DNA of 64,000 bases, taken from contig NC_073388.1 in assembly GCF_028641065.1 (NCBI RefSeq), positions 36,518,001-36,582,000 on the forward strand, given 5' to 3'. The position numbers and the translations under genes were made by a program. The notes beneath the pieces were generated by a model. The model was not told where the DNA came from. It searched no databases and saw nothing but the letters and a program-made list of their open reading frames with translations. The stretch comes from Leucoraja erinacea (lineage: Eukaryota). Position 1 is the first letter of the stretch, and every line of letters starts with the position of its first letter. Shown here piece after piece: positions 1-64,000 of the stretch.

Positions 1-743
1 AAGTTGCCAGCAGTTGCCTGAAAAACCAGCAACTGGAANNNNNNNNNNNNNNNNNNNNNNNNNNNNNNNNNNNNNNNNNNNNNNNNNNNNNNNNNNNNNN
101 NNNNNNNNNNNNNNNNNNNNNNNNNNNNNNNNNNNNNNNNNNNNNNNNNNNNNNNNNNNNNNNNNNNNNNNNNNNGGCGGGGGACAGGGCAAGCGGGGGG
201 GAGCGCTGTCTGAGTGAAGTTCACACATTGCAAAGCCAATGTGGTACACACGTGATGAACAGGAAGGTTAGCGATGTAATTAAGAAGCTAAAAAACAGTA
301 CGTTCTTTAAAAGGAGGGAGAAGGAATAAAGACAACTTCTAAGAAGCCAGAGACGCGGCTATGAAGCTCGGCAGACATTAACATTACCGATTGGTTGTCC
401 TTGTTTCTGAAAACTACTGCATACTTTTTTTTCCCAATGAGCCAATGAAATTTACCAGTCAGCACCAGCTACAACCTACACGAACCTAAGAGAATCTTTG
501 ACCTCCTGGCAACCCACTAGGACCTCCTGGCGACCCACCTACGGCATGAGAATTCTCGTTACCCTCCATGGCGGCTTCATTCTAGTCGCCACTAATTTTT
601 CAACATGTTAAAAAAATTGCGGCGACCATAATGAGCCTACGACTAGTTCCCAGAATGCGGGAACTGCTCACAACCATGAAGGCGCCACCCCGCGAACATG
701 TGGCGATTGCAATCTCCTATAGTCGCCTAAGTGGGACGGCCCC
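1..743. mobile_element. Harbinger-type MITE family member (right end visible, spans assembly gap 39-175)
   Basis: Ends in aagtgggacggccca followed by tta. Internal sequence resembles the MITEs at 9158 and 28651. Confidence 0.6.
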
Positions 744-977
744 ATTACTCGCAGCTCTTCAAGTCCATTTTAGCCTATTATGACATATTAGAAAACGCAT
801 AAAAACATACTGGGAACCAGATTTGTGAAATTAATTAATCTCAAAGAATAGCTGACATGTGAAATGAAAAGTCCAGAGTGTTTATTTGTCATATGCATGG
901 GATATGAACTAGAACAATTAAATTCTTACATATTCGCAGGCACATTAGATGCAACAACAACAATAAATAAGTTGTGT

Positions 978-2835
978 TCAAGAAGGAACTGCAGATGCTG
1001 GAGAATCAAAGGTAGACAAAAATTGCTCGAGAAAATCAGTGGGTGTGGCAGCATCTATGGAGCGAAGGAAATGGGCAACATTTCGGGCCAAAATCCTTGT
1101 TCGGGGGGGGGGGGGGGGGGGATTAGAAGAAAGGAAGAGGAGGAGCCAGAGGGCTGAGGGAGGGCTGAGATGGGGAGGATGCAGCAAGGGTTACTGGAGA
1201 AGTCAATGTTCAGGCCACCGGGATGCAGACTGCCCAAGCGGAATATAAGGTGCTGCTCCAGTTTCCGGTGGTGCTCATTCTGGCATTGGAGGAGGCCCAG
1301 GACAGAGAGGTCGGATTCAGAATGGTGAGTTGAACTGCTGAGCCACAGGGAGATCAGGTTGGTTAATGCGGACCGAGTGGAGGTGTTCCCGAAACGATCG
1401 ACATCTAGAGCAGCGGGTGTAATAGATGAGGTTGGAGGAGATGCAGGTAAACCTGTCGCACCTGGTATGATTGCTTAGGTCCTTGAATGGAGTCGAGGGG
1501 GGAGGTAAAGCGACACGTGTAGCATCTCTTGCGGTTGCAAGGAAAGTGCCCGGGGAGGGAGTGGTACGGGTGGGAAGGGAGGAATTGACCAGGGAGTTAC
1601 GAAGGGATCCGGTAGGCGGCGCGACTCACGTCAGCAGCGGCCTCTGCAGCCCGTCCGCGTTTTTATTATTTTTGTCTATGTTTTTATGTAGTTTTTGTTA
1701 TTTTTTGTTGGGGGGTGTGTGTGTGTGGGGGGGGTGGGAGGGAGGGGGTAACTTTTAAATCTCTCCCTGCACGGTTGGGGCTGCAATATGGAGCGGCCTC
1801 CAACAGGAGAAGACCGGGGACTCTGGTGCCGACTCACCTCACCGTCGCGGAGCTGGCCGAGTCCGGAGCGGGTGGAGCGGTGGTGGAGCGCTGCTGCTGC
1901 TGCTGCTGCGGCCCGACCTCCGGAGATTCGGAGGCTGCAACTGCGGGTCTGGCGGACGGCGGTACTGGGAGCCCGCAGGTCCCTGGAGGGAGACCGCTTT
2001 TCAGGGCTCCTGCAACGGCGACTTCTCCCGCCCGAGTTGCAGGGTCGAAGAGCTCCTGGAGCAGGGCCTGACATCACCGCCCCGCGCAGCTTGGAATGGC
2101 CGCGGGACTCTGTGAGCGCACGCCGGGGTCTCTAACACCAAGACCCGGTGTGCGACCTCGCACCACCCAGCGTGGCTTTAATGGCCGTTGGACAATCGCC
2201 ATCGCCAGCCGGGGGCTTTGACTTTGACTCTGACATGGGGGGGGGGGAGTGCAGGGGAGAGATAAGTTTTTTGGGCCTTCCATCACAGCGATGTGATGGA
2301 TGTTTATGTAAATTATGTTGTGTCTTGGGTCTATTTGTTTGTAATGTATGTCTGCAGAAACGGCATTTCGTTTGGACCTCAAGGGGTCCAAATGACAATT
2401 AAATTGAATTAAATAGAATTAAATTGTCTTTGTGGAAAGCAGACAGGTTGAGATGGGAAGATGTGGTGAGTGGTGGGGTCATGTTGGAGGTGGCAAAAAT
2501 GACGGAGGACTATCTGTTGTATGTGACGGCTAGTGGGGTGAAAGGTGAGGACTAGGGAGACTCTGCCCTTGTTCTGAGTTGGGGGATGGGGAGAGAGCAG
2601 TGTTCCGGAGTATTGAAGAGACCCTGGTTAGAGACTCATCTAGGGTAGGGGAGGGGAACCCCCGTTCCCTGAGGAATGAGGACATTTCCGATGCCCTGGT
2701 GTGGAACACCTCATGCTGGGACCAGATGCGGCGTAGACGGAGGAATTGGGAGTAGGGGATGGAGTCCTTACAGGAAGCAGGGTGGGAAGAAATGTAGTCT
2801 AGATAGCCATGGGAGTCGGTGGGTTTATATTGGAT
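978..2835 (-). mobile_element. Penelope-like retroelement, 3' part (RT thumb + GIY-YIG region + pLTR-like repeat), interrupted at about 1612-2425
   Basis: Minus-strand translation gives YKPTDSHGYLDYISSHPASCKDSIPYSQFLRLRRI, DRFREHLHSVR and QHLIFRLGSLHPGGLNIDFS. Confidence 0.85.
1612..2425 (+). mobile_element. GC/CpG-rich non-autonomous retroposon with a Rex/Babar-type 3' stem-loop and tandem tail, nested in Penelope
   Basis: Interrupts the Penelope coding region. Ends catttcgtttggacctcaaggggtccaaatgacaattaaattgaatt. Contains an internal (CTG)n tract. Confidence 0.55.
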
Positions 2836-2999
2836 AAATAAGTTAATATTTATTAACCGTTATAAATAAGTTAATATAATAAATAATTTATCTGTTATTT
2901 ATAGTAAACTATACCATGATTATGCAAAACCAAAGTACATGGAGCAGCCATTGTCATACAAACTCCGTAGTGATTCGGTGCTAAGGTACGGTTATAGTT

Positions 3000-3610
3000 A
3001 GAGTTGTGTAGGATAGATGAAGAACGTGATGGTTGTTGAGAAGAAACTGTCCTTGAGCCTGGAAGCCCAGTTCTCAGCCATCAACACTTTCATCCTAATA
3101 TTAGCAATGAGATGAAATTGGACTAGGATGGTGTGCGTCTTTGATAATGGCCATCGTCTCGAGGTACCACTTCCTGTAGATCCCTTCAACGGTGGAGAGA
3201 TCAATATCTGTGATGGATTGGATAATGGCCACTGTGTTCTGCAGCCTCCTCGTGAGCGTTTGAATTTTTCTGAACCAGGCAGTGATGGAACTGATCAGTA
3301 TGCTCTGCTCCATACAAATGAAGAAACTCAATAGAGTATTCATTGACATGCTGTATCCCCTCTGAGAAAGTAAAACCTTTTCTGAGGTGTCTTTGTGATT
3401 GCATCAAGTTGCTGGGCCCAGTGCACATCATGAGAGACATGCAAGCCCAGAAACTTAAAGCTGTTGACTCTCTCCAACACAGTTGCCAATGAAGATGGTC
3501 CATCTGCTTTCCATTCCTGAAGTCAATCATCTCTTGATCTTGCTAACATTGAGAGGAAGATAGTTGTTCAGCCACCACTCACCTAGATCTCCCTCTTGTT
3601 TTCTCATTCA
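3000..3610 (-). mobile_element. Degraded Rex/Babar (L2-like) LINE 3' fragment
   Basis: Minus-strand remnants: ...SILISSITAWF..., IIKDAHHP, and FKFLG-like sequence. Confidence 0.6.
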
Positions 3611-3870
3611 CCATTACATGTTCACACCAGTATAATCAAAGGATTGTATTTTGAGATTACAGGTGACGCAAATTGTTTGGATAGTTAGTGGAAGTTAAAG
3701 GAACGTGGCAGTATCATACATCATTTATGATATTTTGCACTAAAACAAGCAATTATTTCATTTCTCTCATTATTCTTAAATTCCTATTTTTAAATCATCT
3801 TCCCCCAGAATAATTTCACATACATGGTAAATGGTAACTTTTCAGACAGTGTGCAGCAGGATTGAACAAG

Positions 3871-3955
3871 GGTTTCGGCCCGAAACGTTACCCATTTACT
3901 TCGCTCCATAGATGCTGCTGCACCAGCTGAATTTCGCCAGCATTTTTGTGTACCT
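3871..3955 (+). mobile_element. Short Penelope pLTR-derived insertion with 13-bp TSD
   Basis: Flanked by aggattgaacaag at 3858-3870 and 3956-3968. Begins inside the hammerhead stem II (ggtttcggcccgaaacgtt). Confidence 0.75.
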
Positions 3956-4489
3956 AGGATTGAACAAGTGTTGGTGTCAAGGTGACAATATATTATTGTG
4001 TCATACAACTTAGAAAAAGATCCTTCAGCCCACCATATCTATACTGACATACGTTAGAAAAACACAGCAAGTCGGGCAGTATCTGTGGAAAGAGAAACAG
4101 TAAGTCTAGGTTAGAAAGAAGGTAGAGGAATGGATGGAATAAAGGAAATGTTGCTGATGGTATAGGAAGATGTAAAGAAGAACTTAATTATACATTATAA
4201 CGATAGAACACAAGCCTGCAGCAGTGGTAGAAACATAGAAAATGAATTATTACAAAAAGAAATGGGATGGATGTTGGATGAAAATAAACTACAGGGATAA
4301 AGTAGAAGAAAAAGACTGGATTACTGCATGGAGACTTGACATGAATCAGCTCAACTGGTTGGTGGGTACCTCAGCTGGAATGACTCAAAGATGAAGCCTT
4401 ATTGGGGGTTGTGAAATTCAGCTGGTCACTCCATTTTTGTGCAAGGTCAAATATATTTTTCACCTTTAACCTATCTATATCTTTTTCAG

Positions 4490-4640
4490 CGTATAATCAC
4501 CAGGCAACTGAAACACACTGATGGGTTTAACCTCAACAAGGGAGTAATTGTGAAGGTCCGGACACTTGTAAAAGAACATTGTGATGGATCTGAGCTGAAA
4601 AGTGACTGGATGGAGATGACGTACTGGCCACTCATAGAAG
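4490..4640 (+). CDS. il13ra2: il13ra2-like exon, second half of N-terminal D1 domain (first coding exon visible in the window)
   Basis: ctttttcag|...|gtaaac, 151 bp, phase 0 to 1. Encodes RIITRQLKHTDGFNLNKGVIVKVRTLVKEHCDGSELKSDWMEMTYWPLIE, resembling the IL13RA2 D1 segment IIT..L...DGFDLNKG as I recall it. Confidence 0.9.
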
Positions 4641-4680
4641 GTAAACTTCTCTTATCATGGAAAATCCTGATTCAAAAAGA

Positions 4681-4714
4681 AGTCTGAAGAAGGGTTTTGG
4701 CCCGAAATGTTGCC
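4681..4714 (+). ncRNA. Minimal hammerhead ribozyme motif in a Penelope pLTR fragment (4681-4779)
   Basis: agt-CTGAAGA-A-GGGTTTTGGCCC-GAAA-TGTT-gcc: both core boxes and stem II are present. Confidence 0.6.
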
Positions 4715-5241
4715 TATTTCCTTTGCTCCATAGATGCTGCTGCACCCGCTGAGTTTCTCCAGCTTTTTTGTGTACCTTCAGTACTTAACTAACTGGTTTG
4801 CAAATTGATGATGGTAATTAATTTGCTGGTCATACATTGTAACATATACATGAATAATACAAAATCATAAATTTTCAATCCTTTTCCCCCCCACTTTTAA
4901 TGAGCACAACATCTACACAAGTACCTTAACTACATAACTGGGTGGCAGTAAAGTGGCTGTTAATTGTACTAATCCAGGCGTGAATTCATTGGCAAGGTGT
5001 GATTACTGCTAACCAGGCTTCGCTGCCTGGGTTTCAGTGCTCACACACAATGGGTAGTTATGTAGGTGCTGGACAGTACTCACACTTATTCACTCGCCTT
5101 CTCATTACACGCTCACTCAATCACTTGCTTGTTCACTCACCTGCTCAGTCAGTCACTCACTCACTCTTGCGTTTGCTGCTCCTGCTTCTGGCTACATTCA
5201 GGTTTCCAGCTCTGGTGTTGCTGGCTGCACGTGGAGTCAAA

Positions 5242-5716
5242 AGGGCCTTGGGTGTCATTTGCGCATCAGGCAGGTGGCGCGCAAAGATTTTGTGAATCCC
5301 CAAATCCTGGGACGCCACGCGTGACCGGGCGTCAATGCCTAGGCCACCACATCCCGCCACGTGCCATGAGCACGCAAGGCACGGCATGCGTACATCACGT
5401 GCGCATCACAATGCACGTGACACGTAAATGTTGCGTCGTGCGTCATGACGCGTAAATGATGTTGCGTAAATGACACCCAAATAACATCCAAGTGGGACAG
5501 GCCCTTAAAGAGTGTGTCCCACTTGGGCGTCATTTGCAAATCACGCAAGTGGTGCGCGAGGATTTTGAGAATCCCAAAGTCCTGGGGTGCCGTGCGCTAC
5601 CGCCGTCACTGCCTATGCCACCACGTTTCGCCATGCGCGCGTAATGCATGCGCGTCGTGATGCGTAATGGTCGCGTAAATGAGGCAAAAATATCGCCCAC
5701 GTGGGACAGGCCCTTA
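5242..5716. mobile_element. Tandem dimer of Harbinger-type MITEs
   Basis: Two related units, each ending gtgggacaggccct-taa (about 5504 and 5714), joined at a TAA. The left TIR of the first unit is partly deleted. Confidence 0.7.
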
Positions 5717-6055
5717 ACTCGTGGTCTTTAGCTCCTGCCGCAAGGCCAATCTCAATCCTAATCCCAGCTCCATCTGAATGCATGGCCTACCGTGATCCAC
5801 TATCAAACTATCCCTCCTGCACCTCACTGCTCTGGTAATAAAGGCTCACAGAGACCCTGGAGATCATGGAACATATTGAATCACGGAGACCAACAGCACA
5901 AAAGGAAGCCCCTTGGCGCATTTTAACGCAGACCAACAAGCAGTGATAGAATCATACAACTCAAAAACAGTTATTTTGGCCCAGCTCATCCATGCTGACC
6001 AAGCTACCTCATCTATGCTAGTCCCATCTGCCCATGTGTAACCCATATCCCTCTA

Positions 6056-6640
6056 GTTGAGTATACAAGCAAGGAGGTCCTACTGCATTGTACAGGGCCC
6101 TTGTGAGACCACACCTGGAGTATTGTGTGCAGTTTTTGGTCTCCTAATTTGAGGAAGGACATTCTTGTTATTGAGGGAGTGCACCAGGTTAATTTCCAGG
6201 ATGGCGGGCCTGCATATGATGAAATAATGGATTGACTGGGCTTGTATTCACTGGAATTTAGAAGGATGAGAGGGCATCTTATAGAAACTTATAAAATCCT
6301 TAAGGGATTGGACAGGCTAGTTACAGGAAAAATGTTCCCGATATTGGGGAAGTTCAGAACCGGGTGTCACAGTTTAAGAATAAGGGGTAGGTCATTTTGG
6401 ACTGAGATAAGAAAAAACATTTTCACCCAGAAAGTTGTGAATCTGTGGAAGGCGGATTCCACAGAAGGCAGTGGAGGCCAATTCACCGGATGTTTTCAAG
6501 AGAGAGTTAGATTTAGCGGTTAGGGCTAGCAGAATCAAGGGATATCGGGAAAAAGCAGGAACCGGGTACTGATTTTGGATGATCAGCCAAGATCATATTG
6601 AGTGGTGGTGCTAGCTTGAAGGGCAAGGGCATACTCCTGC
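6056..6640 (+). mobile_element. CR1 (HER1-like) LINE 3' fragment
   Basis: LYRALVRPHLEYCVQF and YSLEFRRMRG.LIETYKI motifs, plus the typical 3' UTR. Confidence 0.9.
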
Positions 6641-6669
6641 ACTTATTTTCTTTGTTTCTCTACCTTATG

Positions 6670-7232
6670 AATCCATTTAGCTGTCCATATATATGTTTTA
6701 AATGTTGTTATTATACCTGCCACATATACCTCCTCTGGCAGTTCATTCCATACAGCCACCAGACCTTGTGAAAATGAAATGCCCCTTGGGTTCCTATTAA
6801 TTCCTTCCCCTCTCATTTTAAACCAATGCCCTTTAGTTCTTGATTCCCCTAATCCGGGGAAAAGATTGTGTGTATTCACCCTATCCATTCCACGCAATTT
6901 TATATTTTAGCTATAAGATCATCCCTCAGCCATCTGCATGCCAAGGAATAAAGTTCTATCCTGCCCAACTTCCTATACCTCAAGCCCTCAAGTCCTAGTA
7001 ACGTCCTCCTAAATCTTTTCTGCACCCTTTCCATCTCCATGGCATCCTTCCTGTGGCAGGGAGACTAAAACTGAATACAATACTCCAAGTGCAGCTTTAC
7101 CAACCTCTTGTCCAACAGTAGCAATGTCCCTACTTCTATACTCTGTTCCCTGAGTCATGAAGCATGCCAAAAGCCTTCTTTACCACCCTACTTACTTGTG
7201 ATGCCACTTACAGGGAAGTATATACTTGTACT
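6670..7232 (-). mobile_element. CR1 LINE fragment
   Basis: ORF 6643-6897 (MRGMDRVN..LFP..GESRTKGH) is a CR1 C-terminus. Confidence 0.85.
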
Positions 7233-8031
7233 GCTAATTCCACAAAGAAACCCAACATTTCTATTGATTTACTGAATTTCAAACCTATGACCACCAAATT
7301 GCAGAAGGGATATTTGGGAAGGGATATGAGAACCTTGAGCCAATGTATCTGGGAGCAGACATAAACCCTACGTAAAGATGAATAATCACACCACCCTACA
7401 AAGTGAGCACCCGCCTGCTCGTTCAGGTAGCTCTTGCCCTATCTATGGAAGAGTCTAGTTACCATGCAATTACTCACCCACAAAATCAAAGTAAAAGCAA
7501 TACTCTCCTTGATTCCAGGAGACTTCTGAAAAAGAGGAAGAACACAACTATTTAATTTGGAGACTCTTTCTCTCCTATTCAGAGACAAAGCAGTTTGGAA
7601 ACATTTTAAATAGCCTAGAGTACGAAGCTTTCTCTCTCTCTCTCTCAACACCCCATAAATCTCCCCTGACAGTGTGTATCAAACCAGAAATTCGTCATGT
7701 AAAAGGAGAGGGGCTTCAGGCCATGCAAACGTCACTACCAGCAGGCACACCATATTAATCAAAGCACATATTTTACAAAAGCTACTGGAGGAACTCAGTG
7801 GGTCAGCTACCATCACTGGAAGAAAATAGAGAGATTACATTGTGGGTTGCAACCTTACTTCAAGACTAATTTATGTTTCTCAATATCTGCTAACTAGTCT
7901 CAATTAATTCATTTGATGATTGTTTTTTAGGACAATTGCTTAAATTGCCCATGTACTTTGATTACAAAATTAAAAATTAAGCACAATCTGCTTTACAAAA
8001 GTTTGGTCAGTTAATATAATTAGGTGAAATC

Positions 8032-8115
8032 AATTAGTTAATATAAACAAAAGGATGATATTAATTAGTTAATATAAACAAAAGGATGATATTAATTAGT
8101 TAATATAAACAAAAG
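8032..8115. repeat. 31-bp tandem repeat, about 2.7 copies
   Basis: aattagttaatataaacaaaaggatgatatt at 8032 and 8063, with a partial copy at 8094. Confidence 0.9.
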
Positions 8116-8734
8116 TGTGATCAACAGGTAATTAAGGGAAATTTAGGGTATCTTGTTTGCTTAAGGATGCAAAATAACGAGAAGTAGTTGTATTCAAAAT
8201 GTTGTGTTAAGACGTTGTGTTGCTCATCTAATGTTGTGGCCATGCCTACATTTGTACATGAGTCATCAGCACTTTTTGTTTTTCTTTCATATGAATTTTC
8301 TGGCCATTAATCCCTATTTTTCAATGAAATACTGACAGTGAGTAATCTTGTCTGGGATAAAGAATAATCTAATTGTATAAGAGAATCGCTTTTTAATCTC
8401 TAAACTTGATTAAACTAGCAAAGCTTTCATTAAAAAAAAATGGCAATGAATGGAATTCCTAAAATAACATAATCTAACTTGGCACAGGTTCAGTGGTAGA
8501 AATGTCAGCAAAACGGCTAGGATATTTCTGCACAGACATGTCAGCAATATCATTGAAACAACATTATTTTGATTCTACATCATATATTAAATATCTGTGG
8601 AACAGTGACTGGAATTTGAGGATTAATTTTGGATGTTGACCAGAATTGACATGTGACAAGGTGACAATAAACACCAGACACTGAGATGTTTTAACAGCCA
8701 AATAAATCGTGCTGGCTGGCATAAGTGACTGTCA

Positions 8735-9912
8735 AAACTAAAAAAAAATGAAACGTAAAATGAAAACCTCTAAATAATATACTTTGCTTTTGCCATCACT
8801 CTGATATGTTAATCTTCGTCTCATCTGTTCACAAGACCTTTTTCCAGAACTATGGTTGTTCTTTTAAGTACTTTTTGGCAAACTGTAACCTGTCCATCCT
8901 ATTTTTCCGGCTAACCAGCAGTTTGCATCTTGCAGTGTAGCCTCTGTATTGCTGTTCATTAAGTCTTCTGCGTATAGTGGCCATTGACTCCTGAAGAGTG
9001 TTTCTGATCTGTTGGACACGTGTTTGGGTTTTCTTTATTATGGAGAGATTTCTTCTATCATCAGCTGTGGTGGTCTTCCTTGGCCTGCCAGTCCCTTTGC
9101 GATTAGTAAGCTCACCAGTGCTCTCTTAATGATGTTCCAAACAGTTGATTTTGATAATGGGCCTGTCCCACTTGCCGATTTCTTAGGCAACTGCCAGCGA
9201 CTGGCATAGTCGTAGCAGATCGCCGAAAAACCGGCGACAACTTACGTCATCCTGGCATAAACCTAAGGCAGCACCTACATCAGGAGAAGCTCATTGGTGT
9301 CAAATCCACTGTCGCTGAAATGTTTTCAACATGTTGAAAATTTAGTGGCACCCAGAAAGACGTTACGACTTTTTGCACGAATTAGGAGACTACTCCCGGC
9401 GACCACCGGCAAATATGTGGTGACAAACTAGTTGTCTGTAGTTGCCTAAAAATATTGCTTGTAGGACAGGCCCATAAGCCTGGCTGATGTCTCTAACAGT
9501 TTTATTCTTGTTTCTCAGTCTCATAATGGTTTCTTTGACTTTAATTGGCACAACGTTGGTTCTCATGTTAATAGTAGCAATATAAGTTTCCAAAGGTGAT
9601 GGAAAGACTGGAGGAAAAACTAGGCACTGAGAGCTCTCTTATACCTGCATTAAGGTGGCAATTAAACACACATGAACAATTACAAGCACCAATGAAGCCA
9701 TGTGTCGCAAACATTATGGTGTCCTGAAATGGCGGACTATGTATAAACGCAGCTGTAATTTCCACACCAAATATATAAAAATGGCCTTTATTAAATTCTG
9801 ACTGTGCACTTTAACCACATGTGTTTTTTTCTATTACAAATCTTAAAATGTGGAGTACAGAGGCAAATAAATAAATGATGGGCCTTTGTCACAAACATTA
9901 TGGAGGGCACTC
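8735..9912 (-). mobile_element. Tc1/mariner DNA transposon with a disrupted, truncated transposase
   Basis: Minus strand: ...IMRLRNKNKTVRDISQ...STVWNII...GRPRKTT...RLQFAKKY...TDETKIN. TIR-like end (aacattatggagggcact) near 9894-9911. Confidence 0.85.
9158..9474. mobile_element. Harbinger-type MITE nested in Tc1
   Basis: TIRs tgggcctgtccc / ggacaggccca, with a 3-bp TAA TSD at 9155-9157 and 9475-9477. Confidence 0.85.
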
Positions 9913-10106
9913 TAACTGTCAGAAAACTTTGGTAGTTCATTGCTGGAATCCATGAGGAATCTAAATGTTGAAACACAGTCGTCATTAAGCACGTCTCGGG
10001 TAGTTGGAGACATCCATGTTGTTTGCAAGTGTATGTGCAGAGTTCTGAATTTCCTGACAATTATGGAGACCAGTGCTGGTTGTTCCCAGCAGAACTGTTG
10101 CAATTT

Positions 10107-10325
10107 AGACACAACAAGCTGGGGTAACTCAGCGGGACAGGCAGCATCTCTGTAGAGAAGGAATGGGTGATGTTTCGGGTCGAGACCCTTCTTCAGACCT
10201 TCAGGTTCAGATCCGAAACGTCACCCATTCCTTCTCTCTAGAGATGCTGCCTGTCCCGCTGAGTTACTCCAGCTTTTTGTGTCTATCTTCGGTTTAAACC
10301 AGCATCTGCAGTTCCTTCTTACACA
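10107..10325. mobile_element. Inverted-repeat (hairpin) element built from two Penelope pLTR arms
   Basis: 10108-10180 is the reverse complement of about 10211-10284. Confidence 0.8.
10166..10199 (-). ncRNA. Minimal hammerhead ribozyme motif
   Basis: Minus strand GGU-CUGAAGA-A-GGGUC UC GACCC-GAAA-CAUC-ACC: core boxes, perfect stem II and a 3-bp helix I. Confidence 0.65.
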
Positions 10326-10335
10326 CTGTTGCTAT

Positions 10336-11222
10336 TTAGTTTAGTTTAGAGGTACGGCATGGAAACAGACCCTTCAGCCCACTGGCTCTGCACCGACCAG
10401 TAATCTCTGCACATACCAGGGACAATTTATACACATACCAAGCCAATTAACCTAATCTACTAACTCAAACGTCTTTGGAGTGTAGGAGGAAACCATAGGT
10501 AGAAACATAGAAAATAGGTGCAGGAGGAGGCTATTTGGCCCTTCGAGCCAGCACAGACATTCATTGTGATCATGGCTGATCGTCCCCAATCAATAATCCG
10601 TGCCTACCTTCTCCCCATATCCCTTCACTCCACTAGCCCCTAGAGCTCTATCTAACTTTCTCTTAAACCCATCCAGTGATTTGGCCCCCACTGCCCTCTA
10701 TGGCAGGAAATGCCACAAATTCACAACTCCCTGGGTGAAAAAGTTTTTTCTCACCTCAGTCTTAAATGGCCTCCCCTTTATTCTAAGATTGTGGCCCCTG
10801 GTGCTGGACTCCCCCAACATTGGGAACATTTTTCCTGCATTTAGCTTGTCCAGTCCTTTTATAATTTGATACGTTTCTATAAGATACCCCCTCATCCTTC
10901 TAAACTCCAGTGAATACAAGCCTAGTCTTTTCAAGCGTTCCTCATATGACAGTCCCGCCATCCCAGGGAAAAATCTCGTGAACCTACGCTGCACTACCTC
11001 AATCACAAGGATGTCCATCCTCCAATTAGGAGACCAAAACTGTACCCAATACTCCAGATGTGGTCTTACCAGAGCCCTATACAACTGGAGAAAACCCACA
11101 CGGTCACAGGAAGAATGCACAAACTCCATATAGACAGCACCCGTAACCAGATGGAACCCGGGTGTCTAGCCCTGCAAGCAGTGTAAGGCAGCAACTCTAC
11201 TGCTGCAGCAATGTGCTGCCCT
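10336..11222 (-). mobile_element. HE1-like V-SINE interrupted by a CR1 (10500-11087, minus strand)
   Basis: V-core (rc of gtctttggagtgtaggaggaaacc) is split by a CR1 3' fragment (ORF 10698-11129) with an (agaaacat)n tail. Confidence 0.85.
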
Positions 11223-11364
11223 AGAAAAAAATCTTAAAACAATCTTTACCAATTTATCACTAATCTGCTTACCACCTCCTTGTGAAAAGAATGTTTTTAT
11301 CCCATTTTTGATGTCAACTCATTACACTCCAATTATAATTAATAATTTATTTTCTCTTTGAAAG

Positions 11365-11485
11365 GGCTTGCAGACTCCAAAATCAAGAACTTGCAATGCA
11401 TTGTTTACAACCTGGAATACATGGATTGCTTGTGGAAGAATGGAGCGAATGCTCCAAACGACACCGATTACAGACTCTATTATTG
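11365..11485 (+). CDS. il13ra2: il13ra2-like exon, D2 first half (first Cys pair, C-x-W motif)
   Basis: tttgaaag|...|gtatgt, 121 bp, phase 1 to 2. Encodes GLADSKIKNLQCIVYNLEYMDCLWKNGANAPNDTDYRLYYW. Confidence 0.93.
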
Positions 11486-12412
11486 GTATGTATGACAATG
11501 TTGATAGCATAACATAATAGCACATTTACATAATGTCGCACAAGTTGTCAAAGGCAACAATGCATAATTATTCCCATTATTAAATTACAATGTGAATTAC
11601 TATCCTTGCTGTTGACACATTAAGCAATCAATTGCCACGCATCGAAGGTAGACAAAAGTGCTGGAGAAACTCAGCGGGTGCAGCAGCATCTATGGAGCAA
11701 AGGAAATAGGCAACGTTTTGGGCCGAAACCTTTCTCAGATCTGTTGCTCCAACTATCTATTAAAGAGTTGGGAATTATAGGAACGTGTAAATCAGCTAAA
11801 GACTTCAGATAATGAGCTGGTGTTTTTAACAACCCACTATTACAGTACACAGAAGTCCACGATCAAAGTTTACAGTAGTTATTATACATCATTTAGTCTA
11901 ATACCCTACTCATAATGTTTCATTTATTTAAATGTTATCCTTTAAAATGCAGAGATGCTGCTTTGAAGAAGTGTGCCTATCTTTAAAAGGGGTATTACAA
12001 TATGGCACCACACAAAATATGACGGGGATAGGAGCTTTCTTCCTGCCTTACTTTTCTTTGTCAGGTATCATCCACGATAGTACACTATCATATATATTTT
12101 ATACCGAAGTCCACATTTGTCGTGCACAGTATTTTTTGTTTTAGTGGATGTTCTATTTGCCATTTAAAAAACGTTGCAGGGATACTACACTATTAATTTT
12201 CTGGTAAAATTGCTGATCAAAAATACGTCACCAAATGAAAATGTGGAAGCAGTCCACTATTCTATTAATCAGAATGTAAGTTACCACTTGAAACTTAAGT
12301 TGCCACGTGAAAAGTTTGATTTTTAGAAAATAAGGATGTTAATGAGTAGGATGCTGTTAAATATTATGTCTTGTATTTGATTGACCTGAACTGTCTTAAA
12401 AGTAATGAGCTT

Positions 12413-12484
12413 AAAAGAATGCATTTCGTTGTCTCTGTACTGTACACTGACAATGACAATTAAAATTGAATCTGAATCTGAATC
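12413..12484 (+). mobile_element. Very short Rex/Babar-type 3' tail insertion with TSD
   Basis: gcatttcgttgtc...gacaatgacaattaaa plus (gaatct)n, flanked by tgagctt at 12406-12412 and 12485-12491. Confidence 0.7.
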
Positions 12485-12505
12485 TGAGCTTTTATATATT
12501 AACAG

Positions 12506-12690
12506 GCATGAAGAGCTGGAGCAAGTAATGAAATGCAATAATTACATAAAAAATCAGGGTCATAAAGTTGGCTGCCATTTTTCCAATGACAGTCTCATTG
12601 AGTTTTCTGATTTCAACATATGCATAAATGGCACCTCAAGACTGGGACCAGTGATGCCGACTTATTATACATTTCAACTTCAGGATCACG
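12506..12690 (+). CDS. il13ra2: il13ra2-like exon, D2 second half
   Basis: attaacag|...|gtagga, 185 bp, phase 2 to 1. Encodes HEELEQVMKCNNYIKNQGHKVGCHFSNDSLIEFSDFNICINGTSRLGPVMPTYYTFQLQDH (C..YI, GC.F, DF.IC.NG and YTFQLQ motifs as in IL13RA2). Confidence 0.93.
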
Positions 12691-12951
12691 GTAGGATTCA
12701 GTGATGCATGGTGAATGCCTTTCATATTTCCTTGTAATAAAGAAAGAGACAGTTCTACCCATTGACTCTCACAGAATTGGCTCACAGAACTATTCCATCT
12801 AGCTGTTCATTTTCTCTATAGCCCCTACCTTCCCATCGGTTCCTTCCTGATTCCACCACTCACCTACACTCGAGGGGAAATTTACAGTGGCTAATTAACT
12901 TACTAACCTGCGTGTCTTTGGGCTGTGGAAAGGAACCACAGCACCCAGATG

Positions 12952-13738
12952 CAGTGGCGGAAATCCCGGGGGGGGGCAGGGAGGACACATTCCCCCCGCG
13001 CGCCCCACCCCCCATTTTTTAAATCCGAAGACTGGGGGTGGGACTGCTGATTGAGGGCGCCGATTGGACGAGAGAGACGTCGGTCAGCAGGAAATGGGGC
13101 GGAACATAATTCAGCGCGATGATTGGAGGAGGGAGGTGTCGGTCAGAGGCGGAAGTAGGGGGTTGGACTGAGGATAGAGCGCGGCGATTGGAGGAGGGAG
13201 ATGTGCCCAGGTCATAGGGTCACAACGGCAGCCCTGGACACACACCTGCACGTCATCCGCAGCCAGGACCATCCCCGTCTCCACCCGAGTGGCCCCCCAC
13301 GCCCGGGGGTGGCCGGAGACGTCGGGAGTCAGACGGGAGCTGCGCCCCCAGGCCCACAGCCAGAGCAGAGAAGCAGCGTTAAACCCAGCTCAACTCTGCC
13401 TGTCCCGCCAGGTTAATCTACAGCCCTGCCTGGAATTACGGGAAATATGGCCCAGGCTTACAGCCAGCACGGAGAAGCAGCGCTAGCTCCATGGCTCCGG
13501 ACTGGTATTCCATCAGTCCAGGCAGGGCTGTAGGTTAACCCGGCGATACAGGCAGAGTTGAGCTGCATTTAGCACTGGATTGAGCTGAAATTACCATTCA
13601 CAGGGCCCACAGAAGCCTCCGAAGCCTCGCGTGTGTGTGTGTGTGAGTGAGTGTGCGCATGCGCGCTTGGCTGCAAATAAATTGTGTCCCCTCTGTCCCC
13701 CGGTCCCCTTCATATTTTGATAGCGATTTCCGTCACTG
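12952..13738. mobile_element. Non-autonomous hAT element nested in an antisense V-SINE
   Basis: TIRs cagtggcggaaatc / gatttccgtcactg, with an 8-bp TSD cccagatg / cacagatg. Confidence 0.85.
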
Positions 13739-14281
13739 CACAGATGAAACATGAGTGGTAACATGGAGAATGTCCAAACTCCAGAAAGGAAAGGAGGTTA
13801 GGATTGCATCCTAACTGCTGGAATTGTGAGGCAGCAGCAACAACAGTATCTACACCACTGTATCACCCCAGTGGGTGTCAAAGCCAAAGATTTATCCCTT
13901 GTACTAATCAAGTGCAAGAGGGATTCATGTTGTACCCATGGCTCTCCTTTGTACACAAGCCATAATGATTTATCAAAATAAGATAGAATTTTTGTTTTTA
14001 AGTGAGAGATTATGTTTTTTGATTTTCATTCAGCACTTTGCAGCAGCTTCCTTAAATAAATATAAGCTCCATGTGCTTTGTTCTTCAGAGGGTTGTTGAA
14101 ATATTATTTTTGGCCTTTGCATTCTTGTATGAGAAGAGGGACTGGGTGAGAATTTCTGCAGCTAATGAAAAATTAAATGTAATTTAACCATTAAACTATA
14201 TTCTTTCATATTAAGAAGCAATAAATATTTAATTTGCAATAATTATTTTCTTGTCCTCATGAAATTCGATTGCATTTTCAG

Positions 14282-14424
14282 TTAAGCCAGCAGCTCCTTA
14301 TGAAATTAAAATGACTGCATCAAAAAATGGTATTTATCTAGAGTGGAAGCCTCCAGCTGGTAAAATAAAACCTCACTGCTTGGAATATGAAGTTAATTTC
14401 TCAGGAAAAAACACTGACTGGGAG
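14282..14424 (+). CDS. il13ra2: il13ra2-like exon, D3 first half
   Basis: cattttcag|...|gtaggt, 143 bp, phase 1 to 0. Encodes VKPAAPYEIKMTASKNGIYLEWKPPAGKIKPHCLEYEVNFSGKNTDWE. Confidence 0.92.
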
Positions 14425-15608
14425 GTAGGTGAATTCTTAACTTGGGCAAGTAACTTCACTCTATCATTGCTATTTACTTTGCCTTAGGTTTACATTACAA
14501 GATAAGATTTTTTGATGGTTAAAAACGTCTCAACCCTAATGTACCCTAAAATGCAACCCCGGGATAGGTTGACGCAGTTATTTGTGTACTCGGCACGAAC
14601 CTCCTCCTACCATCTCATCTCCTGATTATATATTTCTATTTCTTGCCTTCACAATAGATTTAATTCTGGACATTAGTTCTTGTGACTTATTTCTAAAAAA
14701 TATGCCAATAGATTTGACATTCAGTATGATGTGAAGTATTCTGAGTCAATGTCACGCTGCTCCATTTTCTGCAAATCCCCCAGACAGTATAGACGGCAAA
14801 AAGCTACAATAATATCGAGCAAATATTTCAATTGCTCTTGGAGCAATTGCTACTCCAATGGTTCATTCTCCAGTTGCCGTTCAAAGCTGCGATAGACGTT
14901 TATCATCCAGTATATTTATTCATCCTTTTTGTTCCCTTGTAAGGGTGGCATTTTGGGGCCATTTTTATGTTTTAAACTGTGTTTGAGACCCTAGGTTTAA
15001 TCTTTGGTTTTTGACCATTTAACTAAATTTTACCATTGTGCTCCTGGGTTTATAGTTGCTGAAATAAGCCTAGGATTCTATTTCTGGTTCCCTACATTGA
15101 GGATGTTAGACTGAATCGGGTTCAATTATAGTATCCCCCGAGGCTAAACCGTTTTGTCATTGAGGCAAAATCATGAAGAATGATTTAGGATGATCAGCCA
15201 TGATCATATTGAGTGGTGGTGCTCGCTCGAAGGGCCAAATGGACTACTCCTGCACCCATTTTCTAATTGTTACTCCACTGTCCCATTCCTTTTGATTTAT
15301 TCCCTTCGTGAATGTCTTTTTTTTTTTTTTTCTCTCTGCATATTACTTTTTTTTTTAAAGCCTACCCTATCCATAAAGACTGTTCCTCATTCCTAACATC
15401 CTTACTGTGATTGATACCTCCCAAATTTAAAAAAAGGCCTATGCTTCAGTTGTAAATCGTTTGTAAAATCAGAAAAATAACTTTTTGTTTATTCATTTCA
15501 TTCATCAAAATAGTATGCAAGTTGAACTTTACCCCAAGTTCTAGGAATTTACATTATTTACTACAGCATACAGCTTTGGAAGTTTATTTTTCACTACTTT
15601 GTTTCCAG

Positions 15609-15756
15609 TCTAAAGTACTTCCAGAAGAAACTACATCTACATTCCTGAATATAACTGTGAAAACAAAGTTCTGCGTCCATTTAAGAGCAGCTGTCAACAT
15701 GTATTGTGCTGATGATAGCGTTTGGAGTGAGTGGAGCTCTACACAGTGCTTGAGAG
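15609..15756 (+). CDS. il13ra2: il13ra2-like exon, D3 second half with WSXWS motif
   Basis: gtttccag|...|gtatat, 148 bp, phase 0 to 1. Encodes SKVLPEETTSTFLNITVKTKFCVHLRAAVNMYCADDSVWSEWSSTQCLR, with WSEWS at 15723-15737. Confidence 0.94.
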
Positions 15757-17154
15757 GTATATCTATAACTCACCATGAAAACAAGTCTGAGAATCTCTGA
15801 CAAGCCTGTCACAAAGAAGAGATTAAAATGTATAAATGTCTTTATAGTTTTTTGACTATTTGCTTTAGATTCAAGTTTCATTACAAAACTCGTATTGCCA
15901 CTTTCATTTCACTGCACATCTCGTATGTGTATGTGACAAATAAACTTGACTTGACTTGACTTAACATATGGTGGGTGCTCCCAGGTTTAATTTAATGGTA
16001 CTTCTGCAATTCTGATATTGGACAAAATGACCCAAATATTGAAATTCTTTGGATAAAATCTGTGTCGATGCAAATGCTGCAGGGGAACTAAAATAAGTTC
16101 AAGTTCAAGTGAGTTTATTTTCATGTCTCCCTGATAGGATAATGAAATTCTTGCTTTGCTTCAGCACAACAGAACATAGTAGGCATTTACTACAAAACAG
16201 ATCAGTGTGTCCATATGCCATTATATAAATATATACACACACACAATAATTGTGTGTATAATTATAGACTCTAAACAAATAATTGTGGACTCTTAACAAT
16301 CAGACAGTTTTCCATAAGCCAGTCTGTTAAACATGCCAGTTCCAGCAATTGGGAAGACGTTGTGGGAATTTTTGTCCTATAATTCAATTTCTCCCATATT
16401 TCAATGACTTCAAATGATGTTGTTAACATATGCAGTGGAAAGACATGCAGACATCCTCATCGGTACAAGATGACTCTTTGTCATGGTTGGTTGAATGACC
16501 ATTCTAATTACTAGGGCACAAATCTGGTCAGATGACGTTTGTGAAGAGGGAACAAAGTTATGTTTTAAGCCAAAATTACATTGATCTGAAACATTAACTG
16601 TTTCTCTCTCCTATGGAGGATTTGTGAGGATTTCTGGCACTGTGTTTCTTTAATTTTATGGGGGTTTTTTGGCTTCTGGATCATTCAATCCTACAGGCTG
16701 TGTTGGATTACTTGGCTACTAACAAGGAACATGATGATGGTGCAAGTCTAACGCTCCCTTTTGCATTAGTAAAGGAACTGCTAGAATACCCAGATTTAAT
16801 TCATGTCCACTAACTTATTTACCAAGTCTGTTGGAAGATGAAAATCTCTTACCTTTGATATTTTTTAATTACATCTGAATTGATGAAAAATAAACAGAAC
16901 TAAAGCAAAATATTTTTTTGTTGCTGATTAAAATTTGCTGAGGAAGGAATGTTGGACAAAGGAACCAAAACGGAGGCATTTGTAATTCCTTTGCATTGAC
17001 CAGGTGGCTTTATGTTAAGGAGCGAAATGATGTTGCTCATATAACATTTATGGAAGTGTCTTATTACTAAAGACTGATTTTATAATTAACACAGACTAGT
17101 GATAAAATGAGATGACAAGTAAAATACTTGTTCTATGAAATTCTTAACCTGCAG

Positions 17155-17287
17155 ACTATCCAGCAGAAGAAGAGCATACCATTATCAAACGTAACTTGTT
17201 CAGCGAGCTGATTTTACTCACAGCTTTGGCATCAATCTCATTGACATTACTTGTGGGTGTTCTTGCCTGCTGGGTCAGATGGAAACG
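17155..17287 (+). CDS. il13ra2: il13ra2-like transmembrane exon
   Basis: cctgcag|...|gtaagg, 133 bp, phase 1 to 2. Encodes DYPAEEEHTIIKRNLFSELILLTALASISLTLLVGVLACWVRWKR (hydrophobic helix followed by a basic stop-transfer segment). Confidence 0.88.
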
Positions 17288-17737
17288 GTAAGGATATTTA
17301 ATACAAAGGCAATCATAGCCAATGTTTTTTAATTCCTGTTTTTAAGATATTGTCAGTGACATTAATACTTAAAAATATTGTGAAAATATGATTAATTACA
17401 ATAATCATAAGTCATTAATTATTATGTTCACTCTTACATTTTCACTGCCCAGCTATTTTAAATTAGATAAAAATGTGATTTAGATTTTTTTTTTTTTCTG
17501 CCAATATATCACATGTAACCAAAGTGCAGCCTGTTGCTGCATGCAGAGCTGATGAACTAAACAATTCAAGCTGATAACCTATAGGTTTTGTATTTTATTC
17601 CGTAAAGATTATATCATCTACATCTGTGATTTAGCATAAAGCAACTTATGCACAACAGAGGTGTATATCATTTCATCTTAAAGTGAAGTGGGCATTATGC
17701 TATTGAATATTTACCTAATTTATTTTTGTTTTTTCAG

Positions 17738-17819
17738 ATCATTTTCAAAGAAAAAGGTTAACATGTTACTCACTGAAGAAACCAAAAGCATCAATGAAAG
17801 AAACTGCCTTAACTGTTGA
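17738..17819 (+). CDS. il13ra2: il13ra2-like terminal coding exon (short cytoplasmic tail)
   Basis: Strong acceptor tatttttgttttttcag, phase 2. Encodes SFSKKKVNMLLTEETKSINERNCLNC, with TGA at 17817-17819. Confidence 0.75.
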
Positions 17820-19619
17820 AATATTGCTTGCATTATCTAAAAGAATATTACTGATTGTTAATACTATCTACTAATTGCATTCTAAATGTATATCGTTTTT
17901 TTTTAAATCTTGCATATAAAAATAGGCTTGTATGTATTGAGCCATTGATGTTTTAATTGCTCCTGAAATGTTTATATTGTTAACAGTCACATGGCAAGGT
18001 CAGGGTAACCTGAGATAAGGCATCATTGCAGCAGTTATTTTCAAATTCAGTAATTTAGAAAAACTCATTCTGCAACTCACAAGACATTTCTCGTGAAAAT
18101 TTCAATTAAGAAATATTTTCCGGGATGCCATAAAAAGTAGGAAAGGAAACAATGGAGGCTCTGACCCTAACTGGTCTTGTCTGGTGTGCTAGAAGATTGA
18201 TATCATGCCTTGGAAAGGGATTACAGCACAAATAACAAACTATTGGAGGAACTCAGTGGGTCAGGCAACAGCAGTGGAGGGAAATGGACAGATGATTTTT
18301 CGAGTCCGAACGCTTCTTCAGATTGAAGGATGCCACTTTGAAGAAGATCTCTTTCTGCAGTTCCTCCAGCAGTTAGGTTTTTTACAGCATTTGCAGTCTC
18401 TTGTGTTTACTAATTGCAGCAATATCTGCTTGACTTTAGTTATGGGAATTAATGGGGAAATAGAATGAGCTGCAATATTGATTGTCATCTGGAAAAGCAC
18501 CAGGGGCAATCAAGGGTTGGTTGTGTAAAATTGGTGTTAGACTATATATGTATTTTTATAAAGAGGGAACAAGGAGGATTGGTGAGTATGATATGCTTAA
18601 TATCATCTCATGTTGGAAAGCCCTTTAGTAAGTCCATGGAATCCAAGGGAAGGTAGGAAGTTAAATCCTAAATTTGTTCTGACTGTCAATTGTTGTTTTG
18701 AAAAGTTGCAAGCTGTTGTTGCAGGACTCAGTTCTTGGTATCTTTCTTTTTGGGTTCTGCATTAATCATTTAGACTTAAATGTAAATGGCACATGTTAGA
18801 TTAAATGAAAATTCCCCATGTGGTCTCCAGTGAGAACAAAATCTGGTGAAGTATCAATAAATTGGATATGTGCAGAAAAATGACATGGAAGAGTCAAAGG
18901 AAGTTTGAAGTAATGCACAGTGCACAATTATGACAAGAAGTACACATTAAATGGTTAAAAATACTGAAAAGAAACAAGGAATAGATGGACCCTAGAGTGC
19001 TCATCATTAGATCCCCAAAGCTAGCAAAACAAGTCAGAAAGGTGAGGGCTAGTTAAGGACAGCCTCAGTTTTGAAATTCTGTTGATAGGGTTCAAAACAC
19101 AACAAGGCTTTGTTCTTTCGCATGAATGTGATGAGGTTTGTTTAGGATGCACCTAGTGGAATAAATAAGTGGGTAACTAATGCATGTATTTTGATTTTTC
19201 AAAATCAATATAAGTTGTACATAAGTTGATACAGTTAGAGCACATGGAATTTGGGGTACAAGTATGAATGAAGTATTGACTATTGGATATAAAGCAAAGG
19301 ATGGGAATAAGTGCACCTTTCTCTGACAGGCATGCTGTGACCAGTGTGGCAACAGTAGAACAGATGCTTGGATCCCCAGTTATTTGCAATCTATATCAAT
19401 GATTCCCTGAAAGTGGCAATACAGGTCAGTAGGGTGATGAAGAAGGCATGTGGGGTGCTGGCCTTCATGCTTTGAATCAAAGGATATAAATGTTGAGACC
19501 TTATATTGCAACTTCACACAAGTTAGAGTTATAGAGTTATGCAGCACAGAAATGGATCCTTTGGCGCACAACCTCCATGCCAACATTTTTGACCATCTCG
19601 TGTCCATGGAGTATTAGAT

Positions 19620-20374
19620 GTGAGGGCTGGTCCCTCAATGCAATATTCCACCTCTCCACCAATTCTAATATTGGGGGGGGGTGGCAAGTGGGCGGGGGGG
19701 GGGAGAGGCTTTCTGGAGCGCTAGTATGGGTTTGTGGGCTAAAAGGACTGGTATGGACATTGTCTGCCAAATGGATTCTTGGGCTGGCAGCTCAGTCACT
19801 CACAACCAGTGGGCTGGCAGTTGACTCGTGCTATTCCTTGAAATTCCATTTCAAGCAGAGTGCAGGCCACCAAATTCAAATGAAGCTTCCTACCATTTCA
19901 AGCAGGGTGCAAGGCCACCAAATTCAAAAGCAGTTTCCTACCATTTCAAGCAGGGTGCAAGGCCACCAAATTCAAAAGCAGTTTCCTACCATTTCAAGCA
20001 GGGTGCAAGGCCACCAAATTTAAAAGCAGTTTCCCACCATTTCAAGCAGGGTGCAAGGCCATCAAGGTGACCTTTCCCTCCCCCATCTTGCAGAGACTGA
20101 GCCACGTCTACACGTCTAGGTTTTATAGTCCCTACCCCTCCTATCGGAAGGGGCGTGGCCTTCATGGCAGTGATTGACAGGAGAGAGAATCTCAACATTT
20201 TTTAAACACCAATAACTCTTTTATTTTTCATCGATGGGAAAAATCCAGTGCATCTGATTAGCAGAGGAAGACTAAGATGGCCAAAAATCACAGCCATAAG
20301 TGGTAGCGTTTTTTCTAAAATCAATATACAGTGCAAACAGGAAGTGGTCAAGTTTAGACTTTTAATTATATAGA
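19620..20374 (-). mobile_element. Non-autonomous Helitron, 3'-truncated
   Basis: Minus-strand 5' end A|TCTATATAATTAAAAGTC. Both subterminal regions match the complete copy at 45720-46862. Confidence 0.75.
19846..20062. repeat. 48-bp minisatellite (about 4.5 copies) inside the Helitron
   Basis: Unit ccatttcaagcagggtgcaaggccaccaaattcaaaagcagtttccta at 19846, 19893, 19941, 19989 and 20037. Confidence 0.95.
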
Positions 20375-22539
20375 TTGTCTGATGTTCCAGCTGCCTCTCT
20401 ACTGGAAGGATGAGATTGTGCTGCAACGATTATCCAGGATGTTGGATTAGACGACTTAGCTGGAGTCAAACCTGATGAGCTAGAGCCTGGCTAGATAATT
20501 AGACTAGTTGCCAAGATAGTTGGAATGTCATACTATGTGAGATTGGGTAGACGGGGATGTGTATTTTTTTAATTCTTTAAAAGTATGAGATGAGATAACT
20601 TCTAATAAGTTATAAAATTCTAAAATGTTATAACTTATGGCCTTCATACGCCAGTTGCAATGTAAATGGTGATTGATTGCTTGCAGAACCCAGAGGAGAA
20701 ACTACCATCCTCCGATAAAAATCGTCGTACTCTTTCAAATCTGTAAGTCAAGCAACATTTTTAGTTCTAATAATATTCTCTTTACAATGCTAAGAGCTAT
20801 GTTCTGCACTCTATATCTTTCCCTTTGCTCTACCAATTTTACTCGAGTTTAGCTCAATTGTATTTAATTATCTAATTTGATAGCATGTAAAACAATTTTT
20901 CACTGTACAATAATAAACCTAATCTAAACCTCAATGTTTCCTCTAACTTGGGAATTTGTGTACCGTGGTCAGAGATAAGATGTTTAAAATTGAGATAAGA
21001 AATTCTTACAATCAAGAGGGAGCGAAACTTTTGAATTCTCTATCTCGAACCAGCAGTCGAAGCTCAGATTTTAAAAAAAGGTAATGTACTGGGGCAAATC
21101 AACGTATCAGGCAGCATCTCTGGGAGACCATGAACAGGTGATGTTTTGGGTCAAGACCCTTCGTCAGACTGCTGCCTGACCTGCTGAGGTACTGCAGCCC
21201 TTTTGCCTTTTTATAAACCAGCATCTGCTGTTCATTGTTTCTACTGTGGAAACTCAGTTGTTATCTAAATTCAAAATAGAGAATTATAGATTTCTGGGCA
21301 TAAAGGGTATTTAGGGATATGAAGACAAAGCAGGAATTTGGCACTGAGCTGGAAGTTCATCCATGATCTTGAAAAATGACACAAAAAAGGTCAGAGGCTA
21401 CAGTATATAGCTTCCCCATTCCTATTTCTTGTCATAGAGTTAAACAGCATGGAAGCAGGCCCTTTGTGATAATACTTCTTTCAACTACATCCTCTGGCAG
21501 CTCATTCCATATACCTACCACCCTATATGTAAAAATGTTGACCCTCGGGTTCCTATTAATTTATTTCCCCCTTACCTTAAATCTTTGCCCTCTGGTTCTC
21601 GATTCCCCTACGCTTGATAAAAGACTCATTTACCCTACATATTCCTCTCAGAATCTTATACACCTTTATAAGATTACACCTCACCTGCCTGTGCTCCAAG
21701 GAATAAAGGCACCGATGAAGCAACTTGGAAAGTTGTTGCTTTTGTTATTACTCTGGCAAATTGGCAACATTTTGTTTTAGTAAGTATTGAGCAAGGCGTG
21801 TGTGCAGTTCTGACCACTGCATAACAGGAAGAGCATGACCGCATTTGAAATAAATCACAGGACATTTTTGTGGCATTTTCCAGGACTGGAGCATTTCTGC
21901 TAATATTGAGCGGTCTGAAATTATTTCCTTTGGAATAGAAGAGCCTAGGAGATTAGTTAATTTGTATTGTGTTACATTTTGTGTGACCAGATGGTTCTTA
22001 AATTCATAAGACATAGCAGCAGAGCGTATTCTGCCATTCAATCATGACTAACCTATCTTTCCCTATCAACCCCATTCTCCTGCCATTTCTGTGATCTTTT
22101 CACCACTAAAGCAAGGAAACAATCTGGTTCCATTGAGAGGAACTCAATAACCAATATGCATTTTCTACCAAAGTAATTTATCAAAAGATTGGAGGAGGAT
22201 TAAGAAAAATGTCCTTGTAACCTAAATGATGGGAATCCAGAACCCACCACCTGAAAGGCTGGTGAAGTAGAAACCATTTAAAATACAGTATATTGTAGTG
22301 TACACTAGATATACTGCAATATAGACGGCTATAACCAAGAGCTGGAAGGGAGTTTTTATGGCTGGGGAACTCTTTCTCAGCTGGCATAGACATACTGGTT
22401 TAATCCCCTCTGCTTAATGATTCTATGAATATATAAACTAGAAAATGGTAGGCCATGTGAAGATCTGTGGGATAGATTCAACTACCAAAAATGATGAGCT
22501 ATCCCAATAATCTTTGGAAAGTAGCCTAAATAGCTACAT

Positions 22540-23477
22540 TAATGAGTTAGATGAAGGGATTCAAAAAGTAACATTAACAAATTTGCAGATGACACAAAGC
22601 TGGGTGGCAGTGTGAACTGTGAGAACGATGCTATGAGAATGCAGGGTGACTTGGACATGTTGGGGGAGTGGGCAGATGCATGGCAGATGAAGTTTAATGT
22701 GGATAAATGTGAGGTTATCTACTTTGGTATCAAAAACAGGAAGGCAGATTATTATCTAAATGGTGTCAACTTGGGAAAAGGGGAAGTACAACGGGATCTG
22801 AAGGTCCTTGTTCATCAATCTATGAAAATAAGCATGCAGGTCCAGCAGGCAGTGAAGAAAGCAAATGCCATGTTGGCCTTTATAACAAGAGGAGTCAACT
22901 ATAAGAGCAAAGAGGTCCTTCTGCAGTTGTACAGGGCCCTAGTGAGACCACACCTGGAGTATTGTGTGCAATTTTGGTCCACTAATTTGAGGAAGGACAT
23001 TCTTGCTATTTAGGGAGTGCAGCGTAGGTTTACAAGGTTAATTCCCAGGATGGCAGGACTGTCATATGCTGAGAGAATGGAACGGCTGGGCTTGTACACT
23101 CTGGAGTTTCGAAGGATGAGAGGTGATCTTATTGAAATATAATATTGTTAGGGGTTTGGACCCGCTAGAGGCAGGAAACATGTTCCCAATGTTGGGGGAG
23201 TCCAGGACCAGGGCCACAATTTAAGAACGGAGACGAGGAAACACTTTTTCTCACAGAGAATTGTGAGTCTGTGGAATTCTCTGCCTCAGAGGGCGGTGGA
23301 GGCCGGTTCTCTGGATACTTTCAAGAGAGAGCTGGATAGGGCTCTTAAAGATAGCGGAATCAGGGATATGGGGAGAAGGCAGGAACGGGGTACTGATTGG
23401 GGATGATCAGCCATGATCGCATTGAATGGCAGTGCTGGCTCGATGGGCCGAATGGCCTACTCCTGCACCTATTGTCT
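22540..23477 (+). mobile_element. CR1 (HER1-like) LINE 3' fragment
   Basis: KFADDTK, WQMKFNVDKC and LYRALVRPHLEYCVQFW motifs, plus the 3' UTR. Confidence 0.93.
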
Positions 23478-23809
23478 ATTGATTTTTAAAAGGAAGATTT
23501 TGAAGTGAGCAGTATATTTCAGGACCACAGAATGTTGGAAGTGCATCATGGAGATATTCTTGAAGTGTGATTGCCCCACTAACATAAAAACAAATGCTAA
23601 AAGAGCTTATTAAGTCAAAGAGCCTCAGAGTCACACAGCACGGGAACAAGCCTTTAGACTCACTGTGTACTTGCTGGCCATCCAGCACATGCCTGTTCAA
23701 ATCCCAATTCCAACAGCCCACAGCCTTATGAGCCCTGCTGTTTCAAATGAGTTCCACATACTTTGTTTGTGTGTTCCTTAGTGAAGACAGAACCAATCTC
23801 ACAAATGCA

Positions 23810-24640
23810 CTAGCGGACAGATGATCTATGGTGACGGTGGAACTGAAGGAAATTAACATTAGTCAGGAAATGGTGTTGGGTAGACTGATGGGACTGAAGA
23901 GTGAGAAATCCACAGGGTCTGATCATCTGCATCCCAGGGTACTCAAAGAGGTGGCTTTAGAAATTGTGGACGCATTGGTGATCATTTTCCAATGTTCTCT
24001 AGACTCTGGATCAGTTCCTGTGGATTGGAGGGTAGCTAATATCATCCCACTTTTTAAGAAAGGAGGCAGAGAGAAAGCAGGGAATTATAGACCAGTTAGC
24101 CTGACATCGGTGGTGGGGAAGATGCCGGAGTCAATTATTAAAAATGGAATAGCATTTGGATAGCAGTAACAGGATCGGTCTGAGTCAGCATGGATTTACA
24201 AAGGGAAATTCTTGCTTTACTATTCTTCTGAAAAATTTTGAGGATGTAACAAGTAAAATTGATGGGAGAGCCAGTGGGTCTTATAGAAACATATAAAAAT
24301 ATTAAGGGATTGGACACGCTAGATGCAGGAAACATGTTCCCGATGTTGGGGGAGCCAAGAACCGGGGGCCACAGTTTAAGAATAAGGAGTAGGCTATTTA
24401 GAACTGAGATGAGGAAAAACTTTTTCAGCCAGCCAGTTGAGAATTTGTGGAATTCTCTGCCTCAGAGGTCGACTGACTGGATGCATTCAAAAGAGAGTTA
24501 GATAGAGCTCTTGGGCTAGCAAAATCAAGGGATAGGGGGAGAAGGTAGGAATGGGGTTGTGGTTGATCAGCCACGATCACATTGAATGGTGGTGCTGGCT
24601 GGAAGGGTTGAATGGGCTACTCCTGCACCTATTTTCCACA
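23810..24640 (+). mobile_element. CR1 LINE with an internal deletion
   Basis: ORF 23828-24163 (LHPRVLKE...PVDWRVANIIPLFKKG...NYRPVSLTS) is joined near 24277 directly to the C-terminal region. Confidence 0.9.
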
Positions 24641-24689
24641 GTATGTATCTGTGTTTCAGGTCTCTGGTGAAAGAAAAATCTTCTCTAAT

Positions 24690-25500
24690 CCTCACACTCC
24701 TTACCTTAGGCCTGTGCCTTCTGGCCATAAACACATCTGCTAAGGGGAAAACTATCCCACTGTATCGATGCCCCTCATAATTTTGTGTAACTCAGCCAGA
24801 CACCCATGAGTCTTCTCCACTTCAAGGAAAACAAACCCACCCTATCCAGCCTTTCCTCATACCTCATGGGTAAATCTTCTCTGTGGCCTCCCCAATGCCC
24901 ATCCTTTTCATTGTGTGGTGACTAGAACAGCACATAGTACTCCTGTGATATAATTACTGTCCTGCATAGTTGTACCAAAACCTCACTGCGCTCTTACGCT
25001 CTATATCTTACCAATGAAGAAAAATATCCATTATGCTTTCTTGGTCATCTTTCTCCTTCTGTTGTCAACTTTACAGATCCTAGAGACAAATACTCTAATG
25101 TCCCTCTGTTCCGTAATACTCCCTATGGCCCATCCAGTCGTTATTCATATCCTAAACTTATTTGTTCTTCTATGTATTAGGTTTAAATTCCAGCTGCCTT
25201 TTTCTGTCTGACATCATCACTCCATGGCAAAAGACTATCCTCCCCACTATCCTCAACAACATCATTATCTGTGTCATCTGTGAACTTACTTATCACACCT
25301 CTTCCGACAATGTTCACATTGATAATGTACAGCCAGGTTATTACCGTTGAGCCTTTGGATGCATCACAGGTCTGAAGTTTCTAACCAGAAAAATAACCAT
25401 CAGCCTGTGCCTCTTATTACAAAGCTAATTTTGGAACCAATTTTCCAACTTGCCAGATCCCTTGGATTCTTATCATTTGGATCAGTCTCCTGGGCGGGTT
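24690..25500 (-). mobile_element. Old degraded CR1 fragment
   Basis: Recognisable but decayed CR1 3' sequence on the minus strand. Confidence 0.6.
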
Positions 25501-26003
25501 ACATTCCAGTCTAACTTTTATCTTTCCCGGTGACATTTTTAAAACTTAGAGGCATAAGTTTAATGTTTCTGAAATTTCATCCACTAATTTCACTTGCCTG
25601 GCTGTATTCCCCAAAATTTGATCCAGTATTTCCCCTTCTCTATTAGGGCCATCTATGGCTCAGAGAGCTGCAGGGGATGCATTTTACAAATATTTCCCTA
25701 CTCAGCCTTAAACACCATAAAACGTCCAGTTCACATCAGTGATCTGAAATTCCCTATGATTATTTCCATATCTCTGTACGTATAAAATTCTGATCTTGGA
25801 TGTGTATTGATTTGTGTGATGTTCTGTGCGTTTCACATCTCCTCGAAAACACGACACGCTAATGGTGGAATTTTTTCCATATCCCGATAGAGATTTATGC
25901 CGTGATGTCAAAAATCGCCTGATCTGAAAATTTCATGCATTATTTCACAGGTTATTTATGAAATTCTTCAAAAATTTCAAATAACTTTGAAAATAAACGA
26001 GAT

Positions 26004-26527
26004 ACATAGAAACATAGAAAATAGTTGCAGGAGTTGCATCGCCATTCAATATGATCATGGCTGATCATCCAACTCAGTATCCTGTACCTGCCTTCTCTCC
26101 ATACCCCCTGATCCCTTTAGCCACAAGGGCCACATCTAACTCCCTCTTAAATATAGCCAATGAACTGGCCTCAACTACTTTCTGTGGCAGAGAATTCCAG
26201 AGATTCACCACTCTCTGTGTGAAAATTAATTTTCTCATCTCGGTCCTAAAAGATTTCCCCCTTATCCTTAAGCTGTGACCCCTTCTCCTGGACTTCCCCA
26301 ACATCGGGAACAATCTTCCTGCATCTAGCCTGCCCAACCCCTTAAGAATTTTGTAAGTTTCTATAAGACCCCCCCTCAATCTTCTAAATTCTAGCGTGTA
26401 CAAGTTGAGTCTATCCAGTTTTTCTTCATATGAAAGTCCTGTCATCCCAGGAATCAGTCTGGTGAACCTTCTCTGTACGCCCTCTATGGCAAGAACTTCT
26501 TTCCTCAGATTAGGAGACCAAAACTGT
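26004..26527 (-). mobile_element. Young CR1 3' fragment with 7-bp TSD
   Basis: ORF 26074-26556 is a CR1 C-terminus. TSD acgagat at 25997-26003 and 26528-26534. Confidence 0.92.
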
Positions 26528-27091
26528 ACGAGATGGTCTTGCTGATGACATCGCAATGGATCTGCCTGCCTCTGATCACGTTGCGAGTGACGTCACCCCT
26601 GTTCTGTCTTTTGTACTTCTTGGCTTCTTAACTTTCACTTCTTTAAATTTGTCACTTAGCGTTTTTAAACTGCTGCTCAGGACGTGCAGCTCCGCTGAGC
26701 TCCTTGAAGATCTCGAACATGGCGGCGGCAGTTGTTATTGCCGCGCTGGCACGGGGCAATACAGTGGGAAGGTGGTTGTAGCGGCCATTATCCCTCTTGG
26801 AGAGGCCGTCTATGTAGACCTGCAATTCCTCCGTCGATCGCAGAGACGGCGAATCATGACGCCTTTTCCTCACTGGCGATCCCAATCCCACTTGCCGATC
26901 TCTGGCCATCATGGGAGACGGCCTCCTCTCTGTTTCCCCCACCGATCGTCTGTCACGCGGGTGGGTGGGCTTCCCATGATTGGCCAGCCCTCCGCTGATG
27001 TTGACCGTCCTCAGATCGCGCCTGCCCGCGGCCTCCCTAGAGTCTCTGCCGCCCGCTCGCCGTGGCCCCCACAGCCCACTCGCCTGCCCAG

Positions 27092-27410
27092 CTCCCCTCC
27101 TCCTCTCCCCCCCCCCACCTCCTCTCCCCCCTCCTCCTCCTCTCACTCCCTCCTCTCACTCCCCCTCCTCTCTACCACTTCCTCTCTCCCCTCCACCTTC
27201 CACCCCTCTCGCCCTCCTCTCCACCCCTCTACCCCCCCTCTTTGCCCCCTCCTCTCTCTCCCCCCCCCCCCCCATTCCCCCTCTCTCCCCCCCTCCTCTC
27301 TCTCCCCGTCCCCCTCCCCACCTCTGCCCTCCCCCCCACCTCCACCCTCCCCTTCTCTCCCCTCCATCTCTCCCTCCCTTCCCTTCCCTTTACCCCCACC
27401 GCCCCCTCCC
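27092..27410. repeat. C/T-rich homopyrimidine low-complexity tract
   Basis: Almost purely C/T for about 320 bp. Confidence 0.9.
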
Positions 27411-28650
27411 ATGACTATCTATATGGCTTTATTGGAAGATTCTTGTGGGTTATTCCCCCACTTTATTGCATTACTGATTCCTTGATTAATTTTGAAAAAT
27501 ACACCTCAGATCTTTCACACCTTCATTGTCCAACTGTTCCCCTGCCCACCCATCTCATTGAAGATTCTATATCCTAGAATGTTGGCCTGCCAGTCCTACC
27601 CATCTTTGAACCAAGTCACTATGATAGAAACAATATTTCATTCATATTTGATAATCGCTGTCCTCAGTTCATCTGCCCTGCCTGATCCCTGTGTCACAAT
27701 AGATGCAAACCAGCTTTGCATTTTCCCCATATACCTGGAAACTTAGTTTTTCAGTTCTCACACCCTACTGTCTTCCATTCTCCCACTTTATGCAGGTCAC
27801 ATCCAAAACATTCACTGTGATTCAGAAACCAAAAACTGTCCCCCCATGTACATCATTTCAGCGACACATTCATATGACCTATCCTCCAATTCCAGTATTT
27901 CTTATCCCTGAAGTAATCGGCTCCTTATCATTTACTTATCGTGTATCTACATCAAGCACAACTTCCAATCATTTGCCCTGCGTAGCAACCTAACTGTTAT
28001 ATCCTGGGATCAACATGCACCCTGCACTCGTGTCACTTCAGTACCAGTCCTTTCCTTCATTGTAGTCACCCATCATTCTGGCCGCTGAGCTCTGCCCCTC
28101 TATTAATGCATATTCACATGCAATGCAATGCTGAGAACTGGAGGATGAACTATATCTCAAACTCAATATACATATTAGTTTCTAGAAAAGCATGTTCAGT
28201 CACGCTCTTTTGGAAGTGTTGTAAAAAGGCAGCTAAGAAGGAATGTTTTTAACACCAATCTTTGATTTTACTGATGTCAGGAAGCTTGTCCGATTACAAG
28301 GAGCAGTTCGCTAACGATTCAACTAAACCTATCGGATTGGTAAAATGAGAGAAAATGCATGTAAGAAATACTATATTATTTACATTCGAACGCGGTGATT
28401 ACGCTTTAAAATATTATCATGATTCTAGACAGCATTTTATAGATATTATCGCATGATTCAAGAAGTCCAAGTGCAGTTTGTGTGGCTATTATTGTTTCTA
28501 TGTTACATTTAAAGAAGGAGAACAAATTTCAAGAATCAAAAGGCTTCAAGGAGAATGGAAAAAGTAAGATAATATATTACTGGGATAAATTATAATGCAT
28601 TAACTTATGGAGCACGCTGAATGATGAAAATGGGCCTGTAATTACTGTAA

Positions 28651-28987
28651 TGGGCCTGTTCCACTTACTCGACTTTTTAAGCGACTGCCGGCACCCTTCA
28701 TAGGTCATCGCAGGTTGCCGAAAATTTTCAACGTTGAAAATCCAGCGGCGACCAGCACAAGGTACGACTCTTTGGGTGACTACTCATGACCATATAGGGT
28801 TCACTCCGCGACATGTCACCAGGGTGTTGCCTGCACGGCCGTGACTAGTCTCCTCAGTCGCCCAAAGAGTCATAGCGTCTTTCTGGTCACCACTGGATTT
28901 TCAACGTTGAAAATTTTCGGCGACCTGCAACGTCCTATGACGGGTGCCGGCAGTCGCTTAAAAAGCCGAGTAAGTGGGACAGGCCCA
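28651..28987. mobile_element. Harbinger-type MITE with long inverted arms
   Basis: tgggcctgttccactta...taagtgggacaggccca, flanked by taa and tta. Confidence 0.85.
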
Positions 28988-29618
28988 TTACAGTACTTGA
29001 CTCAAATTACTATTGCTTACTATATTGAGTTTAGGAAAACACATTGAAGCTAAGTGCTACAGTTGACACATTTTGTTACTCTAAACTGGCATTGACGATG
29101 CATGTTTTTCCAACAATCTTCTTTATTGTTTGTGATTATGTACACAGTAAAAGGCTTAAACATAAATGTACAAGGGCTGGTTAATACGTTTGCAGATGAC
29201 ACTAAACTTGATGGATTTTTAGACGGTGAGCAAGGCTGTCAGAGTATACAGCCTCTTGAAAGTTCAGCTCCTGAAATGAGCAGAGCAATGACAGATCGAC
29301 TTTAATCCAAGCAAGTGTGAGATGTTACTCTTTGGGAGATTGAATATAAGGGGAAAATATACAGTTAATGACAAGACCCTAAACAGTAGGTACAGAGGGA
29401 TCTTGGGGTCCAAGTCAATAAATCCTGCAAGTGATAAGACAAGTAGACAGACTAATATAGCAGACAGACAAACACAAAATGCTAGAGGTAATGCTGCAGC
29501 ATTTTGGATGTTCCTTATCATGCCAATAAATAGATTTACCACTGAGTACATTTGATAACTGAAAAACTTCAGGAAGCCTTGAGCCTTTTCCATTTCATTC
29601 TCATTGTTGTAACTACTT

Positions 29619-30272
29619 AAACCCCTGCTCACGTGCGAGTCCACCCACGATTGATCCCGAGTTTAAAACAAATCAAACTCATGGTAATCACGTAGAATTA
29701 ACGTAGCGGGAACGTCGGAACTCGTAACGCTAACGGCAGGTACTCGCGAAACTTGTTAACTCGTGAAAATCTTTCAACATTATGAAAGATTTCCACGAGT
29801 CAATTTTACTCTTGAAGTAAAAATTTGAAACTTTGTTTTATACTTTGTAAAATTTTAAACTCGTTGTAAGAACGCAGTAGCCCGTGAGTTTACTGTAGTG
29901 ACTTGTGAGTCTACCGTGGGCATTCTTTATCTCAGCGGGACAGGCAGCATCTCTGGAGAGAAGGAATGGGTGACGGGATGACGTTTCCAAAATTCTGCTG
30001 CGTCTTTGTGTTACTCCAGCACCGTGTGTTCACTTTTTGTCAACCAGCATCTGCCCTTTCTTGTGTATGACATTATTTGTATCCATGGCAGTTGATTGTC
30101 GCTCCCTTCAGTTTCCCAGTTTCACGAGTTAACAAGTTTCCCGAGTACTTGACGTTAGCGTTACGAGTTCCGACGTTCCCGCTACATTAATTCTACGTGA
30201 TTACCACAAGATTGATTTGTTTTAAACTCGGGATCACTCGTGGGTGGACTCGCACCGTGAGACAAGGGTTTT
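29619..30272. mobile_element. MITE with about 150-bp inverted arms and internal Penelope-derived cargo
   Basis: 29619-29765 is the reverse complement of about 30122-30272. 29930-30065 is pLTR-like. Confidence 0.8.
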
Positions 30273-30343
30273 AGTCTTGAGTAGCAGTTATATGCTGATC
30301 ATGCAAGGAAAGACAGGTGTTTTTGTTTGTTCACAGTTCTTAT

Positions 30344-31561
30344 CAGGGCTGGATGTGCGTATAAGCTAGACAATCTTAAGCTTAGGGCCTGGAGATCTAA
30401 GGGGGCCTACTCGCCTTGCTGCTTCACTGGACCCGTCTGACCTCACCGCCACACCGACCATCCGCCCAACGGGACCTCCTACTCTTTGCCTGCTGACCCT
30501 GGCCACTCCACCGCCCTCCAGCAACCTGCAGGCGTCGCCTTACCTACAGCCTGGACTCAGCACCGGGCCTGATGTTTCCATGCAGCAGACTCCCACTCCC
30601 CCGGGTTTGACTGCGCTGGGTCCTAGTGCTAGTCCCCCAACCCTGGTAATCTCAGTGGCTGTTCCACTGGGTCTTCCCCATTCCCCTCAAACCATGTGAC
30701 TCCAGCTCTTCCCCACCCACACTACAGTCCTCATACCCCTCTACCCCCTGACCACCCACCACCCCTTCACCAGACATCATCTTGGCCTCAGTCCACTCAC
30801 CTGCCTTCCTCCGGCCCAACCCCCATCCCTGCCGTGTGTTCACCATCCCCAACTGACCTCCCCCTGTCAGATACCAAACGGTTTGTCCTCAGCAGTGGTC
30901 TCACCTTGGTCCCCCTCCGTCCCCACCTCAATGAGTTCCACGCCCACTGCGATATGGAGCTCTTCTTCCGTCGCCTCTGTTCTTCCATGGGAAGGAGTCC
31001 TTGCCCCCATTGATGATCCCTTTTCCCGTCTCCAACAGACCCCATCCTCTTGGACTCCCCCTCATGGCCATTGGTACAATAACATTTGGGGGTCACCATC
31101 CGCCGTCGGAACGGGAGAACATTCTCAGCGGTTTGGACTTCCGAATCGGCCACTTCCTACCGGAGACCGCGGCTCCCGAAGTCCACAGGCTGCGCTGGGT
31201 GGAGATTCACGCTGGCGGCCCTTGGCAAAGGGTTCCCAGGGCTCCGCGATATTAAAATCAGCGCAGCCAGAGGCTGGGAGCTCCGCAAACCACAGCTCCA
31301 TGATGTTGAAGCAGCAAGCCCAACACTCCAGAGCTTCAAACGGCGATCCAGGTAAAGCATTGCTCGCTCCACGGTGAATCCAATATGTATTTTAAAACCA
31401 ACTGTTTAATGACAACATACAGTAGGATCTAAAAGTGTCACACTGTCACTGTCGGGTAGTCATTGTCCTCCAGTCCTTGGGGGTGGAGGATTGGGGGGAT
31501 GGGGGGGGGGGCCTCACAAGTGAAATAGCTTAGGGCCTCTCTTCATCTAAATCCGGCCCTG
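30344..31561. mobile_element. Non-autonomous hAT element containing a Penelope ORF fragment
   Basis: TIRs cagggctggat / atccggccctg, with a perfect 8-bp TSD gttcttat (30336-30343, 31562-31569). Internal + strand DLPLSDTKRFVLSSGLTLVPLRPHLNEF...DMELFFRRL. Confidence 0.85.
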
Positions 31562-33156
31562 GTTCTTATCTGTTTTTTGAGGTTTTTTCAGATGCCATTT
31601 TGAGAGATTTGAACCCAATGAGATGCATATGATTAAATGTATCATAAAGAGGCAATCGCACTTGGACGTCCCATGTAACTATTGTTTGAAAGTCACCTTG
31701 GATACTTCCAGCTATTGTCTGGTTTAGTGGCCAAAAGCCCTGATGACGATGAATGATTGTTCTACAGAAGGTTGATTTTACAATACTATTAGATGGTGTA
31801 TTGTTGGTTGAAAATTCACATACCCCTTTATGATTGATAGCTGCATTCCACCCCTGCACAGTGCAGATTAAAGCTGATACAACTGGATACATTTCTAGCT
31901 ATGTACCATAACATATGATCACTCCCTCATTATAACAGTAATGTGGGAACTGCAAAAGACTTAATGGAAGAGTTCACACTTTCTTGAATATTGATTTAAT
32001 TCATTAGGAGTTTCCAATCAGGTAATTTGTGTTGCTGACTTGAAAGTAGTTTAAAGTAAACTTCAAAATGTCGAGTTTTTTCCCCCTCGAAAATACATGG
32101 TATAATTAACTAATTTCAATTACTGTCAATGTTAATAGTTTATCAGGTGCTTTCATTTTCTCGTTAATTCCTCACATTATTCTCTTTTCAACGCCATGCA
32201 GCTGTACAGCATGGAAACAGGTCCTTGGGCACAACTCATTCTTAACAGACCTAAAAGGCAATTTACTAATGATGTGGGTGGTGGTTATATGAAACAAACT
32301 GCCAGATGGAATTATAGAGGTGCACACAATGGCGCAGTTTAAAAGACATTTAGATAGCTACGTGGACTGGAAATGTTCAGAGGGAAATGTTATAAAGTCA
32401 GGCATATGCAACTGGCTCAGTTATAAAACATGCTCAGCAAGGATGAGTTGTGCCCTCATTACCTTTGCTTCCATTACCTTCTCCTCAGTAAATAGGTGAG
32501 AAGTATTAATTTAACGCCCAGTCAACCTCCTGTGGTTTAACAGACTGACGACATTGTGGCCTATTCTCTCTCGTTACACTGTGGCTCTTAATATATCTCT
32601 ATTTAGAATGGAAGTTCTTAGAATTTTCCTTTATCTTGCCTGCCAGAAACATCTCTTCCCCTTAATGTGCCTTTAGTTCCTCACAAAGACTAATATACTG
32701 AAAGTTAGTTTTAGACGTTTGCATGGATTAACCATTATCTAAAAGGAACCGATAAATTGAATCACTGGATCAGAGAATAGTTACAGCATGGACGGAGGCC
32801 ATTAATCCATCTAATCCATACTAACCCTGTGCAAAGGTCATCCAGCTAATCCTGCACATTTAGCTGTATAAATATATTAAAGGAAACTAGTTTGCAGAGT
32901 TATGAAGAGAGGGTAATAGACTGGGATTAGCGGGATTACCTTTGCACAAAAACCAGCATGCGTTAGATGAGTTAAATGGTCTTCTTCCATGCTGTATCCT
33001 TTCGATGATCATATGATTCAATTTATGGGTCATTTTAGAAGCTGGCATGGACTAATTGTTATCCAGTCAGTTCAGCGAAAGAGAGGGCATGTCAAAAAGA
33101 AGAGATGAAAACTTGTACCATTTGCACGGGCCGACTACATGGGCCCAGTATCCCTC

Positions 33157-33190
33157 AGTCTGAAGAAGGGTCCGGACCGGAAATGTCACC
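33157..33190 (+). ncRNA. Degenerate minimal hammerhead motif in a Penelope pLTR fragment
   Basis: agt-CTGAAGA-A-GGGTCCGGACCG-GAAA-TGTC-acc, with a mismatch at the base of stem II. Confidence 0.5.
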
Positions 33191-34534
33191 AATTTTTCTC
33201 CAGCGATGCTGCCTGACTCGCTGAGTTACTCCAGCAATTTGTGTCTATCTTTGATATAATCCAGGATCTGCAGTTCCTTATTTCTACCATCCCTTGGCTT
33301 TTGTTCCCCTGATCATAAACATAAGTATATCAAATAGTCAATTTCCAAAATGTTTGCCACTAATTTCATCTGATCCATTGGCATTATGTTTATTTTATTC
33401 CAACTGAGGTTTGGCACAGATAATTCAACGAATCTCCGTCAGTTAAACAACAAATGCCTTAGTTCAGTTCCAAGAAATTTAAATTTGAGAAACACGCAGT
33501 TCTCGGAAAAACTCTTAGCATGGCAGCTCTCCAATTATAATTGCTAAAATTTCAATTAAAAAGACATGGTTCATTAAGTCAAGTAACAAGAAAAAAAATA
33601 CTACCATTGCATTGAACAGCAGTGGTTTGTACATCAATGCATTAAAGTTCTTAAAAGTAAACACACATATACTGGAACAATTTAAAAGTACCAAATCTAT
33701 GCAAATTACCCATCTACATAAATCAATTATGCCATTAGGTTTATGAAATTTATGAAATGATATAATTGACTAATAATTTACAACACCCACAAATGCATAC
33801 ATTTAGATATATAGCTAAATTTTATATTTCCCCAGTTTCTCGTGTTTGAACACATTTTGACCAATAATTTAGGCTTAACATCGTTATGGTATTCACTGCA
33901 GGTACTGAGAATTCCCATTGATCACTCCAAATAGGTTTCATACACAACTAATCTCTCATCCTGTACAATACTTACCTCAACACAACATAAAAGAACACAA
34001 GGTGCTGGAGTAGCTCATCAGGTCGGGCAGCATCTCTGGCGAACATGAATATGGGACGTTTTAGGTCGAGACCCTTCTTCAGACCTGAATAAAGTCCTGG
34101 CCTGTCCAGCCTCTCCCTATAGCTCAGGCTCTCGAGTCCTTGCAAAATAATGTCCCAACTCCTACATTCAGTTTCTAGACTGATGAAGGCCAATTTGCCA
34201 AAAATATTTTTCACCACCCTACCTACACATGATGCCATATTCAGGGAACTATGTACTGTAACACTCTACAGCACTCCCCAGTGCTCCACCGTCCACCGTG
34301 AAGGTTCTGGATGTCACGGATGTTACTGTGACTGGAGGGCTTCAGTTGTAGGGAGAGGCTGGATAGGTTGGGACTGTTTTCCTTAGACTATAAGACCAGA
34401 GGGGGAGGGAGAGGAGGCCTTAGGTAAATATATAGCTCCACGTCTCTATGATTCTATGAGTTCAAAGTAAGTTCATCAATGAGTCATGTCCTCTGTTCCA
34501 ACACCAGCAACAATACAGACAAAGTTGTGCTTCT

Positions 34535-34813
34535 TTTTAGTTTAGTTTGCTTTAGAGATACCGCACGTAAACAGGCCCTTCGACCCACCAGGTCCACACT
34601 GGCCAACAATTACTCCGCACACTAGCACCATCCTACACACTAGGGACAATTTAAAATTCATCTACAACCCGCGCGTCTTTGGGATGTGGAGGAAACCCAC
34701 ACGGTCACAGGGAAACATGCAAACTCCATACAGACAGCATCCTGGATATGGATCGAAGTCGGGTCTCTGGTGCTGTAAGGCAGCAACTCTACCACTACGC
34801 CACTATGCCACCC
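34535..34813 (-). mobile_element. HE1-like V-SINE
   Basis: tRNA-like head, V core and (ctaaa)n tail on the minus strand. Confidence 0.85.
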
Positions 34814-35252
34814 ATCTGCACCACTGTGCCATCCATCGCCCTTTGCTCTGCTATGCCTTTGCTTTCAGGAACATTTCCACTTGTTCGCACTCAGACCAAT
34901 TGACTAACACCTCTCACATTTCTCAAGTTCATCGGTATACCTGCCAGATCCAGTACTTGTTATCATTACCGCTATACCTAAAGAATGCCCCGTCTCTAAT
35001 AGAGCTGTGCATGATTATTGCCACAATACTCACATCAAAGTGGTAAGCAGCAACCTCACACCTTGATCATAATGTAAAATCTGCAGGTTCTTTAGTCTAG
35101 TTGTTCACAAAGCAAATGACTGGGCTACAGCTACCAACTAAAACCTTTTATTGAAGGTAGTCACTACTAAACTAACTGTTGTGTATAAACTACCTATATT
35201 CCTTCCTTTGGCTTCACAAATTACATTTCTTCCATCCTTATCTCTTTATTTC

Positions 35253-35253
<1 letters not shown>

Positions 35254-35317
<64 letters not shown>
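35254..35317. repeat. Poly-C homopolymer (64 bp)
   Basis: Read directly from the sequence. Confidence 0.95.
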
Positions 35318-35320
<3 letters not shown>

Positions 35321-35408
35321 CCACCTCCTCCTACCACTGCTCCACAATCAGTAAGAGGAAGGGTGCAGACTCGAAATGTCACCTATCATAAAGATATTAT
35401 AAAGATAT

Positions 35409-35440
35409 GTGACATTTCGGTTGAGACCTTTCTTCAGACT
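35409..35440 (-). ncRNA. Minimal hammerhead motif in a Penelope-derived repeat
   Basis: Minus strand AGU-CUGAAGA-A-AGGUCUCAACC-GAAA-UGUC-AC. Confidence 0.5.
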
Positions 35441-36684
35441 GTCACATCCCCATGTTCTCCAGAGATGCTGCCTGACCTGTTGTTTTACTTCAGGACTTTG
35501 TGTCCTTTTGTGTATCAACCAGCATCTGCAGTTCCTTGTTTCTACAATTTTACATATTGTCTGGTACTTTCCAGTGTTACTTCTGCAGTGTTTGGCTCCA
35601 TTATAGCTAGGATTTATGTGGTCCCAAATCACTTCTGGTTTCAGCCATTTGTTGACATCATATGGAATTCAATTCAATTGGCATGGTGTTGGTTTCTGTG
35701 ACGTTGAGGATGTACGGAGGAAGCTGGGCTAGATCATCCAGTCACTTCTGGTTGAACATGGTTGTTAATGCCTCAAACTTCCCTCTTGTCATTGCTGAGG
35801 ATGGAATGCTGCTCCCATTAACTGTTTAATTGTCTATCACCAGATAGTCACAGATTCATATGGCACAGAAAGAGCCTCTCTGGCCCAACTTATCTACACT
35901 GACCAAGATGCATCATCTAAACTAGTCCCATTTGCCCTTGTTTGGGGCATATGCCGCCAAACCTTTCCTATATATGTACCTGCCTCAATGTTTTTTAAAA
36001 GTAGCTAATGTCTCTGCCTTAACTAATTCCTCAGGCAGCTCACTCCATATCAATCTGTGTGGAAAAGTCACCCCTCAGATTCCTATTCAATCTTTTCCCT
36101 CCCACCTTCAACCTAAGCCCTCTAATTCTTAATTCAACACCCTTGGGGGAAAAAGGCTCGGCATTCACCCTATCTGTTCTTCTCATTACTTTATACACAT
36201 CTATAGGAAATGCTGCAGAAAGGATTTCCCTTTAAGAAACCATCAGAGCTATTGTAAGAACTCACTTGTTGCTATGGCTGCTTTTGACCTTTGCAACCTT
36301 TGTACTCCGCCATTTCTGGTACATCAGTTCCAGGAAAGCTAAATAGTGCAAGCCACATAGACCTTGGACTCAAGATATACATTCCTTTCATTACCAGTTA
36401 ATCGTCACATTCTGCACATAGTCATTGTTAGAAAATATTATGCTAAGGTAAAAGATAAAAAGATATAGTGATTAATTGATTGCAAAACATTGACTATGTA
36501 GAAAAATAACATATTTGGCCACAAAGTAAAGCAAAGGCATTGGTTTATGCTGCCGACAAATTCCTTGGACCATCTAACACTGACCTGACGTCAGTTGCAT
36601 TTGATGTGGATGATTCACTTGATTTAATGGCCATAACATTGAAATAGATTAAATGCTCAAGTTTGTTAGAAATAATTGGAACCA

Positions 36685-37926
36685 TAACCCTTTATTTAAA
36701 CCATCTCTTATTGAAAAAACATATAACCAATGGGAAAGTTTTGGAATTAAAAGGATCGGGGATATGTATGAAATGGGAAACCTACTATCATTCCAACAAT
36801 TACAATTAAAATTTAAATTGAAAAACAACCAATATTTTAAATATTTTCAGATTTGCGATTTCATGAAAAAATTCATACAAGGATATCAAGAAATAACTCC
36901 TGACTTATTGGAAGAAGCAATGAATATTAAAGCTGACTCACAAAAAATAATATCATATTTATATAATAGTATTTTAAATATAGACCTACCATCGACAGAG
37001 GTACTTAGAGAAGAGTGGGAACGGGAATTAATGATTAAAAACTATGAAGGTTACATGGGAAAAGTACTTCATATGTATTCACAAATGTTCGATTAATGTA
37101 AGACATAATCTAATTCAATTTAAAATTTTACATAGATTATATTATTCAAAAATAAGTTTGAACAAATTCTATCCAAATATATCCCCCATTTGTGATAAAT
37201 GTTTATCCCAAAATGCAACTATAACACACTCTTTTATTTCCTGCATAAAACTTTATAGATTTTGGAGTGATATTTTTGAAATATTTACAAAATTATTTAA
37301 GATAAGAATGGAACTTAATACTGAAATCATTATATTTGGAGTAATGGAAGATGGGAATAAATTGAACTCATCTCAAAATTTATTTTTTAATGATGGTTTA
37401 ATAATAACAAAAAAATGAATACTTAAATTTTGGAAAAATACATCAATACCAATGCTTAAAATGCGGATCACAAACATGTTGGACACCGCACATCTTGAGG
37501 AAATGCGATTCCTCCTAATAGATAAATCAGACCAATTCATAACGAGTTGGTCTCCATTTGTTGTCTTTTTGGAATCATATGGTGCAACACAATTGTAAAA
37601 GCTAACGGTTTCAGGACTGGACGAGGGATGGTCAAGAATATAAACAATGGTCTCCTTACTTCTTTTCTTTATGTCTTATTCTCTTTTTCCTATTTTCTTT
37701 TTTTCAACTTTCTTCATTCACTCTTCTTTTTTCTTCTTCTTCACACACTATATATCTCACGTCTTTCTATCCTTCACTATCTAATTTTTTTTTCTTATTC
37801 TTATTTTTCTTTATTATAACAAAAAAAAAGAAGCTGTGCATAAAATGTATTATGAAAATATATATTAGGCACTTTGGTGCCATATGATTGTACTACTTCT
37901 AATAAAATAAAATATGATTTAAAAAA
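36685..37926 (+). mobile_element. 5'-truncated L1 LINE with poly(A) and 17-bp TSD
   Basis: ORF2 C-terminus (QFKILHRLYY...CDKC...THSFISC..L..FW), then AATAAA and an A tail. TSD agaaataattggaacca at 36668-36684 and 37927-37943. Confidence 0.92.
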
Positions 37927-38636
37927 AGAAATAATTGGAACCAACATCATCCCAGTCAATTGAAGCAATTTAATTCATTCTAATTACTCTTAATTAATTA
38001 CATATACCTTGAATTGTTAATGAGGCAAATGTTCTGGCACTGAAAATTAATTGTGTAAAGCTCCATACCTTATTGAAGGTTATTAAAATGTCATTTTTGG
38101 GCATTTTTTCACCAGTAATTTCACTAACTGGGGCCTTTTGTGGGTGTAATAAAGTAAACACAATAGTTCCCATTGAACTTGACTTTCATATTAAATGATA
38201 AGCATTTCCATTTCTATAGTAATCAATGTTCAGGATTAACATGTTTAAGAAGGAACTACAGATGCTGGAAAATCGAAGGTAGACAAAAATGCTGGAGAAA
38301 CTCATCGGGTGCGACGTGTCTATGGACCATTTTTGTCTACCTTCAGGATTAACTTCCTCAGTATTTAATTGTCTATATTTGTTCACTAACAGTCTTTAAT
38401 GCCGTAATTTAGAAATTGTCATCCTTGCTTTTAAATGACATCGCTGGCCTTTCTCCCTCCATCCAACCTCACCACACTCAATAATCCCTATAGTCAATCA
38501 ATTGTGGACTGTTGCACATTTCTAGATTAAATTCCTCCACCACTGCTATATTAACAATTGCCTGGACCCTAAACTCTTAATCTTTTTTGCCTAAGTCTCT
38601 CCACATGTTTCTCCCTCAAAGTGCTCTTCAGAATAT

Positions 38637-39428
38637 ACATAGAAACATAGAAACATAGAAAATATGTGCAGGAGTAGGCCATTCGGCCCTTCGAGCCTGC
38701 ACCGCCATTCAATATGATCATGGCTGATCATCCAACTCAGTATCCCGTACCTGCCTTCTCTCCATACCCCCTGATCCCTTTAGCCACAAGGGCCACATCT
38801 AACTCCCTCTTAAAATAGCCAATGAACTGGCCTCAACTACCTTCTGTGGCAGAGAGTTCCAGAGATTCACCACTCTCTGTGTGAAAAAGGTTTTTCTCAT
38901 CTCGGTCCTAAAGGATTTCCCCCTTATCCTTAAGCTGTGACCTCTTGTCCTGGACTTCCCCAACATCGGGAACAATCTTCCTGCATCTAGCCTGCCCAAC
39001 CCCTTAAGAATTGTATAAGTTTCTATAAGATCCCCTTTCAATCTCCTAAATTCTGGTGAGTACAAGTCGAGTCTATCCAGTCTTTCTTCATATGAAAGTC
39101 CTGACATCCCAGGAATCAGTCTGGTGTACCTTCTCTGCACTCCCTGTATGGCAATAATGTCCTTCCTCAGATTTGGAGATCAAAACTGTACACAAGACTC
39201 CAGGTGTGGTCTCACCAGACCCTGTACAACTGCAGTAGAACCTCCCTGCTCCTATACTCAAATCCTTTCGCTATTAATGCTAACATACCATTCGCTTTCT
39301 TCACTGCCTGCTGCACCTGCATGCCTACTTTCAAAGACTGGTGTACCATGACACCCAGGGTCTCATTGCATCTCCCTTTTTCCTAATCGGCCACCATTTA
39401 GATAATAGTCTGCTTTCCTGTTTTTGCC
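38637..39428 (-). mobile_element. CR1 (HER1-like) 3' fragment
   Basis: ORF 38799-39140 and an (agaaacat)n tail. Nearly identical to 26004-26527. Confidence 0.92.
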
Positions 39429-39566
39429 TAGTTGCCTGTAGTCACCTAAAAAATAGCCTAAGTGGGATATGCCCTTAAGGGTGTTAAAGTTACAGGGATA
39501 AGGCAAAATAATTGAGTTGAGAGGTAAGATGTGTACGTCCTCGGATGATGTGCCCTCCTAAAGTCC

Positions 39567-39905
39567 TCAACCCTGGGGCGATCCTGTGCTCAGGGTGAGG
39601 GACTTCGATGTATTCCCTCCCATCTTGACTACCTGGGGCCTGGCGGTGAGAAAGTCCAGGGCCCAGGCACACAGGGGGGTGTTGAGCTCTAATTCCAGTA
39701 GCTTCTCAGCCAGTCTGGTGGGGACTATCGTGTTGAAGTCTATGAACAGCATCCTCACGTAGCCCCCCTTCTGGCTGTCAAGATGAGAGAGAACGGTGTG
39801 CAAAACCTGGGAGACCACATCGTCTGTGGATCTGTTCGGACGGTATGCGAACTGTAACGGGTCCATGTTGCGAGGTAGGACGGCGCAGATGTGTTTGTGT
39901 ATCAA
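39567..39905 (-). mobile_element. Rex1/Babar RT fragment
   Basis: [15 protein letters not shown]...YVRMLFIDF...[12 protein letters not shown]...STGSPQG. Confidence 0.88.
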
Positions 39906-40363
39906 TTGATATAAATGTCATAAAATTGATAGTTTATTGCCTGCAGTCTGATTTATCATTATCCTGTTGACACTGCTCCTTTGTTCTTGTAAAAATATTG
40001 GAGTTCCCCATGTACTAGATGTGACATTGATCAAAACGTTTTATTTTGGCACTTCAAGGAATAAGGAACTGGTCTGGCTTTGCACTAAACTGGTTTGACC
40101 AGAGTTTAAGTTCTTTCTCTATATATACATCAGAGATTCCTGTAAATGCATTTCAAAGGAAGTCATTAGAATTGGATAAAATGTCTCTGTGTGACAGCTT
40201 TGAATGTTGAATGCTGATTTGTTTCTCTCTAATTGAGTTCAGTTGTGCAAGCCAATAAAGTTGATAACCTGATTAAGATGGAGAGGGTACAGAAACCCCC
40301 CACTAAAGTGTTGCTTAGAATGGAGGGCTTGAGTTATAATGAGAGTTTGAACAGTTTTCCTTG

Positions 40364-42185
40364 TGTGGGTGTCAAACACAGGCCAATATTAGAAGAACCA
40401 TCCACATTGTGGATAATGCTAAAAAAAAAGGATACAAATATGGTCCTGGTCTAAACTGACTGATGCAGAAAAAGCCTTTGATAATGTTAGTTGGGTAGGA
40501 TGAGATTTGGTCTCAATGAAGATGCAATTCGGTGTATTAAAACAATATATCAGGAGCCTACAGCTAGGATTAAGGTAAATGGAAACATATCAAAAAGGAT
40601 CCAGAGAGGGGCACGACAAGGATGCTGTCTTTCTCCTACTCTCTTTGTTTTGTATATTGAACCCTTGAACAAGCAATAAGACAGAGAGAAGACCTGCAGG
40701 GGGTCAAAATAGGGTGGAAAGAACATATCATTGGTCTTTTCTCTGATGATGTCATTATTTTTCTTGAACGACCAGATATATGTTTCCCAAATCTAATGAA
40801 CCTATTTGAAACATATGGATACTACTTAGGGTATAAACTGAATATAACAAAAACACAAATTCTTTCATTCAATTATTCTCCATCCCAACAAATCAGAGAC
40901 GCATATAATCTGAAATGGAATTCTAAAACGATGCAGTATCTTGTAACTATAACTAAAACACTTTCCAACATGTTTGAAACTAATTATAACAAAATTGAAG
41001 ATAACATCAAAAAGGATGGTGAAAGGTGGTCTACCTTTCCTTTCGACTTCAGTGCCAGAATACAAACAGTAAAAATGAATATCCTACCTAAACTACTATA
41101 TTTATTCCAATCTCTCCCAATTAATGTTCCCCGAGACAAATTCATAGCCTGGGAAAAGATTCATTTGTAATAGCAAAAAACCAAGAATAAAACTAACAAC
41201 ACTTCAACTGCCGAAAAGCAAGGGTGGAATGGCTTTACCAAATCTGAGGAAATACTTTTATGCAGCTCAACCCAGACCTCTGGCTTGTTGGTGTAGACCT
41301 GATTATGAATCTCGATGGAAATAAATGGAAAGGGAGATACAGGGTTACCAGACCCAGATTTTGGTGGGAGACAAATATCTGAGAGGAACTTTGAGACATG
41401 CTATGGATCCAATAGTCGCATTTACGTTCGAAATATGGAATGTTGTAGTGGAAAAATACAAATTAAAAAGAGGAGTTTACGCATTGAAGTTGTTCGCATA
41501 TGACTCAAAGTTTAAGCCAGGGGTGTATGATTCAAGATTCAAAGAATGGGTACAAAAAGACATAACGGCAATGTATGCAGTTTCAGAAAATGACGAGTTT
41601 ATGAGCTTCCAAGATTTAAAGTCAAAGTATGATCTCGAAAATAAAGATTTTTTTAGATACTTGCAATTAAGAGACTACTTTACTTATGAGATATGGCCAG
41701 AGCTAGATGAAACTTCAAATAATGTGATCAAGGTGATTGTGGATGCATACAAACAGAAGGGGTCTCGGGTCATCTCTGCTTTCTACCAAGCTCTGGTGGG
41801 AAGTGGGGGAGAATCAACGCTCTACATAAAAACAATGGGAAGCAGAATTAAAAATTAATATAACAGAAGAAGAATGGTATCAAATGTGTGAAACACAATG
41901 TTCATCCACAAGCTCACTAGTATGGAGAAAATATTGCTGGAAGAATCTAACTTGCTTTTTTATAACACCCAAAATAAAAAGCAGACAACTTGCTGTACAA
42001 CAACACTGTTGAAGGCTGTGCGGGAGTATGGAGGCAGACCACTCGCATATTTTCTTTTTCTTCCCTATCTATTTATTTTTTAATTTGATTGTTGTTTTTC
42101 TTATTTTGTTTTATTTATGGTGATGGTGTTGCTCTGTTTTGTACATATCTCTGTGAAAAAATCAATAAAAATTTAAGTGAAAAAA
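40364..42185 (+). mobile_element. 5'-truncated L1 LINE inserted in an old CR1
   Basis: DAEKAFD, RGARQGCCLSP and [16 protein letters not shown] motifs, ending in AATAAA and an A tail. ttttccttg is repeated at both flanks. Confidence 0.88.
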
Positions 42186-43094
42186 TACACTTTTCCTTGG
42201 AGTTAAGGAGGTTGAGATGTGACATGATAGAGGTAAATAAAACCAGGTGAGGCATAGATAAGGTACACGGTGTCTGTATCCCTTAAAAAAAAACTAGAGG
42301 GCACAGGTTTAAGTTGAAAGGGAGAAAGTTTAGAGGGCACATATTTTTATTTCTGATTCTTAAATTTGGTGACACAAAGAACTGCAGATGCTGGGACCTT
42401 GCAGAGTAAAATACAGTTTCCCCCCCCCCCCCCCCCCCCCCCCTCCCCCCCCCCTCCCACATAACAAGATTAGATCTCAAAAATAAAACGTTTTTAGACA
42501 CAAAAATGGGTGAAAAGACGGATTCCAGGCAGAGCAGCCAAGCACAATGGCGCCCCACCCCTGCACATCCGCTATTTTTTTCTGTTTATTTATTGTGTAT
42601 ATATATATATGGTCTATGGTATATAAACACACTGAACTTTTATCTCCTGTTCTGTATTATGTTTATATATTCTGTTGTGCTGCAGCAAGCAAGAATTTCA
42701 TTGTCCTATCTGGGACACAGGACAATAAAACTCTCTTGACCCTTGACTTGGACTTAAGCAAAAAAGGGTTCTTGGGGGAAAAAAGAGCTACCTTAAATTG
42801 TTGCGTCTGGTTGGGTAACTATGGTAGGGTGAAGACTATTCCATGCTTTAATTGTGCGGGGGAACTCCATGGAGCAGCCAGCAACTCTGGATAGAAAAGA
42901 TTGAGTGACGTTTCGGGTAGAGACCCTTCTTTAGACTCCCTCTGGTTTTAGTATTTTTAGTTTAATTTAAAGATACAGCGTGGAAACAGACCCTTCGGCC
43001 CACCGAGTCCACGCCGACCACCGATCACCCGTACACTAGTTCTATCCCACACATTAGCGGAGTAAATCAAGAGTCAAGAGTGTTTTACTCTCTC

Positions 43095-43850
43095 ACTCTA
43101 CCCTTTTTTCCGTTCCCACATCAAACCAAAATCTTAGAACAATGATGCTGAGAAGACATTTGATAGCGTAGAATTGGGAATACTTATTCAATACTCTTGA
43201 AAAATTTAAGATTGGTCCAAAATTTATCTCTTGGATCAAGCTGATATATCATATACCTCAGGCTTCTGTACTTACCAATAATCAGAGATCCCTTTTTTTC
43301 AGGCTCTTTTGAGGTACTAGACAGGGCTGTCCTTTAAGTCCTTTACTGTTTGATATCACTTTGGAACCTTTGGCCACCGTTATTAGGGAATCCCCTAATA
43401 TATTTGGTATTGTCCGTGAGAATAAGACACATAAGCTATCTCTCTATGCAGATGATCTGTTATTATTTATCTCTAACCCAGAGAAATCTATTCCGGCAAT
43501 AGTAGCACTACTTAATTAATTTAGTAGTTTTTCTGGTTATAAACTAAATCTTAGTAAGAGCGTGTTTTTTCCATTTAACAATTTAATTTTGAATTATGGA
43601 CAGTTTTCATTTAGATTGATTACCGACTGTTTGACTTCTTTAGGCATTAAGTTTACCAAGAAACAAAAGGATCTATTTATAGCCAATTTTACGCCCCTAA
43701 TTGATCATGTCAGACAACAGTTCACTAAATGGTCACCAATGTCCTCATCTCTAATTGGTCGAATCAATGCTATTAAAATGTTATCCTACCTAAATTTTTG
43801 TATTTATTTCAGACAATACCAATTTTTATTGTTAAATCTTTCAAACGGTA
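43095..43850 (+). mobile_element. L1 RT fragment
   Basis: GTRQGCPLSPLLF, KLSLYADDLL and GRINAIKM motifs. Confidence 0.88.
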
Positions 43851-44459
43851 AGTTCTCGTTTAATCTTTATATTTTCACTTGGTAAAATTAGCTGGGAATA
43901 ACAGATGGAATTTAAATGAGGGATTTATGCACTCTGGGAAGAATTATGAGAGGAGGACACACAGTGAAAGGTGGAACCCTTCAAACCGAAAGACTGCAGT
44001 GACATGTCCAAAGATCCTTGTAGGTGGCAGCACAGGTGGATGAGGTGGTGAAGAAGGTGCAAGGGATACTTGCCTTTGTTATCTAGGGCATGGCATATAA
44101 GAGCAGGGATGTCATGGTATTGCTTTATAAAACATTAGTTATACAATTCTGGTCGGCTGCGTCTGTGAACAGAGTCAATGTTTCAGGTTGTGAATCCTTT
44201 GTTAGAACAGATGCTTATTAAGCTGCAAGATGGTTAAAACCGAGGGATGATGTCTTTGATAAGGCAAAAAGGGTGTGGCCATCAAATGACAATTTTTATC
44301 CCATTTTTCTGTTTTGCACCCATCATTTATTCATTGTTATATTTCTCATTACTGTATGTGCATTGTTCACTCTGTGAGCAGGTTATGTACATTGTTTCAT
44401 GTGAGTAAGGTAATTCACTGCACCCTGGTGCCTATGACAATAAACTAAGCAAGGAAAAA

Positions 44460-45000
44460 AGAACTCTCGGCCCATCTTGCCATGCCAATTTTGGCATATT
44501 GGACGTCCTATTTGCCTGCATTTGATCCATATCCCTCTAACACCCTTCTTTTCCATGCATCTGTACAAATGTCATTTAAAACCTGTAATTGTATCATCTT
44601 TTCTCGCTTCCTTTGCATCTCATTCCAGATATAGACTACCCTCTAAGTGAAAAAGTTGCCCCTGAGGCCGCTTTTAAATATCCTCACCTTAAATGTATGA
44701 CCACTATTTTTAGAATTCTCGACCCTGGGAAAACGACTGTGAGTGTTTTTTTTTATCCATGCCCTTCATGATCTTGTACACCTCGATAAGGTCATCCCTT
44801 AACTTCCTGTGCAAAAAAAATGAGTTTGCACATATCTAACCTCTCCCTATAAGCCAACAGGTCCAGGTAACATCCTGGTGAATCGCTTTTACACCCTTTC
44901 CAACTTAATAACCTTCTTTTTGGAGCTGGGCGACCAGACCTACACACAATAGTCCAAGGGTGCTCTCATCAATGACTTGTACAGCAGAATCATGATGTCA
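44460..45000 (-). mobile_element. CR1 fragment
   Basis: Decayed CR1 C-terminus and 3' UTR on the minus strand. Confidence 0.7.
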
Positions 45001-45719
45001 TAACATTAGTGCTAAATCCTGATATCCCAACTTTTGTAATCTGAATCTGAATAGGAATAAGCGGTAAAGAAAGTATTTTTGGCCAGTGACTGAATGTAAG
45101 GACTTAGAGGTTGGGAACACAGACAAAAGAACATGGATAAAAGAAATGTGGATGTTGCAAACTGCAGAATAGGAGGACATGGCCAGCAGGACCAACCTCG
45201 TCCCACTTCCAACTAACCATCTATCTTCTCATGACACTTTTCCTTGTAACTGCAGGTGATGTAACACTTGACTCTTCACGTCTTCACTTCCCAAATTCCA
45301 AGGATTCAAAGTCTTTCCAAACAAAGCAGCGATTCACTTGCACTTCTTGCAGTCTAGTTCATAATGAGTCTCCTTTACATTAGAGAAACCACAGATTGAG
45401 TAATCATTTCTCAGAACACCTTTTTCAAGGAGGAGAGGATGTGGCCTGCCTTGCACTTACAATATTTCATAGGATTTGGCAGTGCTACTTCCAATGAAGT
45501 CACCAGCAACAATATTGTTCAAGTTCTGGGATGTGATTTATCCCTTCTCGAATACATCCATCTTTACATTATTTATTCTTTTCATTATGGGTTTGGAAGT
45601 TTTTACTGTGCAAAATTAATCGTTTATTCTAATTGTTTCAGTTGTTTGCGAAAGTTTCAAAGAAAGCCAAATACAAGCATGAGGTTTTGTTTTGTCTTAT
45701 CTGTACTTTAGGTTGGTTA

Positions 45720-46862
45720 TCTATATAATTAAAAGTCTCATCTTGACCACTTCCTGCGCTGTATATTGATTTTAGAAAAAACGCTACCATATATCGCTAC
45801 GATTTTTGGCCATATTACTCACAAGTCCTCCTCCGCTGAGCAGGCCCCGAGGATTTTTCCCATCCATTAAAAATAAAAAAGTTATGAGTGTTTAAAAAAC
45901 CTTGAGATCCTCTCGCCTGTCAATCACCGCAATGATGCTAAGTCCCCTTCCGGGGGAGGAGGTGGGGGGTGGCAGGACTATAAAACCCCGGATGCCTGGA
46001 TGTGACTCAGTCACCCTGTAAGATCGCGAGGGAGAGCACAACTCTCATTCTAAGCTGTGAATCAACTGATCTGTGAGCCTGCAATGTACTTGCAATAAAT
46101 TATTTGTTAGCCCTTAATGACAATGCCATGAGTTGTTTGACCTGCTGCCCTGCATGTGCTTGAAACTACAATGCTTTATTAGGTCCGACTGTGTTTGGTT
46201 CAAAGGTCCCGCTCATTTTGTGACTTCTGCTTACTGGACAGGTCGCGTTGATTGCGTATTTTCAGTGAGTGCAGAGGTCACGCTGATTGCGTAATTTGCG
46301 GTAAGTGCAGAGGTCATGATGATTGCAGAACTGCCGCTGACTGCAGAAGCCCCAAAGTGGAGAGGCCGCACTCAGCCGTGTGAGTATTCAAGAAGGTTTA
46401 CTGCCATATANNNNNNNNNNNNNNNNNNNNNNNNNNNNNNNNNNNNNNNNNNNNNNNNNNNNNNNNNNNNNNNNNNNNNNNNNNNNNNNNNNNNNNNNNN
46501 NNNNNNNNNNNNNNNNNNNNNNNNNNNNNNNNNNNNNNNNNNNNNNNNNNNNNNNNNNNNNNNNNNNNNNNNNNNNNNNNNNNNNNNNNNNNNNNNNNNN
46601 NNNNNNNNNNNNNNNNNNNNNNNNNNNNNNNNNNNNNNNNNNNNNNNNNNNNNNNNTGCCAGCCCAAGAATCCATTCGGCCCACAATGTCCTTACTAGCC
46701 CTCTGGAAACCAGTCCCTTCAGCCCACAACACCAAGCTAGCGCTCCAGAAAGCTCCTCTCCACTGGCCAGCAATATTGTAATTGGTGGAGAGATGGAATA
46801 TTGCATTGGGGGACCTGCCCTCCCGTGTGAAGCTGGGACCCAACGTGTCCCACTTAGTCTAG
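45720..46862 (+). mobile_element. Non-autonomous Helitron with both termini (contains assembly gap 46411-46656)
   Basis: A|TC 5' end, subterminal hairpin tgggacccaacgtgtccca (46834-46852), CTAG|T 3' end, and no TSD. Confidence 0.85.
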
Positions 46863-47649
46863 TTTTATTATTATTTCTTTCTTTTGGAATTGATTTTGGA
46901 TAGAGATCTAGATTCTAAGCTAGTCATATGGAATACAGATCAGAAAGAAATTGGCGGTAGACAAAAATGCTGGAGAAACGGGTGAGGCAGTATCTATGGA
47001 ACGAAGGAAATAGGCAGTGTTTCGGCACAAAACTTTGCCTATTTCCTTCGCTCCATAGATGCTGAGTTTCTCCAGCTTTTTTGTCTACCTTCGATTTTCC
47101 AGCATCTGCAGTTCCTTCTTAAAGAAAGAAATTGGCATTTGGTGAAATTGATAATTAGGGTAAACTTAAATTGGGAATTTGAATTTGGTACCCTGGAAAA
47201 ACTGAACATTTGCAAAACAATCTAAAAGTGACCTTTGCGAACAAGAATGTTTTCTTTGTCCGGAAGATTGAAAAATGTTGCTCAACATTTTCTGACATGC
47301 TGATTTTAATTTTTAGTGTGCCTTTGAAAAATAATTTTGATGTAATCAGACCTTGCCAGCAACCAGTCATAATTGCACTGGAGGACAGCACAAGTGGAAT
47401 TATTTATGCCAAAACAAAAAGTAGGGACGCTGCAGGGCAAACAACTACATAATGTAGGAAACAGTAAGGATTGTAGCCAAACTCCTAATTAAAATGAAAT
47501 TAAGATATCACTTTAAAAATGCTTGTTGATGGATCTTCTAGGGTGCTTGATGGAGTCAGGTAAACAAGATGTGGGATTTACACAGAAATTACTAAAATGC
47601 ACCACTGGCAGAGACAGCTTTGAAACTGCCAACAAAAATGAGTGCTCAG

Positions 47650-48050
47650 ATAACCATATAACCATATAACAATTACAGCATGGAAACAGGCCATCTCGGC
47701 CCTACAAGTCCATGCCGAACAAATTTTTTTCCCCTTAGTCCCACCTGCCTGCACTCGTACCATAACCCTCCATTCCCTTCTCATCCATATGCCTATCCAA
47801 TTTATTTTTAAATGATACCAATGAACCTGTCTCCACCACTTCCACTGGGAGCTCATTCCACACCACCACCACTCTCTGCGTAAAGAAGTTCCCCCTCATA
47901 TTACCCCTAAACTTCTGTCCCTTAATTCTGAAGTCATGTCCTCTTGTTTGAATCACAAAAGCTTGTCCACATCAACTCTGTCTATCCCTCTCATCATTTT
48001 AAAGACCTCTATCAGGTCCCCCCTTAACCTTCTGCGCTCCAGAGAATAAA
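47650..48050 (-). mobile_element. CR1 3' fragment with (taaccata)n tail
   Basis: ORF 47735-47956 (TRGH...NFFTQRVV..WNELP). Confidence 0.88.
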
Positions 48051-48140
48051 GATACTAAGTTAGCAGCAGGAGAGTGTGTGATCAGCCACCCTGAAAATGG
48101 ATTATATGATAGGAAGCAATTATATCATAATCATAATCAT

Positions 48141-48338
48141 GGCCCCATGGCAGAAGCATCCACATTGCGGGGTTGGAAACTGGAAGTATCCTGAGCTAAT
48201 TCTGCTATCACCATCATCTATTGTGACAAGTGACGGCTTCCATTGATTGTTGCCGGAAGCTTGTACCCTTTTCAGGACGGGCGATGACAGCGACGTCAGC
48301 ATTTGTATTAAGATGGACATGAAAAGAAGAAGAAGAAG
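48141..48338 (+). mobile_element. Short (GAA)n-tailed retroposon
   Basis: Ends catgaaaagaagaagaagaag. Flanked on both sides by atcataatcat. Confidence 0.65.
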
Positions 48339-48959
48339 ATCATAATCATACTTTATTAGCCAGGTATGTTTTGCAACATATGAGGAATTTGATTAGAAGC
48401 ATCATATAATCTACAGGCAGCATTATAATTAATAAATCTCCTGCCTGATAAAGAGAACGGATGTGTTTTGTTTTTTCAGTCCTTGTACAAACAAACAACT
48501 GCAAATATTGCTTTACACAATAGGTCTGAAGTCTGAGATGTCACCTGTCCATGTTCTCCCGAAATGTCACCTGACCCACCGAGTCACTCCAGCACATTAC
48601 ATCCTTTGATGAGTAGACTGCTTGAAATGATTAACTTCAGAGCTGTTTGAGCCTTGGGCCATAGTGAGAACAGAAGATTGAAGGAGAAATGAAATAAACA
48701 AAAGGTGCTCTGAGATGTCAGGAACAACAACCTGGGAACAATCATCGCAAGAAGGAAGGCCCAGAATTCAAAGCTCAGAGAAATCTATTACCCTACCAGC
48801 GGAGTGAATGTGCCCAATCATTCACATGGGTAGTAGCCAAGTCCAAAACGTACATTTTATGATTTATTATAAGATGTGATAAGCTGGAATAATAAATTAT
48901 ATGTGAAGCTCTTAAAAGGCAATGGTTTGCATGCATGCTTAAATAACTCCAGTGTCAAT

Positions 48960-49445
48960 AAAGTTGTACTTAAGCTGGAAAGAGTGCAGAGAAGATTTAC
49001 AAGGATGTTGCCAGGAGTTGAGGGGCTGAGCTATAGTGAGTGGTTGGGCAGGCTAGGGCTTTACTCCTTGGAGCGGAGGAGGATGAGGGGTGATCTTATA
49101 GAGGTAAAATATAAAATCATGAGGGGAACTAATAAATGTATTTTACCCAGAGCTGGAGGACATATGTTTAATATGAGAGGCACAAGATTTAATATAAACC
49201 TGAGGGGGAACTGTTTCACTCAAAGAGTAGTGAATATATGTAACGAGTTGCAAGAGGAGGTAGTTGAGGCAGATACTATAACAGCATTAAAATACACTTG
49301 GACAGGTACAGTTCATGGATAGAAAAGGTTTGGAGCAATATGGGCCAAATGTGGAGTAATGGAACAAGCTTAGAAGGGCTATCTTGGCTGGCTTGGACAA
49401 GTTGAACTGAAGAGCCTGTTTCCATGCTGTGTAACTCTGACTCCA
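48960..49445 (+). mobile_element. CR1 3' fragment
   Basis: KLERVQRRFTRMLPG...LYSLERRRMRGDLIEV. Confidence 0.9.
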
Positions 49446-49449
49446 TAAC

Positions 49450-50176
49450 TGTTGAATAATGATCAGGCTCACACAAAGCGCTAAGAATCCAAAGTCCTTT
49501 ATTAGCAACACTACAGGGGTGGAGGATTGCAACCTTCACGTGGTCCGCCCTGTTTCGACTAATGCAATCAACTCGACCTGCACAGACGGAAGATCAAATA
49601 GAACAAGTTGTCCAACAACTGTAGGCTGTGCACACCACACGAAAGAAGAAGAAGAAGCAACTCTGCAGAGGTAACTTCATCTCAGCATGCATAACTAGTT
49701 TAAGAGCGAGAGAGAGAGAGTGCTCTCTAATAAGCCTGTGGGCGGAGCCACAGTATGAGTGACACTAATCTGCATCTTCTCTGTTAAAGAATTAAATGCA
49801 AATAGAAAACTACCGACTATATAAAGCATACATTGCAAATGGCAATAAACTGGAGGAAGATCAAATTTAGCTTGGGTACTCTATGGCGGGCTTACAAACA
49901 TGACCAGCACGTGTGCAATATAATCCATTTCTATTTGCCATCGGGGACACAATCGGTGTTGTAAGAGGTGTTGGAGATTGAATTGGTATTCCCAGTGACG
50001 AAACAGGAGACTTTCGCACAGGTGGTGGTGGTGTAGCCATCGGCAAAGTAACCGTTTCAGAAACAGGTTGCCGTGCTGGTGCAGATGGGCCGATGCTGCT
50101 GGATGTGGATGGAAGTATACTTGTACAGTCAGGATAGCACAGAAGTGGTGCTGGCTCATTCATCAGGCAGGATATG
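49450..50176 (-). mobile_element. Gypsy-like LTR retrotransposon 3' end (Pro/Ser-rich pol tail, PPT, 3' LTR)
   Basis: The ORF ends ...YCTRAGHVCKPAIEYPS*, resembling the TRSGR..KP tail of Gypsy integrases. A purine tract aacagagaaga precedes TG (about 49774). AATAAA and a terminal CA follow at 49450. Confidence 0.6.
49517..49655 (+). mobile_element. Short (GAA)n-tailed retroposon nested in the LTR
   Basis: Ends cacacgaaagaagaagaag. Imperfect TSD agcaacactacag (49504-49516) / agcaactctgcag (49656-49668). Confidence 0.7.
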
Positions 50177-53100
50177 TTTTTTTTTGTTAGAAGCAACTGT
50201 ACAAAAAGAAAATGATCGACATAACAGTTATACAATGTTTGTACTGCTTCAGTTTTTAAATTTTATGAACTAATAGCTAAATAGGAAAAAAAAAGAAAAA
50301 GGAAAAAAAGGGAAAGAAAGAGGAAAATAAAAAGAAAAGAAAGAATTTCAAGAAAAAAGAAAAAAAACCCCAGAACTAACGAAGGTGTAAAAGAAGCGGA
50401 GATATATCCAACTACCCTTCCATTCGCCCGCTCACCGAAACCTAGCATCGGTTTTGAGTTTGTTGAGCATTATGTTGGTGAAGAAATTCAATAAATGGAG
50501 ACCATATTTTTGAAAATTGATCTGGTTTATCAGTCAAGACAAGCCTTATTTTTTCTAGATGTAGTGTCTCGGTCATTTCTGTCATCCACATCTTCACTGT
50601 GGGGACTGTTATCTTTTCCAAGAATTTAAGTATACATTTTTTCGCAGTTATTAAACCATAGTCAAAGAAGCGTCTTTGAAATATCGTTAGATTAGGGCAG
50701 CCCTCTGACATTCCTAATATTATTAGTTTTGGATCTGGCTCCAATTGAGTTTTAAGTGTTTTAGAGATAATATTGAATATTTCCATCCAGAGGTTTTGTA
50801 CTTTTATACAGGATACAAAAGTATGAGTTAGGGTGGCTTCTTGAAAGTGACATTTATCACAAAGAGGAGAGAGTTGGGAAGATCTTGTTCAATTTGGTCT
50901 TTGAATAGTATAAACTATGCAATAAAATTGTACCAGACAGTGCCTGGCATTTAAAGAACAGTAGTGTATGTATTGGAATCTTTCATCCCATATATCTTTC
51001 GAAATGGGTAAACCCAACGTCCGCCCATGCTCGCCTATAAATCTCAGAAGGTCGAGTGCCAATATTTAGAAGGGTGTTATAAATGTAAGATATCAACTTA
51101 CTTGTATCAGCTTATTCAAACAAGCGTCTATATTTCTGGCCCCATAAGAGAACAGTCTTGTGTATATGTTTTCACGTAATCTCGGAGTTGGAGATATCTA
51201 AAAAAAGTATTGGCATTTAAGTCGTATTTCTCCTGCAGTTATTTGAAAAGAGGATAGAGTCCCCTTCTGATAGAGGTCTCCCACAGTATTGATTCACTGA
51301 TTCTTCCATTGAGCAATCACAATGTCTAAAATAGACAGTTTAAACAAGGGATTATTTGCAATAGGAAGCAGGAGAGACATGTTTCTCAATTTAAGACTGA
51401 GTTTCAGCTGTTTCCAGATACGGATAGTACTATGTATTATTGGATTTTGCTCATATGTTGACCTATTCGGATGTATTGGAGATATGAGGATCAAGCCTAT
51501 ATAAAAAGACAAACAATCTTCTTTCTCCATTTTTAACCAATTTACATGTTGACATGTATCGTCCAACCAGAAAGTTATATTTTTAATATTAGTTGCCCAG
51601 TAGTAAAAAAGAAAGTTAGGTAGAGCTAATCCTCCATTTTCTTTGGGTTTGCACAAATGTCTTTTATGTATTCGGTGGGTTTTGTAGTCCCAAATAAAGT
51701 TAGTAACAATACAGTCAATTTTATTAAAAAGCTTTAGGGAGATATATCGGTATTGATTGGAATAAGTATAAAAGTTGCGGAAGGAAGATCATCTTTATGG
51801 CATTTAATCTACCAAGAAGGGAGATAGGAAGTGTTTTCCAAAATTGGATATAGGCATACAATTTAGTAATAAATGGTGGGAAGTTTATTTTAAACAAAGA
51901 GGAAAACTTTCTAGTCACGTAAATTCCAAGATATCTAAACTTTTCAGTAACGATTCTGAAAGGAAATTGTTGGAGTTGAGAAGGGTCGTTCTTTTATTGG
52001 CATGATTTCACTTTTATTCCAATTTATTCTGTATCAGAAAAATAACCAAATTGTTCTATAATGTTTAAAACATTTGGAATACTAACTTGGGGTTAATAAT
52101 GTATAAAAGTACATCATCTGCATATAACAAAATTTTATTGGAGGTGTATTTGGTATTATATCCATAAATGCCTGAATGGGACCTGACACTCTTGGCAGGA
52201 GGGTCTATGGCTAAAGCAAATAGCATCGGGGAGAGAGCACATCCTTGTCCGTTACCCCTAGATAAGTAAAATTTAGGTGAAAGCATTTGGTTTGTCAATA
52301 TTCTAGCTGTCGGATTAGTATATAAAAGCTTCACCTATAAAGTAAAGTTTTCTCCTAATTGAAATTTTTCCAACACTGTAAAAAGATAAGACCATTCCAC
52401 TTGGTCGAAAGCCTTTTCTGCATCCAGTGAAATAATTGTTAGATCTTCGTTTGGCATTCCCTGTGAATATATTATATTAAACAAACGTCTCAAATTATAA
52501 AACAGTGTCATTTAGGTATAAACGCAGTTTGATCTGGATGTATTAATTTACCGATAACTAGGCTTAATCAACAAGCCAAAGTCTTAGCTAGTATCTACTA
52601 ATCAGTATTTATAAGGGCTATTGCCCTGTAGGATCCAGGCTCCTCGAGATTTTTATCTTTTTTTTGGAATTAATGTAATAGTTGATTCAGCAAGAGTTTG
52701 TGATAAAGTCTGTTCTTTAAATGCTTGAATATAAAGGGCTTGTAAGCATGGAGAGATTAAACCATTAAATGTTTTATAAAATTTGTTATTGTCTGTCCAG
52801 GCCAGGAGTTTTTCCACTTTTCAATGATTTAATAGTCTCTACAATGTCCTTTGTAGTTATTTCTGTGCCTGATTCATCCCGTTCCCCCTCATTAAGAGAT
52901 GGGAGATTGCAATTCTCAAGAAAGCTTTTCATCTTTGCAGAATCGACTGTTGTTTTTGATGAATATAATGTTTGGTAGAATTGTAAAAATCTTTCATTGA
53001 TATCTTTGGGCAGTGTAAGCAAATCTCCTTTTTCTGAACTAATTTTGTGTATAGTACCATCATTTTCTAATTTGCGCAGTTGGCGTGCTAGTAGTTTATG

Positions 53101-54760
53101 TGGTTTATCACCAAATTCAATTTTTTTTGTTTAGTATATTGAAATACCCTAATAATTCTTGCTGAGAGAATCTGATTTTATTTGAATTTAAGTGCAGCTA
53201 TCTTATTGTATTTTACCATGGACGGATCAGCCGCATTTTCTAGGTCTAACTGTTTTACCTGTTTTTCTAATTCCAGTTTTTCCGTCTTATTTTCCTTGTT
53301 TTGAGAAGCTTGGTACATAATAATACAGCCTCTAACAGTAAAGGTTTCCTACAGCCAGGATGGAGATATACCAGCGATGTCATTTGTCTCAAAAAATGTT
53401 TTCATCTGTAGCGTCAGATAGTCATAACAACTTGCCTCAGCAAGTATTTGTGGATTAAATCTCCAGCACGGCTGTTTATTAGTCATTAGTAATAAGGTAA
53501 AATATCTAGGGCATTTTATTACAGAACAAATGGCAGATGATGAGGATATTTATAGGCAACGACGCATGCTGTATGTACAGGCGAATATTCTCTTGCATAA
53601 ATTTGGTGTGTGTGCAGATGTGGTGAAGATGTCGCTATTTAAAGCATACTGCACACCATTCTACACTGCGCACCTGTGGTCGAACAATGGAAAGATACGT
53701 TTGCAAAGAATATTGTGGCATATAACGATGCCATGAGAACACTGCTAAGGAAACCTAGATGGTGTAGTGCCAGTAATATGTTTGTGGCTGCAGGAGTCAG
53801 TACTTTAGAAGCTATCCTAAGAAATCATATATATAAATTCATTTGCAGGATAAATGACTCTAAAAATGTAATTATTGTTGCCTTGTCAAACATAAGGGTT
53901 AGCACTACACGCCAAGAATCCCAGCTGTGGAGACACTGGTATCGTTGATCATTCTTTTAATCTGGATTTTTAATTAATGTATTGTGTTATTTTTAATATA
54001 TAATTTATGATGCTTTTATAAGTGATATACTAAGAATTTATATGTACTTTATGATATTTTGTAATATGCAATGCATTTTTATGTAATGTTGCCCCTTGTC
54101 TGGACCTCGAGTCCGTAATAAAGTTTATTATTATTCCTTCCAATTTTACAGGAAAAGTAAGGGGACAGTGATCCAAAATAATAATGTTGTGATATTTTGG
54201 ATTGTAGGTATAAGGGATAAGTTTGGTGTTAACCAAGAAATAGTCAATTTGTGTATAAACTTTATGAACACCTGAATAGAAAGAGTATTCTCTTCCAGAA
54301 GGATTGGCAATCCTCCATAAGTCTCTTATGTTTGTATTGTTTATATAGGTGTTTAAAAGGTCACTCGATTTTGATGTACTTTTCCTTTGAAGTGAAGATT
54401 TATCCAAGTATTGATCTATACACAATTTAAATCTCCCACAGTTATCAGATTATGCTGACCAAAGTGTGGAATTGTATTAAATATTTTATTAAAAAATTGG
54501 GGATTATCGAAGTTAGGAGCATAAATATTCACCGACGTCAATGGAGTTGAATACAATTATTATAATGTACCTACCTTCCTTGTCAGCTATAGTGGACTTG
54601 TGTTTGAATGGTATACCTTTACGAATTAAAATTGCTGATCCTCTTGCTTTGGAAGAAAACGTAGAGTGATATAATTGTGATAAAAGCTGTATAGCAAAGA
54701 CATCTCTGCTGTCCGTTTTTGATGTTTCATATATTTGTTCTTCCCCCACCTACTTTTCCC
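50177..54760 (-). mobile_element. L1 LINE with near-complete but disrupted ORF2 (EN, RT, C-terminal Cys region)
   Basis: Minus-strand ORFs with SKARG.AILI, D.WRI.NP..REYSFYS..HK.Y..IDY, KSGKTPG.D, LLYADDVLL and GGLALPNF. A tail at about 50177. Confidence 0.93.
53490..54134 (+). mobile_element. Non-LTR retrotransposon 3' fragment (Proto2-like, clade tentative) nested in L1
   Basis: KYLGH...DDEDIYRQRRMLY.QAN.L..KF..C...VK.SLFKAYC...Y..HLW...VAYNDAMR.LL..PR..SAS.MF, ending in aataaag plus (tta)n. Confidence 0.65.
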
Positions 54761-54781
54761 TCCCAACTCCAGTCCCGTCGC

Positions 54782-55263
54782 CTGGGAAACTGGAGGGAGC
54801 GACAATCAACTGCCACGGATACAAATAATGTCATACACAAGAAAGGGCAGATGCTAGTTGACAAAAAGTGAACACACGGTGCTGGAGTAACACAAAGACG
54901 CAGCAGAATTTTGGAAACGTCATCCCGTCACCCATTCCTTCACTCCAGAGATGCTGCCTGGCCCGCTGAGTTAAAGAATGCCCACGGTAGACTCACGAGT
55001 CACTACAGTAAACTCACGGGCTACTACGTTCTTACAACGAATTTAAAAGTTTAAAAATTTTACTTCAAGAGTAAATTTGACTTGTGGAAATCTTTCATCA
55101 TGTTGAAAGATTTTCATGAGTTAACAAGTTTCCCGAGTACTTGCCGTTAGCGTTACGAGTTCCGACGTTCCCGCTACGTTAATTCTACGTGATTACCACG
55201 ACTTTGATTTGTTTTAAACTCAGGGTCACTTGCGGGTGGACTCACACCATGAGACAGGGGTTT
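54782..55263 (-). mobile_element. One-armed inverted copy of the composite MITE at 29619-30272
   Basis: Reverse complement of about 29619-30119, including the same Penelope-derived cargo. Confidence 0.85.
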
Positions 55264-57158
55264 AAGTCTCCTGGAACTAGGAAAGTACAAGAAGCCTCTA
55301 AAGATTATTGAGGCAAGCTCCAACATAGAGACCATTGTACTGTACTATTTTATCTGGAGGGGCGATCTCCAATTAAATATAGAAACATGGGAATGGACAT
55401 TACTCTGTGGTTCGGGGACACCAATTTTGCACTTAAATTCTAACTATCATGCATAATAATTTATAACCATTTGTAAATTTGATCCATTCAATCATAGGAC
55501 ATGATTCATGTCCATGGTAGTGTTATTGGAATGACTTTATAATCTGGCATTTAAGGACGGCTTATCAGAATAGAATGGGATCTATTTCAGAGGTAGTTGA
55601 AAATGTTTTGGCCATAGTATATAGATTAACCTAATATATTTTCTTTTTTCACGCCCAGAAGAGCAATCAGAAGCAGGACATGAGTGTTTATTTGTCATTG
55701 AGGAGGAAACATCTGTAAGAGAGTACTTGAGGACTCTGACACAACATTATATGTGGACGGGAGTGCATCTATTGGACCGTGGGGTGAGAGATTGTCTGGG
55801 TATGCAATTGTTAATCAGAAAGCAGAAATGGTAGAAGCAGCTGCCATTGAGTCACCTTATTCAGTGCAGCAAGCTGAATTGTTTGCTTTAATTCGTGCTT
55901 GTTTTATTGTGGAAAATTTAAAAGTAAATATTTACACTGATTCCCGGTATGTATTTGGAGTGGTGCATGATTTTGCATAATTATGGAAAAATACGGGGTT
56001 TCTATCTTCAGCAGTGACTCAAATTTCAAATAAACAATTGGTGACAGATTTGTTGAAGGCCTTAAGGCTTCCCAGACAAATTTCTTATGAAATGTAGCAC
56101 CCACACAAAAGGACAGACTCCAATAGGTATCGGGAATCATAATGCTGATTTAGTAGCAAAGAAAGTATCACGGGAACGTAAGATGGTGGTGCCCAAAATG
56201 ATGAGGCAGACTAAAAATTTAACTAACAAGTCCCCCTCGGGAAGACTGATGCCAACCATCCAAGAAATTGTTCAATTGCAGGAGATAAAGAGATGAGATG
56301 GATACTGAAAGGGATAAAGAATGATTGAGACAGCTTGTGTGTGTACTGGATTGTATGACTGGACTATGGACATCTCCAGCAGGGCAGATTTGCATGACAA
56401 ATTCATTGGCAGTATAGGTTATAGAGTGCATGCATTATACAAGGCATTGTGGTGAAAGGGCAGTAGGGGACACTCTACTGGCTACTTGGTGGCATCCAAG
56501 ACTCCAAACTTTAGCTCAGAAGGTAAGCAATAATTGCCTGGTCTGCCAGAAATACAAACCAGGGAAAGGAATAGGATGTGAAGAGGGAAAAATATTGTTG
56601 CCTAGGGGTCCATTTGAGACAGTGCAGATGGACTATATTGAATTAGAAAGGTGCCAGAGTTATAAATATGTACTTGTCATAGTTGATGCATTTGGCCGAT
56701 GGATCAAAACTTATCCAACCCTTGATAATAAAGCGGCTACTATTATCAAGGAGTCAAAGAAAATTATCCCTAGGATTTGGCATCCCTATTCGACTTAGTC
56801 TAAACAATGTTTCATATAGAACAAATTAATGGAAATTATATGAACAGCTGGGAATCCAGCAGCAATTGTACTGTATTGTGAATATCGACCACACGCTGCT
56901 GGATTTGTAGAAAGAGCAGATCAGGCCCTGAAAACTAAATTGGCTAAATTAAACGTGGAGACTGAATTTGGCTGGATTAAATTATTCCCCATAGTTATTC
57001 CCCATATATGCCTGTAGGGAAATTGGACTGAACCCAGCTGGAATCCTTATGAGAAACCCTTATGAATACCCTAAAAGTACAGTGGAAATTATCAACTTTC
57101 ATCGTGTGATTGCAGTGATGACCGACAACATTGGAAGAATTATATTGTAGAGTAGGAG

Positions 57159-58565
57159 CCAAGACATGGAGGACAGCTTCCAGGCAGGGGAGAAGGCCGG
57201 CACTGCATTCTTGAACCTCACAGCTGCATATGATACTGTCTGGCTTCGTGGACTACACATGAAGCTTCTGGAAACTATCCCAGACAAGCACATGGTGAGC
57301 TTCATCATGGAGATTCTGAGCAACTGCAGCTTCAGGCTACACACCAGCAACGGGCAATGCAGCAGGGTGAGGAAACTTAAGAACGGCGTCCCACAGGGCT
57401 CAGTGCTGGCACCAATGCTGTTCAACATCTACATCCATGACCTGCCTGCAACCCAGTCAAAGAAATATGGCTATGCTGATGACCTGGCCATCCTACTCAG
57501 TAAGTTATCCTGGAAGCAGCAGAAGAGGGCCTCTCTGAAGACATGAACATCCTGTCTTCATACCTGAGGAACTGGCGCCTCAAGCTCAGCATGGGTAAGA
57601 CAACATCTTCAATGTTCCACCTCAACAACAGGGAAGCTACCCGCGAGATGAACGTCATGGTGGCTAACGCCCGGTTAGGGTCCCAGCCTGTTCCCACGTA
57701 CCTCGGTGTGAAGCTCGACAGAACACTGTCATTCAAACAACACCTGGAAGGTGCCAAGGCAAAGACAAGCACCCGTGCTGCACTGATACGCTGCCTAGCC
57801 AGCACCACATGGGGAGGCAACGACGAAGACACTGTGCATGTCCGCAGTGGCCCTGGTGTTCTCAGCCACCGAGTACTACGCCCTGGTCTGGTGCCGTAGC
57901 CCTCACGCCAAGAAGCTGGATGCTGCCCTCAACAGCGCCCTGCGGACTGCCTCAGAATGCGTACGAGCCACCCCAGTAAACCAACTGCCCGTCCTCGTTG
58001 GCATCACCCCAGCCAACATCAGACGAGAAGCAATCACGCTGGCCCTCTCTTGAAAGGCACAGACCAGTGCATCCCACCTCCTCCATCAGATCATCACAGA
58101 GACACCACGACGAGTACGCCTCAAGTCACGGCACTCCTTTGCCACGCAAGCCCAAGAGCTGCTCTGCACAACACTGGCTGACGCTTCTAAGGCCACCTGG
58201 GTCAAGACGAGATGGAGAGACCAGTGGAAGTCAGTGGAACCATCTAGGCTACACCATTACATCAATGACCCCATGGACGTCCCTGGCCAGGACCTGCCCC
58301 GAAAGCAGTGGACAACCCTGAACCGCTTGAGGACAGGCATCGGACGCTATGGAGCAGCGATGAAGAGGTGGGGCCTCGTGGACAGCGCCTTCTGCGAGTG
58401 TGGGGTCCCAACACAGACAGTGGAGCACATCGTCACCAGTTGCCCCAAACACCGGCCACCGAATGGTGAACGAGGTCTGATTGACCTGGACGATGACACG
58501 TTGGCCTGGCTCATCTCAACGGAGCTGCAGGTCTAAAAGACACACGACAGAAGAAGAAGAAGAAC
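57159..58565 (+). mobile_element. RTE-X-like LINE, 5'-truncated, inserted in the ERV integrase
   Basis: LTAAYDTVW, KNGVPQGSVLAPMLFNIY, YADDLA, YLGVKLDRTL and WTTLNRLRTG...CECG..QTVEHIV..CP motifs, with a (GAA)n tail. TSD agtaggag on both sides. Confidence 0.88.
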
Positions 58566-58978
58566 AGTAGGAGTAGTATACAGAGAGAGGCCTGTTAAAA
58601 GTAGGAGGGAAGAATGCATGGGTACATCTCCACCACTGTAGGAGTATCAGTAGAAGTATGGACTTGTAGCGGCACCAAACGTGGTGAATAAGGCCAGACA
58701 TCAGGCAGGTTCAAACAGTAGTTTTATTCAGGTGTTACATAAGTTGGTCCGCTAATGTAATTGTCATTGCTGCTGTAGCTGAGCAGCAATGTTCTCTCGA
58801 GCTCAGCTACCTATTGACGGAAATCATAAAGCTATGGCCACGAAAACTTGGGAAGCTTGATAAGATTCTGGGAAAATACATCAGCATCTTTTTGTTAAGA
58901 TATTTGTTAGAATGAAACAGTCACTATTGTACTTTGATTACCATTGCTGATAAATGTTCGTGAATTTTATTTTCTGAT

Positions 58979-59695
58979 AAAAGAGGGGGAATGTAAATCC
59001 TGGCCAAAAGTTAAAATAAAGTAAAGGATTTATGCATCTACAGGGCCTGTTAGCCTTTTTCTATAAGAAGCCACAAGCTGCGAGCAGGTGCCAGGAAGTC
59101 TTAGTCCCAGATTGATATATCAGATAAGGTGAGATCCCAATTGTTAGAATGTATGAGGACTCTATAAAGAAACTCCAAAATGTTGTAAATGCATTGTTTT
59201 GATTGGATAGCCACAAATAAATTGTAAATACTGTTAATAATGTTGCAAAGTGTTCTTACTGCTTTTGATAATTGGCTGAAGTGAGAAGCATTGTTTGAAT
59301 TGTTTACATTACCCAGGAGAATGTTGCGTTATTTGATTAATTGACTTCCTTCCAGAAGCTTCTATAGACACATTGTATTGGGGCTCTTTGTAATTGGGTT
59401 GGGGAACTGTCAATAATACTTTAATGTAATTGATACGTGTGATTGGCTTGTAAGGGGCACCACCCGTATATAATTCGGCCCTCAGGGTTCAAAGACCTAT
59501 AAAAGGTAGCCCCCGCTAGGATCGTTGTCGATCTTCTGGAGGGGCGCTTTTGGAAGTGTCTGCTTGCACGAGGCTGAAGAGCTTAGCCAGGAAGAGACAA
59601 GGATCGAACCTGCAGTGGTTAGGTATCGTATAGGGGATTTGTTGATCATTCAAAAAATAAAGATTAGTGGTCCAGTGTTTTACTGAACTAGACTA
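58979..59695 (+). promoter_or_regulatory. ERV polypurine tract and 3' LTR with CCAAT-like boxes, TATA box and poly(A) signal
   Basis: aaaagagggggaa (58979-58991) is followed by TG at 58992. ATTGG motifs, TATAAAA at 59498 and AATAAA at 59656. The right end is cut by a MITE. Confidence 0.75.
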
Positions 59696-59900
59696 AAAGC
59701 CCTGTCTCACGGTAGGAGCTGACCCACGAGGTACCCCGAGTGAAAGACTCGTGGTTGTGTACGAGATCCCAAGTGTATGATCAAGAGTTTAACCGAGTTC
59801 CCACGGGTATGACAAGTTTGCCGTTTTCTGCGATGTTCCAAGTTCGTCTCCCGAGTTACTAAGTTCCTCTCCCGAGTTACTCTTGAGTAACTACCAGGGT
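59696..59900. mobile_element. MITE fragment related to the 29619 family
   Basis: Starts taa-aagccctgtctcacggt, similar to the cccctgtctcacgg TIR. Confidence 0.55.
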
Positions 59901-60546
59901 AGTGGGAGATGGTGGCGGAAATATTGAATGGAACAGAAGCCTTGCTGTACTGTAGACTCTGCAGAAACCTGGTGGGTATGAGAGGTTTAGTGGGATAGAG
60001 GCCAAATGTGAGACGAGGTCATCCCTCAACCTCCTGCACTGCAAAGAAAAAATAAACTCAAACCTATCCACCTTCTTCTTGCAACCCAAGCCGTCTAGGA
60101 AGGACATAGCTTGGCATGAACAAGTTGGACCGAGGGGGCGGCAAATTTGTTGCAAAATTCGATTTAATAACAACCGCAAGATTTTAAATGGGAAGCTTGC
60201 GGATTTGGCGCTTTCATGAATGTTGAGCGTTCCAGAGAGCTTGTGAAACTAAACGGAAAATGCGATGGATAAAGTCGCACGTTAAAAACTGCAAGTTCGA
60301 TTACATCTGGACTTCAAAGCAATTTCCCCTTCAAAGGCATTACCAAGCTCCAAGGCCTGGGCTTCTGCACCTCCCTTTGTAACTTGATCCATAATATCCT
60401 CATCGGCATAGCTTAATCAGTGTGGATCAGTAACAACATATCCTCCTCATGGACCATCAACATAGGTGCGCCTCCTGGTGTACCCTATTTACACCCATGA
60501 ATGTGTGGCTAAGCATGCTCAATTGTCATCTATCAAATTGCCAACT

Positions 60547-61325
60547 GAGGTGTTGCATTTAGGGACATCTAACAAGGGCAGGACCTATACTGTGAATGGT
60601 AGGCCTTTGGGGAGTGTTGTAGCACAGAGGGGTCTAGGAGTGCAGGTGTATGGTTCCTTGAAGGTCAAGTCACAGGTAGATAAGGTGATCAAAAAGGCTT
60701 TTGGCACATTGGCCTTCATCTGTCAGAGTATTAAATATAGAAGTTGGGAGGTCATGCTGCAGTTGTATAAGACGTTGGTGAAACCGCATTTAGAGTATCT
60801 TGTTCAGTTCTGGGCACCATGTTATAGGAAAGATATTGTCAAGTATGAAAGGGTTCAGAGAAGATTTATGGGGATTAGAGGACTAGAGGGTCTGAGCTAT
60901 AGGGTGAGGTTGAGTAGGCTGGGACTCTATTCCTTGGAGCACAGGAGGATGAGGAGTGATCTTATAAAGATGTATAAAATCACAAGAGGAATAAATCAGG
61001 TAGATGCACAGAATCTCTTGCCCAGAGTGGGGTAATCGAGAACCAGAGGCACAGGTTCAAGGTGAAGGAAAAATCTGAGGGGAACTTTTTCACACAAAGG
61101 GTGGTGGGTGGGTGGATGGAACAAGCTGCCAGAGGAGGTAGTTGAGGCTGGGACTACCCCATCGTTTAAGAAACAGTTGGATAGGTACATTGAAAGGATA
61201 CGTTTGGAGGGTTATGGACCAAGCGTAGGCAAGTGGTTCTAGGGTAGTTGGGGCATTGTTGACCGGTGTGGGTGAGTTGGGCCAAAGGGCCTGTTTCTAC
61301 TCTGTATTACTCTATGACTATGACT
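60547..61325 (+). mobile_element. CR1 3' fragment with (ctatga)n tail
   Basis: ORF 60466-61035 (LYKTLVKPHLEY.VQFWAP). Sits within a Rex/Babar-like remnant (about 60330-60545 and 61330-62000). Confidence 0.9.
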
Positions 61326-62132
61326 TTATAACTATTTCACTGCTCTTGGCCAAATCAAGGATGGTGATGAGTCAGAATACAGGAGAGGACTAGAACAGCT
61401 AGGTAGGAGGGACTGCAACAACAACCTCTCGCTCAATGTCAACAAAAGCAAGGGACAACTTGATGGCTTCAGAAAGAGGAAGTAGGGACACCACTTACAG
61501 GTTTTCATTGGTGGCTCAGCGGTGAACAGAGTTAGCCGCTTCAAATTCCTTAGCGTTAACATCTCAGATGTAGACAAAGCACATAGATGCAATCAAAAAG
61601 AAGGTGCACCAGCACCTCTAGTTTCTAAAACGATTAAAGAGACTCAGCACGTCACTGAATACTTTAACTAACTTCCACAGATGCACTGCAGAAAGTAAAT
61701 TGACTGGCTGTATTGTGGCCTGGTCTCGCAATCTCAACACACTGGAATACAAGAGTGCAGAGAGTATTGGACTCAGCCTGTTCCATTATGGGAGCATCCT
61801 TCCTTACCATCAAAAACACCTCGAGAAGCACTGCCTCTAGAAGGCAGAATCTACCTTCAAGGATCGCCACCATTTGGCCTTGCCCCTTTCTCGCTGCAAC
61901 CATCAGGTGGTGGAGAAGCCTGAAATCATCACCACGTTTGGGAACAGCTCACCAATCAGGTTCTTGAACTGACCTGCCAACTCTAATCCTACCACAGACA
62001 CAGAACACTACAGACCTCTTCCTGCACTACCATGCATGGGCTTGTATTCTAAGTTCATTTTACACTCATTTTTTTTCACAATGTTTTCCTTTTCAATGTC
62101 TTGTAGAACTTATGGATAATTTATGTTTCGAT

Positions 62133-62420
62133 GGGCGGCTCAGTGATGCAGCGGTAGTTGCTGCCTTACAGTGCCAGGGACCCGGTTTTGATCCTGAGTA
62201 CGGGTGCTGTCTATACAGAATTTGTACATTCTCCTTGTGACCATGTGGGTTTTCTCCGGGTGCTCCGGTTTCATCCCACATTCCAAAGACGTGCAGGTTT
62301 GTAAGTTAATTGGCGATTGTAAATTTTCCCTACAGTGTAGGATATAATTAGTGTATGGGTGATCGCTGGTCAGCGCGGACTCGGTGTGCCAAAGGGCCTG
62401 TTTCCATGCTGTATCTCTAA
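62133..62420 (+). mobile_element. HE1-like V-SINE
   Basis: tRNA-like head, V core ggtttcatcccacattccaaagacgtgc and CR1-type tail gggcctgtttccatgctgtatctctaaa. Confidence 0.88.
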
Positions 62421-63009
62421 ATGTGTTGCCTGAGCCAATGTGCAAGTAAGCAAGCAAGATTTTGTTGCATCTTGCATTTGCTCCCATCTGGTTTTCCTTA
62501 CCTCCCACAGACTTTTCTATTGAATGGCTCCCATCTTGTTCTTGGCATTAAAATAATCTTTCCTCATCTTTATTTTTCAGCATGATTAATGCACATAATC
62601 CAAATCATTGCCTCAATGATTTTAATTCTTGTTGAAAGCCCTCAGCATCCTTTGATGTTACATACTATTCTACCTTTAAAGCTTTCTTTTCTATATAATC
62701 CCCTGTTATCAACATTTCCATCTGTTTATATATTGCTAAGATTTAACCACCAAACCTTTTCAAAATCAGAAACTTATTTTACCTTCCAGCATATAGGCCG
62801 GACTTTGGATTTTTACTTTTTCTTTGTAAACTGTGCCAAAGTTTAGCGATTGTGCATTTGTGGGTTGTGCAAAAGAATTTCACTGGAATGTACATACGTG
62901 ATAAAAAAAGAACCATTGAACCACCTCGCACTCACTTCCCTTTTTCTCTTACCTCCAATTTTAACTGTTTTTGTGGCCTGAATTAATATATATTGTAGTC
63001 ATACTCATA

Positions 63010-63850
63010 ATGACATAGAGAATGGAAACAGGCTCTTCAGCCCAATTCACCCATGCTAGCAAAGATGCCTCATCCAAACTAATCCGATTTGCCTGCAATA
63101 GGCCCATATCCCTCTAAAAACTTCCTAACATTGTACGACTCCAAATGTCTTTTAAATCTTGTTTTAGTTGTTAGTTTTAGTTTTAGAGATACAGCGCAGA
63201 AACAGCAAAGAAACAGATTATTTGGCCCAATAGTCCGCCCGACCAACGATCACCTGTCCACTAGTTCTATGTTATCCCAGTTCTGCATCCTTATACACTA
63301 GGGGCAATTTACAGCACCCAATTAACCTACAAACCCGCATGTATTATTATTGGAATGTGCCAGAAAACGGGAGCAACCGGAGAAAACCCACATGGTAACA
63401 GGAAGGACGTACAAATGTTTACAGACAGCACCTGCAGCCAGGATCAAACCTGTATCTCTGGCTCTGTAAGGTGGCAATTCTATTGATGTACCACTTGTTA
63501 TTATACCCGTGTCAACTATTTCCTCTGGCAGCACGTTGCATTTACCCACCACCTTCTGCATGAAAAATTGCACATCACACCTGAAACCTATGGCCCCAGT
63601 TCTTGATTTCTCTACCATGGGAAAAATTCTATCTATTCCTCTCATGATTTTATACACCTATTTAATATCACCTCTCAGCCTCTTGCGCTCCAAGGAATAA
63701 AGTCCTCGACTCCATACAACAGTACAACTCAGGCCCTCATGTCCTGGTAGTATCCTCACAAAATTTCTGTGCACCCATTCCAGCTTAATGATTTCTGGTG
63801 TAACAGGCATGAATCTGAACATTGTAGAACTCGTACAATTGTAACATAAT
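63010..63850 (-). mobile_element. CR1 fragment with a nested V-SINE (about 63165-63495)
   Basis: CR1 motifs (LYSLERKRLRGD, YKIMRGIDR) are split by SINE sequence. Confidence 0.8.
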
Positions 63851-63858
63851 ATCCCTAG

Positions 63859-64000
63859 TAGGGTTGCCAACTGTCCCGTATTAGCCGGGACATCCCGTAT
63901 ATTGGGCTAAATTGGTTTGTCCCATACATGACCTCCCTTGTCCTGTATTTGAGTGTCACTACTCGGGTCGCGGGGACTGTCGGGGAGGAGTGCCGCGTCC
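63859..64000. mobile_element. Left end of a hAT-type element
   Basis: tagggttgccaactgtcccg TIR-like start with subterminal tcccgtat repeats. Runs off the window. Confidence 0.65.

What the first reader, a model, noticed from the sequence alone, without database searches (positions are those of the whole stretch)
3862..47120. Family of Penelope-derived hairpin elements carrying minimal hammerhead ribozymes on both strands
Seen: the motif (A/G)GT-CTGAAGA-A-GGGTCTCGACCC-GAAA-CGTC-ACC or decayed variants recurs at 4681 (+), 10166 (-), 11709 (-), 21137 (-), 33157 (+), 34053 (-), 35409 (-) and 42905 (-), with partial copies at 3871 and 47017. It often lies near the apex of short inverted-repeat elements (best example 10107-10325), and some insertions have their own TSDs (3858/3956; ttcaggattaac near 38229/38342). 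Established: Penelope-like elements carry minimal type I hammerheads in their pLTRs, where helix III is reduced to a palindrome (ACGU) and cleavage needs dimerisation. An extra A after A9 is a known natural variant. Inference: these short non-coding units may be a very high-copy retrozyme-like family in this lineage, with two stem II subtypes (GGGTCTCGACCC and GGGTTTCGGCCC).
Basis: partly seen in the sequence, partly recalled or inferred. Interest (0 to 1): 0.7.

Follow-up and report, generated by a model that had tools for sequence, protein, structure and literature searches.

The report
Penelope end-copies carrying minimal hammerheads
These very abundant 95-135-letter repeats are the end pieces of a known kind of jumping gene (a Penelope-like element) that carries a known miniature self-cutting RNA motif; the hairpins are likely one-off insertion products rather than a separate self-copying family, but their ends, and rare multi-unit arrays elsewhere in the genome, likely record the element's enzyme copying the same short piece of RNA again and again.

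Summary
The motif is real at all ten cited sites, far above chance. It is the minimal hammerhead in the pseudo-LTR of Neptune-type Penelope elements. Intact RT + GIY-YIG copies exist in this genome, and a truncated one lies in the window (972-2820). Sampling gives about 900,000 arms, about half in head-to-head pairs; 81,848 keep both core boxes. No window copy passes a strict descriptor.

The hairpins are not a retrozyme family. Their seams differ between loci, arms are colinear with autonomous elements, 18 of 22 young hairpins have a TSD, and 20 of 21 pair the two 3' ends (+95, +132). 51 of 79 young arms start at the hammerhead's front edge and none at the cut site, so they were likely copied from uncut RNA. 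Helix I is only 2 bp; cleavage is untested.

This scan reported the same reading many times on other DNA. Not seen in the notes I read: insertions holding up to 15 near-identical 180-290-nt units with several different seams (TSD-bounded in some), likely from repeated reverse-transcriptase jumps back to +190..+312. These could seed retrozyme-like arrays.

The parts
972..2820 (-). 5'-truncated Neptune-type Penelope copy: RT end (about 2820-2420), unrelated insertion (about 2420-1610), GIY-YIG end (about 1610-1190), decayed hammerhead unit (1103-1014) and tail (to about 972)
3858..3968 (+). solo unit 3871-3955 (starts in stem II, no tail) with 13-nt TSD at 3858-3870 and 3956-3968
4682..4782 (+). 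solo unit, young type; both core boxes intact, C15.2 changed to U; no tail
10094..10339 (.). head-to-head hairpin 10107-10325: minus arm with both core boxes (G16.2 changed to A), no tail; plus arm starting inside stem II, with tail; 15-nt TSD (1 mismatch) at 10094-10108 and 10325-10339
11641..11741 (-). solo unit, decayed core, no tail
21082..21238 (.). older head-to-head hairpin; minus arm has G12 changed to A; plus arm starts near +46 and has the tail
30600..31000 (+). fragment of the 5' part of a Penelope ORF (approximate limits)
33153..33285 (+). solo unit with tail; both boxes intact, first stem II pair broken
33995..34085 (-). solo unit, G12 changed to A; a separate insertion from 33153 (different subfamily cluster, tail-to-tail)
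35346..35539 (.). decayed compound: plus fragment 35346-35386, minus arm 35441-35405 with both boxes, plus arm 35454-35539 with tail
38229..38353 (.). small hairpin without hammerhead: minus arm 38326-38241 with tail, short plus arm to 38344 without tail; TSD at 38229-38240 and 38342-38353
42859..42938 (-). unit with G5 changed to A, carried inside a larger composite repeat also seen in L081 and L082
46942..47136 (.). head-to-head hairpin joined inside stem II, neither arm has CUGAAGA; minus arm without tail, plus arm with tail; 14-nt TSD at 46942-46955 and 47123-47136
48522..48598 (+). older solo unit with stem II deleted; just outside the cited range

Best explanation
The repeats are the hammerhead-bearing pseudo-LTR ends of several subfamilies of an autonomous Neptune-type Penelope-like element, and the short solo and hairpin copies are likely dead by-products of its reverse transcription rather than a family that spreads on its own. 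Numbering: 0 is the G two bases before the CUGAAGA box; the predicted cut is between +29 and +30. Shown: copies end at +95 or +132; most young ones begin at -4..+12; hairpins have one end of each kind inside one TSD; rare insertions run from a 5' stop back to +191..+312, up to 13 times. Inferred: the element's endonuclease makes a staggered cut of 11-18 nt; reverse transcription starts inside the RNA at +95 or +132; it usually runs off about 95-135 nt later at what is likely the 5' end of an uncut transcript; when both nicks are primed, one at each start site, the two cDNAs are joined head to head; now and then the enzyme re-primes further down the same bound RNA and makes arrays. The hammerhead is likely kept by selection only in source elements, would need a dimer and probably the element's protein to cut, and is predicted to be buried in the duplex when a hairpin is transcribed.
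For: Autonomous copies: 775-aa open frame with RT (Pfam RVT_1, E 9e-7) and GIY-YIG (E 0.007), both below the curated cut-offs; hammerhead about 117 nt after the stop; ATG about 165 nt after it in full-length copies. Direct and inverted pseudo-LTRs with TSDs in long-ORF loci. All main stem II types are joined to the endonuclease end. Endonuclease-end candidates 54,448 against 1,869 for the N-terminal part; 19,839 young units against 132 matches that run past the tail. Unbiased 600 kb: 247 arms, 0 in the reversed control; close pairs 47 head-to-head against 3 tail-to-tail; 118 of 246 arms in 59 hairpins; 47 tight seams take 39 different positions and 1 pair looks alike. Young hairpins: 20 of 21 classifiable pair a +95 end with a +132 end (expected share 0.49, p 6e-6), 18 of 22 have a TSD, control 3 of 200. 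5' ends: 51 of 79 at -4..+12, 0 of 79 at +29..+32. Jumps in 31 of 36 loci that run past the tail; in L271 the two arms hold different sets of seams, so one arm is not a copy of the other. The Anolis element starts reverse transcription at two internal sites that define the tail, extends both strands, and does not need hammerhead cleavage in vitro (PMC11167929, main text). The hairpin folds at -140.8 kcal/mol with the GAAA box paired. Core G12, a CpG site, is mutated in 31% of copies, like other CpGs.
Against: The 5' end of the RNA was not seen: the RNA runs laid (single-cell and polyA reads, contigs) show no pile-up of starts near 0 and cannot show one. A cap-derived extra G is only hinted at (G45, T33, C22 of 100 before position 0; no clear excess before -1; hand counts). 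21 of 79 arms extend further upstream and none of the five full-length direct tandems starts at 0, so longer templates or jumps are needed too. Core non-CpG positions are somewhat more conserved than flank among copies (4.7% against 8.6%, driven by A positions only). 972 loci share one palindromic hairpin seam. Two arrays stop at +31 and +33, just after the predicted cut. Among old hairpins the end pairing is weaker (26 of 42). I did not test formally for letters that separate short from long copies.
Confidence: 0.75

Rival explanations
1. The 95/132-nt unit or the hairpin is an independent non-autonomous family (SINE- or retrozyme-like), transcribed from short copies, processed by its hammerhead and mobilised in trans by Penelope.
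For: Sharp 5' and 3' limits and own TSDs; about 150 short units for each match past the tail; 81,848 intact cores; 972 hairpins share one seam.
Against: Seams differ between loci; arm lengths form a continuum from about 40 to 1,270 nt; each type is colinear with an autonomous element; 0 of 79 arms start at the cut; the shared seam sits at a near-palindrome that favours annealing. Short copies lack the stretch past +132, where the Anolis protein needs RNA (PMC11167929; by analogy).
Confidence: 0.1
2. Same element, but the pile-up of 5' ends near 0 is a roadblock for reverse transcriptase (a protein bound to the pyrimidine tract and AG just upstream, which looks like a 3' splice site, or a fold), not the end of the RNA.
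For: The sequence shows a long pyrimidine tract ending in CAG at position 0; in D. virilis the intron ends at the 5' edge of helix I (PMC4209133). Other stops cluster at -37..-50 in arrays. Cap-G evidence is weak.
Against: No GT..AG joint among the joints shown (35 more were not shown). The sequence at -3..+3 fits an initiator consensus (recalled), and D. virilis Penelope has an internal promoter with an initiator (PMC2377424, passages).
Confidence: 0.25
3. Hairpins arise by fold-back self-priming of one cDNA or of an antisense RNA (as proposed in PMC3846280), and the arrays by later DNA-level tandem duplication or assembly error.
For: Palindromic seams exist; some arrays repeat one identical seam (most jumps in L249 are +210/+33; 3 of 4 in L273); no reads were laid on the arrays.
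Against: Arrays of 95-100% identical units hold 5, 7 and 9 different seams (L249, L272, L271); L271 and L273 sit inside one 18-nt TSD with the normal +95 and +132 ends; the two arms of L271 are not mirror copies. Solo copies use both end sites (39 and 28 of 69).
Confidence: 0.15

Closest known systems
Minimal type I hammerheads of metazoan Penelope pseudo-LTRs (Cervera and De la Pena 2014, PMC4209133; read parts 1-2 of 4: introduction, results, discussion)
   Same: Core boxes, extra base after A9, G10.1-C11.1, palindromic 15.2-16.2, place in the pseudo-LTR, mostly single dispersed copies, opposite-strand pairs nearby.
   Different: Helix I only 2 bp (as in D. virilis, not 4-5 bp); helix II 4 bp; GUU triplet in the youngest family; 81,848 intact cores against about 9,000 in Xenopus (different descriptors, not directly comparable).
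Neptune-clade endonuclease-positive Penelope-like elements (Craig et al., bioRxiv 2021.04.23.441226; passages)
   Same: One ORF with RT then GIY-YIG, CX4CxxC linker, CCHH motif, heavy 5' truncation, partial tandems, inverted 5'-truncated copy, 30-40-nt tail on one end, variable TSD.
   Different: Most insertions are only 95-135 nt with a sharp 5' pile-up; about half of all arms are in short hairpins; multi-unit arrays with mixed seams. No RT tree against reference Neptune sequences was built.
PAc, Poseidon element of Anolis, in vitro (Frangieh et al. 2024, PMC11167929; read parts 1-2 of 4, main text)
   Same: Two internal start sites that define the tail; both strands cut and extended; uncut RNA is the template; no RNA-seq ends at the hammerhead cut.
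   Different: Other clade; here the ORF starts after the tail, not in stem II; iterative jumps were not reported in the text I read.
Animal non-LTR retrozymes (Cervera and De la Pena 2020, PMC7229834, passages; Li et al. 2026, bioRxiv 10.64898/2026.07.22.740005, parts 1-3 of 5)
   Same: Pseudo-LTR-derived non-coding units with type I hammerheads; the rare arrays here (units of 180-290 nt, 6-8 intact cores in L271 and L272) fit the working definition of Li et al.
   Different: The dispersed copies and hairpins are not tandem; the hammerhead is minimal; no circle shown; array seams are mixed and mostly not at the cut site; arrays look made in one insertion rather than by later unequal crossover.
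Repeat-adding reverse transcriptases: telomerase (own knowledge) and DRT2 (PMC12039810, search listing only)
   Same: Repeated copying of one bound template stretch into tandem DNA (inferred here).
   Different: Here it is rare, imprecise and ends as a genomic insertion; no function is implied.

Membership tests
Minimal hammerhead of metazoan Penelope elements | CUGANGA and GAAA boxes with an NUH triplet | tested here: met
   81,848 genome matches, 2 in the reversed control; 29 strict hits in 600 kb, 0 in 5 shuffles. In the window itself 0 strict hits; 5 copies keep both boxes.
Minimal hammerhead of metazoan Penelope elements | Extra base after A9, G10.1-C11.1 pair, palindromic 15.2-16.2 | tested here: met
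   G-C in 185 of 260 arms, C-G at 15.2/16.2 in 156 of 260, most of the rest fitting CpG decay.
Minimal hammerhead of metazoan Penelope elements | Helix I of 4-5 bp as in most metazoan examples | tested here: not met
   2 bp in 21 of 29, never above 3. D. virilis also has 2 bp (PMC4209133), so this does not exclude membership.
Minimal hammerhead of metazoan Penelope elements | Located in the pseudo-LTR of an autonomous element | tested here: met
   About 75-230 nt after the GIY-YIG end in dozens of copies; twice in direct tandems.
Minimal hammerhead of metazoan Penelope elements | Weak self-cleavage as a dimer or with protein | not testable with these tools
   Minimum-energy folds of monomer and dimer do not show the hammerhead fold; this is weak evidence.
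Neptune-clade Penelope-like element | Single ORF with RT followed by GIY-YIG | tested here: met
   (both Pfam hits below curated cut-offs); longest open frame seen 1,193 aa.
Neptune-clade Penelope-like element | CX2-5CxxC linker finger (absent in Penelope/Poseidon) and CCHH motif | tested here: met
Neptune-clade Penelope-like element | Direct or inverted pseudo-LTRs, 30-40-nt tail on one end, variable TSD | tested here: met
   tail about 37 nt; TSD 11-18 nt in 18 of 22 young hairpins.
Neptune-clade Penelope-like element | RT groups with reference Neptune elements in a tree | not tested
   No reference sequences were on hand; Nematis also has a linker finger, so the clade label rests on the motif.
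Animal non-LTR retrozyme | Head-to-tail tandem units of 150-450 bp, each with a hammerhead | tested here: not met
   Not met for the window's copies or the dispersed mass. Met only by rare arrays elsewhere: L271, L272, L273.
Animal non-LTR retrozyme | Unit spreads as itself, with a shared seam or ends set by the cut site | tested here: not met
   39 seam positions among 47 hairpins; 0 of 79 starts at the cut; mixed seams within arrays.
Animal non-LTR retrozyme | Expressed as monomeric linear and circular RNA | tested here: inconclusive
   No joint or end pile-up at the cut among those shown, but the libraries cannot capture such RNAs.

The most novel reading that the evidence does not exclude
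A Penelope reverse transcriptase keeps hold of a short 5' piece of its RNA and copies it repeatedly in one insertion (start at +95 or +132, run to the 5' stop, jump back to +190..+312, up to 13 times, on both strands of the cut). This is a telomerase-like repeat addition that writes tandem arrays of intact hammerheads in a single step. It would give a direct origin for animal non-LTR retrozymes without circles or unequal crossover, and a way to rebuild pseudo-LTRs.
Probability: 0.4. Interest if true: 0.65.

Novelty: new member of a known kind. Interest (0 to 1): 0.35.

Why it matters
As a ribozyme find it is ordinary: minimal hammerheads in Penelope ends have been known since 2014, and this scan has noted this family many times. 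Its value is as a very large natural record of how Penelope elements insert, which is still poorly understood. The ends give testable statements: two start sites used one per strand, uncut RNA as template, a likely transcription start at the hammerhead's front edge, and iterative re-priming. Young intact copies exist, so the mechanism can be tested in vitro. If the arrays come from repeated template reuse, they link the telomerase-related enzyme to repeat addition and explain how retrozyme-like arrays are born.

Tried and rejected
Rfam gathering scan of the window: nothing. Pfam on three window fragments: nothing. PDB sequence search with the ORF: nothing.

Splicing completing helix I: no GT..AG joint among those shown (35 not shown); not supported, not excluded. 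Ends at the cut site: 0 of 79 in DNA, no pile-up in unsuitable RNA libraries. Run search: no RNA holder listed. Cap-derived G: inconclusive. Compensatory covariation in stem II: none.

My early note that all hairpin seams differ was too strong: 972 loci share a palindromic seam. The first core-versus-flank comparison was confounded by subfamilies and alignment edges and was redone; a modest core excess remains. Between cluster consensuses the core is invariant at 10 of 11 positions against 37 of 61 in the flank (p 0.049; 0.066 with 8 clusters). Contigs of three to four other species labels hold the unit with the same depth steps; their kind is not on record, so this is only a hint of wider spread.

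Literature searches for this family in skates or sharks and for Penelope concatemers gave no paper on them by title or abstract; subscription papers and Repbase/Dfam were not searched. No supplements were read: the alignments of PMC4209133 and the tables of Li et al. (one chondrichthyan, mean unit 363 bp) may already hold this motif or these arrays.
Full report
Setting. The window lies in a 2.19-Gb eukaryotic genome, G000. That the host is a cartilaginous fish, skate-like, is recalled from its repeats and taken from earlier notes; I did not test it. Positions in the unit are counted from 0, the G two bases before the CUGAAGA box; the predicted hammerhead cut lies between +29 and +30.

Observation. 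The motif is at all ten cited places. The cited TSDs hold, and hairpins 10107-10325 and 46948-47125 also have TSDs of 15 and 14 nt. Limits: only 3 of the 8 full sites are in hairpins, no window hairpin has a whole hammerhead on both arms, and 0 window copies pass a strict descriptor, although 5 keep both boxes.

Abundance. The exact 33-mer occurs 7,972 times, the young type 16,289 times, and a core-only pattern 81,848 times against 2 in the reversed control. Sixty 10-kb stretches taken at fixed offsets on the 20 largest contigs hold 247 arms, 0 when reversed, covering 3.8% of the bases. Scaled up this is about 900,000 arms, an estimate that assumes the sample is typical.

What it belongs to. 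Window 972-2820 (minus) is a truncated Penelope whose GIY-YIG end runs straight into a decayed unit. Twenty loci chosen for long open frames show intact or nearly intact elements: RT (Pfam RVT_1, E 9e-7) and GIY-YIG (E 0.007), both below curated cut-offs, with a C-x4-C-x2-C linker and a CCHH motif. By the definition in bioRxiv 2021.04.23.441226 (passages) this is Neptune-type, not Poseidon; no tree was built. The hammerhead sits about 117 nt after the stop codon in the youngest family, and in full-length copies the ORF starts about 165 nt after it. All main stem II types are joined to an endonuclease end. Five of the 20 loci have a direct upstream pseudo-LTR and five an inverted one (L121 has both), with arms up to 1,270 nt and TSDs visible by eye. 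Endonuclease-end candidates outnumber N-terminal ones 54,448 to 1,869.

The hammerhead. It matches the minimal form of PMC4209133 (parts 1-2 read): extra A, G10.1-C11.1, palindromic helix III. Helix I is 2 bp in 21 of 29 strict hits, like D. virilis. Stem II differs by U-A against U-G (162 and 71 of 260 arms), a one-sided change, with no compensatory pairs. Across six cluster consensuses the core is invariant at 10 of 11 positions against 37 of 61 in the flank (p 0.049, borderline). Among copies, non-CpG core positions differ at 4.7% against 8.6% in non-polymorphic flank; the gap is in A positions only, and G12 in a CpG is mutated in 31% of copies like other CpGs. I read this as constraint in source elements and neutral decay of copies (inference). 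A transcribed hairpin is predicted to pair the GAAA box in a long duplex. Cleavage could not be tested. The RNA runs show reads over the unit and low depth past the tail, with no end pile-up at the cut and no GT..AG joint among those shown, but these libraries cannot decide the point.

Hairpins. Close neighbours are 47 head-to-head against 3 tail-to-tail; 118 of 246 arms lie in 59 hairpins. Among 47 tight hairpins the seam takes 39 positions and one pair looks alike, so most are made anew at each insertion. One seam, at a near-palindrome at the hammerhead's front, is shared by 972 loci. In 22 young hairpins from loci L131-L240, 20 of 21 classifiable pair a +95 end with a +132 end (one was unclassified; expected share 0.49 from 69 solos; p 6e-6) and 18 of 22 have a TSD of 11-18 nt (control 3 of 200). 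In the older unbiased set the pairing is weaker, 26 of 42. An inverted truncated copy and a tail on one end are described features, and the Anolis enzyme starts at two internal sites and extends both strands (PMC11167929, parts 1-2 read). I infer two cDNAs, one per nick and start site, joined head to head.

5' ends. Of 79 young arms picked by a motif at +51..+85, 51 start at -4..+12, 7 at +13..+50, 0 at +29..+32, and 21 further upstream. A few calls are uncertain by small indels, and two rows share a flank. Genome-wide, 3,830 exact young copies begin at 0 and 2,361 at -1. So the copies are not random truncations and were likely made from uncut RNA. The simplest cause is run-off at the 5' end of a transcript starting at an initiator-like site (consensus recalled; D. 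virilis has an internal promoter, PMC2377424 passages). A roadblock at the splice-site-like pyrimidine tract remains open. An extra G before 0 (45 G, 33 T, 22 C of 100, hand count) is only a hint, and there is no clear excess before -1 (32 G, 26 T, 42 A, hand count).

Arrays. Only 132 matches run past the tail. I examined 36 loci from the first 100 listed matches; 9 were chosen because they had several matches. 31 of 36 show a jump from a 5' stop back to +191..+312 (22 of the 27 not so chosen); 4 run on into the ORF; 1 is neither. Eleven loci have two or more jumps, and L278 and L279 parse poorly. L249 has 14 units with 5 seams, L272 11 with 7, L271 15 with 9, at 95-100% identity to the reference. 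L271 and L273 are head-to-head, end at about +95 and +132, lie inside one 18-nt TSD, and use the same locus-specific stop on both arms (-37, -2); the arms of L271 are not mirror images. No TSD was found for L249 or L272; 16 of the 31 have one of 10 nt or more. Mixed seams argue against a covalent circle and against plain DNA duplication, and for repeated re-priming on one bound RNA (inference). Repeated identical seams, and stops at +31 and +33 in two arrays, keep the rivals alive, and no long reads were checked. L271 and L272 carry 8 and 6 intact cores, which fits the working definition of a non-LTR retrozyme in Li et al. 2026 (parts 1-3 read), who propose later unequal crossover instead. My searches found no paper on such Penelope concatemers; subscription papers and supplements were not seen.

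Earlier notes. The scan reached the same basic verdict many times in this and other genomes, including the 5' pile-up. These are not independent support. They gave me the Neptune label and the palindromic seam, both checked here. The mixed-seam arrays were not in the notes shown.

Verdict. A real, very abundant, known kind of motif in a new member of a known element class; the retrozyme-hairpin family reading is not supported. Interest 0.35, lifted by the mechanistic footprints.

Noticed in passing
L249 (G000:C1:24.09 Mb), L271 (C9:41.12 Mb), L272 (C23:3.11 Mb), L273, L264, L274-L277: Arrays of 3-15 near-identical units from a 5' stop to +191..+312 with mixed seams, several inside one TSD; likely repeated reverse-transcriptase jumps.
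   Followed up: partly
window 29633-30255 and about 54800-55125: A non-coding element with 136-nt terminal inverted repeats carries a decayed piece of the Penelope unit; a second, partial copy lies near 54.9 kb. Looks like a MITE that captured a Penelope hairpin.
   Followed up: no
window 42859-43100 (minus); L081:2700-3160; L082:5800-6170: Composite repeat: LINE-like and SINE-like 3' pieces (labels recalled) fused to a unit with a mutated core, 3 copies in 664 kb, 89-90% alike at the junction.
   Followed up: partly
L100:5015-5200; L049:4115-4300; joints: Short tandem repeats (32-42 nt) of the hammerhead itself; the same kind of joint is frequent in runs of another species label.
   Followed up: no
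L055:7303, L075:7307: Old copies have a CAGAUGA-type box and a GAC after the triplet, suggesting that older families had a longer helix I that was later shortened.
   Followed up: no
L281:1415-1771: A young unit is joined to upstream sequence of a different subfamily, a possible jump between RNAs of two families.
   Followed up: no
L128 (G000:C438): A 175-nt minisatellite of more than 20 units made from the 5' part of the Penelope ORF, with short inverted units inserted.
   Followed up: no
window 1610-2420: An unrelated 800-nt repeat interrupts the truncated Penelope; a similar stretch is in L046.
   Followed up: no
window 9157-9475, 5478-5536, 28640-28998: Other inverted-repeat elements, two with the same terminal motif, unrelated to the hammerhead unit; likely small DNA transposons.
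   Followed up: no
window 10698-11165, 22555-23013, 26074-26592, 36653-37418, 40661-41858, 56418-56798, 57151-58536: Decayed ORF pieces that look like CR1-, L1-, LTR-integrase- and RTE-type retroelements (labels recalled, not searched).
   Followed up: no
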